A stretch of DNA of 48,124 bases from Candidatus Woesearchaeota archaeon (GTDB lineage Archaea; Nanobdellota; Nanobdellia; Woesearchaeales; UBA583), in NCBI GenBank assembly GCA_041631255.1, contig JBFKKL010000001.1, positions 1-48,124 of the forward strand. The letters run 5' to 3'. The notes beneath the pieces are model-generated. The model worked only from the letters and a program-made list of their open reading frames with translations, had not been told where the DNA came from and did not search any database. This document shows positions 1 to 48,124 of this stretch, piece after piece (positions within the stretch are counted from its first letter, which is position 1; each line of letters opens with the position of its first letter). The position numbers and the translations under genes are program-made.

Positions 1-141
1 AAGGTTGCACATCACTTCTAAAATGTCCTCTAACTCAATACAAATTCGATGCACAAGGTCATAAGACAATATTCATTGATTATTCATTACCAATCACTCA
101 AGCCTTAGGTAGATACACAGAACATTTCAATTTAGTTTCAG
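1..141. repeat. Terminal direct repeat, copy 1 (identical to 47984-48124)
   Basis: Compared base by base, all 141 nt are identical. The repeat lies inside an ORF that continues in frame across the junction. Confidence 0.95.
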
Positions 142-815
142 GGTCAAGAAATTCTACAGTTAATGTTCGATTTGATATAAGTACTCCAAGACTTTTAACT
201 CAACCTCTTGAACTAGACCCACAATGTACAAGTGATGCACCATTTGATATTCAGGCTAAATGTTATCAGAAATTAGCAGAATACAATTTGGAGATTGTAA
301 CTAATTTCAATAAATACTTAACTGAGATAAATATTGATGACGTTTGTAAGGATTACAGACAAATCGAATATGTAATTGGCGATAGTTATCCTGAAGAAGT
401 TGTTGAGACTAATAAGCAATTACGAAACGAGAATGCCGATTTGAGAACTAAATTAGATTTAAAGAATGAAGAACTTCTAAACTGTAAAGATGAACAAATT
501 CAACAACGAGACAACTTTCAAAAGACTATCAATGAAAAGGAAGAAGAGAAAGTTGCTCTAGCAAAAGAAAGTGTGAAAAGTGAATACGCTAAAGATAGAC
601 AAACTGAAATTGAGAAAGCAGAGTTCAGAGAGAAATATGGGGGAAAAATTAAATGGCTTCTTTTCATTGCAACAGCAATACCTTTCGGGCTAATTATCTA
701 TTCGGAATTCGTAAGACATAAGAGTCTAAGAAGAAGTAATATGCCGACAGATATATTGTTCATTATCATGATAGTGTTTCTAGTATGTTGGTTAGCGTCA
801 TTAATTTTCATCTAA
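1..815 (+). CDS. 3' part of the junction-spanning gene: coiled-coil region and C-terminal TM helices
   Basis: Codons in phase 3 from position 3 are in frame with the 288..815 track ORF, whose TTG start is an artefact. K/E-rich coiled coil, then hydrophobic segments WLLFIATAIPFGLIIY and ILFIIMIVFLVCWLASLIFI. Confidence 0.8.
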   Translation, partial: GCTSLLKCPLTQYKFDAQGHKTIFIDYSLPITQALGRYTEHFNLVSGSRNSTVNVRFDISTPRLLTQPLELDPQCTSDAPFDIQAKCYQKLAEYNLEIVTNFNKYLTEINIDDVCKDYRQIEYVIGDSYPEEVVETNKQLRNENADLRTKLDLKNEELLNCKDEQIQQRDNFQKTINEKEEEKVALAKESVKSEYAKDRQTEIEKAEFREKYGGKIKWLLFIATAIPFGLIIYSEFVRHKSLRRSNMPTDILFIIMIVFLVCWLASLIFI

Positions 816-843
816 AAAACACGCCCTTTTTTAAATAAAAAAT
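816..843 (+). promoter_or_regulatory. Promoter cassette AAAAACACGCCC-TTTTTTAAATAAAA (33-bp exact repeat of 45331-45363)
   Basis: 811-843 is identical to 45331-45363. In the second copy the TATA centre is about 27 nt from the ATG at 45381. Here it predicts a start near 857. Confidence 0.6.
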
Positions 844-1177
844 GTCAAGTAAAAGTATGGTTCAAGAAATCAATTATAAAGGTAAAACTCTTCTAATAGA
901 GATTAGTGAGAGAGAACCATTTTGGAGTTTGGATGCGAACGGAGAATTAGTTTCGAAAGAGGATAATCCTAATGAAGTTGATGAATCGATTTGTCCAAAC
1001 ATTACAGAACAAATTTATGAAGGGATAATCGAGAACATTGAAACTTATTTCAAAGAGATAGTTGATGAGGGTATCCCTTTTGATAGTTACAGGTGTGAGG
1101 AAGAGGCTTTAATAGATATAAATATTGAGGGTTATGAATCACTAGACGATTTCAACATAAAAGTTGAATTACAATAA
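842..1177 (+). CDS. Acidic hypothetical protein (the leaderless start may be the ATG at 857)
   Basis: 111-aa ORF. The TATA at 829-837 is too close to 842, whereas the second ATG at 857 has the spacing expected for a leaderless mRNA. Confidence 0.6.
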   Translation: MSSKSMVQEINYKGKTLLIEISEREPFWSLDANGELVSKEDNPNEVDESICPNITEQIYEGIIENIETYFKEIVDEGIPFDSYRCEEEALIDINIEGYESLDDFNIKVELQ

Positions 1178-1184
1178 AAGGAAA

Positions 1185-1424
1185 ATGGGATTATTTAATA
1201 GAGAACCAAGACAACCAATTGAAGAAAAGAAAAGCGATATGCCTCCTGCATTCGAAGAGTTAACATCTAAAGTACAAGTTAACATCAGAACTTCATGTAC
1301 AACTGAACATAGAATCAATAGAGAGGAATTACTCAAAGCATTAGGAATAAATAAAAGACCTAACGATAGTTTATTGATGTTCACAGAAGGAGAAGACATT
1401 ATAATTAAGTTAGAGGAACAATGA
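1185..1424 (+). CDS. Hypothetical protein (79 aa)
   Basis: The track ORF 1164.. overlaps the upstream stop. The first ATG at 1185 follows AAGGAAA. Confidence 0.55.
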   Translation: MGLFNREPRQPIEEKKSDMPPAFEELTSKVQVNIRTSCTTEHRINREELLKALGINKRPNDSLLMFTEGEDIIIKLEEQ

Positions 1425-1702
1425 GATTAGACGAAGAAGGAAACATAGAGATACCTGACAAGGTTGTAGCAATCGTATTAATAATCGTATTAACTTTAGT
1501 TGTTGGTATGCTCTATATTTTAAAAGACCCTGAGATGATTCGCCCTGAGTCACAAGTCACAAACTTTTCATTTAGCGAATCTGAGGAGTGTAAAAGATTA
1601 GATTTTGTGTCAGGAAGTGTAGAGATTAGGTGCACTCAAACTAAATGTGTAAATATTCAAGATGAGAAGTATTGCAGTAAGGAGGAAACAATTTACAGAT
1701 GA
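1421..1702 (+). CDS. Small membrane-anchored Cys-containing protein
   Basis: ATGA overlap with the upstream gene. TM segment VVAIVLIIVLTLVVGMLYIL. Confidence 0.6.
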   Translation: MRLDEEGNIEIPDKVVAIVLIIVLTLVVGMLYILKDPEMIRPESQVTNFSFSESEECKRLDFVSGSVEIRCTQTKCVNIQDEKYCSKEETIYR

Positions 1703-1797
1703 AAGTAGATATGAATTTAGTAATGATAGTTTTCTTATCAATATACATAATAGCATCAATAATATTGTATCCTAAACTAATTAAGAGGCTTAATTAA
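1699..1797 (+). CDS. Tiny hydrophobic protein (32 aa)
   Basis: ATGA-coupled ORF below the track cut-off: MKVDMNLVMIVFLSIYIIASIILYPKLIKRLN. Confidence 0.4.
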   Translation: MKVDMNLVMIVFLSIYIIASIILYPKLIKRLN

Positions 1798-1799
1798 GA

Positions 1800-2384
1800 A
1801 TGAAACATAAGATAGGAATTAGAATTGAGAATCAGGAACAAATACCTAAGAAGTGGACTATGGTTGATTATTTAATCAATAATGGAGTAATTAAGTTATC
1901 AAACAAATCTGAATATCGTATGAGACCTTTTGATTCAAAGAAACATGTCATGTTAAGATATTTCCTTTACACGATAATTGATTTACATGCTGAGGGTAAA
2001 AAGAATTTCGGATTCAATCAAATTGTACTTAAGATGAACGAGAATCAAGATAAGTATGATATGAGGACTATGGAGAAGATTAAATATGACACAGAAGTAA
2101 TCTATTCAAAGAAATATCATCTAAACAAACAATTACCTCAACTAAAGAAGATTACGAAAGAACAATATGTGAAAGAGAATGTGTCACGTGCATTAAAGAA
2201 ATATAGTAAGAATCGTAACAGAATCAAAGACAACATTTATTGTTCAATCTATTTATGTTTAGGGAACTTTCTTGAAGTAATTTATTTACAAGATAGTCAA
2301 AATAAAATTCAAAAATATTATTATTTATCTCAAGAAGGAAAGAAACTTGCAAAGAAAGTTTTGAAAGAAAATTATGTTTTTTAG
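1800..2384 (+). CDS. Hypothetical basic protein (194 aa)
   Basis: ORF starting 3 nt after the previous stop, the last gene of the plus-strand block. Confidence 0.6.
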   Translation: MKHKIGIRIENQEQIPKKWTMVDYLINNGVIKLSNKSEYRMRPFDSKKHVMLRYFLYTIIDLHAEGKKNFGFNQIVLKMNENQDKYDMRTMEKIKYDTEVIYSKKYHLNKQLPQLKKITKEQYVKENVSRALKKYSKNRNRIKDNIYCSIYLCLGNFLEVIYLQDSQNKIQKYYYLSQEGKKLAKKVLKENYVF

Positions 2385-2484
2385 AAAAAATTTGGAGATG
2401 TGTCTCCCAACACACTCACACGTTTCACCTGTGTGTGCGTAAGTTTTCTTAGTTTGTGTGTAATTTTGAGCCTATAAATGTAAA

Positions 2485-2518
2485 ATTAGGATTCAGGTCG
2501 CCATAAGTGAATCCTAAT
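2485..2518. other. Perfect 10-bp stem hairpin (ATTAGGATTC / GAATCCTAAT, 14-nt loop)
   Basis: Read directly. It lies in the non-coding region just downstream of the TATA-like CCTATAAATG at 2471-2480. Confidence 0.6.
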
Positions 2519-2841
2519 ATATAATAAAAGTGTTTTGATAAAACCTTTTAAGCAACGAAAACACAAACACAAACTTATTTAAATAATCAAGTCCATAAAT
2601 TAATTGTACAGGACTGAGGTCTTTCTTCCTAGAAAAACTCCTGCTGAATGACAGAAACTCAGATAAGTCTTCCCCAAGCGAACAGTGGAACTAGGCGGTT
2701 AATGTTTAGTGATTTGAAAGCCAATAGTCGCAAACAAAATCACAAGACGAGGCGAGATTCCTTGTCACCATTTGTGTTAAATTGAAACTTATTGCATTAT
2801 TCCTCCACGGGGCTAATTAAAAATTTCATTTTTAGATAAAA

Positions 2842-2870
2842 TTGGGAGTTCAACTGTCCGAAACTCCCAA
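2842..2870. other. Perfect 9-bp stem hairpin (TTGGGAGTT / AACTCCCAA, 11-nt loop)
   Basis: Read directly. On the minus strand it is followed by a T-rich run (TTTTATCTAAAAATGAAATTTTT). Confidence 0.6.
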
Positions 2871-3204
2871 GAATCTGCCAAATAAAAAACCTAAACCCTA
2901 AAATTCTAACAGTATGGCGTCTATACATACCAAATATGAAATTAAGCGATTTGAGAGCACTTTTTAGTGAAAATGACTTATGAGTCGTAAGAAGTGCAAT
3001 TAGAAGGCGTTTAAATATGATATAAGGGCATTTTAGACAGTTTTTCAAAAACTCATACAGAAATTGTATGATTAATTAATTTAACTTCGCCTAATATTTA
3101 AAACACGAAGTTTATTTCTTGAAAACATATTAGTTGACAACTATATTTAATCAGAATCAAATAAAACCTCTCCACTTTTCGTTACACTTTTTAGCCTTGC
3201 GAAC

Positions 3205-3225
3205 AAAACACGCCATTTTATAAAT
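3205..3225 (+). promoter_or_regulatory. Integrase promoter AAAACACGCCA-TTTTATAAAT
   Basis: 21-nt exact match to the reverse complement of 40713-40733. The TATA ends 23 nt before the ATG at 3249 (leaderless geometry). Confidence 0.65.
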
Positions 3226-3248
3226 TCTAAAATTTCAGTTAAAGTATA

Positions 3249-3938
3249 ATGAACAGAAAAGAGTTTGCAAAAATATTGGCAAGACAATTCAGAAAAGAAG
3301 GTTTTGACAATCCAACAGATTACAAAGAGATTCTTAGGAACTTAAGAACTGAGTTGCCTGAAGTGAAAGGCAAGAAAAGAAATAAGAAATTACCTGAGTT
3401 TTTAACTATTGAAGAGGCACGAACATTCATCAATACTGCTCACATGATAGCAACCAAAGATGAGAAGAAAGGAATAATTGCCGAGACATTCATCAAAACA
3501 GGTATGAGAAATTCTGAGTTATGTAAATTAAGAATCGAGAACATTGATTTCGAGAAAGGGATATTCAAGATAGTTGAAGGGAAAGGAAGGAAAGATAGAT
3601 TCGGTCTAATGTCTCAAGATATTCTAAGGTCAATAATTAGAATCACCAAAGGTAGAAAGACAGGTTATGTGTTCTTGAATAAGTACGGTGATAGATATTC
3701 TGAAAGGTCAATGCAATATATAATCAAAGAAATCAAGGAGAAAGCAGGGATAATTAAAGACATTCATCCACACAGTTTACGTCATTCATTTGCAACTATA
3801 CTTGCAGAGGCAGGAGTTGATATTAGAAAGATTCAGAAACTACTTGGGCATGACGACATTAGAACTACAACAATTTATGAACATATGGCAATAGGTCACG
3901 AGAAAGAAGAGATATTGAAAATAACAGGTGGAATTTAA
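3249..3938 (+). CDS. Tyrosine recombinase / integrase (XerC/D-like, short form)
   Basis: Catalytic signature: GMRNSEL (Arg), HPHSLRHSFAT (H-x-x-R), LLGHDDIRTTTIYEH (His...Tyr). Confidence 0.9.
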   Translation: MNRKEFAKILARQFRKEGFDNPTDYKEILRNLRTELPEVKGKKRNKKLPEFLTIEEARTFINTAHMIATKDEKKGIIAETFIKTGMRNSELCKLRIENIDFEKGIFKIVEGKGRKDRFGLMSQDILRSIIRITKGRKTGYVFLNKYGDRYSERSMQYIIKEIKEKAGIIKDIHPHSLRHSFATILAEAGVDIRKIQKLLGHDDIRTTTIYEHMAIGHEKEEILKITGGI

Positions 3939-3964
3939 AGTAATTTTAAATTTTATAAAAAGAA

Positions 3965-4651
3965 TTAGTTAAATATTCCATCAAGAATCCATCCAATGAA
4001 TTTACCAAACCACCCAACTTTAGGTTTCTCAGAAGGAGTACTAGAACCTCCTCCTCCTGCACCAACATTATTTTGTTGAGAGTTATCGTCATCAGACAGG
4101 TCAACAATTTCATTAGAAGGATTTTGGACAGGTTCTTCTTCTCCAACCTCAACATTATAGTTAGGAGTATCTAAAGAGACTTTATTAGTTGGAACTTTAG
4201 GCTCAACTTGTGGCTCAGGCTCTTCGTAATAAAAATGAATTGCATTAGTTACTGTCTCATAAGTATGGTTATCAATTGTGATTACAACAGGCACACCATA
4301 ATGTTTTGACATCACACCAAATTTCTTATCATTTGTGTAAACTTCAAAATAAGGTACTTGTCCTTGAATATTTAAATTCTGAAAAGAACACTCTCCTCTA
4401 AGTTCTCTAGTTTGAGTTTTACCTAAATATTCGAACATAACTTCTTTAGATTCACAATCAACAGAGAAATTCTGAGCAGTATTTGGCACATTAAAATTCT
4501 CAATTTTAAATTCTCCACCTTTCACATTTTCATTAGTCTTAAAGAAAATAAAAGATGCTCCTCCACCTCCATAACTAAATACGGACGCCATTGAACCAAC
4601 AATCACAAAAAGAGCGATTACAAGTTTGGATAATTTATTTACAATTTCCAT
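3965..4651 (-). CDS. Secreted or membrane-anchored protein with Gly tracts
   Basis: N-terminal signal anchor LVIALFVIVGSMASVF. GGGG runs. First gene behind a strong leaderless promoter. Confidence 0.65.
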   Translation of the reverse strand: MEIVNKLSKLVIALFVIVGSMASVFSYGGGGASFIFFKTNENVKGGEFKIENFNVPNTAQNFSVDCESKEVMFEYLGKTQTRELRGECSFQNLNIQGQVPYFEVYTNDKKFGVMSKHYGVPVVITIDNHTYETVTNAIHFYYEEPEPQVEPKVPTNKVSLDTPNYNVEVGEEEPVQNPSNEIVDLSDDDNSQQNNVGAGGGGSSTPSEKPKVGWFGKFIGWILDGIFN

Positions 4652-4692
4652 AGTTTTATAGGGTTTGTTTTATTTATAAAAGTGCGTGTTTT
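4652..4692 (-). promoter_or_regulatory. Promoter cassette AAAACACGCAC-TTTTATAAATAAAACAAACCCTATAAAAC
   Basis: Nearly identical to 27954-27988 and 30012-30046. There are 19 nt between the TATA and the ATG at 4651. Confidence 0.7.
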
Positions 4693-5801
4693 CATTTCTG
4701 TATGATTAATGGAGTTTTTGTCGCATATACATAAGTGTCAACATAATTTATAACAAAAGATTTCAAAACTCTATCATAAGTTTTAAGATACTCTTCAGGA
4801 AAATCAAATTGATTACAGAATTCTATATCTCGAACTTTCACTGAGTTCAAATTATTTTTTGCATCAGGAATTAAACATAGTGCATTCACTCTTGCAACAA
4901 TTTCATTTTTATAATCACTAGAAACGTAATTTCCTTTAGAAAAGACTTTTTTCAAATTAAGAGTCCATTCAACATCTTCGACTTCATTAACTCCATTTAA
5001 CATGGCATATCTTTTCTGCCAAAACTTTTCGTTATAAATCGTACAACCTGCATTAGCATTATCTCTTCCGTTGAAATTATAGATTGAACATTGGTAAGTC
5101 TCTGACCCTAATTGTCCTGTAGCGTCAAGATAATGAGTAATTTCATGCATAAACACATTTTCGAGAGTATTAAAAAACTCTCCATCTGATTTAGTATCAT
5201 TTCTAATTTCATCCAATGCAATATAGATATTTGTATCATTGTAAATAATAATTCCTAAAACATCATATTCAAGATTATTTAAATTAGAGATGTAATCTTG
5301 TTCAACAAAATAGGCATCAAGTTCACCTTCAATATCTATCCCGTAATAAAAAGATTGGTTCATTTCAAATCTATCAACAGCATCGAAAAGCACAGTTTGA
5401 TAATTCTCATCTTTCAAAACTCTTTCAGTATCAAGTGTGAAAATTGGAGCAAGACCAACAATAAATATTAACAATGCAATAGAGAAAACTAAAATATGTT
5501 TTATTTCAACTGCCAAAGGACTTCTATATTTAGCGATTATGTTATGCACAAAATAAAGTACAATCATAATTATTCCGAAGATATACCAAACAGAGTATCT
5601 AAAAGTTAAATCGAAAAAATAATCAAAAAAAATTATTGCGGGATAGAAGAGCATATTTGAAATAAAAGAATAGAACGCTATTTGAAATTCAGGCAATCCA
5701 AGAACACTAAGCCTACTAAAGAGTTGAAACACTGAATAGAAAACACCAATCAAAAGATAATAACCAAGATAATTCAATTCCTTTTTCAATCTTTTATTCA
5801 T
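4692..5801 (-). CDS. Polytopic membrane protein with a C-terminal HExxH metallopeptidase-like domain
   Basis: Multiple N-terminal TM helices. FMHEITHYLD contains HEITH. The likely start is the ATG at 5801, ATGA-coupled to the upstream gene. Confidence 0.5.
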   Translation of the reverse strand: MNKRLKKELNYLGYYLLIGVFYSVFQLFSRLSVLGLPEFQIAFYSFISNMLFYPAIIFFDYFFDLTFRYSVWYIFGIIMIVLYFVHNIIAKYRSPLAVEIKHILVFSIALLIFIVGLAPIFTLDTERVLKDENYQTVLFDAVDRFEMNQSFYYGIDIEGELDAYFVEQDYISNLNNLEYDVLGIIIYNDTNIYIALDEIRNDTKSDGEFFNTLENVFMHEITHYLDATGQLGSETYQCSIYNFNGRDNANAGCTIYNEKFWQKRYAMLNGVNEVEDVEWTLNLKKVFSKGNYVSSDYKNEIVARVNALCLIPDAKNNLNSVKVRDIEFCNQFDFPEEYLKTYDRVLKSFVINYVDTYVYATKTPLIIQK

Positions 5802-6106
5802 AACCAAGTCCTCACAAGTAATGCTCCAATCATTGCAATTATCAAATCCCAAACAATATCTTTAATTGTCTCTTCTCTAAAAAATATTCCGTAGAGCAAG
5901 AATTCAAACACCTCATACATGATAAGCATCACAAAAATAACAAACAAAGGATTAGAGATTTTGTATTTATCCAAAAGAAAATATATTATTGCACCTGAAA
6001 AGAAATGCACAACAGACCAAAGATTAAGAAAAATAAAACTATTTTCATAAATCACTGTATTCAAAAAGATTCCAACTTTATTTTCAATTAATGTCTCTTT
6101 CGTCAT
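5798..6106 (-). CDS. Small multi-TM membrane protein
   Basis: 102 aa, three hydrophobic segments. Confidence 0.6.
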   Translation of the reverse strand: MTKETLIENKVGIFLNTVIYENSFIFLNLWSVVHFFSGAIIYFLLDKYKISNPLFVIFVMLIMYEVFEFLLYGIFFREETIKDIVWDLIIAMIGALLVRTWL

Positions 6107-6115
6107 TTTAACCTA

Positions 6116-6484
6116 TTATTCTAATTTTTTTATTATGTCTCTTTTTATATGCTCTAAAGGTCTGTCACATGTATCAACAAATGCAGTTGAAATGGTGCTA
6201 GATTTGTTTCCCTTTGCAGAAGAGATTACATAACACCCGACGTTTATTCCTTTTATATATTCATATATTTTTATTGTAAAAGTTTCATTCCATCTTTTAG
6301 AGAAATACACAAAATCAGGCAATCTCTTAACATTTTCACTTCTTACCACCACACTTTCATTAATATTGTCTACAGATATATACATTGGACTTTTACTTTT
6401 GGGTTCTACCTTTTTCACATCAATATTTCTATCGTGTGCACGTCTTCCGTCACTTCCTTTTTTTACTTTGATTGTTCGTTTCAT
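6116..6484 (-). CDS. Protein with the shared basic N-terminal module (KRTIKVK...H.R...VEPKSKSP), paralog 1
   Basis: The N-terminus aligns with the ORFs at 17781 and 18874. VEPKSKSP is identical to the 17781 ORF. Confidence 0.6.
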   Translation of the reverse strand: MKRTIKVKKGSDGRRAHDRNIDVKKVEPKSKSPMYISVDNINESVVVRSENVKRLPDFVYFSKRWNETFTIKIYEYIKGINVGCYVISSAKGNKSSTISTAFVDTCDRPLEHIKRDIIKKLE

Positions 6485-6501
6485 TTTTTATTTTTACCAA
6501 A

Positions 6502-6575
6502 TAACGAGTAAAGGATTTGAACCTTTGACTTTCGGAGCATGAATCCGAATCTCTACCTAACTGAGTTAACTCGTT
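6502..6575 (-). tRNA. tRNA with anticodon CAU (Met, or Ile2 if C34 is modified); no encoded CCA
   Basis: Cloverleaf folded by hand. Acceptor AACGAGT/ACTCGTT, D arm ACTC-AGTTAGGTA-GAGA, anticodon stem TCGGA/TCCGA with loop TTCATGC, variable loop AAGTC, T arm AAAGG-TTCAAAT-CCTTT, discriminator A. Confidence 0.85.
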
Positions 6576-6590
6576 ACAAAAAAAGTGGAA

Positions 6591-6809
6591 TTATTTCCAC
6601 CACTTGAAAGCCTTACCAATAAGATAAACTGTTCCCGCACCAACAAGTATGTAAACAGAATTTTCTAACACAGGCATCGAACCTAATAAATAATTTACTA
6701 GATTAAAAGACTTTCCCATAAGACTTGTAACTCCTACAAGCCCCCAATTCAAACCACCTACAGCAGTAAGTGTCATACTAACATTTCCTAAAATTTTATT
6801 TCGTGCCAT
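6591..6809 (-). CDS. DUF378-like small membrane protein (two TM helices)
   Basis: GGLNWGLVGV...LVNYLLG...VYILVGAGTVY matches the DUF378 pattern from memory. Confidence 0.6.
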   Translation of the reverse strand: MARNKILGNVSMTLTAVGGLNWGLVGVTSLMGKSFNLVNYLLGSMPVLENSVYILVGAGTVYLIGKAFKWWK

Positions 6810-6821
6810 TTTTCTTTTTTT

Positions 6822-7202
6822 TTATTTGTATGTGTCAATAACAGTGAATGCACCAACAACAATTAATTGTCCTCCTGTAAAAGACAATAGACCTTCCCAT
6901 CCTAGAAGATTTGCAATAGCGTAAATACCAACTGCAAGAGTGATAATGAATGTGATTAATTCGCCACTATCAAAAGATTTTATTCTATTAATTACATTTG
7001 AGGGCTTAATCCCTAAAGACATAAATTGTAGAAGTACCGCAACCAAACTAACTACAGCAATGACTTCAGCAGTAACATCACTAAGCCCAACTTTAATGAT
7101 TAAATCTTCTATAACAAAACCTAGAGCCATCATACCAAGCCCAAATGCAGTAAGCACTATTTTAGTTCTAGTTGAAAGTTTTTTTTGATTACGTTTAACC
7201 AT
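6822..7202 (-). CDS. Multi-TM membrane protein
   Basis: 126 aa, four hydrophobic segments. Confidence 0.6.
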   Translation of the reverse strand: MVKRNQKKLSTRTKIVLTAFGLGMMALGFVIEDLIIKVGLSDVTAEVIAVVSLVAVLLQFMSLGIKPSNVINRIKSFDSGELITFIITLAVGIYAIANLLGWEGLLSFTGGQLIVVGAFTVIDTYK

Positions 7203-7256
7203 TTTTTATTTTTTTTAGTGACTAACTCATACTGCGTTTAAGCAATCCTTTGGGCG

Positions 7257-10200
7257 TTAGTTGAAAAGGAATCTAGCATATTCCACAACGAAATACAACA
7301 CAACAGTTATAATTGCCCAAGATAAGATTCTAAGTCCTAACTCTACACCAAATCCTTGTTGAGGTGCAAACCTTCTAAAATTACCGATAGGTAAGAGAGT
7401 AATCATTGTGATAAACGATAAAACTCCTGTCGCACCACCAACTGTATTTATTTTTTGTAGGAACTTTTCAATTGAATTAGTAGGAGTTTTCTCTAATTTC
7501 ATAAATAAGATTTTATCAAAACTCTCTTCAAATAAATTTAATAGCGTTTTTCCTTCAAATTGTTCAGTGAAACTTCCTGTAGTTCCTTGAACAATTGTGA
7601 TTTCAATTGGTAACACAACATTCTTACATTTTTTAGTAGTAATAATTAATTGTCCTGTTGCACTACCAACATTCAATTGGAACGTGTTTAATCTAACACC
7701 TAGATTAGTAAAACTATTCGCACCTAAGAAAGACACAACATTCGCCATTTGCAAGTTATCAAATATATCTTTATCTCCTTCAATGAAATGCAGATTGAAT
7801 TCAGGGTCAATTTGAAAGGATTCCCTATTAGTCAAAGTGAAAGGCACAAACAAATTAGCGTCATTAAATTCAAGTTCAATAGGATTCGTTGTAATATCAC
7901 ATTTATCTTTATCGGCATCATCAAATTCAACAACAGTTAAAGGAGTAGGACTAGCACCGCCACCACCTCCGCCACCACCTCCGACAGAGACAGGAACTGT
8001 TGTTGTATAAGTTATATCGAATGTTTCAGATTGGAAACTTGATTTAGTGAATGATAAGTCCAAGAAATTTGAATTATCTGTAGCAGTATGGGCAACAGAA
8101 CCTGAACTATTCCAATTATTTTTAGTATTCCAATTAGGCATATAAGTCGAAGTAGGAATTGAATGTTCTATTGTTCTTGACCCTGAAAGTGCCCCGAAAT
8201 TTGAATCATATTGTATATCAGGATTAAATTGCCATTCCAAATTATCTCCTACAATTGTTGATTGGGCAGTTGCAATAGTTACAGCAACAACAGTTGCATT
8301 ATAACTGAACCTATAAGTTTCAGTAGTACTCGCAGAGATATTGTTCAATGTGAAAGATATATTACCGCCTGACACTGAGGAGTTCAAAGTTTCAAAAGAA
8401 GAACCATTATAGTATTCGGCTAAATCACTATTAACATATTCATTAATTGCAAAATTAAGAGTTATTGGACTAAGTGCAAATGCATAAGTATTATTGTAAG
8501 TAATATTTTTCAATACATTGTAATCTTGATTAGCCTGAAGAGTTGTTGAAGGGATACTGAATGAACTATCTTCTATCAAAATATCAACAGTCGCAGATTT
8601 ACTTTGCAAATTAGAACCAACATTAACATCAATAACTTTAGTTGAATCAACAGCACTTACGCTCCAAGAGATATTTGTAAAATTTGAACTCAAAGAGTTA
8701 GTTATAGTGTAATTAAATATTCCATACTGTTCATCTAAAGTATGATTTTTTGTTGTATTCCAATCAAAATAATCAGTAGAGATAGTGAATAAATTATAGA
8801 CAGCAGTAACTCCATAATTAGTGTCAGTATCATAAACATATCCTTCAACAGTTTGTGCACTAGAACTCAATGAAGTTGTAAAGTTTATTGAACAGGAGTT
8901 ACCTGTAAGAGTACCATTGGTTAGAGTACTACCAACTTTCGCCTGACAATAATCTAGAGTCTGATTAGCAGTTTGAACAACATCAAAAGCAATATTCAAT
9001 GTCTGATTACCATTAAGCAGATTCAATAATGTGATTGATTCATTCTGAACTTCAATATTAGAAGTTGCCGATGAAACAGTTTGACTAGTATAAGTAGGTG
9101 TGAAATCAATACTATTTTCCATATAAGGAGTAGTTGTAGTATTACCTGAAAAATCATACCTTATACTAATATTACTGCCTTCAGGAATAAATAACTCTAC
9201 AACTCCTGAAGATAGAGAATATTCAGTAGAATTATAAATTAGAACTCCACTAATATTGTGACCGTTTAGAGTGATATTATCAGCAACTGTAAATTTATTA
9301 AAATCTTGTTGAGTTACATAATCTTGTGTCAAAGTGATGTTACCTGAAGTGAAATAATCTCCGTCACAAGTCATGGAAGTGTATTGCCAATCTGAATTTG
9401 CAAGACTCCAAGAACCTGAAGAATAGATATACCTATTTTGGAATGGGTGTCCACTACTAAGAGAATGAGTTACTCTAGCAGTACCATAAGTTTCTTGACA
9501 CCATTGTTCAGGTGTGGCAGTCCACCAAGTACTTGTTCCTGAACCCATATAATATCCCGAACGCTGAGGATTACTTACTTGAGTTTCATTTTTTATTAGT
9601 TGAATATTCCCTCCTGACAATTCAGTCTGATTATTGGTAAAATTAGTATTAGTGTAAGTAGTCAATAATTCCAAAGAAGAATTTGAATTATTAGTTGCTA
9701 AAGAGTTATTATAATAAACATTAAAAGTATTATCAACACCTCCTGTTGCATTCAATTGAACATAGAAAATACTTTCACCTGTATTATTCCAAGAAACAAT
9801 CCTGTAATTCAATTCATTAGTATCAGTAGAATCAACAAACCTAATATCTCCTCCATCAGATTTAGCATAAGAATAATTGAAATTTGTAGTATTAAGAACA
9901 AATCTATATACAAAATTTTCATTTGAAGTTTGGATTCCATCAACAGTCACAGTCCTCTTCAATTTCCAACTATTATTCCAATAAGGGTCTTGATAAATAA
10001 ATTGGTCTGCTAAAATTGCATTGTTTAAAGAGGTAGATGAAGGTTTGGCAAAAATATGAAATTTACCGTTTTGAGATTTATTCTGAGGAGTGAATTTAAA
10101 TTTAACATTATATGTTTTATTTGGTTGTAGAGTAATATCTTGAGCAGAATAATAATCATAATTTAAACCTCTAAAATTATTACCTAGATAATTGAATTTA

Positions 10201-10790
10201 TTATTGACATTAACCCAATCAAATTTAGAAGTTGTCTGTTCTACAATTTCTGTTGTATATTCAGTAACATTAAGAGTATAGATATTAGAATCTAATGTTA
10301 GAACATCAAACAATTGAAAATCTATCACTTCGTTAATTATTAAATTTTCAGCAATAATTTCACCATCCGAAACAATACTTGTTAAATCATCACTAAAAGA
10401 ATGTAAATAATCAACATTTCTATATTCTTTAATAGAAGTTGTTGATGTAGTTTGAGTGATATTAATTTTAGAAGAAACATTTTTGAAAAGTTCAACACCT
10501 CCTTTCTCGATTTGACCTTCATAAACAAAAATAAAATCAGCAGTTAATGGATTTCCACCTTTCCATTCAAAATCAATATTTTGTTCAATATTCTGCCCAT
10601 CTATATCCTCATTATAACAATTGTGAGTAGTAATAATGAAGTTATTTTTTTCAGTAATACATTGATTAGTTGTTGAATTGTAAACTGTTGGGTCATCCAA
10701 TCCAAAAGGGTTAGCGTTAACAACAACCATTGAAAACAGTACCATTAAGAAGAACCATAATGCTTTTCCGATTTTATTTTTATTTACCAT
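7257..10790 (-). CDS. Giant surface glycoprotein (1177 aa) with a DUF2341-like domain, a poly-Gly hinge and a C-terminal membrane domain
   Basis: Signal anchor. DGGDIRFVDSTDTNELNYRIVSWNNTGESIFYVQLN...FNVYYNNS resembles DUF2341. G9 tract. Very many N-x-S/T sequons. C-terminal TM helices. Confidence 0.7.
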   Translation of the reverse strand: MVNKNKIGKALWFFLMVLFSMVVVNANPFGLDDPTVYNSTTNQCITEKNNFIITTHNCYNEDIDGQNIEQNIDFEWKGGNPLTADFIFVYEGQIEKGGVELFKNVSSKINITQTTSTTSIKEYRNVDYLHSFSDDLTSIVSDGEIIAENLIINEVIDFQLFDVLTLDSNIYTLNVTEYTTEIVEQTTSKFDWVNVNNKFNYLGNNFRGLNYDYYSAQDITLQPNKTYNVKFKFTPQNKSQNGKFHIFAKPSSTSLNNAILADQFIYQDPYWNNSWKLKRTVTVDGIQTSNENFVYRFVLNTTNFNYSYAKSDGGDIRFVDSTDTNELNYRIVSWNNTGESIFYVQLNATGGVDNTFNVYYNNSLATNNSNSSLELLTTYTNTNFTNNQTELSGGNIQLIKNETQVSNPQRSGYYMGSGTSTWWTATPEQWCQETYGTARVTHSLSSGHPFQNRYIYSSGSWSLANSDWQYTSMTCDGDYFTSGNITLTQDYVTQQDFNKFTVADNITLNGHNISGVLIYNSTEYSLSSGVVELFIPEGSNISIRYDFSGNTTTTPYMENSIDFTPTYTSQTVSSATSNIEVQNESITLLNLLNGNQTLNIAFDVVQTANQTLDYCQAKVGSTLTNGTLTGNSCSINFTTSLSSSAQTVEGYVYDTDTNYGVTAVYNLFTISTDYFDWNTTKNHTLDEQYGIFNYTITNSLSSNFTNISWSVSAVDSTKVIDVNVGSNLQSKSATVDILIEDSSFSIPSTTLQANQDYNVLKNITYNNTYAFALSPITLNFAINEYVNSDLAEYYNGSSFETLNSSVSGGNISFTLNNISASTTETYRFSYNATVVAVTIATAQSTIVGDNLEWQFNPDIQYDSNFGALSGSRTIEHSIPTSTYMPNWNTKNNWNSSGSVAHTATDNSNFLDLSFTKSSFQSETFDITYTTTVPVSVGGGGGGGGGASPTPLTVVEFDDADKDKCDITTNPIELEFNDANLFVPFTLTNRESFQIDPEFNLHFIEGDKDIFDNLQMANVVSFLGANSFTNLGVRLNTFQLNVGSATGQLIITTKKCKNVVLPIEITIVQGTTGSFTEQFEGKTLLNLFEESFDKILFMKLEKTPTNSIEKFLQKINTVGGATGVLSFITMITLLPIGNFRRFAPQQGFGVELGLRILSWAIITVVLYFVVEYARFLFN

Positions 10791-10830
10791 ATTTATTTTA
10801 CATAATTTTATTATTTAAAAAAGAGAGTTT

Positions 10831-11799
10831 TTATTTTCTCTTTTTACTTGACAATCTATTTGTTACAATAACTGTCACAATAATCAAAACAACTACAATT
10901 CCAAAGATAAGTGGCATACTACTTCCTGCCTCTTGAGATTGTTGTTCAGTTAAAACAGTAGTTGACCTATCAACTTCATCAGTTCCTTCAGTTAGATAGT
11001 TAGTAACTGAAGTTAGAGTTTGAGATTCAGATTCTTCATTTGGCGTATCTTCTTGAACATCAATAACAATTTCTTCTTCATCAGTACTATCAGAAGTTAT
11101 TCCTGTAAGAACATAATCATCAAATAATTTAGGACTTGAAGTTAAACTCCCTGTAAGAACAAATTTCAAATCAATATTTTGCCCTTCAAAATCTTCGACA
11201 GGCAAGTTTTGAGATGTGATAGGGTATTCTTCGCCATTAAAGACAACAAAAACTCCAATAGTTCCACCGTTAAGTTGACTTCTATAATCTAATCTTAAAG
11301 ATTCGTAAGAAGTATTTATTTTAATATCTTTAACAAGAACTGTACCTTGTTCAACTAAGAAATTACCTGTAGGCAATTTACAATTAACAGTTACAGCAAC
11401 ATCTTCATCGTACCCATCACTTCTCCATTTACCACCATTAAAGTAATATCTAACACCATCATCAATCTGACCGTTAGAAACAAAAGTTCCTCCGTAAGCC
11501 TGACAAAAAGTTATTCCTCCTCCTGTATAAGGATTATCATTAACATATGCACCCGAAGGCACACCTTCACTTCCACCTAAAGTCAATAATGTCTGTGAGT
11601 TACTATTCCATTGAGTATTATATTCTTTCTCTTGAAATTCTTTTTCTAAAGTATAATAATTCTGAGTTTTCTCAGCACCTTGCAATTCAACAGGATTCCC
11701 ACTAGAAATTAAGTTAAAAGATTGTGTCAATATAGCACCAACACCTAAAACCATAATTAATAAGAAGATTCCTAATTTTCTTTTATTTTTTTTGTTCAT
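10831..11799 (-). CDS. Surface protein with N-terminal signal anchor and C-terminal TM plus KKRK tail
   Basis: LGIFLLIMVLGVGAIL at the N-terminus, PLIFGIVVVLIIVTVIVTNRLSSKKRK at the C-terminus, and an acidic Ser/Thr linker. Confidence 0.65.
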   Translation of the reverse strand: MNKKNKRKLGIFLLIMVLGVGAILTQSFNLISSGNPVELQGAEKTQNYYTLEKEFQEKEYNTQWNSNSQTLLTLGGSEGVPSGAYVNDNPYTGGGITFCQAYGGTFVSNGQIDDGVRYYFNGGKWRSDGYDEDVAVTVNCKLPTGNFLVEQGTVLVKDIKINTSYESLRLDYRSQLNGGTIGVFVVFNGEEYPITSQNLPVEDFEGQNIDLKFVLTGSLTSSPKLFDDYVLTGITSDSTDEEEIVIDVQEDTPNEESESQTLTSVTNYLTEGTDEVDRSTTVLTEQQSQEAGSSMPLIFGIVVVLIIVTVIVTNRLSSKKRK

Positions 11800-11808
11800 T
11801 TTCTTTTT

Positions 11809-12267
11809 TTAAGCCTCCAATTTATTTAAACAACTTCCGAACTTGAGAACATCCCAAACAGGAATTTTCATATCAAAAGCATATTCAAGTCTATCAAATA
11901 GACCCATCGTCTTATAATTTTTTAGTAAATGTTCAACATTTTCTCTGTTAATGTTAATTGACGTATCCACATCAACACCCGAAGGTTCTTGAGTTTCTTC
12001 AATTGAGACAAGTTTATTGTCCGAAAACTTTAATACTGCATGTACTGTGTTTTCTCCTTCAGTATAACTTACTAGGATAGATTCATATTTAGATGCAATA
12101 CAAGAAGTTACAGCATAATTATTCGCTGAAACCACTATCCAATCATAGTCATAACCTAAAGAGGTTGATGAGTCATGCTTAGTGAAATCAATCACACTAA
12201 CAGCACTTACACCTGACACAAACACCATTGTTAAGATTAGCATTAAAGTTTTTCGAACAGTATCCAT
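11809..12267 (-). CDS. Secreted hypothetical protein
   Basis: N-terminal signal-like LMLILTMVFVSGVSA. Confidence 0.6.
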   Translation of the reverse strand: MDTVRKTLMLILTMVFVSGVSAVSVIDFTKHDSSTSLGYDYDWIVVSANNYAVTSCIASKYESILVSYTEGENTVHAVLKFSDNKLVSIEETQEPSGVDVDTSININRENVEHLLKNYKTMGLFDRLEYAFDMKIPVWDVLKFGSCLNKLEA

Positions 12268-12268
12268 T

Positions 12269-12580
12269 TTATTTAAACCCCAACCAAACCAATATATTTA
12301 AATGGTTTATAACAACAATTGCTGACACAATTGACACAATCACAATTGAAATTCCAATATTTCTGTACAATTCAGATTTATTTTTACTTGATTTAATAAA
12401 ATAGTACTGTGGAAAAAACGCCAACAATTCAATAACAAGTATAGACATAAATGTTTGAAGTGTGGTTGCTATTTGGTTATAGAACACATTAAATTGTAGT
12501 GCAATAACTGCAAAAACAAAATTATAGAGTACTATAACAAATGCCAATAATCCTTTTTGTTCATTAGTTTTTATTTTCAT
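12269..12580 (-). CDS. Small multi-TM membrane protein
   Basis: 103 aa, three hydrophobic segments, tightly packed in the operon. Confidence 0.6.
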   Translation of the reverse strand: MKIKTNEQKGLLAFVIVLYNFVFAVIALQFNVFYNQIATTLQTFMSILVIELLAFFPQYYFIKSSKNKSELYRNIGISIVIVSIVSAIVVINHLNILVWLGFK

Positions 12581-12861
12581 TTTCTTTTTTTACCTCCTTT
12601 AGTAGAGTTCTTTTCATCTGTCATAACGAAGATGAACAATGCTACAAGCACTCCAACTACAAACATTATTTTTGTATCAGAGACAATATAGTCAATCAAT
12701 TTAGGTAAGAAAATTATAATTGCTAGAGCAGAAGTTATAATCCACATTAGATTAGATATTTTATTTGGAAAATTGCTAATTATAATACTCTTAAAAGATA
12801 CCCATAACGATAATCCTAAAAAGATTACAAGTGCAACCCAAAGAAAAATATCTTGAATCAT
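12577..12861 (-). CDS. Small multi-TM membrane protein with a basic tail
   Basis: 94 aa, ends GGKKRK, ATGA-type overlaps on both sides. Confidence 0.6.
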   Translation of the reverse strand: MIQDIFLWVALVIFLGLSLWVSFKSIIISNFPNKISNLMWIITSALAIIIFLPKLIDYIVSDTKIMFVVGVLVALFIFVMTDEKNSTKGGKKRK

Positions 12862-14021
12862 TTTTTAGTCATCCTCCTTGCAAAGTATATCATACCTAAT
12901 CCAATAACTAATATCACAAGCCAAGAGTAATCTAAATCTTCATTTTCAGGAGCAGGTTGAACAGCACTACATTGACCTGTTGTTGTATCCCATAAAGGTT
13001 TATCACTAGGACAGGATTTCTGCACTTCAATACATTGATTAGTAACTTCAAGTTCTCCACTACTACAAGAGTATTTACATAATTGAGTTGAGTCGCCTTG
13101 AACAGGAGCATAATTTGTTATTGCACCACCAAATTCATCACAACTTTGTTTCTCAAGTTGAATTATCTTTGCATCATCACTACAACCTGTAGTTCTAGGA
13201 ATACACTCAATATTTGAACTAAACCTTTCACCTGCCGATGTATCAACAAATTTGAACCCATCTTCTGCCTCAGAAACTAAATAATAGTATTGAGGTCTAG
13301 TAATATAAATTGGTTTACCTCTTTCAACATCTTCTAAAGTAACAAGTTGATTTGAATAAGCCTGAGATAATCCTGATACAACATTCATTGGTACATTAGG
13401 TAAAATTTCAGTCCTACTTCCTGCATCAAGTGTATGGTATTTAACTTGGTTAATTGAATTAATCTCACAAGATAAAGTAGTTGGATTAACAAAACCATCT
13501 TGACTTCTAACTCTTAAACCATAAGCAGGATATTTAGCATAAAGGTCAGCATCACCAAACACTTTATCTGAATCAATGTAAATTGAATCTCCTGCATTCA
13601 CTCTAAAAACAGAACTTTCAGAACTTCCTGAAAAGAATCCTCTTTCTTTAGTACACATTGAAGAATCCAAATCGTCTTTAGTTGCATCAGTACCATCACA
13701 AATATAAGCAGTCAAAGTACCATAATTAGCAACACGATATTCACATTGTGCTCCTGAAACTAAAGGAACATAAGTTCCTGATTCACTTGAAGTACATTGA
13801 TAAAATCTTGGGTTATCAGTATGACTAGTGATTTGTTTTTCAGATAAATGTTCTGAACGAGTCACACATTCAGCAGTCCAATATTGAGGAATCCAAACAC
13901 TCTCTCCAAGCAATGAAAAAGATTGCCCACTAAAGAGACTAAAACCTTGTAACCCTCCAATTATTACCATAAACAATCCAACTAAACCTAATAAAGATAA
14001 AATTAATTTATTTTTTTTCAT
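12858..14021 (-). CDS. Cys-rich surface protein, C-terminal TM anchor
   Basis: Signal anchor, many Cys residues, C-terminal WLVILVIGLGMIYFARRMTKK. Confidence 0.65.
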   Translation of the reverse strand: MKKNKLILSLLGLVGLFMVIIGGLQGFSLFSGQSFSLLGESVWIPQYWTAECVTRSEHLSEKQITSHTDNPRFYQCTSSESGTYVPLVSGAQCEYRVANYGTLTAYICDGTDATKDDLDSSMCTKERGFFSGSSESSVFRVNAGDSIYIDSDKVFGDADLYAKYPAYGLRVRSQDGFVNPTTLSCEINSINQVKYHTLDAGSRTEILPNVPMNVVSGLSQAYSNQLVTLEDVERGKPIYITRPQYYYLVSEAEDGFKFVDTSAGERFSSNIECIPRTTGCSDDAKIIQLEKQSCDEFGGAITNYAPVQGDSTQLCKYSCSSGELEVTNQCIEVQKSCPSDKPLWDTTTGQCSAVQPAPENEDLDYSWLVILVIGLGMIYFARRMTKK

Positions 14022-15175
14022 TTTCTTCTACCCCCAATATAGATTACCATAATAACTAACATGAAAAACACTACAAGTACTTGTGGAGTATTATCTTCAA
14101 AGTAATCTGAGATACCTTGATTAGATAAAAGATTCTTGAAACTAAAATCACAATTAAAAGTTCCAACTTGTTCTTCATATGCCCTACAGAAACTTTCTTT
14201 AACAGGAGTTGTATCATCAAGTTCTTCATCAGCAACTAATGAAGTTATAGTACTTTCATCATCCCTATCTGAAACAATTTGGTCTTGAGGAGTTACTTGA
14301 TATTCACATCTACTTCTTGAATAATCCCAAGCACCTCCATTTTCCTCACAAAGTTCAGAGTTCTCTTGTCCATACTTACAAGACAAACTATCTGAGTTCC
14401 ATTGCCCTCCATTATCTTCACAAATTCTTCTTTCATCATCAAACACTTGTTCATCCGATTGAGAAGAACTTGAGGAACTTACATCTCGAGTTTCTTGAGT
14501 TAGTTCTCCTTGTTTTGCCTCTAAACAATATCTTTCTGTACCATAATCAACTCCATTCCCACCACTTTCTTCAAAATTTAAACATTCGCCATTGTATAGA
14601 TATTTTCTCTCAAATGTATCAGGAAAGATTTGAAGAGGTTCATAACAAGTATATGAATAATAAAAATCTAAACTATTAATAGGATAATTATCACTACCAA
14701 AATCTTGCCAATTTAAGTAATTTCCTTTATAGTGTACTTGCCATAATTGGTCGAATATATCAGCAATACAACTTCCTTTTTTGGAATTAGAGGAACAGAA
14801 TTTGAACCTAATCACTTCCCCCGTTTTACATTGTCCTCCTGCCTCTACATCTGAAAAAGGCACATGATGATAAACTTTAGGATTATCATATGTTTCGAAA
14901 TAGAAATTAGTTTGCACATTATCTACATCAACAAAATTCAATCCAAACAATCCTCGAGGATTAAGAATTTGTTTTCCTGTAAAAACAAACAATTCCGTAT
15001 TTGACACATAATCTTTATCAATTAGATAAGGTAAAGATTCTTCAGTAGCCACTTGAGAGCCTTTAGTAAAGAACATAAAGACTCCAACAACTAATGCAAT
15101 AATAAAGAGTCCTAATACAGTCCTCTCAATTTTTTTCCTTTTTATTTTTTGTAATGTTTTTCTTTTGACTGCCAT
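14018..15175 (-). CDS. Cys-rich surface protein with an internal C-E-x-NGG-x-W repeat, C-terminal TM anchor
   Basis: ICEDNGGQWNSDSLSCKY and LCEENGGAWDYSRSRCEY. Ser-rich linker. C-terminal VLVVFFMLVIMVIYIGGRRK. Confidence 0.65.
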   Translation of the reverse strand: MAVKRKTLQKIKRKKIERTVLGLFIIALVVGVFMFFTKGSQVATEESLPYLIDKDYVSNTELFVFTGKQILNPRGLFGLNFVDVDNVQTNFYFETYDNPKVYHHVPFSDVEAGGQCKTGEVIRFKFCSSNSKKGSCIADIFDQLWQVHYKGNYLNWQDFGSDNYPINSLDFYYSYTCYEPLQIFPDTFERKYLYNGECLNFEESGGNGVDYGTERYCLEAKQGELTQETRDVSSSSSSQSDEQVFDDERRICEDNGGQWNSDSLSCKYGQENSELCEENGGAWDYSRSRCEYQVTPQDQIVSDRDDESTITSLVADEELDDTTPVKESFCRAYEEQVGTFNCDFSFKNLLSNQGISDYFEDNTPQVLVVFFMLVIMVIYIGGRRK

Positions 15176-15185
15176 TTTTCCTTTT

Positions 15186-15737
15186 TTAGCCGAGCATATC
15201 TATCACAGGCGATTGTGAGATATTTGAAGTATTGTTTAGAGTTACATTTTCAGAAACTTGTTTAGCCCCTGAAAGCACAGAATCTGCACCACCTGAATAA
15301 TAGACAATTGCTGAAACAATCACAACCATAATAACAGTTGCCATTACTTTAACTAGTACTGAACTGTGTTCGCCTGTTCTCATATCAACAACATCGAGAA
15401 ACAATGTCACAGGTTGATACAAAACATAATAAGCACCTAGAGTAAATAATATCCCAAAAAACAAAGTACCATAATTATTTGTATTAATTGAAAAAGTTGC
15501 CAATTCAACAATAAATGTCCAAACACTAGCAAAGATAACAGCAAGACCTTCTTTATATGCAGGAATTAATGCAGTCCACCAAGATGCACCTTTTTGTCCT
15601 GCCAAATCTAAATAATAAATTAATTGTGTTATAGATAATGCAGTTATAGTAATTATCATAAAAACTATTTTCATAATTACGTTCGATGGTCTAAAGGCAT
15701 CTATTGCTGAACTGATTAATCCATTATTACTTGACAT
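15186..15737 (-). CDS. Polytopic membrane protein (183 aa from the ATG at 15737)
   Basis: The ATG at 15737 is preceded by AGAGGAG. About five TM segments. Confidence 0.6.
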   Translation of the reverse strand: MSSNNGLISSAIDAFRPSNVIMKIVFMIITITALSITQLIYYLDLAGQKGASWWTALIPAYKEGLAVIFASVWTFIVELATFSINTNNYGTLFFGILFTLGAYYVLYQPVTLFLDVVDMRTGEHSSVLVKVMATVIMVVIVSAIVYYSGGADSVLSGAKQVSENVTLNNTSNISQSPVIDMLG

Positions 15738-15738
15738 T

Positions 15739-15975
15739 TTATCTCCTCTTAGTTGCAACAGCAGTTTCTGTTGTAAATTTTTTCATATATATGGCAATAC
15801 CTGTAATTACAGCACCTGCCAAAGTAATCCATAAAGGATTCAAATTATAATATTTGGAAACTTCCAACAATCCAAAACCAAAAAGAATCGTACCTGACGC
15901 ACTTATCAAAAGCCAACCCCAAGTTTGAAACCAAGTTTGTTTTTTACCACTTCTTTTTCTATATCTATTAGCCAT
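15739..15975 (-). CDS. Small two-TM protein, first gene of the envelope operon (candidate major hydrophobic structural protein)
   Basis: 78 aa, basic N-terminus followed by two hydrophobic helices. The leaderless ATG lies about 28 nt from the TATA at 16000-16007. Confidence 0.55.
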   Translation of the reverse strand: MANRYRKRSGKKQTWFQTWGWLLISASGTILFGFGLLEVSKYYNLNPLWITLAGAVITGIAIYMKKFTTETAVATKRR

Positions 15976-15997
15976 ATGACATAAATTTCAATTTAGT

Positions 15998-16010
15998 GCT
16001 TTATAAACAA
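15998..16010 (-). promoter_or_regulatory. Divergent promoter, TTTATAAAGCAC read on the minus strand
   Basis: Palindromic TATA TTTATAAA at 16000-16007. It has the same TTTATAAAGCA core as 16214-16224. Confidence 0.65.
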
Positions 16011-16026
16011 ATTTTGGAAATAGTTA

Positions 16027-16213
16027 GGTTTCAATTTTGAAAACCTAAAAAATCACCTTTTCAAATCTGAAAATGTAAAAATCCAATGTTTCAATTTTGA
16101 AAATCCAAAAAAAGCACTTTTCAGTTTTGAAAAGTGAAAAAACTCAGGTTTCAGTTTTGAAAACCTAAAAAATCACCTTTTCAAATCTGAAAATGTAAAA
16201 ATCCAATGTTTAC
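16027..16213. repeat. Array of six TTTCA-N4-TGAAA inverted repeats at an exact 30-bp period (a 120-bp higher-order duplication)
   Basis: Half-site TTTCA at 16029, 16059, 16089, 16119, 16149 and 16179. 16027-16091 differs from 16147-16211 at 1 position in 65. Unit 4 has perfect 9-bp arms, CACTTTTCA/TGAAAAGTG. Confidence 0.9.
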
Positions 16214-16224
16214 TTTATAAAGCA
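16212..16224 (+). promoter_or_regulatory. Divergent promoter, TTTATAAAGCAT on the plus strand
   Basis: TATA at 16214-16221, which predicts a TSS near 16245 and a leader of about 180 nt before the ATG at 16425. Confidence 0.6.
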
Positions 16225-16244
16225 TAGAAATGAGAATTACTTAC

Positions 16245-16424
16245 CCATATTGTAGTGGGGGCGTTATTGTGCAGGAGTAAGAGTCGGCTCTCATCATTGC
16301 GAATGAGGTAATGACCGCACCTTTTCCATAAATTGAAAAAGGAGTCTCTGCCCGTACGGTACTCAGTCCTTTACAATTAAGATTGACAATATGAGTACTC
16401 AATTAAAAACATTTTTGAATAAAA
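16245..16424 (+). ncRNA. Candidate structured 5' leader or ncRNA (locally GC-rich non-coding segment)
   Basis: No ORF. GC is clearly above the surrounding sequence. Local stems include CTCAT-N8-ATGAG. Palindromes CCGTACGG and GAGTACTC. Confidence 0.35.
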
Positions 16425-17489
16425 ATGGCGAAAAAAAACAAATCAAACGGAATGTCAGGAGGAATGTTACTTTCAGTAGTAGTAGTTTCCGCCTTAGTAG
16501 TTCTAGCAATTCTAGGACTTACAGGACAATTCCAATCAGTAGGTACTACTGAAGAACAAAAAGCAGTTGTTGAACAACAGTTAGCAAGTATTTCTTGTCC
16601 TGACGATAAAACAACAACAGTGACATTGAATGTTCAAAATCCTCTTAACACAACAGGAGCAGAATCATTTGATGCCGAAGTTACTTTCTTAGGTGACAAC
16701 GGAGAGAAAACAACAGGTACAGATTCTACAGACGGTTCTTACAACTTAAATTGTGGTACAGTTTACGAATTAATTGTTGAATCAGCAGACGGTGCTTCAG
16801 GAGATAATGCGTTCATTAAATCAGTTCTTGAAGGAAACGGAGCAGAAGTAACAGAAGAAGGTACAATTGTTTTCGCACCAAGTCAAGCAACTTATAGACT
16901 TACAGCAAGTGTTTCACAACACGCAACTATTGAGACTAAAGTTTATGACAGAGAAGATGCAAGATTTGCATACGACTCAGGTGACGCATCAAACTCAGAA
17001 TATGAAGGAGACGCTACAACTTTCAGAGATGGAGACAATGCAACAGCGTTCGCTCTAACTAATGATGGTGACTACCTTGACTTAGAACTGAGTTTAAGAA
17101 GTGTTCAAACAGATACAGAATTTGGTGACGGAGGTTTCTTCATCGCAGTTGAAGCACCTGTAACTGAATACGATGAACCAACAGTTTCATTCAACGGAGT
17201 TACTCTAGAAGAAATTAAAGGTTCAGGTCTAAATGAATACGAATCAAAACAACTATCCAATTATGAATACGTTTACTTTGTTGACGAGAGCATCGTTAGA
17301 AAAGCCAAGACTCTTGGATTCTACATCGAAGCAAACTCAGATGCTAGTACTGACGTAGAAATTGATTTAGTTGCAATCGGTAAAGTTGACAGTATTGATG
17401 GAGTTAACATTATTACATCAAGTGCTCAAGACAACTCAGCAAGTACAACTGTTTACTCAGTAATGGACTTCACTGTAGATGTAAGTTAG
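16425..17489 (+). CDS. Abundant-looking acidic structural protein with an N-terminal TM anchor (candidate major virion/envelope protein)
   Basis: MAKKNKSNG..LLSVVVVSALVVLAILGL anchor. Codon usage is visibly biased (GGT/GAA/GAC/ACT/GTT). It has its own promoter and its own hairpin plus T-tract terminator. Confidence 0.6.
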   Translation: MAKKNKSNGMSGGMLLSVVVVSALVVLAILGLTGQFQSVGTTEEQKAVVEQQLASISCPDDKTTTVTLNVQNPLNTTGAESFDAEVTFLGDNGEKTTGTDSTDGSYNLNCGTVYELIVESADGASGDNAFIKSVLEGNGAEVTEEGTIVFAPSQATYRLTASVSQHATIETKVYDREDARFAYDSGDASNSEYEGDATTFRDGDNATAFALTNDGDYLDLELSLRSVQTDTEFGDGGFFIAVEAPVTEYDEPTVSFNGVTLEEIKGSGLNEYESKQLSNYEYVYFVDESIVRKAKTLGFYIEANSDASTDVEIDLVAIGKVDSIDGVNIITSSAQDNSASTTVYSVMDFTVDVS

Positions 17490-17516
17490 AGTTTATCTCT
17501 AACTCTTTTACCTTTT
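17484..17516 (+). terminator. Hairpin (AGTTAGAG/CTCTAACT) followed by two T4 tracts
   Basis: 8-bp stem overlapping the stop codon, then TTTT at 17506-17509 and 17513-17516. Confidence 0.55.
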
Positions 17517-17596
17517 CAAAATTTAATTTAATAATAGGGTGAATGAAAATTCAATTTAAGGTTTGATTCCTTAACACTCTGCTCCTCAAAGAAAAA

Positions 17597-17779
17597 ATGG
17601 TCTCAAAAAAAGAAAACAGATTAAATATAGGTCTAGCATCTTTCTTCTTCTTAATGAGTATTGTCTTATTTTTAGACGCTTATAGAAGTACGGAAGTTAT
17701 GATTCAATTCATTAAAGGAATCTCAGGAACAATCGGCTTAGCATTAGGTTGGTTATTCAGTATGAAGGTGAAATTATAA
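17597..17779 (+). CDS. Small two-TM protein
   Basis: 60 aa, with hydrophobic segments IGLASFFFLMSIVLFL and ISGTIGLALGWLF. Confidence 0.55.
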   Translation: MVSKKENRLNIGLASFFFLMSIVLFLDAYRSTEVMIQFIKGISGTIGLALGWLFSMKVKL

Positions 17780-17780
17780 A

Positions 17781-18869
17781 ATGGCAAGAACCACAGTATC
17801 AAAACATAAAAGAACAGTTAATGGAAAAACTGTTGATGTAGTGCAACATTCAAGAAAAGTTGAAAAGGTTGAACCTAAAAGTAAAAGTCCAATTAAAGAA
17901 GTAAGCAAATTCCCAAAAGAATTCAAAAGATATGTTTCATTTGTAGATAAAGAAGGAAAGAATGTTAAAGTTGAAATTGAGTATAAATTATTAAGAGGAA
18001 ATAGTGCACCTTATTTCGCCATAACTAGGGAAAGGGCAGGAAGTTCAGGAGCAGGAGGTTGGATTCCTAAAAACGAAGAACAACAAATCCTCTTAGACTT
18101 CCAAGATAAATATCATTTGAAATCTGATATACCAAAAGATTTAGAATTAAGAATTGATTCATTAATCAGATTAATTGAAGATGCCGAAGAAAACACTCAA
18201 GATGATTTAGGGCTTAGTGGTTGGATGCTAGAAGCCATGAAGGAATTAGCAGAAGACCAAGACGAAGTTTTCACCGAAGCAAACGAAATAAGTTCTACAG
18301 AATTTGAAGTTGAAGGAGCAAACAGATACAGAGTATTTGCATCTTATGATGATGCAAAGACAACAGCAATTGATGAACTTGAAGAGCAAGTTGAAGACGA
18401 CCCTGAAAATTTTCTAAATGATTTTTTCTTAGGATATATTGATACAAATAGGGCAGAAAATTTTTTCACAGATATTTACAATGAACAAAATTATGGATAT
18501 GCAGAAGATATTCAATCAGAAGGAAGTTCTCAAGGATACGAGAATAGATTGGTTGACGAATTATTAGAAAGAAATATTATCACAGAAGACCAAGCAGAAG
18601 AAGAAGACTTTGATGGGTCAGATTTCATTGATGAATTTGTAGAAGAAATGACAAACGATAGTATTAATGAAGGAAGAGGAGGATACGATTATTACGAATC
18701 AAACTTCGGAGAAGAAGAAGCGAAAACCTTAGCGAAAGATAATGGATTAATTGACATTAGGTCAGCATCAGAAAATGCAGTAAACATAGATGGAGTAGGA
18801 CATTTCCTTGCAGGATATGATGGAGCAGACATAGAATTACCAAGTGGAGCATACGCATTCAAAAACTAG
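17781..18869 (+). CDS. Protein with the shared basic N-terminal module and a very acidic C-terminal region, paralog 2
   Basis: KHKRTVNGKTVDVVQHSRKVEKVEPKSKSP at the N-terminus. D/E-rich C-terminal half (EDQAEEEDFDGSDFIDEFVEEM). Confidence 0.65.
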   Translation: MARTTVSKHKRTVNGKTVDVVQHSRKVEKVEPKSKSPIKEVSKFPKEFKRYVSFVDKEGKNVKVEIEYKLLRGNSAPYFAITRERAGSSGAGGWIPKNEEQQILLDFQDKYHLKSDIPKDLELRIDSLIRLIEDAEENTQDDLGLSGWMLEAMKELAEDQDEVFTEANEISSTEFEVEGANRYRVFASYDDAKTTAIDELEEQVEDDPENFLNDFFLGYIDTNRAENFFTDIYNEQNYGYAEDIQSEGSSQGYENRLVDELLERNIITEDQAEEEDFDGSDFIDEFVEEMTNDSINEGRGGYDYYESNFGEEEAKTLAKDNGLIDIRSASENAVNIDGVGHFLAGYDGADIELPSGAYAFKN

Positions 18870-18873
18870 GAAA

Positions 18874-19173
18874 ATGAAACGAACAATAAGAATCAAACCA
18901 TATCAAAGGAGCAAAGGAACTATCAAAGTTAAAGGACATATGAGAACTATCGAAACAAAAAATGTTTCTCCAACATCCAAAGCACCAATAAATAGAAAAA
19001 AATATTATGTCCAAGAAAATATTGGTAAAGTAAAATATGCTTTAAGTTTTCACGATGGCAAAAAGAAAAATCGTGATGGAAGTCCATTCTATGACCTTAG
19101 AACATTTAAGAATAAAAAAGATTTAGAAAATGAGATTAACAAACTAAAATCTCAAGGTTATATGGAGAGGTAA
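18874..19173 (+). CDS. Protein with the shared basic N-terminal module, paralog 3
   Basis: MKRTIRIKPYQRSKGTIKVKGHMRTIETKNVSPTSKAP. The ATG at 18874 follows the upstream TAG. Confidence 0.6.
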   Translation: MKRTIRIKPYQRSKGTIKVKGHMRTIETKNVSPTSKAPINRKKYYVQENIGKVKYALSFHDGKKKNRDGSPFYDLRTFKNKKDLENEINKLKSQGYMER

Positions 19174-19186
19174 GAGGAAATAAAAA

Positions 19187-19372
19187 ATGAAACAAGCAAC
19201 AAAAAAAAGAATTAACAGAATAGCATATGGATTTGGAATAACAATAGTGGTTGTAAGTCACATATACTTACTTATGACAGGAAGTTTACCTGAAGATATG
19301 GTTAAAGACCATGCAATAATTAATCTAGTAGCAGGAGGAGCACTAGCATACAGTTGGTTCACTAAAAAATAA
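19187..19372 (+). CDS. Small two-TM protein
   Basis: 61 aa, two hydrophobic helices. Confidence 0.55.
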   Translation: MKQATKKRINRIAYGFGITIVVVSHIYLLMTGSLPEDMVKDHAIINLVAGGALAYSWFTKK

Positions 19373-19374
19373 AA

Positions 19375-19665
19375 ATGGCACAAACTAAATTCAATATAAA
19401 AAGGTACATTGGAACATACTTCATATTTAATGTATTGAATTTAATTGCTCTAACTATTGGAGGGATTTTAATAACATTATTATTCTTTTGGGCTAATTTA
19501 CCTGACATTGTATTAATGATATTATCTGCTTTAATCTCTCTTAGTTTAATGTATTGGCTAGTTGAAAGAATGAAATTGAATTTTCTATATTTCTTTGTAT
19601 TCAACATAGTGTTTTCAATAGCATTGATATTATTAATAGCATTCTTATTCGCATTGGTGATTTAA
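19375..19665 (+). CDS. Small multi-TM protein
   Basis: 96 aa, three hydrophobic segments. Confidence 0.55.
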   Translation: MAQTKFNIKRYIGTYFIFNVLNLIALTIGGILITLLFFWANLPDIVLMILSALISLSLMYWLVERMKLNFLYFFVFNIVFSIALILLIAFLFALVI

Positions 19666-19666
19666 A

Positions 19667-20599
19667 ATGGCAAGAAAAATAATCCAACAACAAAATGTAA
19701 ATTCATTCGCAATCATTCTATTAATGATTATGATTTTAGGAGTGGGTTTTGGTTGGATGGTAGGTCTTCAAGCAGGACAATTATATGGTATTCTTTTCAC
19801 AACTACATTTGCAACATTTTTCATTGTATTTTCATTAGTAGATGAAACGAATAAACAGACATTAAGAAATTTCTATAAAACTCCTTTATATTCTTCAACA
19901 CCTGCAAGTATAGGTATGTTCCTTTTAGGTTGGATTGCAATTGCCATTATCAACTTTTTAGGTAGTCTAGGTAATTTCTTCGGATTACAAAACTTTTCAA
20001 CAACACAAGTATTTGGTGACTTGTATTTTTCAGGAGGGGGCAGACTATCAGAAGGAATCTCTCAAACATTTCAGGCAGGGATTTTGGAATCATCAAAATT
20101 AACTGAGTTTTATTACAGTTGCATTGTAGCACCAATTCAAGAGGAATGGACATTCGCAATTGTTCTTCCTCTTTTAGGTTACATGTTCGCAATAGGGATA
20201 AGACAATTATTTGGAAAAACTTTACCGTTTGGAATTAAAGATAAAACATTTCTTTGGTTCATAACAATTGTTTTATCGATAGGTGCTTTTATGTACATAC
20301 ATAAATTAAATGCATCTTATGTAGGGATAATGTTCATTATTGCAGGACTATTCAGGTTAGCAATTAATGTGTTAATTTACTTTTACGGTCTAGCATTAAG
20401 TTTCGGTATTGGAGCACACATGGCAAACAACACAACAGCATGGGTTAACGCAAACGGATTTGGAACTTTAATTTCAACTCTAGTAACAAGCGTGTTCGGT
20501 TGGTTGTTTTTAGGTTTGTTCTTGTGGCTTATAATTTACTCTATAAGAAACTTTGGCGATGTTGTTAAAGGGATTAGCGAGGAATTAAGTAACAGGTAA
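19667..20599 (+). CDS. CPBP-family (CAAX/Abi-like) intramembrane protease
   Basis: Polytopic. The three family motifs appear in order: IQEEWTF (EExxx), FMYIH (FxxxH), HMANN (HxxxN). Confidence 0.6.
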   Translation: MARKIIQQQNVNSFAIILLMIMILGVGFGWMVGLQAGQLYGILFTTTFATFFIVFSLVDETNKQTLRNFYKTPLYSSTPASIGMFLLGWIAIAIINFLGSLGNFFGLQNFSTTQVFGDLYFSGGGRLSEGISQTFQAGILESSKLTEFYYSCIVAPIQEEWTFAIVLPLLGYMFAIGIRQLFGKTLPFGIKDKTFLWFITIVLSIGAFMYIHKLNASYVGIMFIIAGLFRLAINVLIYFYGLALSFGIGAHMANNTTAWVNANGFGTLISTLVTSVFGWLFLGLFLWLIIYSIRNFGDVVKGISEELSNR

Positions 20600-20605
20600 C
20601 GCCCA

Positions 20606-23600
20606 ATGAAAAAAGTACTAATACTAACAATATTAACTCTCTTCTTACCAAGTTTAGTTTTTAGTGCGTTCAATGGAGACGATGATGGATTCCACAGTAA
20701 TGCAGTTGTAACTGAAGGTTCAACAGTTTGCGATTTCGATTTCGAAGATTACAATAACGCAGGAGACGATGCAAATTACGGTTCATTCGATGACCCTGAC
20801 GATACGGGCACAGTTAGAACTCCTTTACAATTTTGGGTATCAAGGACATCAACAATTACTGTAACCTCAACATGTGAATATACAATTTATGAAACGGAGA
20901 CTTGTTCAGGAGCAACAATTCACACAGGTTCAAATACAGGAGGAACAGGAACTTACACAGTTAATATCGCACCAAGCAATTTTGCAGGACATCAAGGTGA
21001 ATTATGTTTATGCGTTAAAGCAATCAATGACCCAGCACTTGGAGACCCAACGGAGAACGAAGAATGCGGTCAAATCGGAATTGCACCTTACATAACTTCA
21101 TTAAATGTAACTGAAAGTACAGTAAATTTATTCCAAAATCAAACTTTAAATTATTCAATTGATGACACGAACGATATTGAAAGACTAGATTGGAAGATAC
21201 TTAGAGTATCAGATAACTCAACAATTAAATCAACATTAAGAGACACAAATCTTTCAGGATTAGTTCAAGAACAACAAATTAATTTTTCAACTAATCCGAT
21301 TTTAGATACAACCCATAAATATTCTGCATTAGGTTGGAGAGATGATAGTGAGAACCATACAAGATTTTCAACAAACTCAGTTAATTTATCAAACGAGTAC
21401 AATATTACAGGCACACTATTTTGTGAAGATTTCACAGACAATTTAGGATTAGGAATTTACAATAAAGGTGAACAGTTGAATTTATCGGGAACAATTGACG
21501 ATTGGAATCAAACAGACTATACAGTAACAACGGGCGTTGGTTACCAAATACAGTACAGAGTAGCAAGTCAAGAAACGAACGAGTTCACATCAACTACAAC
21601 AGACGTAAATTCAACAGGAGGTTGGAACAGAGTTACAACCATTTCAGATTCAGCAGAAGCCACAAACACTTTCACAGGAACTTCTTATGATATAACATTT
21701 CAAATTGACGCAGACGTAGATTCAACAGAGAACATGACTTGTACTTATTCAGGAGTAACTGACATCTCTTCCTTAATTCAATTATCTACAACTCCAAGCG
21801 TACCCACTGCCGATAACAAATATTCAACTAATTATTCAATCTATAATTACGGTGAGACAGCAAATATTTGGGGATACTTATTCAACGTAAGAAATGAGAC
21901 ATATTCTAATCAAGCGAATATGACACTTTTAGTTTTAAATTCCACAAACGCAACTGAAGAGACAGTAAACATTTCAACTAACGGTTCAGGTTATTTCGAG
22001 ACCTCTTATAACATAGTTTCTCCTGACACGTCAACGAACGATAAAACAGGTAGTCCAAAACATATCCAAATAACACCTAATAACGGGAACTCAGAAATCA
22101 ATTCATCAAGTAATCATAGCGTATCATCTTTAATAGAATTGGATTCAAACACTTGTTCAGCATCCAACAACAATTTATTCAATACAACATACAATATTTA
22201 CAATTATGGAGAGACAGTAAACTTTTGGGGATATTTATGTAATGTAAGGGGCGAACCGTACAGTTCAGAATCTAGTTTGAACGTATTAGTTTTAAATTCC
22301 ACAAACGCAACAGAAGAGAACATAACTTTTTCAACTGACTCAAACGGTTTCTTCAATGAAACTTACAACACAACATCACCTGATACAGCAACAAATGATT
22401 TCATAGGAAGTCCAAAACATTTAAGGATAACTCCTAACGATGACAATTCACAATTCGATTCAGCAAACGGGCATTCACTATCAACTTTAATCCAATTATC
22501 TACGAACACCTGTTCAGCATCCAACAATAATTTATATTCAACTAATTATTCAATTTACAATTACGGTGAGACAGTAAACATTGAAGGATATTTATGTAAT
22601 GTAAGAAATGAAAGTTACGCAAGTCAATCAGGTATGACATTAAAAGTATTAAGTAACACAAACACAACAGAAGAGACAAAAACGATTTCAACTAACGGTT
22701 CAGGTTATTTTGAAACAACATATACTCCCGCATCGCCCGATTTAGCAACAACAGATTATGTTGGTAGTCCAAAACATATCCAAGTAACTCCTAATGATAA
22801 TAATGGAATTTTAAATTCATCAAGTAATCACAGCATATCAACTTTAATTAGTATCTCAGATAAAGCATGTAATGTAGAAATCAATAATAAATTCAATACA
22901 ACATACAATATTTACAATTACGGAGAGACAGTAAACTTTTGGGGATATTTATGTAATGTAAGAAATGAAAGTTACGCAAGTCAATCCTCTTTAACATTCA
23001 AAGTTCATGCAGACAATGAGAGTGTAGAAGAAACAATCTCAACAGCAAGTACTGACTCAAACGGTTTCTTCAATGAATCTTATGTACCTGATTCAACAGA
23101 TAAAGCAACAAATGATTTCATAGGAAGTCCAAAACATTTAGAGATTACATCCAATGACGATAACAGTATATTCGAAAGTGATTCTTCATTTAATTTAAGT
23201 TCATTACTTAACGCAACAATATGGATTTCCAAATCATCAAGCACCCAAACAATTCCAACAGATGAGATTGCAACACAATTCATTATTGCAGGAGATTCAG
23301 TTTATGCGTGGGTAAAAACTTTAGGAGTTAGAGGAGACAACATTTCATCAGTTACAGTCGATACAAAAACAGTTAGAGGTGCAACAACAGAAGAAACTAA
23401 TAATGGCTTAATAACTAAAGCGAACGCATGGACAAATAGAACTTCGTTCAATCCTGTTGTTCCTGCGGGTCAAAGAGATTTAGTTGCAAACGGAACTGAC
23501 AGTTCAAGTAATTTCTTTTCAGTAAATGAGACAATAGAATATATCCCTGCTTATACAGCAAATAGAATAAGTGTACCATTCATAAGAAAGATTTCAGGTG

Positions 23601-26311
23601 ACGGGATAGGCAACAACTTTGTTTCAGGTTCAGTTCTAAGAATCTACGTTGACTATTTTGTTGATGCACAATTACAAGACACTTTAAACAACCAATCAAC
23701 AGTTACGATTCGTAACTCAACTAATGACATCATGTTAAATGCAACCAACATGACAAGACATTCTTTAGGTAAATATTATTACGATTGGGATACAACGGGC
23801 AAGAACCCTGACTCATACCATTTCTTACTTTTCGGTAAGAACTTAGATACAGTAGATTCTTATTCAAGTGCTTTTGTAATTATAACAAACGAAACTGCAA
23901 TCACATCTTTACCTGTAACCAATAATAATGTTTCAACATCTTCTCCATATGTAAGAAAGATTTCAGGCGATGGTATTGGTAACAATTTCAAGAACGGCTC
24001 AATATTAAGAATTTATTCAGATTTCGCAGTGAATGGAACATTAACAAACACTTCTGAAACTCCTACTATAACATTAAAGAACTCAACAGATAATATAGTT
24101 TTAAATTCTCTTAACATGACATATTTATCAACAGGTAAATATTATTACGATTGGAACACAACAGGAATAAATCAAGACACTTATCACGCCATAACTCAAG
24201 GTAATGTAGGTAACAAGAACACTTACGGAAATGTTTGGTTTGTTGTAACTAATGAAACTCCAACAACTGAATCAATAAACAACAATATAACAACAATAAA
24301 TCCTTACATTAAGAAACTTTCAGGCGATGGCATAGGTAATAACTTCAAGAACGGTTCAGTTCTAAGAATTTACGGAGATTATTTAGTTAATGAGACTTTG
24401 ACTGAACCTTTGAGTAATCTCTCTAAATTGACGATTAGAGATTCAACAAACAATATAATCTTAAATGAAGTTAACATGACAAGAGATAATCAAGGAATTT
24501 ATTATTATGATTGGAATACTCAGAACGAGACTCAAGATACATATTACTTATTAATTGATGGAACAGTTGGGGGTAAAAGAACATTTGGAAGTTCTTGGTT
24601 TATTATAACAAACGAGACAGCAGTAACATCAATCCCTCAAGAAGATGAAAGAACAATCACACCTTACGTTAAAAAACAATCAGGACAAGGTATTGGAAAT
24701 AATTTCGTTAACGGTTCAAGTTTAAGATTATATTCAGATTTCCTATTAAACGGTCAATTAACAAACACATCTGATACACCAACAGTTACAATTCGTAACT
24801 CAACTAACGATATAATCCTGAATGCAACTAATATGACTTTCCATTCAACAGGTAAATATTATTACGATTGGGATACAACAAATGTGAGCCCTGATTCCTA
24901 TTTAGTTATTTATGAAGGAGATTTAAATTCCAATACAACTTATTCGAGTGCATGGTTCATTATAACAAACGAGACAGCAGTAACATCAATCCCTACAACA
25001 AACACTACAACAGTTTCACCTTACATTAAGAAAATATCAGGTGCAGGTATTGACAATAATTTCAAGAACGGTTCAGTTCTAAGACTTTACACAGACTATT
25101 TTGTTAACGGAGCATTAACTGACCCGACAAACAATCAATCAACAGTTACAATTCGTAACTCAACAAACAGCATCATAGTTAACAGTGCTAATATGACAAG
25201 ACATTCAACAGGTAAATATTATTACGATTGGAACACGTCAGGGATTGACCCTGACTCATATTTAGCAATTTATCAAAGTACACTTAGCGGTAACTTAACT
25301 TACGGAAGCACTTGGTTCGTACTAACAAATGAGTCATTAGATAGTTTTTCTGAGAGAATCGCATTAGCAACAGAGATTGGTGCAGGTGCAAAAGTAAAAA
25401 ACAATTTAAACAATTCAGAATATTTCAATAACGAGAACGTAATCACTAAAAGAATAAGTGAAACAGCGTTAATGAAATTCAATATCACTTTCTTAAAAGT
25501 TCCTGATAATGGCGATGATTATAAAGTTAGATATGAGTTTTACGCTAGAAACGGTTCAGGAGAGATTGTTGAATCGATTGAAACAACAGTTCAAGGAACG
25601 ACAGGTAACAAGGACATATATTTTGGGAGCAACAATTTATCTCCTAACGGATTACAGGAAACTTATTTAGTTAAAACAATAGTTAGTATGCAAAACGAGA
25701 ATGGATTATATTTAGAATTTAATGAAACAATTATTGGTTCAATCACAGTTGATAGTTCAAATAGTGTAACGGAAGGAGACACAGTAGGTAGGGCAGGACT
25801 CTACGATGTAATAGTTGAAGTTGATAGACATAAATACGAACCTTCAGACATAGTTAAGGCAGAAATAGTCATCTTCAATACAGGAGACATACCTGATGAG
25901 GACACAGTCTTAATTTATTGGTTAGAAAAGAATGGTGAAAGATATGGAGAAGTGAAAGAACAGTTCTTAGAAATTCCTGTAGGTAAAACTTTCCTTAATA
26001 AAGCAATCGCCTTACCTTCCGATTCAGAACTTGGTGAATGGCGTTTCGTTGCAGAATATTATACAGTTGTTCAACCTAAAATCAAGGTTTACGATTCATT
26101 TGAAGTTGTAGAAGATGTCGCTTTACTTGACGATTTCCAAGAAGAATTAAAGAATTTAGTTTTAATACCTGCAACATTTATTACTGATTCAATTCCCGAA
26201 TTTGTTAAATCACAAAGATTAGTTAGTAGAGATTTTGTTTATGTATGCATTGGAATCTTATTTAGTATCTGCTTATTCATATTCTTCGTGAAAAGGAGGA
26301 AGAGAAAGTAA
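20606..26311 (+). CDS. Giant tandem-repeat surface adhesin-like glycoprotein (1901 aa), C-terminal TM plus KRRKRK
   Basis: Signal peptide. Four A-type and five B-type repeats of about 119 aa. Extremely sequon-rich. C-terminal FVYVCIGILFSICLFIFFVKRRKRK. Confidence 0.8.
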   Translation: MKKVLILTILTLFLPSLVFSAFNGDDDGFHSNAVVTEGSTVCDFDFEDYNNAGDDANYGSFDDPDDTGTVRTPLQFWVSRTSTITVTSTCEYTIYETETCSGATIHTGSNTGGTGTYTVNIAPSNFAGHQGELCLCVKAINDPALGDPTENEECGQIGIAPYITSLNVTESTVNLFQNQTLNYSIDDTNDIERLDWKILRVSDNSTIKSTLRDTNLSGLVQEQQINFSTNPILDTTHKYSALGWRDDSENHTRFSTNSVNLSNEYNITGTLFCEDFTDNLGLGIYNKGEQLNLSGTIDDWNQTDYTVTTGVGYQIQYRVASQETNEFTSTTTDVNSTGGWNRVTTISDSAEATNTFTGTSYDITFQIDADVDSTENMTCTYSGVTDISSLIQLSTTPSVPTADNKYSTNYSIYNYGETANIWGYLFNVRNETYSNQANMTLLVLNSTNATEETVNISTNGSGYFETSYNIVSPDTSTNDKTGSPKHIQITPNNGNSEINSSSNHSVSSLIELDSNTCSASNNNLFNTTYNIYNYGETVNFWGYLCNVRGEPYSSESSLNVLVLNSTNATEENITFSTDSNGFFNETYNTTSPDTATNDFIGSPKHLRITPNDDNSQFDSANGHSLSTLIQLSTNTCSASNNNLYSTNYSIYNYGETVNIEGYLCNVRNESYASQSGMTLKVLSNTNTTEETKTISTNGSGYFETTYTPASPDLATTDYVGSPKHIQVTPNDNNGILNSSSNHSISTLISISDKACNVEINNKFNTTYNIYNYGETVNFWGYLCNVRNESYASQSSLTFKVHADNESVEETISTASTDSNGFFNESYVPDSTDKATNDFIGSPKHLEITSNDDNSIFESDSSFNLSSLLNATIWISKSSSTQTIPTDEIATQFIIAGDSVYAWVKTLGVRGDNISSVTVDTKTVRGATTEETNNGLITKANAWTNRTSFNPVVPAGQRDLVANGTDSSSNFFSVNETIEYIPAYTANRISVPFIRKISGDGIGNNFVSGSVLRIYVDYFVDAQLQDTLNNQSTVTIRNSTNDIMLNATNMTRHSLGKYYYDWDTTGKNPDSYHFLLFGKNLDTVDSYSSAFVIITNETAITSLPVTNNNVSTSSPYVRKISGDGIGNNFKNGSILRIYSDFAVNGTLTNTSETPTITLKNSTDNIVLNSLNMTYLSTGKYYYDWNTTGINQDTYHAITQGNVGNKNTYGNVWFVVTNETPTTESINNNITTINPYIKKLSGDGIGNNFKNGSVLRIYGDYLVNETLTEPLSNLSKLTIRDSTNNIILNEVNMTRDNQGIYYYDWNTQNETQDTYYLLIDGTVGGKRTFGSSWFIITNETAVTSIPQEDERTITPYVKKQSGQGIGNNFVNGSSLRLYSDFLLNGQLTNTSDTPTVTIRNSTNDIILNATNMTFHSTGKYYYDWDTTNVSPDSYLVIYEGDLNSNTTYSSAWFIITNETAVTSIPTTNTTTVSPYIKKISGAGIDNNFKNGSVLRLYTDYFVNGALTDPTNNQSTVTIRNSTNSIIVNSANMTRHSTGKYYYDWNTSGIDPDSYLAIYQSTLSGNLTYGSTWFVLTNESLDSFSERIALATEIGAGAKVKNNLNNSEYFNNENVITKRISETALMKFNITFLKVPDNGDDYKVRYEFYARNGSGEIVESIETTVQGTTGNKDIYFGSNNLSPNGLQETYLVKTIVSMQNENGLYLEFNETIIGSITVDSSNSVTEGDTVGRAGLYDVIVEVDRHKYEPSDIVKAEIVIFNTGDIPDEDTVLIYWLEKNGERYGEVKEQFLEIPVGKTFLNKAIALPSDSELGEWRFVAEYYTVVQPKIKVYDSFEVVEDVALLDDFQEELKNLVLIPATFITDSIPEFVKSQRLVSRDFVYVCIGILFSICLFIFFVKRRKRK
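21770..23210 (+). repeat. Intragenic repeat family A (4 x about 357 nt, ABAB pattern with a 714-nt higher-order period)
   Basis: IYNYGETVN.WGYLCNVR...GSPKH recurs. Copies 1/3 and 2/4 share long near-identical nucleotide runs at an offset of 714 nt. Confidence 0.85.
23565..25345 (+). repeat. Intragenic repeat family B (5 x about 357 nt)
   Basis: PY(I/V)KK.SG.GIGNNF.NGS.LR.Y...GKYYYDW.T...ITNETAVTSIP recurs. AACGAGACAGCAGTAACATCAATCCCT occurs at 24611 and 24968. Confidence 0.85.
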
Positions 26312-26312
26312 A

Positions 26313-26603
26313 ATGAACAACAAAGCAGAAATAAGCCCTGTAGTAGCAACAGCATTACTTCTTGTAGTTGCAGTAACTCTAGTAGTTGGATTTCAAGCAT
26401 GGTACAACACATTAAAATATGGAGAAGGACAACCAAGAATAGGAGACTTAATATTGAATACAACAATAGAGGGTGACATCTACAAATGTTTTTATCATGA
26501 TAAAGGGAGTATGAGATGTGAAATAAAGGAATGTTTCAAAATAGAGAATACAACATTTTGTGAGCAAAGTTATGAGAACAAATATTTCACTTTCCCAAAA
26601 TGA
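26313..26603 (+). CDS. Archaeal type IV pilin-like protein (class III signal peptide, DUF1628-like N-terminus)
   Basis: MNNKAEISPVVATALLLVVAVTLVVGF matches the archaeal pilin/archaellin N-terminal pattern. Cys-rich C-terminus. Confidence 0.6.
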   Translation: MNNKAEISPVVATALLLVVAVTLVVGFQAWYNTLKYGEGQPRIGDLILNTTIEGDIYKCFYHDKGSMRCEIKECFKIENTTFCEQSYENKYFTFPK

Positions 26604-26770
26604 CTAAATTTATTTTATATGAAATAGATGAAGAAATGCTAGAAGATTCAGCAGGTAAGTACGGCAAAATCAAACAAGGAACATTTCACAATAGACAAGA
26701 TGCCGAATCAAGAAGAAGACTTCTTTTAAGAACTTACAAGAATGTAAATTTAGTAATTGAGGAGAAATAA
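26600..26770 (+). CDS. Small hypothetical protein (56 aa)
   Basis: ATGA-coupled ORF below the track cut-off: MTKFILYEIDEEMLEDSAGKYGKIKQGTFHNRQDAESRRRLLLRTYKNVNLVIEEK. Confidence 0.5.
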   Translation: MTKFILYEIDEEMLEDSAGKYGKIKQGTFHNRQDAESRRRLLLRTYKNVNLVIEEK

Positions 26771-26785
26771 ATAAACCCTAAAAAC

Positions 26786-26815
26786 ATACTTTTATAAATA
26801 AACAAACCCTAATTC
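26786..26815 (+). promoter_or_regulatory. Promoter TACTTTTATAAATAAACAAACCCTAA
   Basis: TATA at 26791-26800, 22 nt before the ATG at 26823. Carries the ACAAACCCTA element. Confidence 0.6.
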
Positions 26816-26822
26816 TTTCTAA

Positions 26823-27023
26823 ATGAAACAAGGTTACAAAGAATGGACTAAAGAAGAAGAAGAAATTATCAAAAAGAATTTCAATAAGATAAAACGTTCA
26901 CAAGGTTCAAAGTATGAAGTTTTAAAGAAACTATTTGAAGAGAAAGGATTTGAAAGAACAAGTAAAGCAATTTACAGGAAATGTCAAAAGATGGGTTTAA
27001 AGAGTTTTGACAGGAGATGCTAA
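26823..27023 (+). CDS. Small Myb/SANT-like putative DNA-binding protein
   Basis: WTKEEEEIIKKNF....RTSKAIYRKCQKMGL resembles a single Myb/SANT repeat. Confidence 0.35.
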   Translation: MKQGYKEWTKEEEEIIKKNFNKIKRSQGSKYEVLKKLFEEKGFERTSKAIYRKCQKMGLKSFDRRC

Positions 27024-27024
27024 A

Positions 27025-27168
27025 ATGAATGATTACAAATATTGTAAAAACTGTGACAAGGAAGTGGAATATGATAGACAAGAGGCAGTACAATTAGGTT
27101 CACCTGAAACTTCTTGGGTTAATGTTTGCATAGAATGTGACGAGATAATTGAAGAGGAACAAGAATAA
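27025..27168 (+). CDS. Zinc-ribbon protein (47 aa)
   Basis: CKNC...CIEC. ORF below the track cut-off. Confidence 0.5.
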   Translation: MNDYKYCKNCDKEVEYDRQEAVQLGSPETSWVNVCIECDEIIEEEQE

Positions 27169-27296
27169 TGACAGATAAATGTATTATTTGTGGAAGTGAA
27201 GATATTGAACAAGTGCCTGTCTATAATAAATATTTGAATAGATATATTATGAAAACCACTTGCAATAATCCTTTTTGTTCCTTAGATAAAAGTTAA
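27168..27296 (+). CDS. Small Cys-containing protein (42 aa)
   Basis: TAATG overlap. MTDKCIICGSEDIEQ...TCNNPFCS. Confidence 0.45.
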   Translation: MTDKCIICGSEDIEQVPVYNKYLNRYIMKTTCNNPFCSLDKS

Positions 27297-27297
27297 A

Positions 27298-27558
27298 ATG
27301 ACAAAAATAATGCCACTAGGAAATGAAGAGATAAGAGAAAGTAAAGGCTATTTATTTGAATTTGAAGATTTCCTTTATTTCTGTGAACCTGAGATAGGGA
27401 ACTACAATAAAAAACTTAGACGTTATTTACTTTACAAGAAACAACTAGGTAAGAATAGATACGGTAAGAAACAGATAACTCAATTAGAATTTGTTGAAAT
27501 AGTTCAAGCATATGCAAAGTCGGTGAGAGAGAATGGGCAAGAGTCACAAAGGAGTTAA
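27298..27558 (+). CDS. Hypothetical protein (86 aa)
   Basis: ORF starting 2 nt after the previous stop. Confidence 0.55.
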   Translation: MTKIMPLGNEEIRESKGYLFEFEDFLYFCEPEIGNYNKKLRRYLLYKKQLGKNRYGKKQITQLEFVEIVQAYAKSVRENGQESQRS

Positions 27559-27871
27559 TAAAAATATTCCAAAAGAAATTACTTGTAAGAAGTGTAGAAA
27601 GATAGAAGTGAGAACTAGTAACGCTCAAAAGCAATGTAGAGAATGCAAACTAGATTTACTCTATAAGAGAAGAGTGGCAAAAAATTTAAGATTAGAATGT
27701 AATGTTTGTCACAAAATTTTCAAAGCAAGACAGAAAAATCAAAAGATATGTTCAAGACCCAAATGTTATTATGAATATTATCGGAAAAATAAAAAAGACA
27801 AAAAACTCTCTGAGAGCGAATTATTGAAACAAATTAAAGCACTTGGCTATAATGTGTCAAAAAAACCATAG
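27533..27871 (+). CDS. Basic multi-zinc-finger protein
   Basis: CKKC...CREC, CNVC...C..PKC. Confidence 0.55.
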   Translation: MGKSHKGVNKNIPKEITCKKCRKIEVRTSNAQKQCRECKLDLLYKRRVAKNLRLECNVCHKIFKARQKNQKICSRPKCYYEYYRKNKKDKKLSESELLKQIKALGYNVSKKP

Positions 27872-27953
27872 TGAACTCAGGAAAACGAAAACACTTGTTA
27901 AAAAGCCTATATCAAAGCATAGTTCTTGCGAACTTTCACAAAAATTACTAAAA

Positions 27954-27988
27954 TACACACTTTTATAAATAAAACAAACCCTATAAAC
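27954..27988 (+). promoter_or_regulatory. Promoter cassette ACACACTTTTATAAATAAAACAAACCCTATAAAC
   Basis: The first 29 nt are identical to 30012-30040. The ATG at 28002 follows. Confidence 0.7.
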
Positions 27989-28001
27989 ATACAGATTAAA
28001 A

Positions 28002-28328
28002 ATGATAGAAATATATGAAATAAGTTGTGATATGAGTTCAATGAAGATATTCTTTGGTACAGGAAGTTGTTTTTTTAGCAATAATCTTGGGGATGGAACA
28101 TACAAAGTAGAGATAGTGTTACGTAAATTAGTATGGTCTGAACCGAGCGATTGTGAATTTATTGGACATTTCACAGTATTGGAAAAGGCATATTTAATGA
28201 AATATGATTGTAGTATAGATGATGAAGATAAACTTTATACTTTTGAAAAAGGAAGATATTTTGTTTACTTTTCACAACAAGAACAAAGATATTATATAGT
28301 TTTAGAAGATGATTCAACCAATGCGTAG
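28002..28328 (+). CDS. Hypothetical protein (108 aa)
   Basis: First ORF after the promoter cassette. Confidence 0.55.
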   Translation: MIEIYEISCDMSSMKIFFGTGSCFFSNNLGDGTYKVEIVLRKLVWSEPSDCEFIGHFTVLEKAYLMKYDCSIDDEDKLYTFEKGRYFVYFSQQEQRYYIVLEDDSTNA

Positions 28329-28599
28329 AGAAATGGAAGGAAGAAAGGTATTAGGTTTCATAATTGTCTTTTTGTTCTGTATATTTTCATCATACAATAT
28401 TGCAGAATGGAATTACGAGAGAAAAATCAATAGCATCGAGACAAATTTCGATGAACAAATCGAGGATATAAGAACACTTATTGAGTACGATGCACCAAAA
28501 GAGCAGGTCTTAGAACAACTAGATTCTTTAGAACAGCAGATTAAATTTCAGCAATCGTTCTTTTTAGAGGAGGCAGAATACAATGTCGTTTATGAATAA
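28309..28599 (+). CDS. Small membrane-anchored protein
   Basis: TM VLGFIIVFLFCIFSSY. The start could instead be the ATG at 28321. Confidence 0.5.
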   Translation: MIQPMRREMEGRKVLGFIIVFLFCIFSSYNIAEWNYERKINSIETNFDEQIEDIRTLIEYDAPKEQVLEQLDSLEQQIKFQQSFFLEEAEYNVVYE

Positions 28600-29758
28600 T
28601 TTAATGATAAATTACATATTCGGGTTTTCAGTATTCGCATCATTATTATGGTTCTATTATTATTTCGGACTATATTTCTTATCAACACCCACACCAACTA
28701 AGAAGTATAAAGGCAGAAAAGCGTTAATAGTTCCTGTTTATAACGAGAACTCCAAAGAACTAACTGACACAATCAATTCAGTTAAAAGAGTTAGACATGA
28801 GTTTGATGCAATACTTTTCGTCAATGACGGTTCAACAAACGATGTGGCAGAGGTTCTAAAGAAGAATCTTGAAGAGAAAGAATATTATAATATGTTCAGG
28901 AACAGAGGTAAAAGGGAAGCACAAGCGAAAGGAATACAATTATTAACAGACTGTTATGGTAAAGATTATTTCGATTCATTCGTTATGATGGACTCAGACA
29001 CAGTTTTAACAAGAACTTCTGTAAGAAATTTATGTAGAAAAATGGTATTTGAAGATGTTGGGGGCGTTACAGCACAGATTCTAGTTAAGAACAAAACAAC
29101 TAATTTCTTAACAAGATGTATGAGTGCAATGTATTGGAGTTCAAGTAACATTTGGCGTCAAGCACCTGCCAATTACGGTTACCAACAAGTAATGAACGGA
29201 CAATTAACAGTTTACAGGGCAAAACCCATTATAGAACTTTTACCTAAATATATAACACAAACATTTAGGGGCGTTAAATGTACTTATTCAGATGATAGAT
29301 GGCTCACACATCATTTACAAACAGATTTCGGATTAAGAATGGAATACGAGCGAGAGGCAATTGCATACACTTATGTTCCTGAAACATTCAAAGGTGCATG
29401 GAAAATGCTCATGCGTTGGAAGAAGGGAAGTTTAAGGGAGACTCTTTTAGTTACTAAACATTTTTTCAGGAAACCTCTTTTAGTTTTAGATTGTTGGTGG
29501 AATCATTTAGTTTCAATAGGTCAATTAATAATTAGAATAATTGTTGTAGTGATAGCGTTCTCGTTCCCGTTAGTATTATTATATTATTTTATGATAATTG
29601 CAATGATAAGTGTCGTTTATGGTTTCGACATGTTAATTAGAAATCCAAAAGAGATTCCATATAGAGTTGGTTGGAGTTTCCTGAACGAGTTCTATTTTGG
29701 GTTCATCATAGTTGGAGCGATATTTGGATTGCAGAGACAATCTTGGGAAACAAGATGA
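28583..29758 (+). CDS. Processive family-2 glycosyltransferase (hyaluronan/chitin/NodC-synthase-like)
   Basis: LIVPVYNE, FVNDGSTND, MMDSDT, SDDRWLTHHL (compare GDDRHLT in class I hyaluronan synthases), MRWKKGSLRE (Q/RxxRW-type). N- and C-terminal TM helices. Confidence 0.8.
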   Translation: MSFMNNLMINYIFGFSVFASLLWFYYYFGLYFLSTPTPTKKYKGRKALIVPVYNENSKELTDTINSVKRVRHEFDAILFVNDGSTNDVAEVLKKNLEEKEYYNMFRNRGKREAQAKGIQLLTDCYGKDYFDSFVMMDSDTVLTRTSVRNLCRKMVFEDVGGVTAQILVKNKTTNFLTRCMSAMYWSSSNIWRQAPANYGYQQVMNGQLTVYRAKPIIELLPKYITQTFRGVKCTYSDDRWLTHHLQTDFGLRMEYEREAIAYTYVPETFKGAWKMLMRWKKGSLRETLLVTKHFFRKPLLVLDCWWNHLVSIGQLIIRIIVVVIAFSFPLVLLYYFMIIAMISVVYGFDMLIRNPKEIPYRVGWSFLNEFYFGFIIVGAIFGLQRQSWETR

Positions 29759-30009
29759 AATTAATTAGATTCAAATCATTACCTGAATATTGGAATAAAG
29801 AACGAATAGGTCTAAAAAAGAATACATTAAGAAAAGTAGACATGGGGGAAAACAAATTCAAAATGCTCGAAGAATGGGAAAAAATAATGAAAGACGGTCA
29901 TTTTATATTTTTCATTGAAATAACAAACACTGAAACAAAAGAATCTTTCAGGAAAAGAATTACCGATATAACTTTCTATAAAGGTTGGGTTATAATAAGT
30001 TGGATATAA
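29755..30009 (+). CDS. Hypothetical protein (84 aa)
   Basis: ATGA-coupled to the GT2 gene. The 5' extension in the track is an artefact. Confidence 0.5.
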   Translation: MKLIRFKSLPEYWNKERIGLKKNTLRKVDMGENKFKMLEEWEKIMKDGHFIFFIEITNTETKESFRKRITDITFYKGWVIISWI

Positions 30010-30011
30010 AC

Positions 30012-30046
30012 ACACACTTTTATAAATAAAACAAACCCTAAAATAC
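30012..30046 (+). promoter_or_regulatory. Promoter cassette ACACACTTTTATAAATAAAACAAACCCTAAAATAC
   Basis: Near-exact copy of 27954-27988 and of 4652-4686 on the minus strand. Confidence 0.7.
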
Positions 30047-30080
30047 TATTGAGTTATCAAGGCTCAATTTCAATTAAAAA

Positions 30081-30530
30081 ATGTCAGAAGAGAATTTAGA
30101 ATTTAGAGCATTATTAAAGAAGAAAATCGGCAACGAATTATCATTTGAAGAATTTAAGACAAGGCAAGAACTCAAAGTTTTAATGTCGAGTAAGAAGAAC
30201 TTCAATATGCAAGTTGGAAGTATGTACAGAATTGTTGTAGGTCAAGATGACAAGAACAATATGTGGCTTAACGAGAGAATACTTTTAGAATTAGTCACTA
30301 AAGAGGATTTAGGGATTCCTGAAACAAAAAAGGAATTAGAGATAGAAAAACCTAAATCAGTATCAGAATTCTCACAATTCCATACAGACAAGAGAACTGC
30401 TTTACTCTCAGCAATAGATTTCCATAAAGGAAAAAGTAAAACATATACAGAAGAACAAGTGAAAGGAACTTATTTGAAGTTTTTACATATGCTATTGACA
30501 ACAGGAGTAAAGAAAGATGGCGAAGAATAA
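30081..30530 (+). CDS. Hypothetical protein (149 aa)
   Basis: ORF only. Confidence 0.55.
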   Translation: MSEENLEFRALLKKKIGNELSFEEFKTRQELKVLMSSKKNFNMQVGSMYRIVVGQDDKNNMWLNERILLELVTKEDLGIPETKKELEIEKPKSVSEFSQFHTDKRTALLSAIDFHKGKSKTYTEEQVKGTYLKFLHMLLTTGVKKDGEE

Positions 30531-30903
30531 AATCATCAAAGGGTTCTTGGGCAGGAAAATCATGGTAAGCCACATCAAGACTAGAGTAATTCTAGGCGAG
30601 ATTCAAGGCGTGGAAGATGGTTGTTATCTATTAAAAACCTTATCGGGAATCCAAAAGATATTCAGGTTAGCAGTTGTAGGGGTACAGAATTTCCCTGACA
30701 GTGAAGTTTCAAGATTAGTTGTTAGAATGCCAAGTTTATCGACAGGAATAATTGAAGATTGCGATGAATTAAGCATTTTACTTAAGATTGGAGATAACCG
30801 AAACGAAGGCAAACATTACAATACTGTAATCACATTGAACTCAATTGAAGGTTACAAAGTTTTAGATTACGATGAAGATTTAGAAGGAGACAGTGAAATA
30901 TGA
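30517..30903 (+). CDS. Hypothetical protein (128 aa), possibly an Sm-like beta-barrel
   Basis: FLGRKIMVSHIKTRVILGEIQGVEDGCYLL is a weak Sm-like pattern. Confidence 0.4.
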   Translation: MAKNKIIKGFLGRKIMVSHIKTRVILGEIQGVEDGCYLLKTLSGIQKIFRLAVVGVQNFPDSEVSRLVVRMPSLSTGIIEDCDELSILLKIGDNRNEGKHYNTVITLNSIEGYKVLDYDEDLEGDSEI

Positions 30904-31472
30904 TATTAAATAATATAATTAGAATAAAGAACAAATACAATTCCAAATATTACGAAGGAATGGAAAAAGCAGAATTAAAGCATACAATTAAACTTCTGTT
31001 AACAGAATTAGATAGTGTGTGTAAAGGCACAAACGATACAAGCGTTTGTGATAGTTGCGGTCAAAAGAAACCAAAGATAATGAAATATGGGTTAAGTAAG
31101 AATTTAATTAAAGTACTTTGGACAATTAGAGATTTATCATTTGAGAAAGGTCACATGAAAACTGAAGAACTCTATGATATAAACAATAAAGGTTCTAATA
31201 CAGCATTTCTAACACAACTAAAATATTTCGGATTAGTACAACCACATTACGATATGCACGAGACAAAGAAAGAATCTCAACGTAGTGGTAAATGGAAAAT
31301 AACTTTGAAAGGAGAATATTTCTTGAAAGGCAAAGGATTTTGCGAGAAATGGGTAGAAGTTGTGAATCAATCAGTTTTAGAAAAAGGTTCAGAAATAAAT
31401 ATCTTTGACAAATACTTGAAATGGAAAACGGAAGACGAGATTTGGAAATTCTTGAAAGGTGAAGAAGCATGA
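30900..31472 (+). CDS. CxxC plus winged-helix-like putative DNA-binding protein
   Basis: VCDSCGQ, then FLTQLKYFGLV...GKWKITLKGEYFLKG. Confidence 0.4.
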   Translation: MILNNIIRIKNKYNSKYYEGMEKAELKHTIKLLLTELDSVCKGTNDTSVCDSCGQKKPKIMKYGLSKNLIKVLWTIRDLSFEKGHMKTEELYDINNKGSNTAFLTQLKYFGLVQPHYDMHETKKESQRSGKWKITLKGEYFLKGKGFCEKWVEVVNQSVLEKGSEINIFDKYLKWKTEDEIWKFLKGEEA

Positions 31473-31642
31473 AACATATAGCAATAAATATTTTATCAGG
31501 AATTTTAATAATGATTGCAACTATACTTAATCCTTACAAGACAGGATTATCTTTAATTTTCTTGTTAATTGCTTTTGGGTTTCTATCTTACACAGGTTCA
31601 AAAGCCGATGAGTACAAAGAGAGGTTAAAGAAATATGAATAG
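31469..31642 (+). CDS. Small two-TM protein (57 aa)
   Basis: ATGA-coupled ORF below the track cut-off. Replaces the antisense track ORF 31527..31826. Confidence 0.5.
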   Translation: MKHIAINILSGILIMIATILNPYKTGLSLIFLLIAFGFLSYTGSKADEYKERLKKYE

Positions 31643-31751
31643 ATACAGTATCTTTGATGAACAGAACAATTTCATAGAAACTAAAGAGATGTCTGAAGAA
31701 GATGCAATTGCAATGGCAATTCAAGGTTACAAGTGTGTTAAGGAAGAATGA
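31635..31751 (+). CDS. Tiny protein (38 aa)
   Basis: Overlap-coupled on both sides. Confidence 0.4.
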   Translation: MNRYSIFDEQNNFIETKEMSEEDAIAMAIQGYKCVKEE

Positions 31752-31951
31752 AACCAACAGAAAGAGAATTTGAGAGATTAGAAGATTTACTTGATAGAAG
31801 TAGGATAGTAAAAACTCAATCTTCAATTGATGAACTTAACAATTACAAATCTTATTTAATGTTAAAGTATGAGATGAGCACCGAACAAGATTTACTTCTG
31901 AATTGGTGGGAAAGACAATTAGAGATATTACAATACGAAAATAAAAGATGA
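31748..31951 (+). CDS. Small hypothetical protein
   Basis: ATGA overlaps on both sides. Confidence 0.55.
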   Translation: MKPTEREFERLEDLLDRSRIVKTQSSIDELNNYKSYLMLKYEMSTEQDLLLNWWERQLEILQYENKR

Positions 31952-33333
31952 AAAAAGATAAAGTTATTGCTCAGATATATTCAACAAGTGACATTTATAA
32001 TCTTAAAGTGAAGATTCTTTCAGACAAAGTAAACAATTTCGATTTTCTAAGAATCAAACATAAGAAGTATGGATATGTTTTAGCACAGATAATGAACATA
32101 CAAAGAAACACTCAAAACGAGATGATTGGGTTTTGTAAAATAATCGGTTACAGAAAAGATTCTAAACTTCTTTCAATTAGACAACCTTTTGAAACTAACG
32201 CAGAAATTGAACTAGCAAATGACGAGTTCATCGAACACACATTAGGTTTTAACAGAGTGGAAGGTGCAATGATAGGACATTTATCGTTCAAAGATAAACT
32301 AAAAATCAACTTACCTCTAAAAGATTTGTTAACAAAACATATTTCTATTCTTGCTAAATCGGGGTCAGGTAAATCTTATACAGTGGGCGTTCTTTTAGAA
32401 GAGATAATCAAACATAACATACCAATAGTTGTTTTAGACTTACACAATGAATATCATTCATTACGATTCAAGAACCAAGATAAACAACAATTAGAATCAT
32501 TAAAGAAATTCAATTTATCTGCAAAAGGTTTCAATAATGAAGTTAAGATTTGGAGTCCAAGACCTGAACAAGATTACGAGAATCAATTACTTTTAAGTAT
32601 AGAGAACTTGAACAGCGACAGATTATTCGATTCATTGATTAATCCATTAAGTCATTCATCTAAATCTCTAATACATAATGTTTTGTCGGGCATGAACAAT
32701 CAAATTAACATAGATGAATTGATATTCCATCTCTCAAATGAAGAGACAAACACTAAATGGACAATCATCTCAGCGTTAGAGGAATTAAAGAAAACTAGAA
32801 TCTTTTCCAATAAAGGAACTCCATTAAATGAGATTGTAAAACATAGACAGGCATCGATAATTAATTTGAAAGGAATACCTCACTCAATTACAGAAACATT
32901 CGTTATGAACCTTCTAACAGATTTATTTCAAGCAAGAAAGAAAGAAGAGATACCTCCATTTTTACTTGTTGTAGAAGAAAGTCACAATTTTTGCTCTGAA
33001 CTAAATTTAGGTAAAAAGAAAACAAATGACATTATCACAACTATTGCAAGTGAAGGGAGAAAGTTCGGTTTAGGTTTATGTGTTATCTCTCAAAGAGCAA
33101 GTAAGGTCAATAAGAACGTCTTGAGTCAATGCAATACACAAATTATTATGAATATAGTAAATGAACGTGACATTAAGGCAGTAATAAATTCCTCTGAAGG
33201 ATTAGACACAGACACAGGAAATGAAATACAAAGATTGGAAGTAGGTTCATGTATTCTAGCAGGATTAATGTCAACACCATTAAAGATTAAAGTTAGACCT
33301 AGACAATCTAGGCATGGAGGAGACGTACAATGA
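31948..33333 (+). CDS. HerA-like (FtsK/HerA superfamily, DUF87-type) ATPase
   Basis: Walker A LAKSGSGKSYTVG, followed by IPIVVLDLHNEYH. Walker B FLLVVEESHNF. ISQRAS sensor-like motif. N-terminal barrel-like region. Confidence 0.75.
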   Translation: MKKDKVIAQIYSTSDIYNLKVKILSDKVNNFDFLRIKHKKYGYVLAQIMNIQRNTQNEMIGFCKIIGYRKDSKLLSIRQPFETNAEIELANDEFIEHTLGFNRVEGAMIGHLSFKDKLKINLPLKDLLTKHISILAKSGSGKSYTVGVLLEEIIKHNIPIVVLDLHNEYHSLRFKNQDKQQLESLKKFNLSAKGFNNEVKIWSPRPEQDYENQLLLSIENLNSDRLFDSLINPLSHSSKSLIHNVLSGMNNQINIDELIFHLSNEETNTKWTIISALEELKKTRIFSNKGTPLNEIVKHRQASIINLKGIPHSITETFVMNLLTDLFQARKKEEIPPFLLVVEESHNFCSELNLGKKKTNDIITTIASEGRKFGLGLCVISQRASKVNKNVLSQCNTQIIMNIVNERDIKAVINSSEGLDTDTGNEIQRLEVGSCILAGLMSTPLKIKVRPRQSRHGGDVQ

Positions 33334-33521
33334 TGATGAGTAAAGAGAATCAAATATTTGAAGACGAAAAAGGAATCTATTATAGAGTTCCAATGAGCAC
33401 AATTAACAGTTACCAATATTTTGTCAGGAAGAAAACAAACGGATTCATGACTCTTAAAGCAAAGAAAGTAAGTGTTCATGACTTTAATGAATTATTAATA
33501 AACAAACTAAAAGAAAAATGA
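33330..33521 (+). CDS. Small hypothetical protein
   Basis: ATGA-coupled ORF. Confidence 0.5.
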   Translation: MMMSKENQIFEDEKGIYYRVPMSTINSYQYFVRKKTNGFMTLKAKKVSVHDFNELLINKLKEK

Positions 33522-33736
33522 AATACATGAGTAAAAGACCAAAACGAATCAGATTAGGGAATAAGTTATTCGAATTTAAGAAAGAAGTAACAATCGAGGA
33601 GAAAGAGAAAATTCAGAAGAATAACTTATTAACAAGCCATTACTATTTCGTTAGAAAGAAGAATTATCATAGTGGCGGAGAGTTTGAAATGTACTTACTC
33701 AGAAAAGATATGTCACTACATCACAGGAAGTTTTGA
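33518..33736 (+). CDS. Small basic hypothetical protein
   Basis: ATGA-coupled ORF. Confidence 0.5.
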   Translation: MKYMSKRPKRIRLGNKLFEFKKEVTIEEKEKIQKNNLLTSHYYFVRKKNYHSGGEFEMYLLRKDMSLHHRKF

Positions 33737-33800
33737 ACAAACCCTAAAACGATAGGTTTATAAATGAACAAACCCTAAGACAAGTAAGGTTAAACAAACC
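33737..33800 (+). promoter_or_regulatory. Promoter with three ACAAACCC(T/C)A elements flanking the TATA GTTTATAAATG
   Basis: GAACAAACCCTAAAAC, TATA at 33757-33766, GAACAAACCCTAAG, TAAACAAACCCCATAAATG. Confidence 0.55.
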
Positions 33801-33813
33801 CCATAAATGAACA

Positions 33814-33990
33814 ATGACAAAGATAAAAAAATTAAATGGTTGGATTGGCTTTGAGGACAATTCTTTAGTAATAAAAAGAACAGGCACGTCATTATTAATC
33901 GACACTTTAGGAATTGGAACTAACAGAGAAAGAATAATTGTTGAAGAATATAAACTAAGAAAACTTTTGGAGGAGTTAGATAACAAATGA
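33814..33990 (+). CDS. Small hypothetical protein (58 aa)
   Basis: Plus-strand ORF below the track cut-off. Replaces the antisense track ORF 33744..33986. Confidence 0.5.
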   Translation: MTKIKKLNGWIGFEDNSLVIKRTGTSLLIDTLGIGTNRERIIVEEYKLRKLLEELDNK

Positions 33991-34124
33991 AAACTCTACA
34001 TAAATTAATATTAGGAACGAATAAAGAACTTAGAGCAGTTAGAAGATTAATTGAAAAACTTTTAAGAAGATTCTTTGGAATAATCAAACCTGCAAAGATT
34101 TGGTATCATGAGGTGAAAGAATAA
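33987..34124 (+). CDS. Small basic protein (45 aa)
   Basis: ATGA-coupled. Confidence 0.4.
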   Translation: MKTLHKLILGTNKELRAVRRLIEKLLRRFFGIIKPAKIWYHEVKE

Positions 34125-34286
34125 ATGACAACTAGAACTGTTAGATGTGAATGTGGTACAAGATGGAGATTCCACAATGTAGAAAATCAAAATAGGTTGA
34201 TTGCTAAATGTGGTGATTGTGGAAAAACTATTTCAAGATTAGTTACAAAAGAGTTCGGAAGAATTCATATCAAAAAAGAAAAATGA
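34125..34286 (+). CDS. Zinc-ribbon protein (53 aa)
   Basis: CEC...CGDC. Confidence 0.5.
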   Translation: MTTRTVRCECGTRWRFHNVENQNRLIAKCGDCGKTISRLVTKEFGRIHIKKEK

Positions 34287-34654
34287 ACAAGATAGAACAA
34301 GTAGATAAAATAATTGAACAAACTAAGAAGAAATTAAATCTTTTAGAAGAGTTAAAAAAAGCAATACAAATTGAAGATTTAAAGAAAAAGCATGGTGGTG
34401 GCAATTTATTTTCATGTACAAAAGATAATGTAAAACTATTGTTTTTCAAAAAAGATGAAAACAGAGGCTTAACAATAGCAATTAGTAATGTGATATTTGA
34501 TGCATATAAAAAAGGTTTAAGAGAATATGATTGGAACAGCATTAAAGAGTTCATTAGGAAGAACAATATTAGTTATGAGGGCTCAATGTTAAAAACTCAA
34601 TATGAACAGGAAATCATGGACAATATAAATATTGTAGAGATGGTGGAGGCTTAA
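34283..34654 (+). CDS. Hypothetical protein (123 aa)
   Basis: The ATG at 34283 is ATGA-coupled. The track start at 34217 overlaps the upstream gene. Confidence 0.55.
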   Translation: MNKIEQVDKIIEQTKKKLNLLEELKKAIQIEDLKKKHGGGNLFSCTKDNVKLLFFKKDENRGLTIAISNVIFDAYKKGLREYDWNSIKEFIRKNNISYEGSMLKTQYEQEIMDNINIVEMVEA

Positions 34655-34655
34655 A

Positions 34656-34931
34656 ATGAATCTTTCAGTAACACAGCAATTGGACAGACCGACTTTAGAG
34701 AAAGCAATTGCAGATTGGGCAACACATAGACTAGATGAATCAAAAGAGATGTTCGGTCTTGAAAGGTTCGAGGCTACACATTTAAGACTCCTATATCACA
34801 CATTACATAACGGAGGACATTACGATGGAGTTCCTACGAGTGCATATGTTGCAACAATGATTGAATGTTACAAGTTCAATGAAAAAGAAGCAGAGATATT
34901 AGTAAATTTCTTGAAGAGGTACGAAAAATGA
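34656..34931 (+). CDS. Hypothetical protein
   Basis: ORF only. Confidence 0.55.
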   Translation: MNLSVTQQLDRPTLEKAIADWATHRLDESKEMFGLERFEATHLRLLYHTLHNGGHYDGVPTSAYVATMIECYKFNEKEAEILVNFLKRYEK

Positions 34932-35230
34932 TGCAGGACATTGATTTATGGGTAGATACAAGATTACAAGCACCAACAAATAGATTAAGAAGAGTTGAGA
35001 GAGGTGAAAAAATTAACTTAAGATTCCTAGAGATGGCTCTTAATAGGTTTCATTACGTTAAATCAGAATCAGGTAAAAGGGAAGTAGATAAGATGTATGA
35101 ATTTTTCAAAGGAAAATATGGGGTAGATAGAGAAACTTTTGATTTAATCTGTCAAAGATTAGAAACACATCATAATGGATACAGGGAGGAAATATTTAAA
35201 CCAACATGGAGACAGTTGAAAGTAAATTAA
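34928..35230 (+). CDS. Hypothetical protein
   Basis: ATGA-coupled ORF. Confidence 0.55.
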   Translation: MMQDIDLWVDTRLQAPTNRLRRVERGEKINLRFLEMALNRFHYVKSESGKREVDKMYEFFKGKYGVDRETFDLICQRLETHHNGYREEIFKPTWRQLKVN

Positions 35231-35346
35231 AAGAGTTTGACGATAAACTCAACAAACATTTTGACGACAAGTTAAAAGAGTTCTGTGAAAGAGAAGGCTA
35301 CGATTATGAAGCAATAAAGAAACTTAACAAGAAAGAGAGGAATTGA
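35206..35346 (+). CDS. Small protein (46 aa)
   Basis: ORF below the track cut-off, overlapping the upstream gene by 25 nt. Confidence 0.35.
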   Translation: METVESKLKEFDDKLNKHFDDKLKEFCEREGYDYEAIKKLNKKERN

Positions 35347-35348
35347 AA

Positions 35349-35516
35349 ATGGATAAGAAAGTGTTACTAGATAGGAAAAAGGAATTAAAAGCAGAGATAG
35401 ATTCTTTGAAAACAAAAAAGAAACAAATCGAAGATAGAACTGTACTAATCAAATTAGAACTTGCAGTTATTGATGAACAAATCCAAAAGAAACACTATGA
35501 GATGAGGAGCCTATAA
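35349..35516 (+). CDS. Small coiled-coil protein (55 aa)
   Basis: K/E-rich heptad-like ORF below the track cut-off. Confidence 0.4.
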   Translation: MDKKVLLDRKKELKAEIDSLKTKKKQIEDRTVLIKLELAVIDEQIQKKHYEMRSL

Positions 35517-35520
35517 GAAA

Positions 35521-35877
35521 ATGTCAAAAATACTTTTTATCTGTTCGTTTGGACAATCTCGCAGTAGATGGTTTGCAGAGAAATTCATGGACAATGGAAT
35601 CAAAGCACAATTCTGCGGTTACGATAAAGAGGCAACACCTAAACTTGAAAATTGGGCAATCGATTGGGCAGACATTATAGTTATCTTAGATAAACATTTC
35701 TCTGACAATGTGAATTTAATTGAGTTCCCAAACTTTTCACTTAAAGAAGTAATTCATTTTCATATTGAAGATAAACCTTACGAATTTCATCAATATTTAT
35801 TTAACAATCAAAAACTTAGAGATTTATATTATTCCAATAAAGACATAAAATGGAAAAAGGAGTGGTTAGAAGAATGA
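35521..35877 (+). CDS. Low-molecular-weight phosphotyrosine phosphatase / ArsC-like protein
   Basis: N-terminal KILFICSFGQSRSRW matches the CX5R(S) P-loop. Confidence 0.5.
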   Translation: MSKILFICSFGQSRSRWFAEKFMDNGIKAQFCGYDKEATPKLENWAIDWADIIVILDKHFSDNVNLIEFPNFSLKEVIHFHIEDKPYEFHQYLFNNQKLRDLYYSNKDIKWKKEWLEE

Positions 35878-36053
35878 ACAAAGAAGGATTCAACATATTA
35901 TACAACGCATTACCTGAAGAGGAGAGAAAAAGAATTGTTGTTTACAATAACGGTTTCCCTTATTCTTTGAATGTAATCAAACAAGAAGTTGATGCAGGAA
36001 CAGAATTAGGAATATTCTTATTAGAAGATATAGACAAATACTTGGAGGCTTAA
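35874..36053 (+). CDS. Small hypothetical protein (59 aa)
   Basis: ATG at 35874, ATGA-coupled. Confidence 0.5.
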   Translation: MNKEGFNILYNALPEEERKRIVVYNNGFPYSLNVIKQEVDAGTELGIFLLEDIDKYLEA

Positions 36054-36054
36054 G

Positions 36055-36315
36055 ATGAAACCAACAATAGAATTAGTCACATATTCGGAATCAAGTCCGA
36101 GAATTAAGAAAGTTAATAGAGATGAAAAGATTTATTCAATAAGACAATCAGAAGAAATGAAATTCTTTTCAGCAATGGTCGGAGCAACTATCATGTCAGG
36201 ATTCATTGTTCTTTACAAATATGTTTTTGGTAGAGGTTTCGATACAACAGCATTTGTGTTCACAATAGTTCTAATTACAGGACTTGCAATATTTTGGACA
36301 ACACTTAGAGATTAG
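36055..36315 (+). CDS. Small two-TM protein
   Basis: Hydrophobic segments FFSAMVGATIMSGFIVLY and FVFTIVLITGLAIFW. Confidence 0.55.
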   Translation: MKPTIELVTYSESSPRIKKVNRDEKIYSIRQSEEMKFFSAMVGATIMSGFIVLYKYVFGRGFDTTAFVFTIVLITGLAIFWTTLRD

Positions 36316-36319
36316 AAAA

Positions 36320-36559
36320 ATGAGTAAAATTAAATTAGGACACAAGCAAAAGAAGTTATTACAAAAACTATACGAAGAAGAGATATTAACAGTAAAAGAT
36401 TTCATGGACATTTATGGGATAAATTCAGAACAGGCATTTGTTAAAATAAAGTCTTTTGAAAAAATGGGGTGGATTGAGAGAAAGGGTAGAGGTTCAACAT
36501 TAGTATTTTTAGAGGGAAAGAATTTTATAGATTGTGTAGGAGAATTAGAATCATTTTAG
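36320..36559 (+). CDS. Winged-helix (MarR/TrmB-like) putative transcription regulator
   Basis: LLQKLYEEEILTVKDFMDIYGINSEQAFVKIKSFEKMGWIERKG. The ATG at 36320 follows the upstream TAG. Confidence 0.5.
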   Translation: MSKIKLGHKQKKLLQKLYEEEILTVKDFMDIYGINSEQAFVKIKSFEKMGWIERKGRGSTLVFLEGKNFIDCVGELESF

Positions 36560-36847
36560 AAATTCTTTCAAATCTTTTTTAACTTCAAACAAGAACTCAG
36601 ATTTAATCTTCTCAACATCTTTATCTAAACCTAGATGTTCAGCAATATCACTTCTCTGTAAGAACTTCTCAAATTCAATTTGTATGAACTGATTAACAAC
36701 ATCAGACACATTGGAACTAATATCACCAATAATCTCTTCAATTTGGCTATTTAAAATCCTCTTAGGCATACAAATCTTTTCATTGGAATTAGGTCTTCCT
36801 TCCAAAACAAGTTCTTTGAACAATTCAAATTTACGAGATTTCACCAT
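36551..36847 (-). CDS. Hypothetical protein (98 aa)
   Basis: Last gene of the minus-strand block, convergent with 36320..36559. Confidence 0.55.
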   Translation of the reverse strand: MVKSRKFELFKELVLEGRPNSNEKICMPKRILNSQIEEIIGDISSNVSDVVNQFIQIEFEKFLQRSDIAEHLGLDKDVEKIKSEFLFEVKKDLKEFLK

Positions 36848-36996
36848 TCTAACCTCACAATCATTTCATTTGTCCAAGTTATTGCTAAAAGAACAAAGGA
36901 CAGTGGATTACCATAGATAAGTGCATGAAAAACAGAAGTAATTAAAATCACTTTATTCAAACTAATAACCCAATCAGGAATATTTATTTTTCTCAT
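36841..36996 (-). CDS. Small TM protein (51 aa)
   Basis: ATGA-coupled to the HNH gene, below the track cut-off. Replaces the antisense track ORF 36711..36920. Confidence 0.45.
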   Translation of the reverse strand: MRKINIPDWVISLNKVILITSVFHALIYGNPLSFVLLAITWTNEMIVRLEW

Positions 36997-37391
36997 TCTT
37001 CATCCACCATCCCTATATCTTCTTTTCTCTTTTGATTCCACTCTGCAACATCGATTTTTGTCTTCTCGGAGTGGTGTTGACGACACAATGTTTGAAGATT
37101 ATCAAGTTCATCACTACCACCTAAACTAACAGGCTCTATATGGTCTATTTCTAATGAATCTGTTGAACCACATTTCACACATTTATAATTATCTCTTTTC
37201 AAAACTTTACTCCTAATAGCGTTCCAATCAAAAACTTTGCATAGGTGTTTATAGAAATAATCATTACATTTAGGAGAACAAGTTCTAAGATTAGTTCTAA
37301 CAGGATTCTTCATACATGATGGACAAATCCCTTCAGCAATTTTTTTCTCAACCCAATTGGGCATATCTAATCTGAATGTTTCTCTTGCCAT
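36993..37391 (-). CDS. HNH endonuclease with an N-terminal Cys cluster
   Basis: CVKCGSTDSLEIDHIEPVSLGGSDELDNLQTLCRQHHSEKT. Confidence 0.85.
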   Translation of the reverse strand: MARETFRLDMPNWVEKKIAEGICPSCMKNPVRTNLRTCSPKCNDYFYKHLCKVFDWNAIRSKVLKRDNYKCVKCGSTDSLEIDHIEPVSLGGSDELDNLQTLCRQHHSEKTKIDVAEWNQKRKEDIGMVDEE

Positions 37392-37394
37392 TTT

Positions 37395-38690
37395 TTAATT
37401 AAAATCAAACCCCGTTCTAACATTATCAGGATAAAGTGGGAGATATTGATTTCCTGCCCAAACATAAATCCATTCCACATTGTAGGGTTTTTCATATGTC
37501 ATTTGATATTTATAATATTGAACACATTCTTGAGGCATGAGATTTTGTACTGTAGAAAAATCAGGCATATAAGAGAACAGAAAAGAACTTGCACCACGAA
37601 TCAAATGAGGGCTCAAAAGGTCAGGATGTTGAAAAATCACTATTAGGTTTACATTTAACTTTCTTAAATTTACTTGAACATTTGTTATCATATCGACACA
37701 TTGTTGGTGATTCTGATTCTTTGAAGCGTAATAAAAGGCATCATCCAAAAAAAGGAGTAATGGGCGATTAAATCCATTTGACCTTGCTTTTTGTACAGTC
37801 TGTCTGACCTTATCAAGTAATAAATAAACATCGTTAGCAAGAAAATTTCCATTACTAACAGAAAAATGATTAACAACAACTACATCATTTCGTCTTTGAC
37901 TCTCAGGGAGAGCCTTATCTTCTTTTCTAAATCCCCAATGATAATTTAAATCAATCCCCTCATATCTTTCATCTACAAAGTTACTATCAGAAATAGTGGA
38001 AATCTTGGCTTTAAGACTTCTAACCTCTCCTTCGAACAAGTTACTTTTATCCTTATCAACTTCTTTAAGCAAATCTTTAATGTTAGTAATTCCTTTCTTA
38101 ATCTTGTTAGAGACGTAAGTTGAAAGTTGAGGGCTTAGGCTTAATCCCTGCCAAAATGACCTATCTCCTAAAGTACTTAAAGGATGAGAATAAGTTTTAT
38201 ATTTATTTTTCCACATATTATTTTTTTTCAAGAATTCTTTCACATAAGAAGGTACATATGAAACAATTGGTAAAGTTTGAGGATTACTTAAAGGGTGTAA
38301 TCTAAATTTTGTGCCTTGTTTTTTAGCACTCTCCATCTCATCTGATTTAGGGGAGAACACCATAATGCCATAACCTTGATTATGAAAATCACACATCATA
38401 TTTCTTGTCAATTTTGATTTTCCAAATCCTGCTGAGGATATGACGCACATGTTATAGTGTTCACTCCTATCTATTGTGAATCCTCGAATATGTTCTCTAA
38501 GGTCATTCTCGAGAGAAGGAAATTCACCAAGTTGTTCATAATACTCATAAGAATGTTTTAATCCCAAAAAACAGACTTGTCGGTCTTTCCAATAGTTTTT
38601 CTCTTTAACTTCCACATGATTAACTAATTGTCTAAGTGGCAAGAAATTCGGTTCAGTTTTCCTAATCTTATATTTTCGTCTATTAACCAT
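37395..38690 (-). CDS. FtsK/HerA/VirB4-superfamily P-loop NTPase (second ATPase)
   Basis: Walker A SSAGFGKSKLT followed by IMVFSPKSDE (compare the hhhhDPKGE motif). Walker B LLLFLDDAFYY. IVIFQHP sensor-like motif. Confidence 0.65.
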   Translation of the reverse strand: MVNRRKYKIRKTEPNFLPLRQLVNHVEVKEKNYWKDRQVCFLGLKHSYEYYEQLGEFPSLENDLREHIRGFTIDRSEHYNMCVISSAGFGKSKLTRNMMCDFHNQGYGIMVFSPKSDEMESAKKQGTKFRLHPLSNPQTLPIVSYVPSYVKEFLKKNNMWKNKYKTYSHPLSTLGDRSFWQGLSLSPQLSTYVSNKIKKGITNIKDLLKEVDKDKSNLFEGEVRSLKAKISTISDSNFVDERYEGIDLNYHWGFRKEDKALPESQRRNDVVVVNHFSVSNGNFLANDVYLLLDKVRQTVQKARSNGFNRPLLLFLDDAFYYASKNQNHQQCVDMITNVQVNLRKLNVNLIVIFQHPDLLSPHLIRGASSFLFSYMPDFSTVQNLMPQECVQYYKYQMTYEKPYNVEWIYVWAGNQYLPLYPDNVRTGFDFN

Positions 38691-38890
38691 TATAAAATAA
38701 TTCTCCCAAAATGTCCTTTTTCTTCTAATTCATCTAAATGTTCCTTTATAGTGGGATGAAAATTAATTCCAATCCCTGAGTTTATCATTAACAATTTCTC
38801 TTTAACATATTCAGTATCAATAAAACCTCCTGAATCATCAAGAATCAAATATAGTCCATAAATTTGTTTTTTATACCAAACATCATTCAT
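38690..38890 (-). CDS. Small hypothetical protein (66 aa)
   Basis: The ATG at 38890 is preceded by AGGTGGG and overlaps the upstream stop by 8 nt. Confidence 0.5.
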   Translation of the reverse strand: MNDVWYKKQIYGLYLILDDSGGFIDTEYVKEKLLMINSGIGINFHPTIKEHLDELEEKGHFGRIIL

Positions 38891-39779
38891 TTTCCCACCT
38901 TTTCTCAATTGTATTCAAATCCTCAAAATATTCGAGAGGCTTACCTTGAAACTTATCTATGTGCTCAACAAATTCAGGCATATCCTTTTCATCTAGGGAA
39001 TGCAGATAACAAATCATATTCCAAACGGACTTATAATAAGTTGAGAACTCTTCAGGTGATGTAAAATCAAAATCTTTATCTCCTTTCATCCTATCAATAA
39101 TCTTTTTATGGCATTTCTGTACTTCATCAGACACCCCTTGATTTCCTGTGGAAACTACTACTTCAGGAACATACGATTCAACTCTATCATGATTTTTGTT
39201 TTCCATTGGAAGTTCAAGTTCATTCTCTTTAGCAACATTCTTTAGAACTTCATCATCAAAATGTTTATGTACATCAACTTTCTTTGCACCTTCTTCAATT
39301 TGCGGTCTCAAAACATCGTAAAGAAAATCAATTCTATGTTGCAATGTTTGTTTTTCAATAATGTTCTTTTCAGTTTCAAGTTCTTTTATTAGTTCATCTT
39401 TTCTATCTAATTCATCTTTAAGTTCAGTATTCTCTTCAATAAGTGTTTGTCTTTGCGAATCAATATTTTCAATTTCACGAACTATATCTCTAAAATCCGA
39501 TTCAATATCTTTCTTGATATTAAGTAATTCAGTTTTCATAGCGTTAAGCATCATAAAGCAGTTATAACCTACTTCAGCAGGAAACTTATCAAATCTAAGT
39601 TTACATTTTTTCAAGAAATCATCAAACTCTACGGGCACGTGATTCGGATTACTCCTATAATTTTCTATATAAACACAATCATTCTTACTCAAATCTAAAT
39701 CTTTAAGTGTCCTGTTAAGGTAATCTTCACTTTTTTGGATAAGGTTCTGAATATCTATAATCTCAATATCTTCATTCAT
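38883..39779 (-). CDS. Coiled-coil protein (298 aa)
   Basis: ATG at 39779 is ATGA-coupled. Central E/K/L-rich coiled coil (ENTELKDELDRKDELIKELETEKN). Confidence 0.6.
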   Translation of the reverse strand: MNEDIEIIDIQNLIQKSEDYLNRTLKDLDLSKNDCVYIENYRSNPNHVPVEFDDFLKKCKLRFDKFPAEVGYNCFMMLNAMKTELLNIKKDIESDFRDIVREIENIDSQRQTLIEENTELKDELDRKDELIKELETEKNIIEKQTLQHRIDFLYDVLRPQIEEGAKKVDVHKHFDDEVLKNVAKENELELPMENKNHDRVESYVPEVVVSTGNQGVSDEVQKCHKKIIDRMKGDKDFDFTSPEEFSTYYKSVWNMICYLHSLDEKDMPEFVEHIDKFQGKPLEYFEDLNTIEKRWENE

Positions 39780-40033
39780 TTTTTCCACACTCCAAAATTC
39801 TTTCTACGTTGTTTCCTATAAATATTAAAATGTGCTTTTATGTATTCAGGCGAAATTTCGCCTGACGCTAAATCATGAATAAAAAACTCTTCAAGTTCAT
39901 TTAATTCCATTTCATCTCTTTTCATTGCCCGTTTAATATCTTTAACTAAACAGAATAATCCATCTATTCTCAAAGATTCCGAATCAGCAATTTCGTATCC
40001 TGCAATAATTTTATCTTTAAGCGATTTACTCAT
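39776..40033 (-). CDS. Hypothetical protein (85 aa)
   Basis: ATGA-coupled on both sides. Confidence 0.55.
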   Translation of the reverse strand: MSKSLKDKIIAGYEIADSESLRIDGLFCLVKDIKRAMKRDEMELNELEEFFIHDLASGEISPEYIKAHFNIYRKQRRKNFGVWKK

Positions 40034-40176
40034 TCTCCATGCACCTCCTTCATAAAAGTATCAATAAACTCTGCAAAATCTTTAGAAGAATTAATCATAT
40101 GTTGAACTTTACTAACTTCAATCATTTTAGGTTCAGGATTTCTTTTAATAGTTCCAATAATCATTTTAGGGTTCAT
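40030..40176 (-). CDS. Small protein (48 aa)
   Basis: ATG preceded by AAGGAGGTAATTAG (a strong SD). Replaces the antisense track ORF 40039..40230. Confidence 0.5.
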   Translation of the reverse strand: MNPKMIIGTIKRNPEPKMIEVSKVQHMINSSKDFAEFIDTFMKEVHGE

Positions 40177-40689
40177 CTAATTACCTCCTTTCGCACCTGT
40201 TTGTTGATTAGCCATACTAGGACTAAATGAAACTGACTTTTGATTAAGTTGTACTTGTAGTGCATGGACTTTAATTCTCAAATCAGAGATTGAGTTCGCA
40301 TTGAATAAGTGATAAAGTTCTTCTTGAATATTTCTAAGCGTTTGAAGTTCAATTTCTTTTGCTCTCATTTTATCTGAAATAATCGGTGCAGTTGATTCAT
40401 CAAACGAGAAACTCTCTTCATCATCAAGATTAAAGTAATATACTTCTAATTCTGAATCTGTAACTTCCTTTTGTTTTGGGTCATAATGTCTATATGTCGC
40501 CTTTTGGTAATCGACTTTATGTTTATTATGTCTAGCAACACAAGTTAATTTCTTGCCCCACATCTCACCAAAATCTTTCCAAAACAAATCATAATGTTCG
40601 TTATACTCACCATACCCTAAAGAATATATGTTCCCTTTCTTACTTGTACCGACAAATAGCATCGGTTTCCCTTCACGTTTAAGCACCAT
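40177..40689 (-). CDS. Hypothetical protein (170 aa), first gene of the minus-strand ATPase/HNH block
   Basis: Leaderless geometry behind the promoter at 40713-40733. Confidence 0.6.
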   Translation of the reverse strand: MVLKREGKPMLFVGTSKKGNIYSLGYGEYNEHYDLFWKDFGEMWGKKLTCVARHNKHKVDYQKATYRHYDPKQKEVTDSELEVYYFNLDDEESFSFDESTAPIISDKMRAKEIELQTLRNIQEELYHLFNANSISDLRIKVHALQVQLNQKSVSFSPSMANQQTGAKGGN

Positions 40690-40712
40690 AATACTAATTC
40701 TGCATTTTCATT

Positions 40713-40733
40713 ATTTATAAAATGGCGTGTTTT
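40713..40733 (-). promoter_or_regulatory. Promoter AAAACACGCCATTTTATAAAT (minus strand)
   Basis: 21-nt exact match to the integrase promoter at 3205-3225. 23 nt lie between the TATA and the ATG at 40689. Confidence 0.65.
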
Positions 40734-40873
40734 TATGAAATATCTCTTTAGGTGTGAATCCACGAAAAGTAAGTAACAAACATTTATAAAGAAAAGTTTT
40801 AGAGGAATAACTAGACCCAAAAGAAACGATAAGTTGGTCTGTTTATGAAAGTAAAGCGGAAACGCTATATAGT

Positions 40874-41275
40874 ATGTTTAAAATGTCACAAGGAACAAAT
40901 AAACTAAGATACACAACTCTAAAAGGGATTCATCCTGAGGAGTTAGAAAAAGAATTTGAAGTATTCACTTACGACAAAGTAGTAATGAACATAGATTTTG
41001 ATGTTTTAACACACAATCATGGGTTCGAATTTATTCTTTATTTGAAATGGGCAGATAAAGGCTCAAGCAATAATCCTATGAAAATTAAGATTATGCACTC
41101 AAACAATAAAGAGAATTTTGATAGAATCTGTACAGATTTCATCAGAGATAAGTTTGAATTTAATAGTGTGAATAAGACAATCAGTATTTTTGAAGAATTA
41201 ATGTATTGTAAAATGATTCAATACCGAGAAGAGAAAAGCATAACTTATGTTTCAAAAAGGCAGTATAGGAGATAA
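40874..41275 (+). CDS. Hypothetical protein (133 aa)
   Basis: First plus-strand ORF after the divergent intergenic region. Alternative ATG at 40883. Confidence 0.55.
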   Translation: MFKMSQGTNKLRYTTLKGIHPEELEKEFEVFTYDKVVMNIDFDVLTHNHGFEFILYLKWADKGSSNNPMKIKIMHSNNKENFDRICTDFIRDKFEFNSVNKTISIFEELMYCKMIQYREEKSITYVSKRQYRR

Positions 41276-41278
41276 AAA

Positions 41279-41722
41279 ATGGATAACCTATCAAAAAATC
41301 AAGAAACAGTATTGACTTTACGGAAACAAGGATTGACTCAAAAAGAAATAGGTGATGAATTAGGAGTTTCAAAACAAGCCATTTCAAAAACAATGAAAAT
41401 TTTGAGAAGAAAAGCCGTAATACCAAGAAAAGAACTGCACAACTCTTTTAATATTCCTTTGAGAGGCATAAAATTTTTTCACGATGGATATGTAAAGTTT
41501 AATTCGGAGGGAAATGAAATATTTTTACATAGACATATTTGGGAAATAAACAATGGCACCATTCCTGAAGGTTATGTAATTCACCATATCAATTTAAATC
41601 GAAGTGATAACAGATTAAACAATTTAATGTGTTTAACTCATAAACAACATAGAGAGTTACATAAAAAAATTGATAATGGAATTCAAGAAATAACAAAAAA
41701 ATTCATGAAAGAAATACAATAA
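41279..41722 (+). CDS. HTH (sigma-70 region 4/LuxR-like) plus HNH endonuclease fusion
   Basis: LTQKEIGDELGVSKQAISKTMKIL, then HRHIWEINNGTIPEGYVIHHINLNRSDNRLNNLMCLTHKQHRELH. Confidence 0.8.
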   Translation: MDNLSKNQETVLTLRKQGLTQKEIGDELGVSKQAISKTMKILRRKAVIPRKELHNSFNIPLRGIKFFHDGYVKFNSEGNEIFLHRHIWEINNGTIPEGYVIHHINLNRSDNRLNNLMCLTHKQHRELHKKIDNGIQEITKKFMKEIQ

Positions 41723-41723
41723 A

Positions 41724-42710
41724 ATGGTCGAAAAAACATATAAAAAAACAAGAGGTTCCCCTACCCCTACCCTTATGAGGTTGCAAAAGGTTCCTTTTGA
41801 CATAGAAGTCTTAGAAGAATTAAGTGAAATTCAATTAGATATTTTATGTAAATTATGTGTTGATTTCATGTCAAGAAAAGAAATTGCAAAAAGCCGTAAT
41901 GTGTCTCCACAAGCCATAGGAAAAGTAATTAGGAAGTTTAGAAAAGAAGGAATAATAGACAATTTTAATCGCCCAAATACAGACATAAAACCTCAAGGTT
42001 CCCCTACCCCTAAAAAAGGTAGGGGTTCCTCACCTGACAACCCCAAAAATAACAAACTTTTTAGGTTACATGGAGAGAATATGTCAGCAAAAATTCTAAA
42101 GACTTCTCCTAAGTATATGAAACTAATTGAAAAGAAATCACAATTTCCAATTAAAGGAAACAAAGTAATGTTACATAGAAGAAAAGTTGTCATTTATTCA
42201 AGTACTTCTTTTTATGATAAAGACCCGAGGGAGTGTGAGAGAAAAAGTAATGATTATTGGACTAATTTTTATAGGATTTTAGAAAATGAATTAGGTATCA
42301 GAATAATTATGGGTGTAAAAACCGAGATTTATCAATTTAGAAGGCATATTGGAAGAATCAACGACCCTCTTGCAAAAAATGTAATACAAGAAAGATTATA
42401 TTATAGAGTTGTAGATGATTTAGGTCAAGAAAGATTAATTATTGATAACTCAGGTAATATGGCAGAACATGAGGCAACCCATAAAGAATTATGTATTGAT
42501 GATATTGAGAAAATTGCCCAATATGATTTAGACATAATTACAAAAGAACATTTCAAACCTAGTGAGATTTCAGCACTATTTAAAAAACTAACAGAGAATT
42601 TTACTTATTTGCAAGAGTTTGTAGGAATGAGTGAAGGAAGACAAGCAAAAACAGAGGCACATTTGGAAGATACAGTAAGACTATTGAAAGAGGTATTAAA
42701 GAGATTATGA
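41724..42710 (+). CDS. HTH-containing protein with GSPTP repeats (candidate replication or DNA-processing protein)
   Basis: MSRKEIAKSRNVSPQAIGKVIRKFRKEGII is paralogous to the upstream HTH. The rest is unassigned. Confidence 0.5.
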   Translation: MVEKTYKKTRGSPTPTLMRLQKVPFDIEVLEELSEIQLDILCKLCVDFMSRKEIAKSRNVSPQAIGKVIRKFRKEGIIDNFNRPNTDIKPQGSPTPKKGRGSSPDNPKNNKLFRLHGENMSAKILKTSPKYMKLIEKKSQFPIKGNKVMLHRRKVVIYSSTSFYDKDPRECERKSNDYWTNFYRILENELGIRIIMGVKTEIYQFRRHIGRINDPLAKNVIQERLYYRVVDDLGQERLIIDNSGNMAEHEATHKELCIDDIEKIAQYDLDIITKEHFKPSEISALFKKLTENFTYLQEFVGMSEGRQAKTEAHLEDTVRLLKEVLKRL

Positions 42711-42820
42711 CAGGAATAATCGGAAACGCTCCTGAGTACAAATCTAAGAAAGGGAGAAAGAAGTTTGCAATATCACAGTTCCATGCAAGAATGGACAAAT
42801 TAAAGAGGAATTTAAGATGA
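42707..42820 (+). CDS. Tiny basic protein (37 aa)
   Basis: ATGA-coupled, below the track cut-off. Confidence 0.35.
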   Translation: MTGIIGNAPEYKSKKGRKKFAISQFHARMDKLKRNLR

Positions 42821-42939
42821 AAAATAAAGACAATTTACCAATCAATTGTACAAAAGAAGAGATAATCACTGACAAGATGAAAGGTGGCAAGTTTTGGGAT
42901 AACTTGGAAAAATTAAAAAACAAAGGTAAAAATGGTTAG
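42817..42939 (+). CDS. Tiny protein (40 aa)
   Basis: ATGA-coupled, below the track cut-off. Confidence 0.35.
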   Translation: MKNKDNLPINCTKEEIITDKMKGGKFWDNLEKLKNKGKNG

Positions 42940-43042
42940 AGAAACTAGAAAAGACAAACTAATGAGAATCAAGAGACAAATCCAAGAACATTTGGCTTTG
43001 AGAGTAAGAAATAAATTAAAAGAATTAGAGGTAAAACAATAA
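42932..43042 (+). CDS. Tiny basic protein (36 aa)
   Basis: Overlap-coupled, with a TAATG junction to the next gene. Confidence 0.35.
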   Translation: MVRETRKDKLMRIKRQIQEHLALRVRNKLKELEVKQ

Positions 43043-43647
43043 TGGCAATATCAACATCAAAATATAAGAAAGGCAAGATAGGTTCAAAACATTTCCAAAA
43101 AACTAATTTCAATAGAAAACATTACAAAGACAAATTACTTAGAGGGATATTAGATAGTATAGGTAAATACCAAGAAACAATTGACGGCTATTCAGTTTAT
43201 GGATTCCCTAAGAACAATCCAACTAAGTATCGTTTCGTCAAAGGTAAGCGAAAGATATGCAATTTATCTCCTAAAGACATTTTAGTTATCATGTCAAGAA
43301 AACTTCCTCCTGAAGAGTTCAGGGATTGGTGTTTCAGTAATATTGGTGTTTTAGACATAATGAAAAACTCTCTTGGCGGTTCAAGTGATATTGAAGGTTG
43401 GAAAAAAATAATTCAAAGATTTGTCAATTCAACCACTACAAGAAACATAAACGAGTTCATTGAAAGTGAAATGGATTTTGATAAGAAAGAGGTTTTGTAT
43501 AAAGAGAGTATTGACATATTAGAAGATAAAGTTGATTCACTTCAAGACGAGATTGCAAGATTAAAAGCAGAATTAACAATTCAGAAAAGAAAAGATATTG
43601 TAATCAATGAAAGTTCAACAGAGATTAACGATTATCAAAAAACATAG
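43042..43647 (+). CDS. Hypothetical protein with a C-terminal coiled coil
   Basis: 201-aa ORF, ...VDSLQDEIARLKAELTIQKRK. Confidence 0.55.
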   Translation: MAISTSKYKKGKIGSKHFQKTNFNRKHYKDKLLRGILDSIGKYQETIDGYSVYGFPKNNPTKYRFVKGKRKICNLSPKDILVIMSRKLPPEEFRDWCFSNIGVLDIMKNSLGGSSDIEGWKKIIQRFVNSTTTRNINEFIESEMDFDKKEVLYKESIDILEDKVDSLQDEIARLKAELTIQKRKDIVINESSTEINDYQKT

Positions 43648-43676
43648 TTTTATAAGTACAACAAACCCTATAAAAC
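43645..43676 (+). promoter_or_regulatory. Promoter-like cassette TAGTTTTATAAGTACAACAAACCCTATAAAAC
   Basis: Degenerate copy of the 27954 cassette. It is followed by about 170 nt with no ORF longer than 10 codons. Confidence 0.45.
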
Positions 43677-43851
43677 TATCTTTTGCAAAGTAAATGTTAA
43701 ATCATTAATAGCAAACAGCAATAACTTAACATTAGCAGTACTCAAGACAAATATTCATCAGGTTGTTTTTCACTACGGAAACGCCATTTGAGTAGGTATT
43801 TATGGAGTACAAAGCGAGAGAATCAATTTAACTTTCAATTAAATAACGAAA

Positions 43852-44013
43852 ATGGATAAAAAATTAATGAAAGAAACAGGCGACAAGATTTTAGACATTA
43901 TTGGAGAGTCAGGACTATCTGAATATGAAAGTCATAAAATGTTAGAACTTATTATAGAATCGCTAATAGATAAAACTATTATGGAGAGAGATGAAACTCT
44001 ATTAAACTTATAA
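43852..44013 (+). CDS. Small protein (53 aa)
   Basis: ORF below the track cut-off. Confidence 0.4.
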   Translation: MDKKLMKETGDKILDIIGESGLSEYESHKMLELIIESLIDKTIMERDETLLNL

Positions 44014-44024
44014 TTAAATGAAGA

Positions 44025-44216
44025 ATGAAACAAGAAGAAATAAAAAAAATGAAAAAAACATTAAATGACAAAATACAAGAATATGAGAATTGGCTTAACC
44101 ATTTAAAACAAGTAATTAATAGAACAGAAAATGGTATAAGAGTTCTTGAATTAAAAGCACAAGAACAAGTTTTAGAAACAATAGTTAAAGAATTAAAAAA
44201 TCTTTCAAATAATTAA
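44025..44216 (+). CDS. Small coiled-coil protein
   Basis: 63-aa K/E-rich ORF. Confidence 0.45.
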   Translation: MKQEEIKKMKKTLNDKIQEYENWLNHLKQVINRTENGIRVLELKAQEQVLETIVKELKNLSNN

Positions 44217-44280
44217 AATCTGTAACATTATAATATTAAAAAGATAAGTTTATAAATATAAATAATATGATAATATTAAT

Positions 44281-44967
44281 ATGGTAAAAACATATAAAGT
44301 ACAAGTAAATAAAGCAAATGGGCAACCTTTCGTAAATCTTAGTAAGAAAGATGGTTGGAAAGAAGGAGATGAGATAATTCCTCAAATTAAATGGGGTGGA
44401 ATCTATAATAAATCAATGTTAGAGAAGTATTACGAAGAAAATAAAGAAAATCTAACAGAATTAAAGAAAGAACTTGAAGAACTATACAAAGATTACTTTG
44501 AGGGGGAAAAATATAAATTCATAACAGAATCTATGCCTCAAATATTTGGATTAGGAAAAATGATTAATGGGAATGAAGAACCTTATGAATTTGAAAATTC
44601 AGATTTTGGATGGTATCCTATGGATGATATTGATGGAGGGACAATCGGAGATGTTTATTACCAATTAGATAAATATCTCAAATATATTAATGAAAATAAA
44701 TATGATTTGAAAGAAAAACACCCTCAAGAATTAAAAGAATTGGCTTCAATTTCATATATTAAATTATGTTTTGAGAGATTGATTGAACAATTTGAAAGAG
44801 CAAAAGACAAAATACTTGAAAATTACAATTTTGAAGTGTCAAAAGAATCTGGTGATATGTATGATGTTTATAGTAATGGGAAAGTATTTTTGAGGTTCTT
44901 TGAGAAAAGGATTTGTAGTTTAGAAATAGGAGATTTACATCAAGAAAATTTCCTTTCTTTTAATTAA
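44281..44967 (+). CDS. Hypothetical protein with a possible AbrB/SpoVT-like N-terminus
   Basis: VQVNKANGQPFVNLSKKDGWKEGDEII. TATA GTTTATAAATAT lies about 25 nt upstream. Confidence 0.4.
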   Translation: MVKTYKVQVNKANGQPFVNLSKKDGWKEGDEIIPQIKWGGIYNKSMLEKYYEENKENLTELKKELEELYKDYFEGEKYKFITESMPQIFGLGKMINGNEEPYEFENSDFGWYPMDDIDGGTIGDVYYQLDKYLKYINENKYDLKEKHPQELKELASISYIKLCFERLIEQFERAKDKILENYNFEVSKESGDMYDVYSNGKVFLRFFEKRICSLEIGDLHQENFLSFN

Positions 44968-44970
44968 AAA

Positions 44971-45096
44971 ATGGAAACAATAGAAATAATAAATTTTATA
45001 TATTATATAAATCTATATTGGTTTATTACTTATCCTTTAATGATTATATTTTATATATATTTTATTTATTTCATTCCAAAATATTCAAACAATTAA
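44971..45096 (+). CDS. Possible tiny hydrophobic protein (41 aa)
   Basis: ORF in extremely AT-rich sequence, so it could occur by chance. Confidence 0.25.
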   Translation: METIEIINFIYYINLYWFITYPLMIIFYIYFIYFIPKYSNN

Positions 45097-45109
45097 AAAA
45101 TAAATAAAA

Positions 45110-45319
45110 ATGGTAGAAGCATTAGAAAACAAATGGATTTATAGAGATAAAGATATAACTTTTTCAAGTGATGGCGATAATGAAGTATTTTTAAGAAAAG
45201 ATGTTGAACTTGCAGTTAAAGAAATGACTAAAGAATTATTAAATTCAGATTTAGAAAGTTTTACAGGTGATAATATAACAGATTTAATATATAAACACTT
45301 TGGAGAGGACTTTCTTTAA
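45110..45319 (+). CDS. Small acidic hypothetical protein
   Basis: 69-aa ORF. Confidence 0.5.
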   Translation: MVEALENKWIYRDKDITFSSDGDNEVFLRKDVELAVKEMTKELLNSDLESFTGDNITDLIYKHFGEDFL

Positions 45320-45335
45320 ATTAAATTCTATCTAA

Positions 45336-45363
45336 AAAACACGCCCTTTTTTAAATAAAAAAT
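45336..45363 (+). promoter_or_regulatory. Promoter cassette AAAAACACGCCC-TTTTTTAAATAAAA (copy 2)
   Basis: 33-bp exact repeat of 811-843. The TATA centre is about 27 nt before the ATG at 45381. Confidence 0.65.
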
Positions 45364-45380
45364 TTCAATATCTTTATTAG

Positions 45381-45563
45381 ATGAGTGAAGACGAACTAAT
45401 TATTTACGATGAGGAAGGCAAAGAGACCATAAATGTTGACGCTCACGAACGGAAAAAGAGATTAAAAAAAGAATTAAAAGAACTCAAGAAAAAGGAAAAA
45501 GAATCTGTTCCAAAAGAGGTTTTAGATAAATTCAAAAGAGGGAAAGATGATGGTAAAAACTAA
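45381..45563 (+). CDS. Small K/E-rich protein
   Basis: Leaderless geometry behind the promoter. Confidence 0.5.
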   Translation: MSEDELIIYDEEGKETINVDAHERKKRLKKELKELKKKEKESVPKEVLDKFKRGKDDGKN

Positions 45564-45993
45564 TTTGACTCTTCTCTTTGAATTGTGTAATAAAGGTTTT
45601 TTGGAGAAACAACAATTGAAAAGGTATTTCAATAATAAGAACGCCAAGAACTTAAGGAGTTGTCTTGAATCGATGTTTAATTTAAGTTTAGACGAGATAT
45701 TAAAATTAAGAGGATTAGTATTTGAGGCATGGGAATCACCTAAAAAAATATGGAGTGAGAACGAGATTTTAATATTCGGTCAATTATTAAGAATGAATGG
45801 AGTTGCAACAGTTAACGAATTATACAAGAAAAGTAAGATAGATAAAATTGAGAAAGTACGTGACGCAGTTATCGGTTTAGAAGAGAACGAAACTAATCCA
45901 AAGAAGACTGCTCCTGTAATGACAACAAAATCTAATGGCAATTCAAAGATAGTGTTCATATCGCCAAAATTTGTGAGGAAAATGTTAAAATGA
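45547..45993 (+). CDS. Hypothetical protein (148 aa)
   Basis: ORF only. Confidence 0.55.
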   Translation: MMVKTNLTLLFELCNKGFLEKQQLKRYFNNKNAKNLRSCLESMFNLSLDEILKLRGLVFEAWESPKKIWSENEILIFGQLLRMNGVATVNELYKKSKIDKIEKVRDAVIGLEENETNPKKTAPVMTTKSNGNSKIVFISPKFVRKMLK

Positions 45994-46940
45994 GTAAGGT
46001 AAAAATATTTTTAGTATTAGGAATAATTTTAGGGATAATAGGTTTAGTAATTTACAATAATTATTCAAACACTCCAACAACTGTTCCTGTTCAATCAACA
46101 AATTTAAATCAAACGAACGTAAAAGTACCGCAATGTGTTGATGGTATCGATAACGATTTAGACGGATTTGTAGATTACACTGAAGACAATGATTGTACTG
46201 ACGCATCAGACAATTCTGAAAGAAATTGGGATTGGTTAAAGTTTTTAGCATTAGGGATAGTTATTGCAGGAGCAGGATTAACAACATATTGGTACTTTTG
46301 GCTTAGAGAAAAGAAAGAAGACGATAACGGATTATTTGAAAAACCAATTAATGGTGATAGAGCCTACGATATTATTTTAGACAAATTCTTGAGAGAACAT
46401 GTTGACGATATACATTGCATTCCAAATGAAAAAGATTCAACACTTATGAAACCTAAAGATAAGAAGGCAATTCAAAGAATAAATCATTTCCCAATAATCA
46501 AACATTCAGAGCATTTCCTTTACAATTTCATTAGAATCACTCAAGGGAACATGGCAGGAGAGCATGTACTTTCATTCTCATTATCAAGAGGCGAAGAACA
46601 TCTCAAAGGTGGCACATACAGATTAGAATTAAATAAACCTTATGAAATATGGGAAAATAAATTTAGAACTTTCCCTATGTCAAGTCCTGAAACTAAATCG
46701 GAAAAAATCGCTCTTGCACTTGCAGAGACAGCAGATTCAGCAGAAGAATACAATGCAATTTTAGCACAATCTTTAAAGAATGTTAACAGTTCACAAGGCA
46801 ACGATTTAACTGATGAAGAGTATAGTAATTGGATACAATCTCAAAGGACACAACCTAAGAACAAGAAAAAGAAAAATAATAATCAGCAATCTCCAATCCA
46901 ATATGTTGAGGCACACGCTGAGGAGGCGGATGAACAATGA
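45990..46940 (+). CDS. Bitopic membrane protein with a CxDGxDNDxDGxxD Ca-binding-like extracellular motif
   Basis: TM1, then QCVDGIDNDLDGFVDYTEDNDCTD, then TM2 (LALGIVIAGAGLTTYWYFW) and a cytoplasmic domain. Confidence 0.55.
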   Translation: MSKVKIFLVLGIILGIIGLVIYNNYSNTPTTVPVQSTNLNQTNVKVPQCVDGIDNDLDGFVDYTEDNDCTDASDNSERNWDWLKFLALGIVIAGAGLTTYWYFWLREKKEDDNGLFEKPINGDRAYDIILDKFLREHVDDIHCIPNEKDSTLMKPKDKKAIQRINHFPIIKHSEHFLYNFIRITQGNMAGEHVLSFSLSRGEEHLKGGTYRLELNKPYEIWENKFRTFPMSSPETKSEKIALALAETADSAEEYNAILAQSLKNVNSSQGNDLTDEEYSNWIQSQRTQPKNKKKKNNNQQSPIQYVEAHAEEADEQ

Positions 46941-47392
46941 AATTCTATATTTGGGAAAAAATCTTTTTAGTCCTTTTAGTTATCACGATGTTAAGCATAA
47001 GTGGACTAAGTTATATAGGTATTTTAAGTTCAAAAATTTATTCAATCAAATATCATGACGATTTTTTTGTAAACTTAGTGATAGATAAATGTGAAGAAAA
47101 GGAAACTAATTTAAGTAAAGTAAATTGCGTGAACGAGTTCATGGCACAGCATTTCAAGTACGGTGAAAAAAGAAACCTTATAGGCGATTCACCTTCACAC
47201 ATGTTCTCAAATACAGGAAATTGTAAGGAATCTTCTTTCTTCTATGAATTAGTATTAAACAAATTAGGTATAGAAACTAAATTAGTTTTCCTAAATAATC
47301 ACGTTTACACAATAGCATACAGTGACAATTTTTATTGTAATTTAGACCAAGAATATATGAACTGTGCAACAATTGAGGTAAAAGAGAAATGA
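46937..47392 (+). CDS. Membrane-anchored transglutaminase-like (papain-fold) protein
   Basis: GNCKESSFFYELVLNKLGIETKLV...NHVYT...LDQ matches the Cys/His/Asp order of the transglutaminase core. Confidence 0.45.
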   Translation: MKFYIWEKIFLVLLVITMLSISGLSYIGILSSKIYSIKYHDDFFVNLVIDKCEEKETNLSKVNCVNEFMAQHFKYGEKRNLIGDSPSHMFSNTGNCKESSFFYELVLNKLGIETKLVFLNNHVYTIAYSDNFYCNLDQEYMNCATIEVKEK

Positions 47393-48124
47393 GTGAAAAG
47401 ATATATTGGATTCTAACAAAAGAAGAAATAAAATCAAATGTGAATTTGAAAAATATATTGTGGATAGTATTAATGTTATTATTAGCATTTTCAACTACTA
47501 ATATAGTGCATGGTTATACGTACTATGAAGAGTTCTCACATAACGAGGCAGGATTCCCTTTAGGAGGGGTAACACAAGAATACCAATTCCCATTCTTAGC
47601 GAATCAAACTCTTTTTTTTGTTCAGGAAGAACGTCAAGACGATAAAGTATTTTTAGATTTTCCAAGCCAATTCACACACACAAATAATACTAACGGTTAC
47701 ATATTCAAAATCAATTATACTTTATTGGATAGAGTGTATTCAGAAAGCACATCTTTCAACGTGTCAGTAAAAGTAACTAATTCCAAGAACAATCAATCAG
47801 CAACAATAGGTATGAAATTTAATATAGAAAAAACTGCACTTGGTGCAATTCAAGTTATAGGAACTGACGAATTAGTTATTGAAAATGGAACATACGTCAA
47901 AAGAATAACTCAAGACAAACTACCCTCCGCAGGTAACTTATCTTTCAATGTGGTAGGTGAACCTAACGAGTTCTTCACATTACAAGGTTGCACATCACTT
48001 CTAAAATGTCCTCTAACTCAATACAAATTCGATGCACAAGGTCATAAGACAATATTCATTGATTATTCATTACCAATCACTCAAGCCTTAGGTAGATACA
48101 CAGAACATTTCAATTTAGTTTCAG
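47389..48124 (+). CDS. 5' part of a junction-spanning gene (469 aa once the overlap is removed): N-terminal signal anchor and sequon-rich ectodomain
   Basis: ATG at 47389 overlaps the upstream TGA (ATGA). The frame stays open to the window end and continues in frame at position 142. MSEKIYWILTKEE..NILWIVLMLLLAFSTTN is a hydrophobic anchor. Confidence 0.8.
   Translation, partial: MSEKIYWILTKEEIKSNVNLKNILWIVLMLLLAFSTTNIVHGYTYYEEFSHNEAGFPLGGVTQEYQFPFLANQTLFFVQEERQDDKVFLDFPSQFTHTNNTNGYIFKINYTLLDRVYSESTSFNVSVKVTNSKNNQSATIGMKFNIEKTALGAIQVIGTDELVIENGTYVKRITQDKLPSAGNLSFNVVGEPNEFFTLQGCTSLLKCPLTQYKFDAQGHKTIFIDYSLPITQALGRYTEHFNLVS
47984..48124. repeat. Terminal direct repeat, copy 2 (identical to 1-141)
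   Basis: Same as copy 1. Most simply explained as an assembly overlap of a circular molecule. Confidence 0.95.

Follow-up and report, generated by a model that had tools for sequence, protein, structure and literature searches.

The 48,124-nucleotide stretch of DNA analysed here (the window) closes into the complete circular genome of an integrase-bearing mobile element of DPANN archaea. With its relatives it makes up a family, so far undescribed, that numbers at least nine elements of 33–58 kb, the window included. Our preferred reading, held tentatively and slightly favoured over spread in an enveloped virion, is that the element may be plasmid-like and spread by contact-dependent transfer of double-stranded DNA.

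A closed replicon

Both ends of the window carry the same exact repeat, with no other overlap length, so the closed unit is 47,983 bp (31.2% GC). The repeat length of 141 bp is the MEGAHIT k-max, the usual assembly signature of a circular or permuted molecule, and the junction is crossed in frame by a 469-aa ORF (g85), which bears out the preliminary description of a whole circular or permuted genome. A greedy gene call yielded 85 ORFs (94% coding), most of them without any match in Pfam and PHROGs scans. The integrase, tRNA, two ATPases and two HNH nucleases that had been listed for the window were each located; a ParA/ParB partition system was not detected in it. The main features outside the envelope and ATPase operons are as follows (L numbers denote related elements).

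1..141, identical to 47984–48124, no strand: terminal overlap closing the unit
47389..48124, continuing to 815, plus strand: g85, spanning the junction, conserved in L013 and L014
3249..3938, plus strand: tyrosine recombinase/integrase, 229 aa (PF00589, 8.5e-42; phrog_1 integrase, 3e-39)
6501..6576, minus strand: tRNA with anticodon CAT, inside a leftward operon
28583..29758, plus strand: GT2-family glycosyltransferase, 391 aa (PF00535, 1.1e-15)
41279..42710, plus strand: g71 (41279–41722), an HNH_3 endonuclease with an HTH, and g72, winged-helix, 328 aa

g85 begins with a transmembrane/signal segment, followed by an ectodomain and a coiled coil, and has two transmembrane segments at its C-terminus. 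The tRNA(CAT) has 39% GC and an A1-U72 pair, and its CCA is not encoded. g72 may be a Rep or a regulator.

A 17-bp promoter cassette, CACGCCMTTTTWTAAAT, occurs six times vs 0.04 expected, and in 4/6 copies its TATA-like box ends 20–24 nt upstream of a start codon. TATA-like boxes likewise end 20–24 nt ahead of first-gene start codons, a spacing that appears archaeal-like (TATA/leaderless type), and SD-like motifs are found at internal genes (33/85, vs a 7% background). An iteron-like array in a divergent intergenic region is a candidate origin or operator.

3209..3225, plus strand: cassette CACGCCMTTTTWTAAAT, one of six copies
820–836 (plus), 4672–4688 (minus), 30011–30027 (plus), 40713–40729 (minus) and 45340–45356 (plus): other copies
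16015..16211, no strand: iteron-like array in which a 30-bp unit with the core TTTCAAnnTTGAAA recurs about six times

A family of related elements

At least eight related elements of 33–58 kb were identified from groundwater and other metagenomes, and four family members fall at 47.3–48.5 kb. About 18 core genes are common to the relatives, mostly encoding membrane or secreted proteins: two HerA-clade ATPases, one of which always adjoins an HNH nuclease, a g30-type membrane protein with 7–8 helices, and some ten further conserved proteins that are either small membrane proteins or secreted and Cys-rich. Beside this core stand variable giant glycoproteins (with LamG domains in one relative), a glycosyltransferase and a pilin-like protein. 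The core (both ATPases and the envelope genes) is 25–60% identical across unrelated samples while the cargo varies, including zeta toxin, IS200 transposase and RadC in relatives, and this is the pattern of a self-propagating element. In some relatives the g64 homologue has genes for an SNF2 helicase and a DNA methyltransferase nearby, and an integrase is present in the window, L007 and L012. Searches of GenBank phages, PLSDB and GTDB representatives returned no family member, and the sole family contig in IMG/VR is L015/L018, a viral genome of 47,943 bp in that catalogue. The earlier suggestion of an undescribed family thus holds on sequence comparison.

Membrane and surface proteins

ORFs with at least one predicted transmembrane segment total about 25.6 kb, half of the coding capacity; the large membrane and surface share noted earlier therefore stands, while its figure of about 20 kb was slightly low. 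This total includes two giant glycoproteins of 1,901 aa (85 NxS/T sequons) and 1,177 aa (41 sequons), about 12 envelope proteins are conserved, and the beta-rich proteins of the window all bear signal or transmembrane segments.

7257..15975, minus strand: operon A, g22 to g14, gene order the same in L007, L013 and L015
12858..14021, minus strand: g19, 387 aa, with signal peptide, ectodomain and C-terminal transmembrane anchor
16425..26603, plus strand: operon B, g24 to g32
19667..20599, plus strand: g30, 310 aa, family-specific membrane protein with 7–8 helices
3965..5852, minus strand: g8, secreted, 228 aa, and g9, 386 aa, the latter conserved in L002
45990..47392, plus strand: g83, a membrane protein, and g84, both kept in L013/L014

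Operon A encodes small multi-transmembrane proteins (g22, g21, g18, g17) and Cys-rich membrane-anchored ectodomain proteins (g20, g19), with g16 and g15 as further members, and the variable 1,177-aa glycoprotein (g14). Of the envelope proteins, g19 is the best conserved (51–60% identity), and its ectodomain has at least 12 invariant Cys. Operon B encodes a beta-rich, membrane-anchored protein (g24), small transmembrane proteins (g25, g28, g29), an acidic protein (g26), the polytopic g30, the 1,901-aa glycoprotein with an MG2 domain and 119-aa repeats (g31) and a pilin-like protein (g32). Elsewhere, g9 combines three transmembrane segments with a HEITH zinc-protease motif, and g84 is a signal-bearing, transglutaminase-like Cys-protease candidate.

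g30 was found in all related elements examined and forms a small-small-polytopic membrane trio with g28 and g29. Its AlphaFold model (pLDDT 71, pTM 0.76) had no PDB match better than E 0.87, so that a VirB6-like channel is unsupported. The model did match A0A5Q2WAB7, an unnamed 304-aa protein filed under viruses in BFVD (E 1.4e-10, TM 0.80).

ATPases and the HNH module

31948..33333, plus strand: g47, HerA-clade P-loop ATPase, 461 aa (DUF87/HerA, 2e-30; Walker A AKSGSGKS)
36551..40689, minus strand: operon C (g69, g68, g67, g66, g65, g64, g63, g62, g61)
37395–38690, minus strand: g64, second HerA-like ATPase, 431 aa (Walker A SSAGFGKS, Walker B LFLDDA)
36993–37391, minus strand: g63, HNH nuclease in operon C, adjoining g64

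Among NCBIfam models, g47 matched CedD at 1e-32, far under the curated cut-off (113 vs 600 bits), and HerA_antiphage at 1.3e-29, also under the curated cut-off. The annotation "terminase large subunit" is borne by two further matches of g47, phrog_2666 (2e-21) and a gene of a Blautia phage. The g64-family profile matched PDB HerA at 1e-12 and touched STIV B204 weakly (E 0.014); DUF87 matched 9/50 members of the family, and g64 itself reached the CedD model at 0.046. The gene order of operon C, which includes a coiled coil (g66), is kept in L002, L007, L012–L014 and L018. The window showed no homology to a relaxase, the VirB4 N-terminal domain, a VirD4-type membrane anchor, VirB6 or CedA, which counts against the transfer reading given below.

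How the element may spread

Under contact-dependent transfer, the element would persist as a plasmid, possibly via the iteron-like array and g72, and would integrate through its own tyrosine integrase. The giant adhesins and a pilin matured by the host prepilin peptidase would draw cells into contact, the envelope would be breached by g9 and g84 as secreted proteases, and an HNH nuclease with g64 would process the DNA. Hexameric ATPases would then pump it through a channel made of g30 and small membrane proteins, double-stranded DNA being transferred on cell contact as in Sulfolobales conjugative plasmids or Ced. Two analogies argue for this reading. First, pNOB8 also has two DUF87 ATPases and an integrase, which may parallel the window's two HerA/FtsK-superfamily ATPases. 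Second, the CedD match of g47 and the g28-g29-g30 trio could correspond to the arrangement in Ced. The conserved envelope proteins are about as numerous as those of a secretion or mating apparatus, the pilin-like protein, protease candidates and variable adhesin-like glycoproteins are in keeping with cell contact, the relatives' zeta toxin, IS200 transposase and RadC are typical plasmid cargo, and the family is nearly absent from virus catalogues.

Several observations count against transfer and point instead to a non-icosahedral virus of DPANN archaea with an envelope, of pleomorphic, spindle-like or vesicle type, a reading that we regard as only slightly less likely. The g30 model lends a VirB6-like channel no PDB support and matches a BFVD viral entry, and one relative is in IMG/VR. 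Viruses more usually carry a tRNA gene, a pair of HNH endonucleases and a single strong promoter that recurs across many transcription units; partition genes were not detected; and g47 matches a "terminase large subunit" PHROG. The membrane and secreted coding includes type-I anchored, strongly conserved, disulfide-rich ectodomains (g19) that fit virion proteins equally well, and the narrow size range of four family members also favours a virus. The giant protein of one relative has LamG domains, as do the adhesins of PAV1 and TPV1, which are spindle viruses, and Nanoarchaeotal virus 1 (NAV1) is reportedly a 35.6-kb circular genome from viral metagenomes. In such a virus the envelope of the virion would consist of the conserved small membrane proteins together with g19, g20 and g24, which are anchored and Cys-rich. 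Receptor binding would fall to the giant glycoproteins, a temperate cycle would follow from the integrase, and the HerA-type ATPase with its adjoining HNH nuclease would act as a terminase analogue, cutting the genome and loading the particle. However, capsid proteins of spindle-shaped or pleomorphic viruses had no PHROG or Pfam match in the window, such viruses usually have fewer HerA-like ATPases than two and fewer conserved envelope proteins than about 12, the IMG/VR and BFVD virus labels are computational, and relatives carry zeta toxin and IS200.

It is unlikely that the replicon is instead a plasmid without transfer ability, or a symbiosis island, whose role is to alter the surface of the DPANN cell so that it can attach to its host cell, with adhesins, pilin and glycosylation serving attachment and the ATPase/HNH genes serving replication, repair or defence. 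The giant variable glycoproteins, pilin and GT2 would suit that role, HerA-nuclease pairs are known in DNA repair and anti-phage defence (compare the HerA_antiphage match of g47), and SNF2 and methyltransferase genes accompany the g64 homologue in some relatives. Yet the core is kept across unrelated samples while the cargo varies, and the window, L007 and L012 have an integrase.

An ordinary head-tail (HK97) or double-jelly-roll virus with structural genes too divergent for sequence profiles is more improbable still. In agreement with the preliminary description, which saw no head-tail module, HMM scans of the ORFs against Pfam and PHROGs gave no hit to a capsid, portal, tail or classical terminase, and no terminase-type ATPase-nuclease or portal-sized protein was found. 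The soluble ORFs of at least 300 aa are the two HerA-like ATPases, the GT2 protein, g72, g66 and g26 (helical as read by eye); each has another likely role, leaving none for TerL, portal or an HK97 capsid protein. While DPANN-associated proteins are often very divergent, most ORFs here are without any match, a usable structure model was available for one ORF only, and jelly-roll viruses package DNA with FtsK/HerA-type ATPases (compare the weak B204 hit of the g64 profile), the window's ATPases are HerA-sized (431–461 aa vs about 200–250 aa for the packaging type) and its beta-rich proteins all bear signal or transmembrane segments.

Host

The host is, by the relationships of the window's genes, a DPANN archaeon of the Nanobdellota/Woesearchaeota type. 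g47 is 50–55% identical to proteins of about 700 aa that NCBI names as Nanoarchaeota/Woesearchaeota, and one such relative stands among housekeeping genes on a 1.54-Mb chromosome (CP060218). The g32 N-terminus, KAEISPVVATALLLVVAVTLVVGFQAWY, matches KALSPVVASVLLIVVAVLASLGFQTWY in two Woesearchaeota proteins encoded by CP060218, which also encodes a prepilin peptidase near them. Together with the promoter spacing, these relatives show the replicon to be archaeal, as had been proposed; a Thermococcales/Methanococcales host was set aside, since the ATPase relatives and the pilin-like signal point to DPANN. A bacterial (e.g. CPR) phage or plasmid, or an assembly chimera, is highly improbable: bacterial phages do give the best phage-database matches to the integrase and the HNH genes, but these genes belong to ubiquitous families, the lineage-informative genes and promoter spacing point to archaea, the gene order recurs on independent contigs from other samples, and an identical ATPase region is present in the independent Logan assembly SRR29257411.

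Comparison with known systems

The resemblance to spindle-shaped or pleomorphic viruses or the pT26-2 family proposed in the preliminary description stands for architecture; the host is DPANN, and membership by sequence in the pT26-2, pNOB8, Ced, spindle-shaped or pleomorphic virus families was rejected. With pT26-2 and the spindle-shaped or pleomorphic viruses, the ATPase superfamily is all that the gene content has in common. Among experimentally characterised elements, the conjugative plasmid pNOB8 is nearest in architecture: it is likewise circular (about 41 kb) and carries, besides many hypothetical membrane proteins, an integrase and two DUF87/HerA-superfamily ATPases. Self-transfer of pNOB8-type Sulfolobales plasmids has been shown experimentally. 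The relaxase type of pNOB8 is MOB_Unknown in PLSDB, and none is assigned in the window either. Similarity is limited to the P-loop region (g64-family profile vs the 631-aa DUF87 ORF, 2e-4; g47, a 47-aa tblastn match, E 0.002), with no other protein or profile matches between the two. The pNOB8 ATPases are larger (1,025 and about 630 aa) and pNOB8 has ParA/ParB, whereas the window has giant glycoproteins, HNH nucleases, a tRNA and a DPANN host.

The pT26-2 family is integrative and lacks a capsid; its conserved module encodes many membrane proteins, some of which are large, and an ATPase of about 450 aa, HerA/VirB4-like, proposed to move DNA; its elements are 17–38 kb and restricted to two euryarchaeal orders (PMC6972569). 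The pMEFER01 ATPase of this family matched the g64-family profile at 1.2e-12, no better than generic PDB HerA, other genes of the family had no similarity to the window, and pMEFER01 carries MCM. In Ced, three membrane proteins, one polytopic and two small, work alongside the HerA-clade pair CedB/CedD (PMC11868833). The Ced/Ted layout (CedA, CedA1, CedA2, CedB, CedD) is matched by the g28-g29-g30 trio and the ATPase pair, although the CedD scores are far below curated cut-offs, the g30 model matches no VirB6, and Ced is chromosomal and imports DNA. As summarised in PMC6972569, pR1SE is an infectious plasmid moved in vesicles with many plasmid-encoded transmembrane proteins.

Pleolipoviridae, Fuselloviridae, Halspiviridae, Thaspiviridae, PAV1/TPV1 and plasmid-vesicle elements such as pR1SE share with the window the lack of an icosahedral capsid, many small hydrophobic proteins and anchored glycoprotein spikes, and often an integrase and one P-loop ATPase; the window gave no PHROG or Pfam hit to their structural proteins, differs in its two HerA-like ATPases and conserved HNH, and is several times larger than pleolipovirus or fusellovirus genomes. 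NAV1 is an unclassified archaeal virus (taxid 2661841) whose size is that of the L007/L009 relatives. Its circular genome is said to have been assigned to a DPANN host by Munson-McGee and co-workers in J Virol in 2020. A0A5Q2WAB7, the viral match of the g30 model, may be a lead pointing to NAV1.

Closure and gene content of the element

The ends of the contig overlap exactly over 141 bp, with no second overlap length, which gives a unit of 47,983 bp with 31.2% G+C. A 469-codon ORF (47389..815) crosses the junction uninterrupted after circularisation. An overlap of 141, the largest MEGAHIT k-mer, is what metagenomic assemblies of circular or circularly permuted molecules usually leave. An assembly chimera is unlikely, since the identical ATPase region is present in an independent Logan assembly (run SRR29257411) and the gene order recurs on contigs of other samples. 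Greedy ORF calling yielded 85 genes (g1–g85) covering 94% of the sequence. Promoter spacing suggests that this call took the wrong strand at 26.8 kb, with 26823-27023(+) to be preferred to 26881-27093(-), as the 66-aa plus-strand ORF at 26823-27023 begins 23 nt after a TATA box. The call near 33789(+) (~33.8 kb) may also be wrong, and the true start of g1 may lie a few codons downstream of 842 (842-860).

Features of the element (coordinates, strand where assigned, description)
4692-5852, minus: g9, three transmembrane helices, then a domain bearing a HEITH zinc-protease motif
6501-6576, minus: tRNA(CAT), 39% GC, A1-U72 pair, CCA not encoded; within an operon, 17 nt from the next gene
6384-6414 and 17863-17893: short inverted repeat, 94% complementary
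6460-6493 and 19178-19211: short inverted repeat, 79% complementary
16015-16211: ~6 tandem 30-bp units GTTTCAATTTTGAAAACCTAAAAAATCACC with a palindromic core, between the divergent large envelope operons
19667-20599: g30, polytopic membrane protein, 310 aa
21813-25273: interior of g31 (1,901-aa glycoprotein), 4 or 5 tandem 357-bp (119-aa) repeats
31948-33333, plus: g47, ATPase, 461 aa
37395-38690, minus: g64, second ATPase, 431 aa
46937-47392, plus: g84, signal peptide and a transglutaminase-like Cys/His core (E 4.6e-4)

Pfam and PHROGs scans covered the full set of 85 ORFs and NCBIfam scans 20 of them, run singly or in alignment mode. Secure matches were obtained for a tyrosine recombinase, short at 229 aa, whose residues 51-214 match the Phage_integrase catalytic domain (PF00589, 8.5e-42), a GT2 glycosyltransferase, an IscB-type HNH nuclease (g63, 1.5e-16), a protein combining a helix-turn-helix with an HNH_3 nuclease (g71, 2.9e-18), a small membrane protein with DUF378 and several helix-turn-helix proteins. 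A single tRNA, with anticodon CAT, was called concordantly by ARAGORN and Rfam. It may be a tRNA-Met of the initiator-like kind or a tRNA-Ile2 reading the AUA codons of an AT-rich genome, and it shows no obvious sign of being an attachment site. Ten proteins looked up in sequence clusters were all singletons at 90% identity.

In a hydropathy scan, the ORFs with at least one transmembrane segment summed to ~25.6 kb, and many of them combine a signal peptide with a C-terminal anchor. The 1,901-aa protein (g31) carries 85 N-glycosylation sequons and an MG2 domain at residues 1737-1820, and a 1,177-aa protein carries 41 sequons. Besides its tandem array, g31 contains three further repeats of ~720 bp (64–88% identity), so that the protein is made of repeated domains. 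The preliminary description had presented a closed 47,983-bp unit whose overlap lies inside an in-frame ORF, carrying an integrase, a tRNA, two ATPases and two HNH nucleases; all of these hold, by overlap and by profile and motif matches. It had also put membrane and surface coding at about 20 kb, and here the abundance stands while the extent was slightly low.

Both g9 and g84 are candidate secreted proteases for envelope opening or protein processing. The inverted repeats reflect a basic N-terminal motif common to g11 and g27 (44% identity over 39 aa), small basic proteins that may be paralogous DNA-binding proteins. The tandem units at 16015-16211 look like origin iterons or an operator array.

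Capsid and packaging genes

Capsid, portal, tail, scaffold and classical terminase families were all without a match among the 85 ORFs in Pfam and PHROGs, bearing out an earlier reading by eye, in which nothing resembling an HK97 capsid, portal or terminase was seen. One PHROG match to a 'terminase small subunit' (4.4e-13) vanished once the query set no longer contained the integrase and both HNH proteins, and it therefore belongs to one of these. Soluble ORFs reaching 300 aa comprise both ATPases, the GT2 glycosyltransferase, the winged-helix g72, the coiled-coil g66 and the acidic g26; as all are accounted for, no candidate TerL, portal or HK97 capsid protein remains. The defining features of Caudoviricetes (HK97 capsid, portal and terminase large subunit) thus appear to be absent, an exclusion made by profiles and elimination.

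A double or paired single jelly-roll capsid of the Varidnaviria type also found no Pfam or PHROG match, and the beta-rich candidates are secreted or anchored, every beta-rich protein having a signal or transmembrane segment. The one modelled, g24, gave an unusable single-sequence model (pLDDT 45). The ATPases of the element are HerA-sized, unlike the short FtsK/HerA-type packaging ATPase that marks Varidnaviria. Among the small membrane ORFs, no homologues of the small two-helix capsid proteins SSV1 VP1 and His1 VP21 or of pleolipovirus VP3/VP4 were found with PHROG or Pfam profiles, though these proteins are short and divergent enough that distant homologues may escape such profiles. Two individual candidates were set aside: g66, considered as a jelly-roll capsid protein beside the ATPase, reads as a coiled coil, and g26, for which antirestriction (ArdA-like) and capsid roles were considered, is acidic and helical by eye and had no match even at E 1.

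Two ATPases of the HerA clade

From their domains and motifs, we assign both g47 and g64 to the HerA clade of FtsK-HerA P-loop ATPases. First, g47 matches PF01935 (DUF87) at 2e-30 and HerA in the PDB at 3e-26; its NCBIfam matches to HerA (5.5e-40) and CedD (1e-32) are both under the curated cut-offs, as are the matches of the ATPase domain to VirB4_plasma (1.3e-5) and TraC (1.7e-3). It also matches phrog_2666, labelled 'terminase large subunit' (2e-21), and is 25% identical to a gene of a Blautia phage that bears this label too. Because Pfam, NCBIfam and the PDB all put g47 in the HerA clade, we read this label as denoting a HerA-type ATPase. Second, g64 was missed by a strict motif search and carries Walker A SSAGFGKS and Walker B LFLDDA. 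A profile of its family (50 members) matched solved HerA structures at 1e-12, 9/50 members individually matched DUF87, and the similarity to STIV B204 was marginal (E 0.014).

Relatives of g64 are rare, with only 80 clusters among 1.84 billion representatives in a full HMMER scan, and a word-index homologue search returned the query itself only. It had no match in PLSDB or GenBank phages. For g47, nothing was found in IMG/VR with either the single protein or an 8-sequence alignment, and PLSDB held generic DUF87 matches only (at most 30% identity).

A family of related elements

A search with the ATPase returned short forms of 460–510 aa, located on contigs of 22–58 kb, and a second kind of ~700 aa. 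Fetching the contigs of the short forms and scanning with g30, g19 and g24 profiles identified eight or more distinct relatives, all with 26–36% G+C.

Related elements (locus, contig, length)
L002: Ga0452219_001179, 48,454 bp
L003: SRR26786839_5077, 58,372 bp
L007/L009: 15 contigs including a Rifle groundwater scaffold (BioSample cited in PMC4742961), 36.3–36.7 kb
L011: Ga0210043_1000364, 47,259 bp
L012: fragment, 22 kb
L013: SRR17165155_58974, 33,344 bp
L014: NODE_1008, 34,738 bp
L015/L018: IMGVR_UViG_3300019755_000003, 47,943 bp

Comparing the proteins of the element with these loci (tblastn) revealed a core of ~18 genes in conserved order.

Core genes
Operon A (minus): g22, g21, g20, g19, g18, g16
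Operon B (plus): g24, g30
Further genes: g37 (small, Cys-rich) and g47 (ATPase)
Operon C (minus): g69, g66, g64, g63, g61
Operon D: g83, g84, g85

The most conserved envelope protein is g19, a Cys-rich anchored ectodomain protein with 51–60% identity and at least 12 invariant cysteines; its profile matched nothing in the PDB. The giant glycoproteins are variable, with Big_12 or LamG domains in relatives. Cargo varies as well (zeta toxin, IS200 Y1 transposases, RadC, an HD domain protein, SNF2 helicase, N6/N4 methyltransferase and DUF4942, in regions such as L012 2305-3636, 4815-5714 and 6596-7144, L014 5720-6613 and L003 13165-15294), and DUF3560 sits in relatives where the element has g26. 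Such variable cargo is typical of plasmids and temperate elements. A 537-aa ORF beside the g30 homologue in the IMG/VR relative was considered as an ATPase and is not detectably one.

Neither g30 nor g64 had relatives in GenBank phages or GTDB representative genomes, and alignment scans with both found none in IMG/VR and two loci only in JGI metagenomes. The family has at least nine members and, judged by sequence, matches no named family, in line with the earlier suggestion that it may be undescribed.

The polytopic membrane protein g30

Only seven relatives of g30 were found in a collection of 5.8 billion proteins. An AlphaFold model from seven sequences (pLDDT 71, pTM 0.76) had a best E of 0.87 against the PDB, with no match to VirB6. 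Its sole significant structural neighbour was BFVD entry A0A5Q2WAB7 (a UniProt protein of 304 aa with no name, filed under viruses; E 1.4e-10, TM 0.80, 28% identity). The accession range of this entry fits a 2019 deposit, presumably that of Nanoarchaeotal virus 1, which we treat as a lead. This taxon exists, and its genome is reportedly circular and of 35.6 kb.

E159, F208xxxH212 and H251xxN254N255 are invariant in the 7 sequences of g30. They recall the motif triplet (EExxxR, FxxxH, HxxxN) that intramembrane proteases of the CPBP/CAAX type carry on a 6–8-helix fold like Rce1. Searches for a CPBP protease gave no Pfam match, no PDB sequence match and no Rce1 by Foldseek, and viral CAAX proteases scored E 5–8. 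Lacking Pfam, PDB-sequence and PDB-fold support, neither VirB6/CedA nor CPBP protease was adopted as an identity for g30, and the protease reading stands as a motif-level lead. Many surface proteins of the element end in a transmembrane helix and a basic tail, and a CPBP-type enzyme could process them.

Host and transcription signals

Three independent lines, namely the ATPase, a pilin-like signal and the transcription signals, point to DPANN archaea as the host. First, g47 is 50–55% identical to the cellular ATPase of the lineage (~700 aa; NCBI names Nanoarchaeota, Woesearchaeota and Nanobdellota), one gene for which lies amid housekeeping genes on a 1.54-Mb Woesearchaeota chromosome. The element forms are 54–62% identical to each other, as distant as they are from the cellular forms, which cluster tightly. 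The similarity between the element ATPase and a conserved DPANN cellular ATPase implies that genes have been exchanged between host and element. The cellular DUF87 ATPase has a C-terminal extension of ~240 aa and adjoins unannotated genes of 536 and 296 aa (L006 10001-12100; proteins P0004-P0120).

Second, the N-terminus of g32 (96 aa), KAEISPVVATALLLVVAVTLVVGFQAWY, is nearly the same as that of two proteins on the Woesearchaeota chromosome (KALSPVVASVLLIVVAVLASLGFQTWY), which also has a prepilin peptidase nearby. It resembles a class III (type IV pilin) signal of archaea, and g32 shows a weak Flp1_like match.

Third, a 17-bp cassette occurs in six copies versus 0.04 expected, and a second cassette occupies six sites.

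Promoter cassettes
CACGCCMTTTTWTAAAT: 820-836, 3209-3225, 4672-4688(-), 30011-30027, 40713-40729(-), 45340-45356
ACACACTTTTATAAATAAAACAAACCCTAWAA: 4650-4695(-), 26770-26812, 27944-27987, 30001-30044, 33736-33778, 43631-43674

TTT[AT]TAAAT boxes end 20–24 nt before a called start codon in 6/13 cases, and a seventh lies 23 nt before an uncalled ORF, which fits the spacing expected of an archaeal TATA box for leaderless first genes. The cassettes suggest leaderless first genes and a common element-specific regulator or BRE. Internal genes have Shine-Dalgarno-like motifs (33/85, versus a 7% background). The best phage-database matches of the integrase and HNH genes are bacterial, which is uninformative because these families are ubiquitous.

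Transfer or virion

In its make-up the conserved core resembles an apparatus that moves DNA across a membrane or into one. It comprises two HerA ATPases of the hexameric type, one of them always adjoining an HNH nuclease, a conserved 7–8-helix membrane protein and ~10 more membrane or secreted proteins; the protease candidates g9 and g84 and the variable adhesin-like giants would complete this machinery. We slightly and tentatively favour contact-dependent transfer of double-stranded DNA, because of the likeness to pNOB8, the Ced system and pT26-2.

An enveloped virus of DPANN archaea is almost as likely. It is supported by the tRNA, the two HNH genes and the repeated strong promoter, the absence of partition genes, the conserved, disulfide-rich ectodomains, the presence of one relative in IMG/VR, and the match of the g30 model to a viral entry at TM 0.80 alongside a PDB search that gave nothing under E 0.87. 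A more specific proposal, which we regard as less likely than not, is a new family of enveloped, capsid-less DPANN viruses sharing no capsid protein with established realms, for which the element would be the reference genome; a HerA-type ATPase with an HNH nuclease would load dsDNA into a membrane particle instead of a terminase or A32-type ATPase, and the ATPase would have been exchanged with the cellular ATPase of the host lineage. The element would leave the cell either in particle form or across a mating bridge. The preliminary interpretation, an archaeal virus-like replicon lacking a recognisable head-tail module, is supported, its archaeal nature by the DPANN-type ATPase, pilin-like signal and promoter spacing; it is refined by a DPANN host, a family of at least nine members and the lack of a sequence match to any named family.

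DPANN make up a large share of archaeal diversity, and mobile elements and gene movement among these tiny host-attached cells are almost unstudied. For a family nearly missed by virus and plasmid catalogues, the element offers a closed genome for reference, its promoters and core set defined. Were it conjugative, the range of contact-dependent DNA transfer in archaea would widen to DPANN, two HerA ATPases and an HNH nuclease forming a minimal apparatus; were it a virus, a lineage lacking a capsid and having an unusual motor for packaging would be added. In both cases, candidate factors for recognition between cells in DPANN symbioses include the Cys-rich surface proteins, which are conserved, and the giant adhesins, which vary, and the 50–55% identity between element and conserved host ATPase offers a handle for host assignment.

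Comparison with known systems

The nearest system with shown function is the Sulfolobales conjugative plasmid pNOB8 (PLSDB), which has two DUF87 ATPases, an integrase, many membrane proteins and an unassigned relaxase type. Plasmids of its type are marked by large TrbE-like and TraG-like ATPases and a conserved cluster of membrane proteins. Integrative plasmids make up the pT26-2 family; they combine a module of membrane proteins with a HerA/VirB4-like ATPase, and their mode of transfer is described as unknown. All members carry seven core genes (t26-5p, 6p, 7p, 11p, 13p, 14p and 15p), and its authors compared pT26-2 with the vesicle-borne plasmid pR1SE (PMC6972569). Both pNOB8 and pMEFER01, the latter of the pT26-2 family, were compared directly with all proteins of the element by tblastn and with the family profiles of g30, g19 and g64. 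Against pNOB8, similarity was at the P-loop level only (E 2e-4 and 0.002) and the membrane proteins had no match; against pMEFER01, the ATPase alone matched, at the generic HerA level. As this is ATPase-superfamily similarity no stronger than that to generic HerA, the element falls outside both families. The likeness first drawn to spindle-shaped or pleomorphic viruses or to pT26-2 is therefore upheld for the kind of element and dropped for membership by sequence, there being also no spindle or pleomorphic capsid match.

The Ced DNA-import system pairs the HerA-clade proteins CedB and CedD with one polytopic and two small proteins (PMC11868833), and the element has a trio of similar layout, in which the 7–8-helix membrane protein is preceded by two small membrane proteins. 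A type IV secretion or Ced/Ted apparatus is marked by a VirB4/CedB-type ATPase with its N-terminal domain, a VirB6/CedA-type polytopic channel and a VirB2/CedA1-type pilin; against these, the element showed ATPase-domain matches below cut-off and no VirB6 match for g30, the one membrane protein with a usable model. The element is a new variant within a known class of archaeal elements, which lack a capsid and bear an integrase, a module of membrane proteins and ATPases of the HerA/VirB4 type.

Follow-up and report, generated by a model that had tools for sequence, protein, structure and literature searches.

The window analysed here (the whole stretch of DNA, 48,124 nucleotides) is a 48-kb circular mobile element of an uncharted family. 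Between its leftward and rightward structural operons it carries six copies of one palindrome, which are found nowhere else in the window, follow each other in exact 30-bp steps, lie symmetrically between two mirror-image TATA boxes, and have counterparts at the same place in related loci. We read this array as a cooperative operator or upstream-activating array for a putative dimeric regulator that would control both structural operons, and we give this reading a probability of about 55%. Protein binding, cooperativity, and a transcriptional effect are what we infer from the arrangement. The promoters, the phasing, the recurrence in relatives, and the promoter class all fit the cooperative operator put forward in a preliminary description of this DNA, whereas the binder predicted there was not found among the ORFs of the element. 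The control region is familiar in kind, within an element family that is uncharted, and it challenges no current concept.

Sequence and phasing of the palindrome array

The palindrome TTTCANNNNTGAAA occurs exactly six times in the window, at 16029, 16059, 16089, 16119, 16149, and 16179, the set spanning 16029-16192, against a chance expectation of 0.66; six copies were reached in none of 100 shuffles. Outside the array, copies with one mismatch stay at chance level (16 in total versus 11.8 expected), and the shorter core TTCA-N4-TGAA has just two further matches in the window, both within coding regions. Because the perfect sites are unique to the array and near-matches elsewhere do not exceed chance, the six appear to form a dedicated site cluster, confined to the control region. 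Tandem Repeats Finder (TRF) detects it at periods of 30 and 60, with scores of 161 and 266, and found no comparable non-coding repeat elsewhere in the window. The preliminary description, which had noted six inverted repeats at 30-bp spacing with nothing else in the genome resembling them, is borne out on both counts by the TRF, one-mismatch, and shorter-core searches.

Each of the six 30-bp units (U1-U6, 16021-16200, GC 25%) combines the 14-bp palindrome, whose half-site centres lie 9 bp apart, with a 16-nt linker containing a central tract of five to seven A. The palindromes differ only in their centres: TTTCA-ATTT-TGAAA in U1 (16029-16042, extended to AGGTTTCA...TGAAAACCT) and U3 (16089-16102); TTTCA-AATC-TGAAA in U2 (16059-16072, extended to ACCTTTTCA...TGAAAATGT) and the identical U6 (16179-16192); and TTTCA-GTTT-TGAAA in U4 (16119-16132, with perfect 9-nt arms CACTTTTCA/TGAAAAGTG) and U5 (16149-16162), the latter being a copy of U1 with one change. 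The array contains a 120-bp duplication covering 16027-16211, in which 16027-16091 and 16147-16211 differ at one of 65 positions (A/G at 16034/16154), exactly as had been described. The independent units are four, U5 being close to U1 and U6 equal to U2, and the exact phasing is partly inherited through this recent tandem duplication. All five linkers nevertheless measure exactly 16 nt, although their A-tracts vary (A6, A5, A7, A6, A6) and the units are only 63-77% identical, which suggests that the phasing of the array is under selection.

Tandem duplication and quasi-palindrome correction in AT-rich intergenic DNA could have produced the same features as a by-product that no protein recognizes by its sequence; the array would then be at most a spacer between two strong promoters, or a stretch prone to form hairpins or cruciforms there. 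The recent duplication with its single mismatch in 65 bp speaks for this. The single-strand fold of the array also beats all shuffles (z = -3.4), and the outer flanks of several units are self-complementary but differ in sequence from unit to unit (AGG/CCT, CAC/GTG), which points to a capacity for hairpins or cruciforms more than to recognition of specific bases. In addition, the contig of a sister element (L004) begins at about 16182, the assembly having broken inside the array. Against this, the ten core positions are invariant across all six units while the linkers have diverged by 25-35% with their length compensated, and arrays with differing cores occupy the same place in 6 of 13 related loci, where they are the top-ranking repeats. 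Such recurrence argues for a maintained function, and we regard the by-product explanation as quite unlikely.

Every unit carries its A-tract on the plus strand, which gives the array a direction. Read on the minus strand, each unit is a weak hairpin with a T5-T7 tract behind it, and such a combination is a termination signal in archaea. The array might in that case serve as a transcription insulator, stopping antisense transcription or read-through from the palindromic right TATA box before it reaches the leftward operon. U4 comes closest to this: on the minus strand its 9-bp stem runs into CTTTTTTT (a terminator-like hairpin and then T7, 16136-16115), and a sub-threshold Rfam match aligns its hairpin as a terminator stem. 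However, only one of the six units passed the terminator scan, the arrays of three relatives (L006, L017, and L019) have no T-tracts, and a terminator would be an asymmetric feature in an otherwise symmetric module; an insulating role is thus extremely improbable.

Several other identities were considered for the repeats. A CRISPR array, defined by repeats of at least 23 nt and unique spacers of similar length, was ruled out by the 14-bp core, the 16-nt and mutually related linkers, and the 30-bp period; an Rfam match to CRISPR-DR2 scored 18 bits against a threshold of 37. A MITE was rejected for an element present in single copy, an attP site because the integrase lies 12 kb away, and histone positioning because relatives have 18-20-bp periods. 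Strongly bent DNA was also dropped, the wedge-model curvature of the array being unremarkable (5th-33rd percentile).

A symmetric module of two promoters

The array is enclosed by two boxes in opposite orientation. The sequence TGCTTTATAAA at 15997-16007 is the reverse complement of TTTATAAAGCA at 16214-16224, the box starts being 214 bp apart, which agrees with the two mirror-image TATA boxes sharing an 11-nt core that had been reported. The TATA centres fall at 16003.5 and 16217.5 and the outermost dyad centres at 16035.5 and 16185.5, leaving a gap of 32 bp at either end, and the whole module is therefore two-fold symmetric in its geometry (32 - 5x30 - 32 bp), with the outer dyads within reach of the predicted core promoters at the TTTATAAA boxes. 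The complete module covers 15982-16239, where the promoters sit within inverted-repeat arms of 26 nt (15982-16007 and 16214-16239, 77% complementary).

Both flanking boxes are credible archaeal TATA promoters. Of the genome's 12 TTTATAAA boxes, seven, including the left array-flanking box, precede an ORF start by 21-32 nt (P about 5e-9), and on this basis the flanking boxes can be read as real promoter elements. A box-to-start spacing of 21-32 nt is a signature of archaeal leaderless transcription. The left box (15997-16007, TTTATAAAGCA on the minus strand) is separated by 24 nt from the ATG at 15975, so that the leftward transcript is predicted to be leaderless, and the right box (16214-16224, plus strand) lies 203 nt upstream of the ATG at 16425; transcription would be expected to begin near 15977 on the minus strand and near 16245 on the plus strand. 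About ten other promoters of the element share the arrangement AAACACRCNNT-TTTATAAA-TAAAACAAACCCTA. The two array-flanking promoters have neither the upstream nor the downstream shared element and have a GCA in common instead, and they would therefore form a regulatory class apart from the other promoters of the element.

The features described above allow us to propose how the array might act. A dimeric protein of the helix-turn-helix (or ribbon-helix-helix) type, encoded by the element or by the host, would bind each 14-18-bp palindrome, and the exact 30-bp step, about three turns of A-tract-rich DNA, would place up to six dimers on one face, favoring cooperative binding with about 180 bp of DNA bent or wrapped. 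The outermost dimers, 32 bp from the TATA centres, would then lie just upstream of the position contacted by TFB at the BRE, from where the complex could control how the TBP/TFB/RNA polymerase initiation complex assembles at the two promoters simultaneously. The leftward membrane-protein operon and the rightward pilin-like surface-protein operon would in this way be switched together. As to the sign of regulation, we favor activation, since both promoters are without the upstream element seen at the other promoters of the element and so probably depend on assistance; the geometry would allow repression just as well, if binding spread by one more lattice step to cover the TATA boxes. One count against an operator is that 30 bp corresponds to 2.86 turns of average B-DNA, and same-face binding would therefore need overwinding by the A-tracts or a superhelical protein path.

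The position of the module, at the main strand-switch point of the element, also recalls an iteron-type replication origin, which the preliminary description had offered as an alternative. Initiator dimers bound to the six repeats would melt adjacent DNA, and bidirectional forks would run co-oriented with the gene blocks. The phage lambda O protein binds four palindromic iterons as dimers, and the array shares with lambda-type and plasmid iteron origins its tandem phased repeats and A-tracts, the lambda repeats being inverted repeats as well; it is, moreover, a single-copy element of the genome. The cumulative G-C curve, which the preliminary description had suggested computing, does reach its global minimum here, at 16246. 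Gene orientation, however, can account for it: measured along the sense strand, GC skew is positive in each of the five gene blocks (+0.13 to +0.23) and the turning points of the curve (4, 16, 37, and 41 kb) all coincide with changes of orientation, so that the skew carries no independent replication signal. The array is also without the adjacent AT-rich unwinding element and the identifiable cognate rep gene of such origins. Neither the array nor the DNA beside it would melt readily (50th-75th percentile of instability), the least stable DNA lying elsewhere (44182-44281 and 44984-45083, GC about 10%), and no Rep, primase, Orc, or MCM match was found in the element by Pfam, PHROGs, and PDB sequence searches, although an ORF that lacks annotation might encode such a protein. 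Together with a relative (L017) in which the array stands beside the TATA box of the gene with no strand switch, these results weaken the origin explanation, which we consider unlikely.

Related loci, candidate binding proteins and known systems

A TRF scan of 13 related loci (137 kb) shows that the array belongs to a recurrent arrangement. The six top-scoring tandem arrays (TRF scores of 73-266, against 61 or less for the rest) all lie 98-500 bp upstream of one homologous gene, which encodes a pilin-like surface protein. Their periods of 30, 30, 31, 19, 20, and 18 bp amount to about three or two helical turns, so that phasing by whole turns is a common feature, yet each carries a different palindromic core, among them TTACTT-N3-AAGTAA in L006, TTGTAAA-N2-TTTACAA in L017, TACTC-N6-GAGTA in L019, GGTT-T-AACC in L016, and TTGA-TT-TCAA in L005. 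Conservation in related contigs, for which the preliminary description had suggested a search, is thus one of position, seen in 6 of 13 loci, whereas the palindrome itself differs. In the remaining seven of the 13 relatives a clear array is absent, which counts against the operator reading.

Three of the relatives (L005, L006, and L016) share synteny with the window to the left and to the right, and in each of them the array again stands between two TATA boxes, which are 158, 216, and 127 bp apart, respectively. L017 has no strand switch here, its upstream gene having the same orientation, and yet the array still abuts the TATA box of the gene; for this reason, the array appears to track the promoter and not the strand switch. 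A conserved architecture combined with a changing sequence is what one would expect of a co-evolving pair of protein and site.

Outside this family, the same palindrome paired 30 bp apart was found at 39 scattered loci in unrelated genomes of the collection, including GC-rich genomes, in which such pairs stand out, and one Nanohaloarchaea genome, in which the pair lies directly upstream of a TATA box. No array of three or more units at 30 bp was found in the genome collection, and IMG/VR gave three matches, unrelated and with two units each. From these occurrences, palindromes spaced at 30 bp look like a reusable operator design.

An array of dimer sites could alternatively be a centromere-like partition site, bound by an adaptor that would segregate a low-copy circular element. 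Phased dimer sites overlapping a promoter region are the design of several plasmid centromeres, F sopC consisting of 12 repeats each with an inverted repeat and R1 parC of iterons flanking a promoter, and the evenly spaced repeats described here are similar. A circular element with an integrase may also persist as an episome. Plasmid centromeres, however, go with a nearby partition NTPase and a centromere-binding adaptor, and the searches detected neither a ParA, ParM, or TubZ-type NTPase nor a ParB- or ParR-like adaptor, whether in the element at large or next to the array; across relatives, in addition, the arrays track the promoter of one structural gene and not a partition operon. We therefore hold a partition site to be very improbable. 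Somewhat less so, though still quite doubtful, is a combined control centre, in which a single multimeric protein complex on the 258-bp module would start bidirectional replication or segregate the episome and at the same time gate both structural operons, for which the SV40 regulatory region offers a comparison. If this were true, the specificity of site and protein would have been swapped wholesale between lineages of archaeal elements of about 48 kb, and the module would be a modular, re-programmable ori-promoter cassette.

The shared operator calls for a binding protein, and none was identified among about 70 ORFs of the element. The scan gave just weak winged-helix matches (36284-36559, 41724-42710, and 45547-45993), and that none of these three ORFs adjoins the array counts against the operator. 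Of four HTH proteins proposed earlier as candidates, 41279 is an HTH+HNH endonuclease, 36320 and 41724 are weak winged-helix matches, and 30900 had no match. No second palindrome site was found at the promoters of the candidate regulators themselves, and there is thus no sign of autoregulation. In L017, L013, and L049, genes for small proteins precede the arrays or promoters, but the window has no homologue of these proteins.

Among regulators that use sites of this kind, the archaeal Lrp-type proteins recognize imperfect palindromes of 13-17 bp that have AT-rich centres and are clustered at intervals of 2 or 3 helical turns. They bind cooperatively and with wrapping of the DNA, Ss-LrpB wrapping about 100 bp around three dimers, and may activate or repress TATA/BRE promoters (PMC2995911). 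The array resembles the autoregulatory region of Ss-LrpB and the FL11 sites in palindrome size class and in helical-turn spacing, which is 30 bp in the array and 18-31 bp in relatives. The FL11 sites of Pyrococcus have the half-sites TGAAA and TTTCA (PMC2715240), the same pentamers as the array in the opposite order, TGAAA-WWW-TTTCA versus TTTCA-N4-TGAAA. There are also differences: the Lrp/FFRP box abcde-WWW-edcba (13-17 bp) has an AT-only centre, whereas the 14-bp palindromes have centres of 4 nt (ATTT, AATC, and GTTT), with G or C in four of the six units, and Lrp/FFRP regions hold two to four sites where the array holds six. The boxes of L006 fit the Lrp/FFRP spacing, but with centres TCC or TGT. 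By Pfam, no Lrp/AsnC-family protein (HTH plus RAM domain) was found among about 70 ORFs of the element, the search covering the element only.

Archaeal viral regulators also bind repeated promoter sites cooperatively and in a concentration-dependent manner, as a switch (PMC5569661). The array is similar to the sites of SSV1 F55 (also SvtR and AvtR), a small dimeric virus-encoded regulator with repeated sites in or next to promoters. The F55 sites, however, are pairs of 11-bp direct repeats that extend over both the BRE and the start site of transcription at early promoters, whereas the six palindromes of the array occupy the space between the promoters of two structural genes, upstream of each; a ribbon-helix-helix regulator was not identified in the element. 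Bacteriophage switches at divergent promoters are similar in layout. In the case of lambda, OR lies between PR and PRM, and in phi29 the p4/p6 sites lie between A2c/A2b and A3; such dyad sites between back-to-back promoters are bound by cooperative multimers, which, together with DNA bending, control both promoters at once. The divergent promoters of phi29 are also about 200 bp apart, like those flanking the array. These switches differ from the module in their sigma-70 promoters, here of archaeal TBP/TFB type, in being flanked by regulator genes and not by structural genes, and in having three or four uneven sites in place of six equally spaced ones.

What is known of how archaeal viruses and plasmids control transcription comes from just a few Sulfolobales and haloarchaeal models, and the lineage of this element has essentially no annotated genes. 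The array offers an unusually clean and testable cis-element, with six identical cores, exact phasing, two canonical TATA boxes, and symmetry, and its relatives supply natural variants with swapped specificity. It could be used as bait, in a DNA pull-down or by DAP-seq, for the first regulator of the family, and it is suited to the study of how one upstream complex controls two archaeal pre-initiation complexes. An array upstream of a pilin-like gene is, furthermore, a practical marker of the structural module in related contigs.

Flanking genes and leader

The first gene of the leftward operon (15739-15975, minus strand) encodes a small membrane protein of 78 aa, conserved in L006 and L016, and since the leftward genes encode small membrane-spanning proteins, the label of envelope operon given to them earlier is a fair one. 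The first gene of the rightward operon (16425-17489, plus strand) encodes a protein of 354 aa in which an N-terminal transmembrane helix precedes tandem Ig-like beta-sandwich domains, and which is pilin- or adhesin-like by predicted fold; the label of major structural gene given to it earlier is unproven. This protein has 17 homologues in metagenomes, and no relative of its gene was found in 185,579 species genomes. The structural genes gave no DNA or protein match among 50,697 phage and virus records. As for the other genes of the element, its integrase is a generic Xer-like one, and its ATPase shows an identity of only about 29% to haloarchaeal megaplasmid DUF87 proteins. The circle measures 47,983 bp, and sequencing run SRR29257411 contains the element.

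The rightward gene would have a long 5' leader (16245-16424, plus strand), with a GC content of 0.39-0.44 compared with 0.31 for the genome, and this leader holds the only GTACGGTA of the genome (16354). On its own, the leader shows no significant structure (z -1.0 to -1.6), and Rfam gave no RNA family in 15900-16500 at gathering or permissive thresholds. The leaders of relatives are likewise enriched in GC, with z between +0.9 and -3.7 and sequences too divergent for alignment. In the whole window, the sole Rfam match to pass the gathering score is a tRNA at 6502-6575.

The array and its flanking promoters

The intergenic region between the leftward operon, which begins at ATG 15975 (-), and the rightward gene (16425-17489, +) holds six copies of the palindrome TTTCANNNNTGAAA, starting at 16029, 16059, 16089, 16119, 16149 and 16179. 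Shuffled sequences gave an expectation of 0.66 copies and reached six in 0/100 cases. The exact 30-bp spacing claimed in the preliminary description is borne out by these positions. With one mismatch permitted, the window contains 16 matches versus 11.8 expected, the extras being at chance level, and the 8-base core TTCA-N4-TGAA has two additional matches, both intragenic. Tandem Repeats Finder scores the array at 161 for a period of 30 and at 266 for a period of 60; non-coding arrays of comparable score are absent from the rest of the window, so that the region is indeed without parallel in the genome, as first described. The 120-bp duplication (16027-16091 versus 16147-16211, with 1/65 positions differing) and the mirror-image boxes were likewise recovered. 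The left box, TGCTTTATAAA (15997-16007), exactly mirrors the right box, TTTATAAAGCA (16214-16224), and their starts lie 214 bp apart; the module as a whole is two-fold symmetric, each TATA centre (16003.5 and 16217.5) being 32 bp from the nearest end dyad and the first and last dyads being separated by five 30-bp steps.

Recent copies excepted (U5 is close to U1, and U6 equals U2), identity between units is 63-77%, with ten core positions and the A following TGAAA invariant in all of them. The linkers are fixed at 16 nt despite their differing A-tracts (A6, A5, A7, A6, A6), which points to selection on spacing, and the alternation of G and T at the base 5' of TTTCA creates a 60-bp super-period. 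In several units the outer flanks are self-complementary, with unlike sequences (AGG/CCT, CAC/GTG). The array is a real, non-random cis-element, probably under selection. Its top strand folds better than shuffles when single-stranded (z = -3.4), and in a terminator-type scan the minus strand of U4 gives a hairpin followed by T7; none of the other units passes this hairpin and T-tract scan, and the relatives' arrays lack T-tracts. Predicted curvature is unremarkable, and an Rfam search of the array region returned no family match. A separate assembly of the same element (Logan contig L004, SRR29257411) breaks within the array, starting at about window position 16182; where relatives were assembled from short reads, contig ends caused by repeats may conceal arrays of this kind.

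Boxes of the TTTATAAA type stand 21-32 nt 5' of the ORF start in 7/12 cases (P about 5e-9), as is characteristic of archaeal TATA promoters that drive leaderless mRNAs, and from this placement we infer an archaeal host; a search for the pilin-like rightward gene in 185,579 species genomes found no host genome. The left box belongs to this leaderless set (24 nt to ATG 15975); the right one departs from the pattern, a GC-enriched leader of 203 nt separating it from the rightward ATG. Alignment of the element's TTTATAAA promoters revealed a strongly conserved extended class, AAACACRCNNT-TTTATAAA-TAAAACAAACCCTA, at about ten operon starts (window 817, 3206, 4673(-), 26780, 27951, 30008, 33757, 40714(-), 43638 and 45337). 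In the element, its upstream part has 12 matches versus 2.0 expected and ACAAACCCTA has 13 versus 3.2; the ACAAACCCTA box, located downstream of the TATA box and before the start site, with three copies at 33737-33803, might itself function as an operator or as a promoter-proximal element. Both array-flanking promoters are devoid of either flanking element and share a downstream GCA, and by their sequence they form a class of their own.

We favor, with a probability of roughly 0.55, the reading of the array as a putative cooperative regulator-binding platform common to two divergent structural-gene promoters. Since these promoters lack the BRE-proximal element of the others, we lean towards an array that would act as an upstream activating platform for both; the geometry by itself would fit repression equally well, the bound regulator then spreading by one lattice step to cover the TATA boxes. 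In bacterial systems, the lambda OR and phi29 p4/p6 switches act at divergent promoters and are counterparts of this array, whose own element family is archaeal and uncharacterised. The nearest functional parallels come from archaeal Lrp/FFRP control regions, where clustered 13-17-bp palindromes with AT-rich centres, spaced by 2 or 3 turns, support cooperative binding and wrapping (PMC2995911). The FL11 site, TGAAA-WWW-TTTCA (PMC2715240), uses the same pentamers, but their order is reversed in the array and the centre is 4 nt, so the array site is not a canonical FFRP box; no Lrp gene was found among the element ORFs scanned. SSV1 F55 and related viral regulators also bind repeated promoter sites cooperatively (PMC5569661). 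Winged-helix matches in the element's ORFs are few and all weak. The product of 41279-41722 (+), earlier put forward as a candidate array-binding regulator, fuses an N-terminal HTH to an HNH_3 domain (E = 3e-18) and is more likely a homing endonuclease.

Arrays in related loci

The comparison covered 13 loci (137 kb in total) on contigs with homologues of the rightward gene, three of which (L005, L006 and L016) show synteny to the window on either side. The six top-scoring tandem arrays (scores 73-266, the rest being at most 61) occur in every case 98-500 bp 5' of the homologous gene. Besides the window (6 x 30 bp, TTTCA-N4-TGAAA), they are found in L006 (3 x 30 bp plus a half-site in phase, TTACTT-N3-AAGTAA), L005 (about 31 or 62 bp, TTGA-TT-TCAA, TTGATTTCA motifs), L016 (period about 19 bp, GGTT-T-AACC), L017 (4.8 x 20 bp, TTGTAAA-N2-TTTACAA) and L019 (3.3 x 18 bp, TACTC-N6-GAGTA). 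In the window and its three syntenic relatives, the array occupies the interval between two TTTATAAA-type boxes (distances of 214, 158, 216 and 127 bp); in L017, where the upstream gene is co-directional, it nonetheless adjoins the TATA box of the gene, and in L023 two TATA boxes lie within a perfect 19-nt inverted repeat. The arrays differ in sequence and agree in placement. Conservation therefore concerns the architecture, namely phased dyads beside the gene's promoter with spacings of about 2 or 3 helical turns, and not the palindrome itself; at seven of the loci the repeat scan detected no clear array. Such constancy of design with changing sequence would be expected for a protein/site pair with drifting specificity.

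As a pair of units spaced by 30 bp, the window's palindrome recurs in 39 unrelated genomes, of which many are GC-rich. In a Nanohaloarchaea contig (L049, JBDGRE010000011.1, 1237-1293), palindromes GGTTTTCAAATTTGAAAC and GGTTTCAATATTGAAACC, 30 bp apart and very close to window U1 and U5 (AGGTTTCA-N4-TGAAAACCT), lie immediately 5' of a TATA box that serves a leaderless gene of 96 aa. This pair may represent, in a DPANN archaeon, an operator of the same type, and the 30-bp design looks like one reused as an operator.

Replication origin and centromere readings

The cumulative G-C curve has its global minimum at 16246, by the array, as an origin there, the alternative raised in the preliminary description, would predict. 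Yet in 5/5 gene blocks the sense strand has a GC skew of +0.13 to +0.23, and each turning point coincides with a change of gene orientation, so the skew gives no independent replication signal. The array is also not easily melted (50th-75th percentile), and no initiator gene was found among the element ORFs scanned; we consider an origin at the array unlikely. A centromere is less likely still, and every further reading also ranks below the origin; no partition NTPase was found among the same ORFs. The origin and centromere readings keep some probability only because most element ORFs are unannotated. The least stable DNA (GC about 10%) lies instead at 44182-44281 and 44984-45083, intergenic segments with small AT repeats that flank an unannotated ORF (44281-44967, 228 aa) and are better candidates than the array for a DNA-unwinding element or origin.

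The rightward gene and the element

The 354-aa product of the rightward gene has 17 homologues, from metagenomes. Its AlphaFold model (pLDDT 80.6) shows an N-terminal transmembrane helix followed by tandem beta-sandwich (Ig-like) domains, with Gram-positive sortase-type major pilins (SpaA, BcpA) as top fold matches at a low TM-score of about 0.3, and a further match to the unnamed viral protein A0A5Q2WAX2 (TM 0.53-0.60). By predicted fold it is a pilin- or adhesin-like surface protein, for which the earlier label of major structural gene is plausible; rather than a classical capsid, the element may assemble an adhesin or a surface fibre. The leader of this gene is GC-enriched and unusually long, 130-380 nt (window 16245-16424; L005, L006, L010, L011, L012, L016, L023), in contrast with the leaderless transcripts otherwise present in the element, and among relatives its fold z-scores span +0.9 to -3.7. 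The octamer GTACGGTA, single-copy in the window (16354), is also found 5' of the gene in L023 and, as two inverted copies, in L020; GAGTCTCTG is common to the window and L005. L011 shows extreme strand asymmetry over about 1 kb 5' of the gene (900-1810), intergenic sequence included, being A-/C-rich with T nearly absent.

An exact 141-bp terminal direct repeat (1-141 = 47984-48124) is most likely an assembly overlap, and the genome of the element is complete and circular, at 47,983 bp; the window has a GC content of 31%. Annotation is almost nil, and the few recognisable genes encode a tyrosine integrase (3249-3938), a tRNA-Met (6501-6576, -; CAT anticodon, AT-rich, acceptor stem AACGAGU; roughly 2.6 kb away from the integrase gene), a HerA/DUF87 ATPase (31948-33333), a GT2 glycosyltransferase, a first HNH endonuclease (36993-37391, -) in addition to the HTH-HNH_3 fusion, and a 1901-aa MG2-domain protein (20606-26311). 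Within the MG2-domain ORF, 24596-25273 is a tandem duplication of 357 bp (1.9 copies, 75% identity).

Follow-up and report, generated by a model that had tools for sequence, protein, structure and literature searches.

A giant gene on an integrase-bearing circular element probably encodes an N-glycosylated fibrillar adhesin or spike with two arrays of predicted beta-sandwich repeats

The window analysed here, a stretch of 48,124 nt, contains at 20606..26311 on the + strand a giant gene for a 1901-aa protein that is best explained as a Sec-exported, type I anchored, N-glycosylated fibrillar adhesin or spike borne by an integrase-bearing circular element, an interpretation that we consider probable although well short of certain. 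An export signal, a surface anchor, a stalk of tandem beta-sandwiches and a distinct distal module are all found in this protein, which is the general architecture of repeat adhesins. It is this architecture that points to an adhesin; the distal module, or head, has no recognisable binding fold. The carrier is a 47,983-bp element, circular as judged from a 141-nt terminal overlap, which is placed in a small low-GC archaeal MAG by binning and composition only.

A single open reading frame spans the gene, with no internal competitor of at least 80 aa, in agreement with an earlier interpretation of the DNA made from the letters alone (hereafter, the sequence-only reading). The product is a predicted type I membrane glycoprotein with a mature mass of ~208 kDa and a pI of 4.4, the topology of which is defined by an N-terminal signal peptide, one C-terminal transmembrane (TM) helix and a basic tail. 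The Sec-type signal peptide (aa 1-20, MKKVLILTILTLFLPSLVFSA; 20606..20665, +) is called from the hydrophobic N-terminus, and the relative P0037 has an N-terminus of near-identical design. At the opposite end, the TM helix (aa 1877-1895, FVYVCIGILFSICLFIFFV) is followed by the cytoplasmic tail KRRKRK (together 26234..26308, +), also as described in the sequence-only reading. The protein contains 85 N-x-S/T sequons, or about 6-7 per repeat unit, which bears out the earlier remark that every repeat carries several, compared with 47.7 +/- 5.5 expected from residue shuffling (maximum of 72 in 5000 shuffles). Because the reversed motif, counted as a control, occurs 62 times, a part of this excess comes from local richness in N, S and T. 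The sequon density is 4.5 per 100 aa versus 0.65 in the MAG background (~7x), two sequons are kept in 5/5 B units (see below), and the binned genome encodes an STT3/AglB homologue. Taken together, sequon enrichment, conserved sequons and the STT3/AglB homologue of the MAG make glycosylation plausible, and the giant protein is probably N-glycosylated. The signal peptide, the TM anchor and the enriched sequons, some of them conserved across units, likewise support the earlier view of an adhesin-like, surface-exposed protein.

The predicted ectodomain consists of ~15 consecutive domains, namely the head, a degenerate unit denoted A0, four A units, an X domain, five B units, an unassigned region and a membrane-proximal domain. 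The head (aa 21-281; 20666..21448, +), delineated by its conservation in relatives, contains 7 Cys and the motifs GSFDDPDDTGT.RTP, IGIAPYIT and RFSTNS; it has counterparts at 33-35% identity in P0037 (one) and P0052 (two) and no match in Pfam, NCBIfam or PDB. A0 (aa 282-388; 21449..21769, +) matches the A profile weakly (aa 282-365, E 0.03) and, in the tree of units, forms one orthologous clade with the corresponding first units of the relatives. The family A array (21770..23197, +) comprises four 119-aa macroglobulin (MG2)-like beta-sandwich units, A1 (21770-22126), A2 (22127-22483), A3 (22484-22840) and A4 (22841-23197), each of which matches the A profile at E 1e-62 to 1e-65 and shows the signature YNYGETVN...GSPKH, with a Cys pair in each of A2-A4, for which disulfides of the Cys517-Cys545 type are predicted. 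Next comes the X linker domain (aa 865-985, FIIAGDSVYAWVKTLGVRGD...GWT...P.G; 23198..23560, +), delimited from alignments with P0037 and P0018; it is kept 3' of the A units in relatives, and its motif is also found in P0002, P0003 and P0004.

The family B array (23561..25360, +) comprises five Ig-like beta-sandwich units of ~119-123 aa with the signature SGDGIGNNF...NMT...GKYYYDW...ITNET. The two families of ~119-aa repeats announced by the sequence-only reading are thus present, with four A copies and five B copies, the start-to-start spacing of the latter being 369, 357, 360 and 357 nt where a period of 357 nt had been given. The B array is followed by a region (aa 1586-1736; 25361..25813, +) with 5 sequons and no family match in Pfam or NCBIfam, by a membrane-proximal MG2/CARDB-like domain (aa 1737-1820; 25814..26065, +), which is charged, lacks sequons and was assigned from composition and as the best single MG2 stretch, and by an acidic juxtamembrane segment, also without sequons and defined by composition (aa 1821-1876; 26066..26233, +). 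The tally of sandwiches is accordingly nine clear units plus A0, X and the C-terminal MG2-like domain.

The fold assignments come from profile searches and from models of moderate confidence (pLDDT 64-68). Over the whole protein, the Pfam MG2 profile (PF01835) scores 57.8 bits (E 1.4e-15; gathering cut-off 32.8), a sum of several weak stretches: single units, with every A unit and the C-terminal domain matching weakly, score 13.9-18.2 bits, which is below the Pfam cut-off. Structure prediction for one A and one B unit, which the sequence-only reading had proposed as a check, yielded all-beta sandwiches in both cases, MG2-like for A and Ig-like for B. For the A-unit model (pLDDT 63.6), the best Foldseek match is weak (E 1.3e-3, TM ~0.5), and the top PDB folds are the MG domains of alpha-2-macroglobulins from E. 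coli, Salmonella and human and of C3; the MG domains of this superfamily (PF01835; PDB 4ziq, 5a42, 4u4j, 2p9r) are thus the known domains that the A units and the membrane-proximal domain resemble. The models and the profile matches support the prediction that the A units are MG2-like beta-sandwiches. The B-unit model is a 7-strand sandwich with generic Ig/Fn3 matches. Profile-profile comparison (hhalign probability of 0.1%) led us to reject a common family from which A and B would have diverged. Sequence and profile searches of PDB with the whole protein, the head, A and B found nothing at E < 0.1, and NCBIfam gave no match to the giant protein. Weak B-like matches in G034 and G035 vanish under the HMMER composition-bias filter when full proteins are searched and were treated as marginal.

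A search of 1.84 billion representative proteins detected ~45 distant relatives, 26-34% identical, originating from a Thermoplasmatota archaeon, CPR Kaiserbacteria, a genome of the same order and metagenome contigs; they include a signal-less 'MAVYKG...' group. The signature YN.GE...D.AT.D..GSPKH of the A units is common to ~45 metagenomic proteins. Comparison with the relatives, also envisaged in the sequence-only reading, shows that the number of A units varies from 1 to about 6; the order head-A-X-B-anchor is shared by P0037, P0018, P0003 and P0004, with differing unit counts. A word-indexed search of 5.8 billion proteins retrieved only the protein itself and P0052, and the IMG/VR, phage, plasmid, genome and metagenome collections yielded no close relative. 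In particular, there were no relatives in IMG/VR scans with the A units, the B units, a 354-aa protein and the HerA-like ATPase, no tblastn match of A+X, B, the head or the 61-aa protein described below to 50,697 phage records or of A+X to 72,556 plasmids, and no confirmed relative in a pattern scan of genome contigs. The genomic contexts considered here are those of P0052, P0018 (via G336) and L014-L016.

Adhesins such as Bap/Esp/Aap-SasG, SiiE, intimin/invasin and Rib/alpha-C are secreted, surface-anchored and very long proteins in which a stalk of tandem beta-sandwiches carries a distal binding module. The giant protein resembles these bacterial proteins in its stalk of tandem domains and in the variation of repeat number between relatives, but differs in that the anchor is a TM helix with a basic tail rather than LPXTG or an outer-membrane barrel, and in that the domains belong to uncurated families. 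Among DPANN archaea, the SPEARE protein of Ca. Nanohaloarchaeum antarcticus is reportedly a giant surface protein with protease and nuclease domains that has been proposed to act at the interface between cells; the giant protein, unlike SPEARE, has no protease or nuclease domains detectable with Pfam.

The element encodes a tyrosine integrase, a HerA-type ATPase, an HNH protein and five type I membrane proteins, and has no blastn match to the rest of the MAG. The relative P0052 is likewise encoded on a contig with an integrase and an HNH gene. Its second large glycoprotein (1177 aa) was considered as a paralogue of the giant protein and rejected. Directly upstream, in the same tightly packed operon (19187..20599, +), lie genes for a hairpin protein of 61 aa with two helices (19187-19372) and for two multi-TM proteins, of 96 aa (19375-19665) and 310 aa (19667-20599), the last gene being separated by 6 nt from the giant gene. 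Neither Pfam nor NCBIfam supported labelling the 310-aa protein as a CPBP protease. Downstream, a gene for another 96-aa protein (26313..26603, +) starts 1 nt after the stop codon of the giant gene, and an AGGAGG sequence sits within the KRRKRK codons of the latter. The N-terminus of this downstream protein (KAEISPVVATALLLVVAVTLVVGF) resembles, by eye, an archaeal class III (pilin-type) signal; a pilin label has no Pfam or NCBIfam support, with Flp1_like below threshold (E 0.086).

A rival explanation is that the element is a virus, for instance a spindle-shaped or pleomorphic enveloped one, and that the giant protein is the receptor-binding terminal fibre or spike of the virion, inserted in the host membrane and acquired at budding or assembly. 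We regard such a virion protein as possible although somewhat unlikely. In its favour, the element is circular and integrase-bearing, no hallmark of plasmid replication or conjugation was recognised on it, and the hairpin protein and other small hydrophobic proteins are encoded just upstream of the giant gene; four small TM ORFs also precede the gene of P0052. In addition, there is a weak match between the B-type domain and phrog_18294, a small phage protein family. However, the element revealed no hallmark of a capsid, portal, terminase or AAA+ morphogenesis protein, PHROGs searches with ten of its large proteins gave no matches, and no similarity of the hairpin protein to known capsid proteins or viruses could be detected. 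The lack of relatives in IMG/VR and among the phage records and the chromosomal contexts of the homologues P0018 and L014 also argue against a virion protein.

A published precedent is provided by DNSV-1 and DNSV-2, putative spindle-shaped viruses of Nanohaloarchaeota that encode a tyrosine integrase and hairpin capsid proteins and possess a gene of >1900 codons proposed to encode a receptor-binding adhesin (10.1101/2025.02.15.638363). The similarities, with the DNSV genes compared by description only, include a gene of ~1900 codons, an integrase-bearing circular element, a DPANN-type archaeon and small hydrophobic hairpin proteins encoded nearby; the fusellovirus terminal-fibre protein, another large putative adhesin of spindle-shaped viruses, can be likened to the giant protein as well. 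Unlike these viruses, the element is 48 kb in size, about twice the 21-22 kb of DNSV; the DNSV gene contains a glycoside-hydrolase domain whereas none was detected in the giant protein; and neither the spindle-virus capsid protein nor its AAA+ ATPase was recognised. Of the spindle-virus gene set, the element has the integrase and, in the 61-aa hairpin protein, a candidate for the hairpin major capsid protein without detectable similarity to known viruses, and its ATPases are of the HerA/FtsK type.

A protective coat or an exclusion function appears quite unlikely. Under this explanation, the giant protein would be added to the cell surface as an S-layer-like glycoprotein canopy or as a factor of superinfection or mating exclusion, and not as a specific adhesin. 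Archaeal S-layer glycoproteins (such as Haloferax volcanii csg, PDB 7ptp) indeed combine a signal peptide, strings of Ig-like domains, a C-terminal anchor and dense sequons, the giant protein shares these traits along with the acidic pI, the S-layer structures 7ptp and 8c8k are among its weak fold matches, and the element additionally carries a GT2 polymer-synthase-like gene and genes for four other type I membrane proteins. Unlike an S-layer glycoprotein, which is encoded in the core chromosome, the giant protein is encoded on a mobile element; searches of 19 genomes of the same genus did not find it, and it is rare in a sample of the phylum (profile matches in 3/400). Furthermore, no PGF-CTERM/archaeosortase signal was found in it, and a string of ~15 domains with a distinct conserved head resembles a fibre more than a lattice subunit.

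The sequence-only reading itself had proposed another role for the repeats, namely that of a recombination substrate for the expansion and contraction of a probable host-recognition protein, which would amount to cassette-like variation without a reverse transcriptase. In the form weighed here, the arrays would expand, contract or shuffle within populations, and this we consider very unlikely. The repeats had been described as near-identical DNA, but the units share 61-72% of nucleotides (62-72% between A units and 61-69% between B units) and 45-66% of amino acids, and Tandem Repeats Finder detects only B4/B5, with 75% matches. Instead of long matching runs at an offset of 714 nt, the runs at 714/717 span 16-41 nt only, and the longest exact repeat, 44 nt between A3 and A4 (22586..22629 and again 22943-22986, +), is at offset 357. 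The proposed ABAB pattern stands in part: the pairs with the highest similarity are A1/A3 (66% aa identity) and A2/A4 (63%), and the tree backs the A2+A4 pairing but has the topology (A1,(A3,(A2,A4))). Between units, dS is 0.9-2.8, which is near or beyond saturation, and dN/dS is 0.18-0.43, so the arrays are old and subject to purifying selection, that is, to conservation rather than diversification. Given this divergence, the last whole-unit duplication or homogenisation was ancient, which speaks against a recent duplication and against a ready substrate of highly identical DNA. In many bacterial repeat adhesins, DNA repeats exceed 90% identity and copy number is polymorphic at the strain level; the giant gene differs from the hypervariable Bap/Aap/Rib-type genes in the low identity of its units and the saturation of its synonymous sites.

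Some exchange between units has nevertheless left traces. Concordant tracts of ~15-40 nt are significant in 5/6 pairs of A units, as judged by a site-shuffle test that takes no account of how constraint differs locally, and change partner along the A unit; there are also ~17 exact direct repeats of 20-44 nt, in register at unit offsets. These short mosaic tracts, of which the 44-nt A3/A4 repeat is an example, suggest past gene conversion, so this element of the sequence-only reading is partly borne out. A single clade unites the four A units (99/91; 100% of bootstrap trees), and hence the A array expanded in its own lineage; support for a grouping of the five B units is weaker (70/87), and other members of the family also carry clades of their own units. 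Since the relatives differ in how many units they have and units group by protein of origin, expansion and contraction have occurred on the evolutionary time scale. With regard to populations, the short-read assembly crossed the arrays uncollapsed, as expected when no repeat exceeds the assembler word length, the terminal overlap of 141 nt compares with a longest repeat of 44 nt, and the protein cluster has a single member, from a single contig, which leaves no recorded variant. A reverse transcriptase was not found by Pfam in the scanned ORFs of the element of at least about 190 aa, as the recombination scenario anticipates; a DGR or cassette system, comprising a reverse transcriptase and a template repeat or silent donors, was considered and rejected, and the A and B profiles match this gene alone within the whole 943-kb MAG.

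Finally, an alpha-2-macroglobulin-like protease trap on the surface, which would account for an MG2 score above the cut-off and for the folds matching bacterial alpha-2-macroglobulins, can hardly be credited, because the giant protein lacks the thioester motif (C[GLA]EQ, such as CGEQ), any match to thioester, CUB or receptor-binding domains, and a bait region, so that MG-like sandwiches are all that is shared; the units also have a signature of their own.

Returning to the fibrillar adhesin or spike, the arrays would form a stalk, ~50 nm long if extended, that would hold the conserved Cys-containing head off the membrane of a cell or a particle, so that the head could bind the surface of a partner. 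Both arrays would have arisen by tandem duplication within the lineage of the protein; they would later have diverged while kept under purifying selection, with gene conversion acting now and then over short tracts. The arrays would serve a structural purpose, providing length, rigidity and a glycan shield, as opposed to rapid switching of sequence or size. On this reading, the giant protein belongs to a familiar class of adhesins or spikes, found here in an uncharted setting, and is no cassette system built for fast switching; because the arrays are old and conserved, the interest shifts to the binding partner of the head and to the nature of the carrier, virus or plasmid.

Ultra-small archaea and CPR bacteria depend on attachment to other cells, and the molecules that mediate this attachment are mostly unknown. 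The giant gene is a candidate for such a molecule, a mobile-element-borne, ~208-kDa predicted glycoprotein fibre with a conserved head, and it defines two uncurated families of extracellular domains, the MG2-like one (YN.GE...GSPKH) and the Ig-like one (GKYYYDW), both of which recur in rare large surface proteins of both prokaryotic domains. A more far-reaching proposal, which we consider unlikely, is that the protein is the receptor-binding fibre of an undescribed ~48-kb virus-like element of DPANN-type archaea and that head-A-X-B-anchor, an architecture shared at 26-34% identity with proteins of CPR bacteria (Kaiserbacteria), a Thermoplasmatota archaeon and a genome of the same order, is a cross-domain attachment module passed by mobile elements among ultra-small episymbionts. 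Should such a module exist, an element could redirect binding to a different partner cell.

The 1901-aa protein encoded by the ORF at 20606-26311 (forward strand) is best interpreted as a Sec-exported, type I-anchored and probably N-glycosylated fibre; its stalk would comprise about 15 beta-sandwich-type domains and present a Cys-containing head that is conserved in the family. The ORF harbors no rival of at least 80 aa; it starts 6 nt past the stop codon of a 310-aa multi-TM protein and a 96-aa ORF begins 1 nt after its own stop codon, so that the giant gene belongs to a tightly packed operon. The protein starts with a typical signal peptide and ends, as described in the sequence-only reading, in a single hydrophobic helix (aa 1877-1895) and the tail KRRKRK. 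The codons of this basic tail (26291-26313; aaaaggaggaagagaaag) include AGGAGG about 12 nt ahead of the ATG of the next gene, so that the tail may double as the ribosome-binding site of that gene. The N-terminus of the 96-aa downstream protein (26313-26603), KAEISPVVATALLLVVAVTLVVGF, appears pilin-like by eye; neither a type IV pilin assignment for this protein nor a CPBP protease assignment for 19667-20599 is supported by Pfam or NCBIfam at E<=0.01.

Delimitation anchored on the motifs YNYGET (family A) and GIGNNF/YYYDW (family B) yields an array of four A units of 119 aa each (A1-A4, 21770-23197) and an array of five B units (B1-B5, 23561-25360; start-to-start distances of 369, 357, 360, and 357 nt). 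Each family profile matches all of its own units at E about 1e-60 and finds no other match anywhere in the genome bin; the location and periods of the repeats that had been noted from the sequence are thus correct. The near-identity of the repeat DNA, also claimed there, does not hold: pairwise identity is 62-72% (A) and 61-69% (B) at the nucleotide level and 45-66% at the protein level, and Tandem Repeats Finder detects B4/B5 only, with 75% matches. The longest exact repeat inside the gene is 44 nt (A3 versus A4, offset 357), and the supposed long runs at an offset of 714 nt are reduced to runs of 16-41 nt at 714/717. Across every pair of units, dS is 0.93-2.76 and dN/dS is 0.18-0.43 (Nei-Gojobori), which indicates that the units are old and their protein sequence is conserved, and argues against the recent duplication that had been proposed. 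The companion proposal of gene conversion fares better. In a sliding comparison, the units are mosaics, with 45-90-nt stretches at 84-98% identity, and the closest partner shifts along the A unit, from A2-A3 to A2-A4 and A1-A3 and finally to A3-A4. When variable sites are shuffled, five of the six A pairs, and also some B pairs, reach p <=0.003, values to be read in the light of the fact that this site-shuffle test ignores local differences in constraint. The mosaic pattern fits short-tract gene conversion over an old background. The suggested ABAB arrangement survives only in part: similarity is highest between A1 and A3 and between A2 and A4, whereas the tree of the units has the topology (A1,(A3,(A2,A4))). 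For rapid, cassette-like variation, the sequence gives no support. A2, A3, and A4 each contain a pair of Cys spaced by 28 residues (aa 517/545, 636/664, and 755/783), which A1 lacks; these pairs (22127-23197) may represent an intradomain disulfide gained after the first duplication.

The Pfam profile MG2 (PF01835) scores 57.8 bits against the whole protein (cut-off 32.8), a sum of weak matches to each A unit and to a C-terminal domain (aa 1737-1820). The AlphaFold2 model of an A unit is all-beta (pLDDT 63.6; alignment of 8 sequences), and its best PDB folds are the MG domains of E. coli, Salmonella, and human alpha-2-macroglobulins and C3 (best E 1.3e-3). These two independent lines suggest, with modest confidence, that the A unit is an MG-like sandwich. 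The model of a B unit is a 7-strand sandwich (pLDDT 67.9) whose PDB matches are to generic Ig/Fn3 folds only. An alpha-2-macroglobulin identity of the giant protein is rejected because the thioester motif and the other macroglobulin domains are missing. The A and B families are unrelated in profile-profile comparison, and searches of NCBIfam and PDB sequences produce no match; both are uncurated domain families. The B-type domain weakly matches, at B3 (24287-24643), phrog_18294, a family of ~100-aa phage proteins of undefined function, and stand-alone B-like proteins of ~95-105 aa exist in metagenomes (P0036, P0044, and P0046).

The giant protein contains 85 N-x-S/T sequons versus 47.7 +/- 5.5 in residue shuffles (maximum 72 in 5000); with 62 occurrences of the reversed motif, part of the excess reflects local N/S/T richness. 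The sequon density is 4.5 per 100 aa, compared to 0.65 in the ORFs of the rest of the bin. The reported presence of sequons in the repeats is borne out, with two shared by B1-B5 and another two by four of these units; the final 195 residues are charged and free of sequons. STT3/AglB, a family that among the control genomes is found only in archaeal ones, has a homologue in the bin, and a prepilin peptidase is also encoded there. N-glycosylation of the giant protein is a plausible prediction.

The contig comes from a 943-kb genome bin (202 contigs, 86% complete), and its ends (1-141 and 47984-48124) overlap directly by 141 exact bases, which defines a closed circular element of 47,983 bp. Its genes include a tyrosine integrase (3249-3938), a tRNA-Met, a HerA-type ATPase (with HerA helicases as the best PDB matches), an HNH nuclease, and a GT2 glycosyltransferase. 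Two divergent operons, 3965-15758 (reverse strand) and 16425-26603 (forward strand), specify numerous small multi-TM proteins and five type I membrane proteins (1177, 322, 387, 385, and 1901 aa), of which the 1177-aa one is likewise rich in sequons (3.5 per 100 aa) but has no relationship to the giant protein. Recognizable capsid, portal, or terminase genes were not found on the element, and ten of its large proteins have no PHROG match. GC content is 31.2% in the element versus 29.9% in the bin, and tetranucleotide usage is correlated at r ~0.95, a match that is not independent evidence of the host because binning selects for it. This is an uncharted archaeal element. The A and B profiles find no match in 19 genomes of the same genus; in 41 other genomes of the order, there are no A matches and two marginal B matches (G034 and G035), and an A match is present in 3 of 400 genomes sampled from the phylum. 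With the patterns used, searches of IMG/VR, INPHARED phages, PLSDB plasmids, and a 185,579-species genome set returned no relative, and the 90% cluster of the giant protein has a single member on a single contig.

With aa 389-1585 as the query, exhaustive HMMER searching of 1.84 billion representative proteins identified 45 relatives (26-34% identity), nearly all of which match the A units and the adjoining domain X that separates the two arrays; B-type matches are few and mostly in short proteins. Two sources have names: P0003 (MDD5501929.1) comes from a Thermoplasmatota MAG, and P0047 (MCA9363759.1; annotation, SH3 domain-containing protein), which belongs to the P0004 cluster, from Candidatus Kaiserbacteria. 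From residue 1 onward, P0037 (1123 aa) runs collinear with the giant protein, with the same signal-peptide design, head module (aa 21-281 of the giant protein), A-like units, X, and a single B-like unit. In P0018 (1610 aa), a single A unit is combined with X, several divergent B-like units, and a TM anchor; its 324-kb contig belongs to a same-order genome that is 99% complete. An ORF ~1.5 kb from P0018 (6621-7544 of locus L028, G336:C9) has an N-terminus, MKPTVLDLFAGCGGFSHGF, that by eye resembles a C-5 cytosine DNA methyltransferase motif, and the region may be a genomic island. In P0052 (1181 aa; L013, 10001-13546), which shows 33% identity over the head, the head module is present twice (~aa 26-300 and 500-860), indicating that modules besides A and B also duplicate in this family; its 23.7-kb contig carries an integrase and an HNH gene and is otherwise unrelated to the element described here. 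A 1365-aa protein of a JGI contig (L014) contains two A units and collagen repeats in a chromosomal context (class I tRNA synthetase, transketolase, pyruvate kinase, and YcaO); from an SH3-domain neighbor, our guess is that this contig is bacterial, possibly CPR. Further relatives (~750-1300 aa) that start with MAVYKG have neither signal peptide nor TM helix. The same holds for P0008, P0009, P0012, P0013, P0015, P0020, P0021, P0023, P0025, and P0028 (~720-900 aa), most of which start with MAVYKG or MAVWRG and which consist of a conserved ~280-aa N-terminal part followed by a degenerate A-like unit (A0) and A units; none of the seven scanned against PHROGs (P0008, P0009, P0012, P0013, P0020, P0023, and P0025) has a match. 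As anticipated from the sequence, the repeat number varies among relatives, from 1 to about 6 A units per protein. A tree built from 80 A units places the four of the giant protein in a single clade (99/91, 100% of bootstrap trees); clades of own units are also seen for several other proteins, and the first, A0-type unit forms an orthologous clade across proteins; the five B units cluster together with weaker support (70/87). Own-unit clades imply that the arrays either expand independently in each lineage or are homogenized within it.

The fibre would work in the manner of the long Ig-repeat adhesins of bacteria and of archaeal surface glycoproteins. It may decorate the cell that carries the element and mediate adhesion to a partner or mate. 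Decoration of a virus particle, with a role in host recognition, is a less likely alternative. In its favor, a 61-aa two-helix hairpin protein is encoded upstream of the giant gene (19187-19372), and a recent preprint (10.1101/2025.02.15.638363) reports putative Nanohaloarchaeota spindle-shaped viruses that have an integrase, capsid proteins of the hairpin type, and a gene exceeding 1900 codons for which a role as the receptor-binding adhesin was proposed, a precedent that provides a lead rather than a test. Other small TM proteins accompany the hairpin protein ahead of the giant gene, and four small TM ORFs lie directly upstream of P0052 (L013, 8423-9997); the pairing of small hydrophobic proteins with a giant protein, reminiscent of the capsid and adhesin genes of spindle viruses, may be a conserved module. 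The protein does not belong with the hypervariable-repeat adhesins because the DNA identity between its repeats is too low. For the fibre favored here, the sequences point to expansion or homogenization of the arrays on a timescale far longer than population turnover.

Follow-up and report, generated by a model that had tools for sequence, protein, structure and literature searches.

A predicted membrane-integrated GT2 synthase of the NodC/hyaluronan/chitin synthase class and its conserved partners on a 48-kb mobile element of DPANN archaea

Introduction

To our knowledge, virus-borne synthases of the chitin and hyaluronan class have so far been known from giant algal viruses, and our literature search found no paper that reports one from DPANN archaea or from a mobile element of archaea. 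The class I hyaluronan synthases (HAS) share a signature composed of KR, DXD, GDD, [S/T]G, LT, QXXRW and WG[T/S]R, and in the bacterial HasA enzymes the gating loop is situated at the extreme C-terminus (bioRxiv 10.64898/2026.02.21.705424). The GlcA is held by the arginines of interface helix 1 (R-Y-x3-F-x3-R; R287 and R296 in XlHAS1), and a glycine-to-alanine change in the WGTR motif of the Chlorella virus enzyme (CvHAS) abolishes its activity (PMC11750622). NodC, with a topology of three transmembrane (TM) helices, makes only pentamers and is described as being without the extra TM helices required for a channel; its residues L19 and R349 cap the product pocket as a molecular ruler, residues D241, W281 and Y214/R215 of SmNodC were probed by mutagenesis, and alanine at any position of QxxRW leaves the enzyme inactive (PMC4132801).

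The element and its host

The window, i.e. the whole stretch of 48,124 nucleotides analysed here, ends with the same 141 bp with which it begins, which shows that it represents a complete element of 47,983 bp, either circular or terminally redundant. Scans with Pfam and PHROGs identified an integrase, HNH endonucleases, and a HerA/FtsK-type ATPase (DUF87 match, 2e-30), and no housekeeping genes were found on the element. The terminal repeat, these three kinds of genes, and the lack of housekeeping functions together identify a complete extrachromosomal element, so that the synthase is indeed carried by mobile DNA, as an earlier note on this sequence had proposed. The virus-like nature that the same note attributed to the element is unproven: no capsid, portal, tail or other virion gene was recognized among the 30 window ORFs scanned with Pfam and PHROGs, and the ATPase is compatible with a role in packaging as well as with a plasmid function. 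The archaeal host is supported by homologues of the synthase within genome bins of Nanoarchaeia and Woesearchaeota. An exact 42-mer of the synthase gene had no match in IMG/VR, from which it follows that the window contig itself is absent from that database, and no full-length relative of the synthase was found in deposited phage or archaeal-virus genomes. The element also encodes large, sequon-rich secreted proteins.

A conserved cassette of three genes

The synthase (protein C) belongs to a conserved A-B-GT2 cassette, which is also present in host chromosomes and was absent from the earlier note (Table 1). In a search run with an alignment of 27 close members of the synthase family, homologues of protein B (75-95 aa) lay directly upstream of the GT2 gene at 11 of 11 loci (jackhmmer E-values of 1e-23 to 1e-32), and homologues of protein A (180-230 aa) lay upstream of B at 10 of the 11, the window copy being located 24 kb away. 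The cassette is found in Nanoarchaeia and Woesearchaeota chromosomes and on many contigs that resemble mobile elements. Protein A consists of a signal peptide, a Y-G-G-G-G stretch, a core with two cysteines, an acidic linker, and a hydrophobic, Trp-rich C-terminal tail. Protein B has basic residues at its N-terminus, a single TM helix, and an acidic helical tail of about 55 aa, and the end of its gene overlaps the start of the GT2 gene by 17 nt. Neither protein belongs to a Pfam family. Word-indexed homologue searches with the window A and with the A protein of another locus (L001) returned only one to two proteins each; the A family was assembled from the loci by local jackhmmer, and a structure model of A built from a three-sequence alignment reached a pLDDT of only 37.

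Within the window, A and the B-GT2 unit stand under the same 27-nt promoter-like cassette, which occurs three times in 48 kb at up to three mismatches, with none expected from shuffled sequences. The "own promoter cassette" ascribed to the synthase is real, but it lies 600 bp upstream and heads a tight unit of four genes rather than the GT2 gene alone. A conserved antisense ORF (28966..29151, minus strand) was discounted, its conservation being that of the GT2 coding sequence on the opposite strand.

Table 1. Features of the synthase locus and of the element that carries it (positions in the window).
Feature	Position	Strand	Basis or remark
Direct terminal repeat	1..141	.	identical copy at 47984-48124
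Protein A, 228-aa secreted protein	3965..4651	-	homologues directly upstream of B in 10 other loci
Promoter cassette, third copy, 1 mismatch	4659..4685	-	7 nt upstream of the A start codon
Promoter-like cassette, 27 nt, ACACTTTTATAAATAAAACAAACCCTA, archaeal TATA-like core	27957..27983	+	repeat family D1; ends 19 nt before ORF 28002
108-aa ORF, first in the four-gene unit	28002..28328	+	no known family; not conserved at other loci
Protein B, small single-pass membrane protein	28333..28599	+	homologues at 11/11 loci; ORF may start at 28309
Protein C, 391-aa predicted membrane-integrated GT2 synthase, NodC/HAS/chitin-synthase clade	28583..29758	+	ATG start; HMM, sequence and fold matches
Single N-terminal TM helix, residues 2-32, N-terminus predicted outside	28586..28678	+	model, hydropathy, alignment
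Nucleotide-sugar binding part of GT-A domain: D82-G-S, G109-K-R, D137-S-D139 (DxD)	28826..28999	+	invariant in 36 homologues
Interface helix 1 motif A-M183-Y-W-S-S-S-N-I-W-R192	29126..29158	+	aligns with HAS and NodC motifs
Catalytic-base motif S-D-D238-R-W-L-T	29288..29308	+	D238 invariant (36 homologues); aligns with SmNodC D241
M-R278-W279-K-K-G-S, interface helix 2; QxxRW equivalent, M275 replacing Q	29411..29431	+	alignments
C-terminal membrane region, residues 298-381: two TM helices and interface helices; putative glycan path	29474..29725	+	model, alignment
Gating-loop motif W388-E-T-R391, extreme C-terminus	29744..29755	+	W, T, R invariant; profile aligned through CvHAS residue 458
84-aa ORF, last of the four-gene unit, not conserved elsewhere	29755..30009	+	ATG overlaps GT2 stop (ATGA)
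Promoter cassette, second exact copy; start of next transcription unit	30014..30040	+	repeat search

Structure, motifs and class of the synthase

Structure and sequence together support the placement of protein C in the class of membrane-embedded processive GT2 synthases, closest to class I HAS. Its AlphaFold model (pLDDT 94.7, pTM 0.92) arranges helices 2-32, 298-325, 330-346, and 355-381 around a GT-A domain (46-263), and a 19-residue hydropathy window picks out hydrophobic segments at 7-30, 305-354, and 365-383; both agree with the TM helices that had been noted on either side of the catalytic domain. In the model the GT domain packs against TM and interface helices with a putative glycan path, as in the processive superclade. 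The first 13 matches of a fold search against the PDB were all class I HAS (E-value 3e-20, query TM-scores of 0.76-0.81), followed by chitin synthases and by the cellulose synthase BcsA; the best superposition on HAS (0.81) covers about 420 columns. The comparison with BcsA and chitin synthase structures that the earlier note had called for ranks HAS first.

The sequence similarity to known glycosyltransferase families is far beyond chance. Protein C matches Pfam Glycos_transf_2 (PF00535) at 1e-15 and, as its top NCBIfam match, NodC at 4.9e-39 (134.4 bits); Chlorella virus HAS is matched at 2.5e-14 by the sequence alone and at 1.9e-30 by the profile of the family, which aligns over positions 44-390 including the gating loop. 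On plasmids the best matches are rhizobial NodC (28-32% identity) and HasA of pXO1 (30%). In a neighbour-joining tree (197 columns, PgaC as outgroup) the synthase family forms a separate clade with 98% bootstrap and a core identity of about 32% each to NodC and HAS, the deep support in this tree being weak. Since protein C fails the family tests of both HAS and NodC (see below), "hyaluronan/chitin synthase" is the name of a class here and not of a family to which it belongs: the earlier label of a hyaluronan/chitin-synthase-like processive GT2 is borne out by fold and sequence as far as the class goes, and no further.

The motifs DGS (82-84), DSD (137-139), SDDRWLT (236-242), and MRWKKGS (277-283) were found where the earlier note had placed them, and to these we add GKR (109-111), NGQL..YR (205-212), and WETR (388-391). 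The series is not a full one, however, as the Q of QxxRW is M and the G of WGTR is E. The motif described as Q/RxxRW-type retains its R-W pair and reads M275-L-M-R278-W279; helix 269-293 carries R278 and W279 without variation, and the methionine in place of the Q of Q(Q/R)xRW is itself invariant within the close family and is seen in other branches of the superfamily too. The second position of WETR is variable across the family. Both M for Q and the WETR of this copy count against the reading preferred below. Across the 36 homologues over which invariance was judged, the DxD (D137-S-D139) and the candidate base D238, by which the superclade is recognized, never change, and the catalytic residues align with D241, W281, and Y214/R215 of SmNodC. 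Interface helix 1 aligns with the R-Y-x3-F-x3-R of HAS and with E-Y-W-L-A-C-N-E-E-R of NodC. Many polar and aromatic residues within the TM helices are invariant: W23 and Y27 in the N-terminal helix, which is followed on the cytoplasmic side by the basic stretch KKYKGRK, and D303, W305, Q314, R318, P329, Y335, and E369 in the C-terminal membrane region, from which a glycan path is suggested.

Proposed product and mechanism

Our preferred reading, which we hold to be probable, is that protein C is a minimal membrane-integrated inverting beta-glycosyltransferase of the NodC/class I HAS/chitin synthase clade that uses UDP-GlcNAc and works with A and B to remodel the surface of the carrier. The cytoplasmic GT-A domain would bind the UDP-sugar via D82, K110/R111, and the metal site D137-x-D139; D238 of SDDR would serve as catalytic base on the acceptor hydroxyl; and R278 and W279 of the MxxRW helix would keep acceptor sugar and pyrophosphate in place where a path bordered by TM1, TM2, and TM3 opens, while the C-terminal W-x-T-R loop would shut over the bound nucleotide. 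One sugar per step would be added to the non-reducing end, driving the chain into the membrane path. A monomer with three TM helices may be without a closed channel; NodC has this topology as well and makes pentamers only.

A GlcNAc-based chain is the most likely product and hyaluronan a less likely one. Three observations favour this order: the first of the GlcA-contacting arginines of HAS is a methionine in the synthase; no UDP-glucose dehydrogenase was found in any of the 11 neighbourhoods (the window and 10 flanking regions), whereas in our control locus on pXO1 galU and a gene for this dehydrogenase come after hasA; and genes for a GlmM-like archaeal mutase and a GlmU/AglF-like nucleotidyltransferase, with scores well below the family cut-offs, adjoin the cassette in the two chromosomal loci. 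UDP-GlcNAc would thus be the likeliest donor, and the likeliest outcome a beta-linked oligomer or polymer of GlcNAc that resembles chitin. That parts of both A and B lie outside the cytoplasm speaks for a product that reaches the cell exterior. Sugar identity, chain length, processivity, export, and benefit to the element are all matters that we infer.

The roles of A and B are deduced from synteny and topology only. Protein A would be a secreted, probably membrane-tethered component of the cassette, and B, translationally coupled to the synthase, may provide the first TM helix known from two-helix relatives; no similarity between B and that extra N-terminal helix was visible by eye, so that the split-helix idea derives from topology only. 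The cassette appears to be native to the chromosomes of Nanoarchaeia and Woesearchaeota (DPANN) and to have been taken up by several unrelated mobile elements; on the 48-kb circular element it would remodel the surface of the carrier cell. More tentatively, as a conjecture that we regard as possible though not as the likely case, A-B-GT2 may be a self-contained, horizontally mobile exopolysaccharide machine of DPANN archaea, in which B is the first TM helix of a HAS-type synthase in split-off form, C polymerises a chain like chitin or a glycosaminoglycan and exports it, and A takes up or anchors this chain on the outside, and which was repeatedly captured by viruses and plasmids of these episymbionts to coat the carrier, either blocking superinfection or promoting cell-cell attachment and transfer. 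If true, it would be the first system with a polymer synthase of the chitin/hyaluronan class known from Archaea, and likewise the first carried by a mobile element of prokaryotes. As DPANN archaea live attached to other cells, a mobile sugar-chain cassette would bear directly on how these uncultured symbionts attach, exclude superinfection, and transfer genes. With 391 aa, three TM helices, and a separate small partner, the synthase is among the smallest of its class; it offers a model for the fewest helices able to translocate a polysaccharide and for the question whether a split TM helix gates the channel.

Comparison with known systems

NodC (TIGR04242), of the same size class and topology, is the best HMM match, and the synthase is collinear with it over its whole length, one NodC being aligned over residues 48-391. 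The model has the NodC arrangement of an out-in TM1, a cytoplasmic GT domain, TM2/TM3 (helices 2-32, 298-325, and 330-346), and interface helices; the motifs N-V-G-K-R-x-A-Q and Y-W are shared, and both gating motifs are without glycine (WLSR in NodC). Together with the statement that NodC has no extra channel-forming helices (PMC4132801), these likenesses would suit an oligosaccharide synthase making chito-oligosaccharides of 3-6 units, for cytoplasmic release or as a primer or signal, with no exported polymer. We judge this unlikely, if the best of the alternatives: 134 bits fall far short of the equivalog cut-off of 550, neither ruler residue is kept (L19 corresponds to A19, and R349 falls within a four-residue insert found only in NodC, the alignment being less certain in TM regions), and grouping with NodC alone obtained 14% bootstrap. 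Membership of the NodC family was rejected on the cut-off and the ruler residues. The synthase further differs from NodC by DDR for EDR, by M for Q, by the lack of a C-terminal tail beyond W-x-x-R, by its archaeal and mobile-element hosts, and by its context, with no nodA, nodB or other oligosaccharide-tailoring genes nearby; and a cytoplasmic product would hardly account for its obligatory linkage with two proteins, one of them secreted and the other a membrane protein whose tail lies outside.

Class I HAS (CvHAS, PDB 7SP6-7SPA; Xenopus HAS1, 8SMM-8SMP; bacterial HasA) lead both the fold matches (TM-score 0.8) and the PDB sequence matches. The synthase has the GT-A domain with GKR, DxD, and xDDR-LT (DDR and not EDR), the xxxRW on interface helix 2, and a W-x-T-R gating loop at the very C-terminus, exactly as in bacterial HasA (the Bacillus anthracis protein ends with NGWGTR); R192 aligns with the second GlcA-contacting arginine, and several homologues are labelled "hyaluronan synthase" by JGI annotation pipelines. 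A true HAS, alternating GlcNAc and GlcA as do the Chlorella virus and streptococcal enzymes, is nevertheless distinctly improbable. KR, DXD, DD, and LT of the signature are kept, but G is replaced by S in GDD, [S/T]G by N-G, Q by M in QXXRW, and WGTR by WETR; on interface helix 1 the first arginine is M and the phenylalanine is S; and grouping with the three HAS references alone obtained 0% bootstrap. HAS membership was rejected on the signature residues, and the automatic label is not justified by the present analysis. Moreover, the synthase is shorter (391 aa, the HAS having 417-600 aa), has one N-terminal TM helix instead of two, lacks TMH5/6 of the viral and vertebrate enzymes, shares only 17-22% overall identity with HAS, stands in a separate clade, and has the conserved partners A and B. 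A UDP-glucose dehydrogenase is linked to it at 0 of 11 loci, unlike in the pXO1 has operon.

PgaC-PgaD and IcaA-IcaD offer a functional analogy for B, as a GT2 synthase is encoded together with a small membrane protein; pgaD, which follows pgaC, is a precedent for a small obligatory partner, and PgaC/IcaA (TIGR03937) is the second NCBIfam match. That protein C is a PNAG-type (beta-1,6-GlcNAc) synthase with B in the role of PgaD/IcaD is nonetheless very improbable: the score of 81.9 bits compares with a cut-off of 422.3, on which PgaC membership was rejected, the core identity of 22% is clearly below that to NodC and HAS (PgaC served as outgroup), PgaC has no W-x-T-R at its very C-terminus, its partner gene lies downstream and not upstream and is unrelated in sequence to B, which resembles no Pfam family, and neither a PgaB/IcaB-like deacetylase nor a porin gene was found in the neighbourhoods. 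A non-processive polyprenyl-phosphate sugar transferase (AglD/DPM1/GtrB-like) feeding N-glycosylation of the sequon-rich surface proteins, the placement that the earlier note had named as fatal to its proposal, is scarcely credible and was rejected on profile coverage and fold rank, for in spite of a GtrB-like PHROG match (2.5e-09, residues 47-181) and the large sequon-rich secreted proteins of the element, DPM1/GtrB/ArnC/AglD-like enzymes match only residues 46-155, the N-terminal half of the GT-A domain (E-values of about 1e-8 to 1e-10, against 1e-30 over 44-390 for HAS), the archaeal PcManGT ranks 18th by fold (TM-score 0.62 against 0.81), and (S/G)DDR, xxxRW, WxTR, and the interface helices are characteristic of processive enzymes of this clade.

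With the chitin synthases of eukaryotes and giant viruses (PDB 7WJM, 7STL, 8K3Q; chlorovirus CHS) the synthase shares the processive GT2 superclade, with a profile match of 8e-12 and weak precomputed Pfam Chitin_synth_1/2 matches in most family members; unlike them it does not keep QxFEY, EDR, and QRRRW, and the TM-score is only about 0.6. With CvHAS it shares, beside the fold, its carriage by a mobile element, CvHAS being virus-borne.

The synthase and its family

The gene for the 391-aa glycosyltransferase family 2 (GT2) protein is real and opens with ATG. All motifs listed for it in the earlier note lie where they were claimed (DGS 82-84, DSD 137-139, SDDRWLT 236-242, and MRWKKGS 277-283), as do the hydrophobic segments flanking the catalytic domain; of the "QxxRW-type" motif, the RW is kept while the Q is replaced by M (M275-L-M-R278-W279). 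Further motifs are GKR (109-111), NGQL..YR (205-212), and a C-terminal WETR (388-391). The protein matches Pfam families PF00535 (1e-15), PF13641, and PF13632; the NCBIfam models NodC (4.9e-39; 134 bits) and PgaC/IcaA (4e-23); and, among PDB sequences, the Chlorella virus and Xenopus hyaluronan synthases (HAS; ~1e-14). At the sequence level, these GT2 matches far exceed what chance would give. A 61-aa antisense ORF within the gene (28966-29151, minus strand) was discarded, its apparent conservation in other loci being the shadow of the conserved coding strand.

Searching 5.8 billion proteins yielded 28 close homologues, exclusively metagenomic, of 377-403 aa and 35-59% identity; beyond these, identity falls to ~29%. 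Across 36 aligned sequences D82-G-S, G109-K-R, D137-S-D139, G206, Y211, D238, T242, and R278-W279 are invariant, and likewise W388 and T390 of the terminal W-x-T-R. Among 1.84 billion cluster representatives, 594 reach E<=1e-30. Some 35 of these belong to the short type (376-393 aa), and many others carry a 30-70-aa N-terminal extension that, in the six extended relatives retrieved, brings in a further hydrophobic stretch compatible with a second TM helix.

In the AlphaFold model, which is built on the 36-sequence alignment and very confident (pLDDT 94.7; pTM 0.92), residues 2-32 form a single N-terminal helix and residues 46-263 the GT-A domain, followed by the MxxRW-bearing interface helix (269-293) and three C-terminal helices (298-325, 330-346, and 355-381); W23, Y27, D303, W305, Q314, R318, and Y335 are polar or aromatic residues conserved within the TM helices. 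In Foldseek searches of the PDB, 13 class I HAS structures lead (E down to 3e-20; query TM-score 0.76-0.81), followed by yeast and oomycete chitin synthases and BcsA (TM-score ~0.6), with the non-processive archaeal mannosyltransferase PcManGT at rank 18. With the Chlorella virus enzyme (CvHAS) the close-family profile scores 1.9e-30; the alignment runs from where the GT domain begins to CvHAS residue 458 and takes in the gating loop W454-G-T-R457. Und-P/Dol-P sugar transferases match it at positions 46-155 only (~1e-8 to 1e-10); this coverage and the fold ranking therefore argue against placement among dolichol-phosphate sugar transferases, the alternative raised in the earlier note.

The three-gene cassette

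A small membrane protein, B (75-95 aa), is encoded directly upstream of the synthase in all 11 loci having upstream sequence, usually overlapping its start, and a secreted protein, A (180-230 aa), directly upstream of B in 10 of them. In B, a single TM helix lies between a short basic N-terminus and a helical, acidic tail; in A, the motif A-Y-G-G-x-G-G comes after a signal peptide. Neither matches any Pfam family. Local iterated HMM searches linked all B proteins (E 1e-23 to 1e-32) and all except two A proteins, the latter strongly where they fall in the window's subclade and, for the others, at 1e-8 to 1e-11 with the match resting largely on the N-terminal region. On the 107-kb contig L001 (8609-10008), B and the synthase are separated by two additional genes, for a membrane protein (158 aa) and a multi-TM, possibly GT-C-like protein (308 aa) with no family match; they may be accessory cassette parts.

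In the window A is displaced, and a 27-nt TATA-like promoter cassette, ACACTTTTATAAATAAAACAAACCCTA, occurs in only three copies in 48 kb, versus 0 expected by chance. Because it heads both A and the unit ORF108-B-GT2-ORF84, whose genes overlap or almost abut, regulation of A is probably shared with B and the synthase. A weaker copy (75%; 26780-26815) upstream of ORF 26823..27023 points to a promoter family spread over that block.

Coordinates of features in the window
Feature	Position	Strand	Remarks
Tyrosine integrase	3249-3938	+	Phage_integrase 8.5e-42
A	3965-4651	-	displaced from B-GT2
Promoter cassette copy	4659-4685	-	7 nt upstream of A start codon
tRNA-Met (CAT), complete	6501-6576	-	2.5 kb from integrase
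Other large secreted ORFs	7257-15175	-	
1901-aa secreted protein	20606-26311	+	many N-x-S/T sequons, long internal repeats
96-aa ORF	26313-26603	+	N-terminus MNNKAEISPVVATALLLVVAVTLVVG... resembles archaeal type IV pilin/class III signal peptide
Promoter cassette copy	27957-27983		heads four-gene unit ORF108-B-GT2-ORF84
B	28333-28599		directly upstream of GT2
GT2 synthase	28583-29758	+	391 aa
Promoter cassette copy	30014-30040		heads next unit after ORF108-B-GT2-ORF84
HerA/DUF87 ATPase	31948-33333	+	FtsK-HerA superfamily, 2e-30
HNH endonuclease	36993-37391	-	
HNH endonuclease fused to HTH domain	41279-41722	+	

Mobile and chromosomal contexts

The two ends of the window form an exact 141-bp direct repeat (1-141 = 47984-48124), which makes it a complete element of 47,983 bp, either circular or terminally redundant. 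Besides the repeat, its integrase, two HNH endonucleases, and HerA ATPase bear out the mobile element proposed earlier; the virus-like part of that proposal lacks a recognised virion gene in the window. The tRNA-Met may be an attachment site or an element-carried tRNA. The ATPase, whose gene sits in the unit headed by the third promoter-cassette copy, has PHROG matches to families annotated "terminase large subunit" and could serve packaging or plasmid transfer/segregation. Among the large secreted proteins, that of 1901 aa ends in an MG2 (alpha-2-macroglobulin-type) domain and a TM anchor and probably serves in adhesion or receptor binding. The 96-aa ORF has no Pfam match.

At two loci the cassette clearly sits in an archaeal chromosome: L003 (AMP phosphorylase, dUTPase, TYW3, and Lhr helicase), with a sugar-1-phosphate nucleotidyltransferase gene directly downstream of the synthase, and L005, in a genome bin of Candidatus Nanoarchaeia, where the gene for an archaeal GlmM-like mutase lies 2.6 kb upstream and GTP cyclohydrolase II, OTCase, and ArgJ are encoded as well. 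The cassette is also present in a Woesearchaeota bin. From their gene content the remaining eight contexts appear mobile-element-like: in the majority, small ORFs lacking Pfam matches follow one another in long stretches on one strand, with MCM, AAA, HNH, TnpB, YopX, or BppU_N matches among them, and one context is a viral contig of IMG/VR. Outside the cassette, hardly anything in them is shared with the window. A CBM96 carbohydrate-binding module lies in large proteins a few kb downstream of the cassette on two MCM-encoding contigs (L001, 15014-17944; L010, 11668-13671), and L010 also has an HNH_3 relative.

Proposed mechanism and probable product

By analogy with HAS and cellulose synthase, the model for W-x-T-R gating (PMC11750622), a chain held at W279 would be extended at its non-reducing end with sugars from a UDP-sugar, D238 serving as catalytic base and the terminal loop gating the active site. 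The Q-to-M change and the Glu of WETR hit positions whose mutation inactivates NodC or CvHAS, respectively (PMC4132801, PMC11750622); M recurs elsewhere in the superfamily, however, and the second gating position varies within the family, with WLSR in NodC.

A GlcNAc-based, chitin-like product is favoured because NodC is the best HMM match; because the first of the interface-helix arginines (R-Y-x3-F-x3-R) holding GlcA in Xenopus XlHAS1 (PMC11750622) is absent, the second alone being kept; and because no UDP-glucose dehydrogenase is linked to the cassette in any locus examined, unlike pXO1 hasA with galU and this dehydrogenase downstream. GlmM-like and GlmU/AglF-like genes adjoining chromosomal cassette copies, with scores below family cut-offs, lend slight support. 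Export is favoured over a cytoplasmic oligomer, since both obligatory partners have extracytoplasmic parts and the ruler residues restricting NodC to pentamers (PMC4132801) are missing (L19 is Ala, R349 absent). Three TM helices may not suffice to close a channel in the monomer. As B is predicted N-in and the synthase N-terminus outside, B could supply the TMH1 present in class I HAS and apparently in the extended relatives.

Comparison with known synthases

Generic glycosyltransferases are reported in DPANN viruses (PMC11310336, PMC12647753); full-text literature searches returned no HAS/NodC/chitin-synthase-class enzyme in DPANN archaea or archaeal mobile elements. Deposited phage and archaeal-virus genomes held no full-length relative, and viral structure-library matches were to giant eukaryotic viruses. 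GT2 proteins of a few bacterial phages (Caudovirales GX15bay, Streptomyces phage Kromp) match residues 40-288 (~27% identity); being partial and PgaC-like, they were rejected as family members.

References from a plasmid collection were NodC of two rhizobia, Bacillus anthracis pXO1 HasA, and Escherichia coli PgaC. Core identity is 32-34% to NodC, 31% to HasA, 28% to CvHAS, 26% to XlHAS1, and 22% to PgaC. The GT2 is collinear with NodC over its entire length, sharing a single N-terminal TM helix (SmNodC D241, W281, and Y214/R215 correspond in the alignment to D238, W279, and Y211/R212), yet NodC has EDR for DDR and the score of 134 bits compares with a cut-off of 550. Like bacterial HasA (...NGWGTR) it ends at the gating motif, a bacterial HAS trait (bioRxiv 10.64898/2026.02.21.705424); HAS membership was rejected on signature residues, with KR, DxD, DD, and LT kept and GDD, [S/T]G, Q, and WGTR changed to SDD, NG, M, and WETR. 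For PgaC, 82 bits compare with a cut-off of 422. A simple neighbour-joining distance tree (197 columns; 200 bootstraps) recovers the family as a monophyletic group (98%) that finds no supported joining with NodC alone (14%) or HAS alone (0%), appearing as a separate lineage inside the NodC/HAS/chitin-synthase clade. The family is a distinct archaeal lineage, of minimal architecture, of a well-known enzyme class, marked by its two obligatory partners without a Pfam family and by its repeated capture by mobile elements. The synthase is predicted to work like NodC, HAS, and PgaC enzymes yet, as all three family assignments fail, belongs to none of their families.
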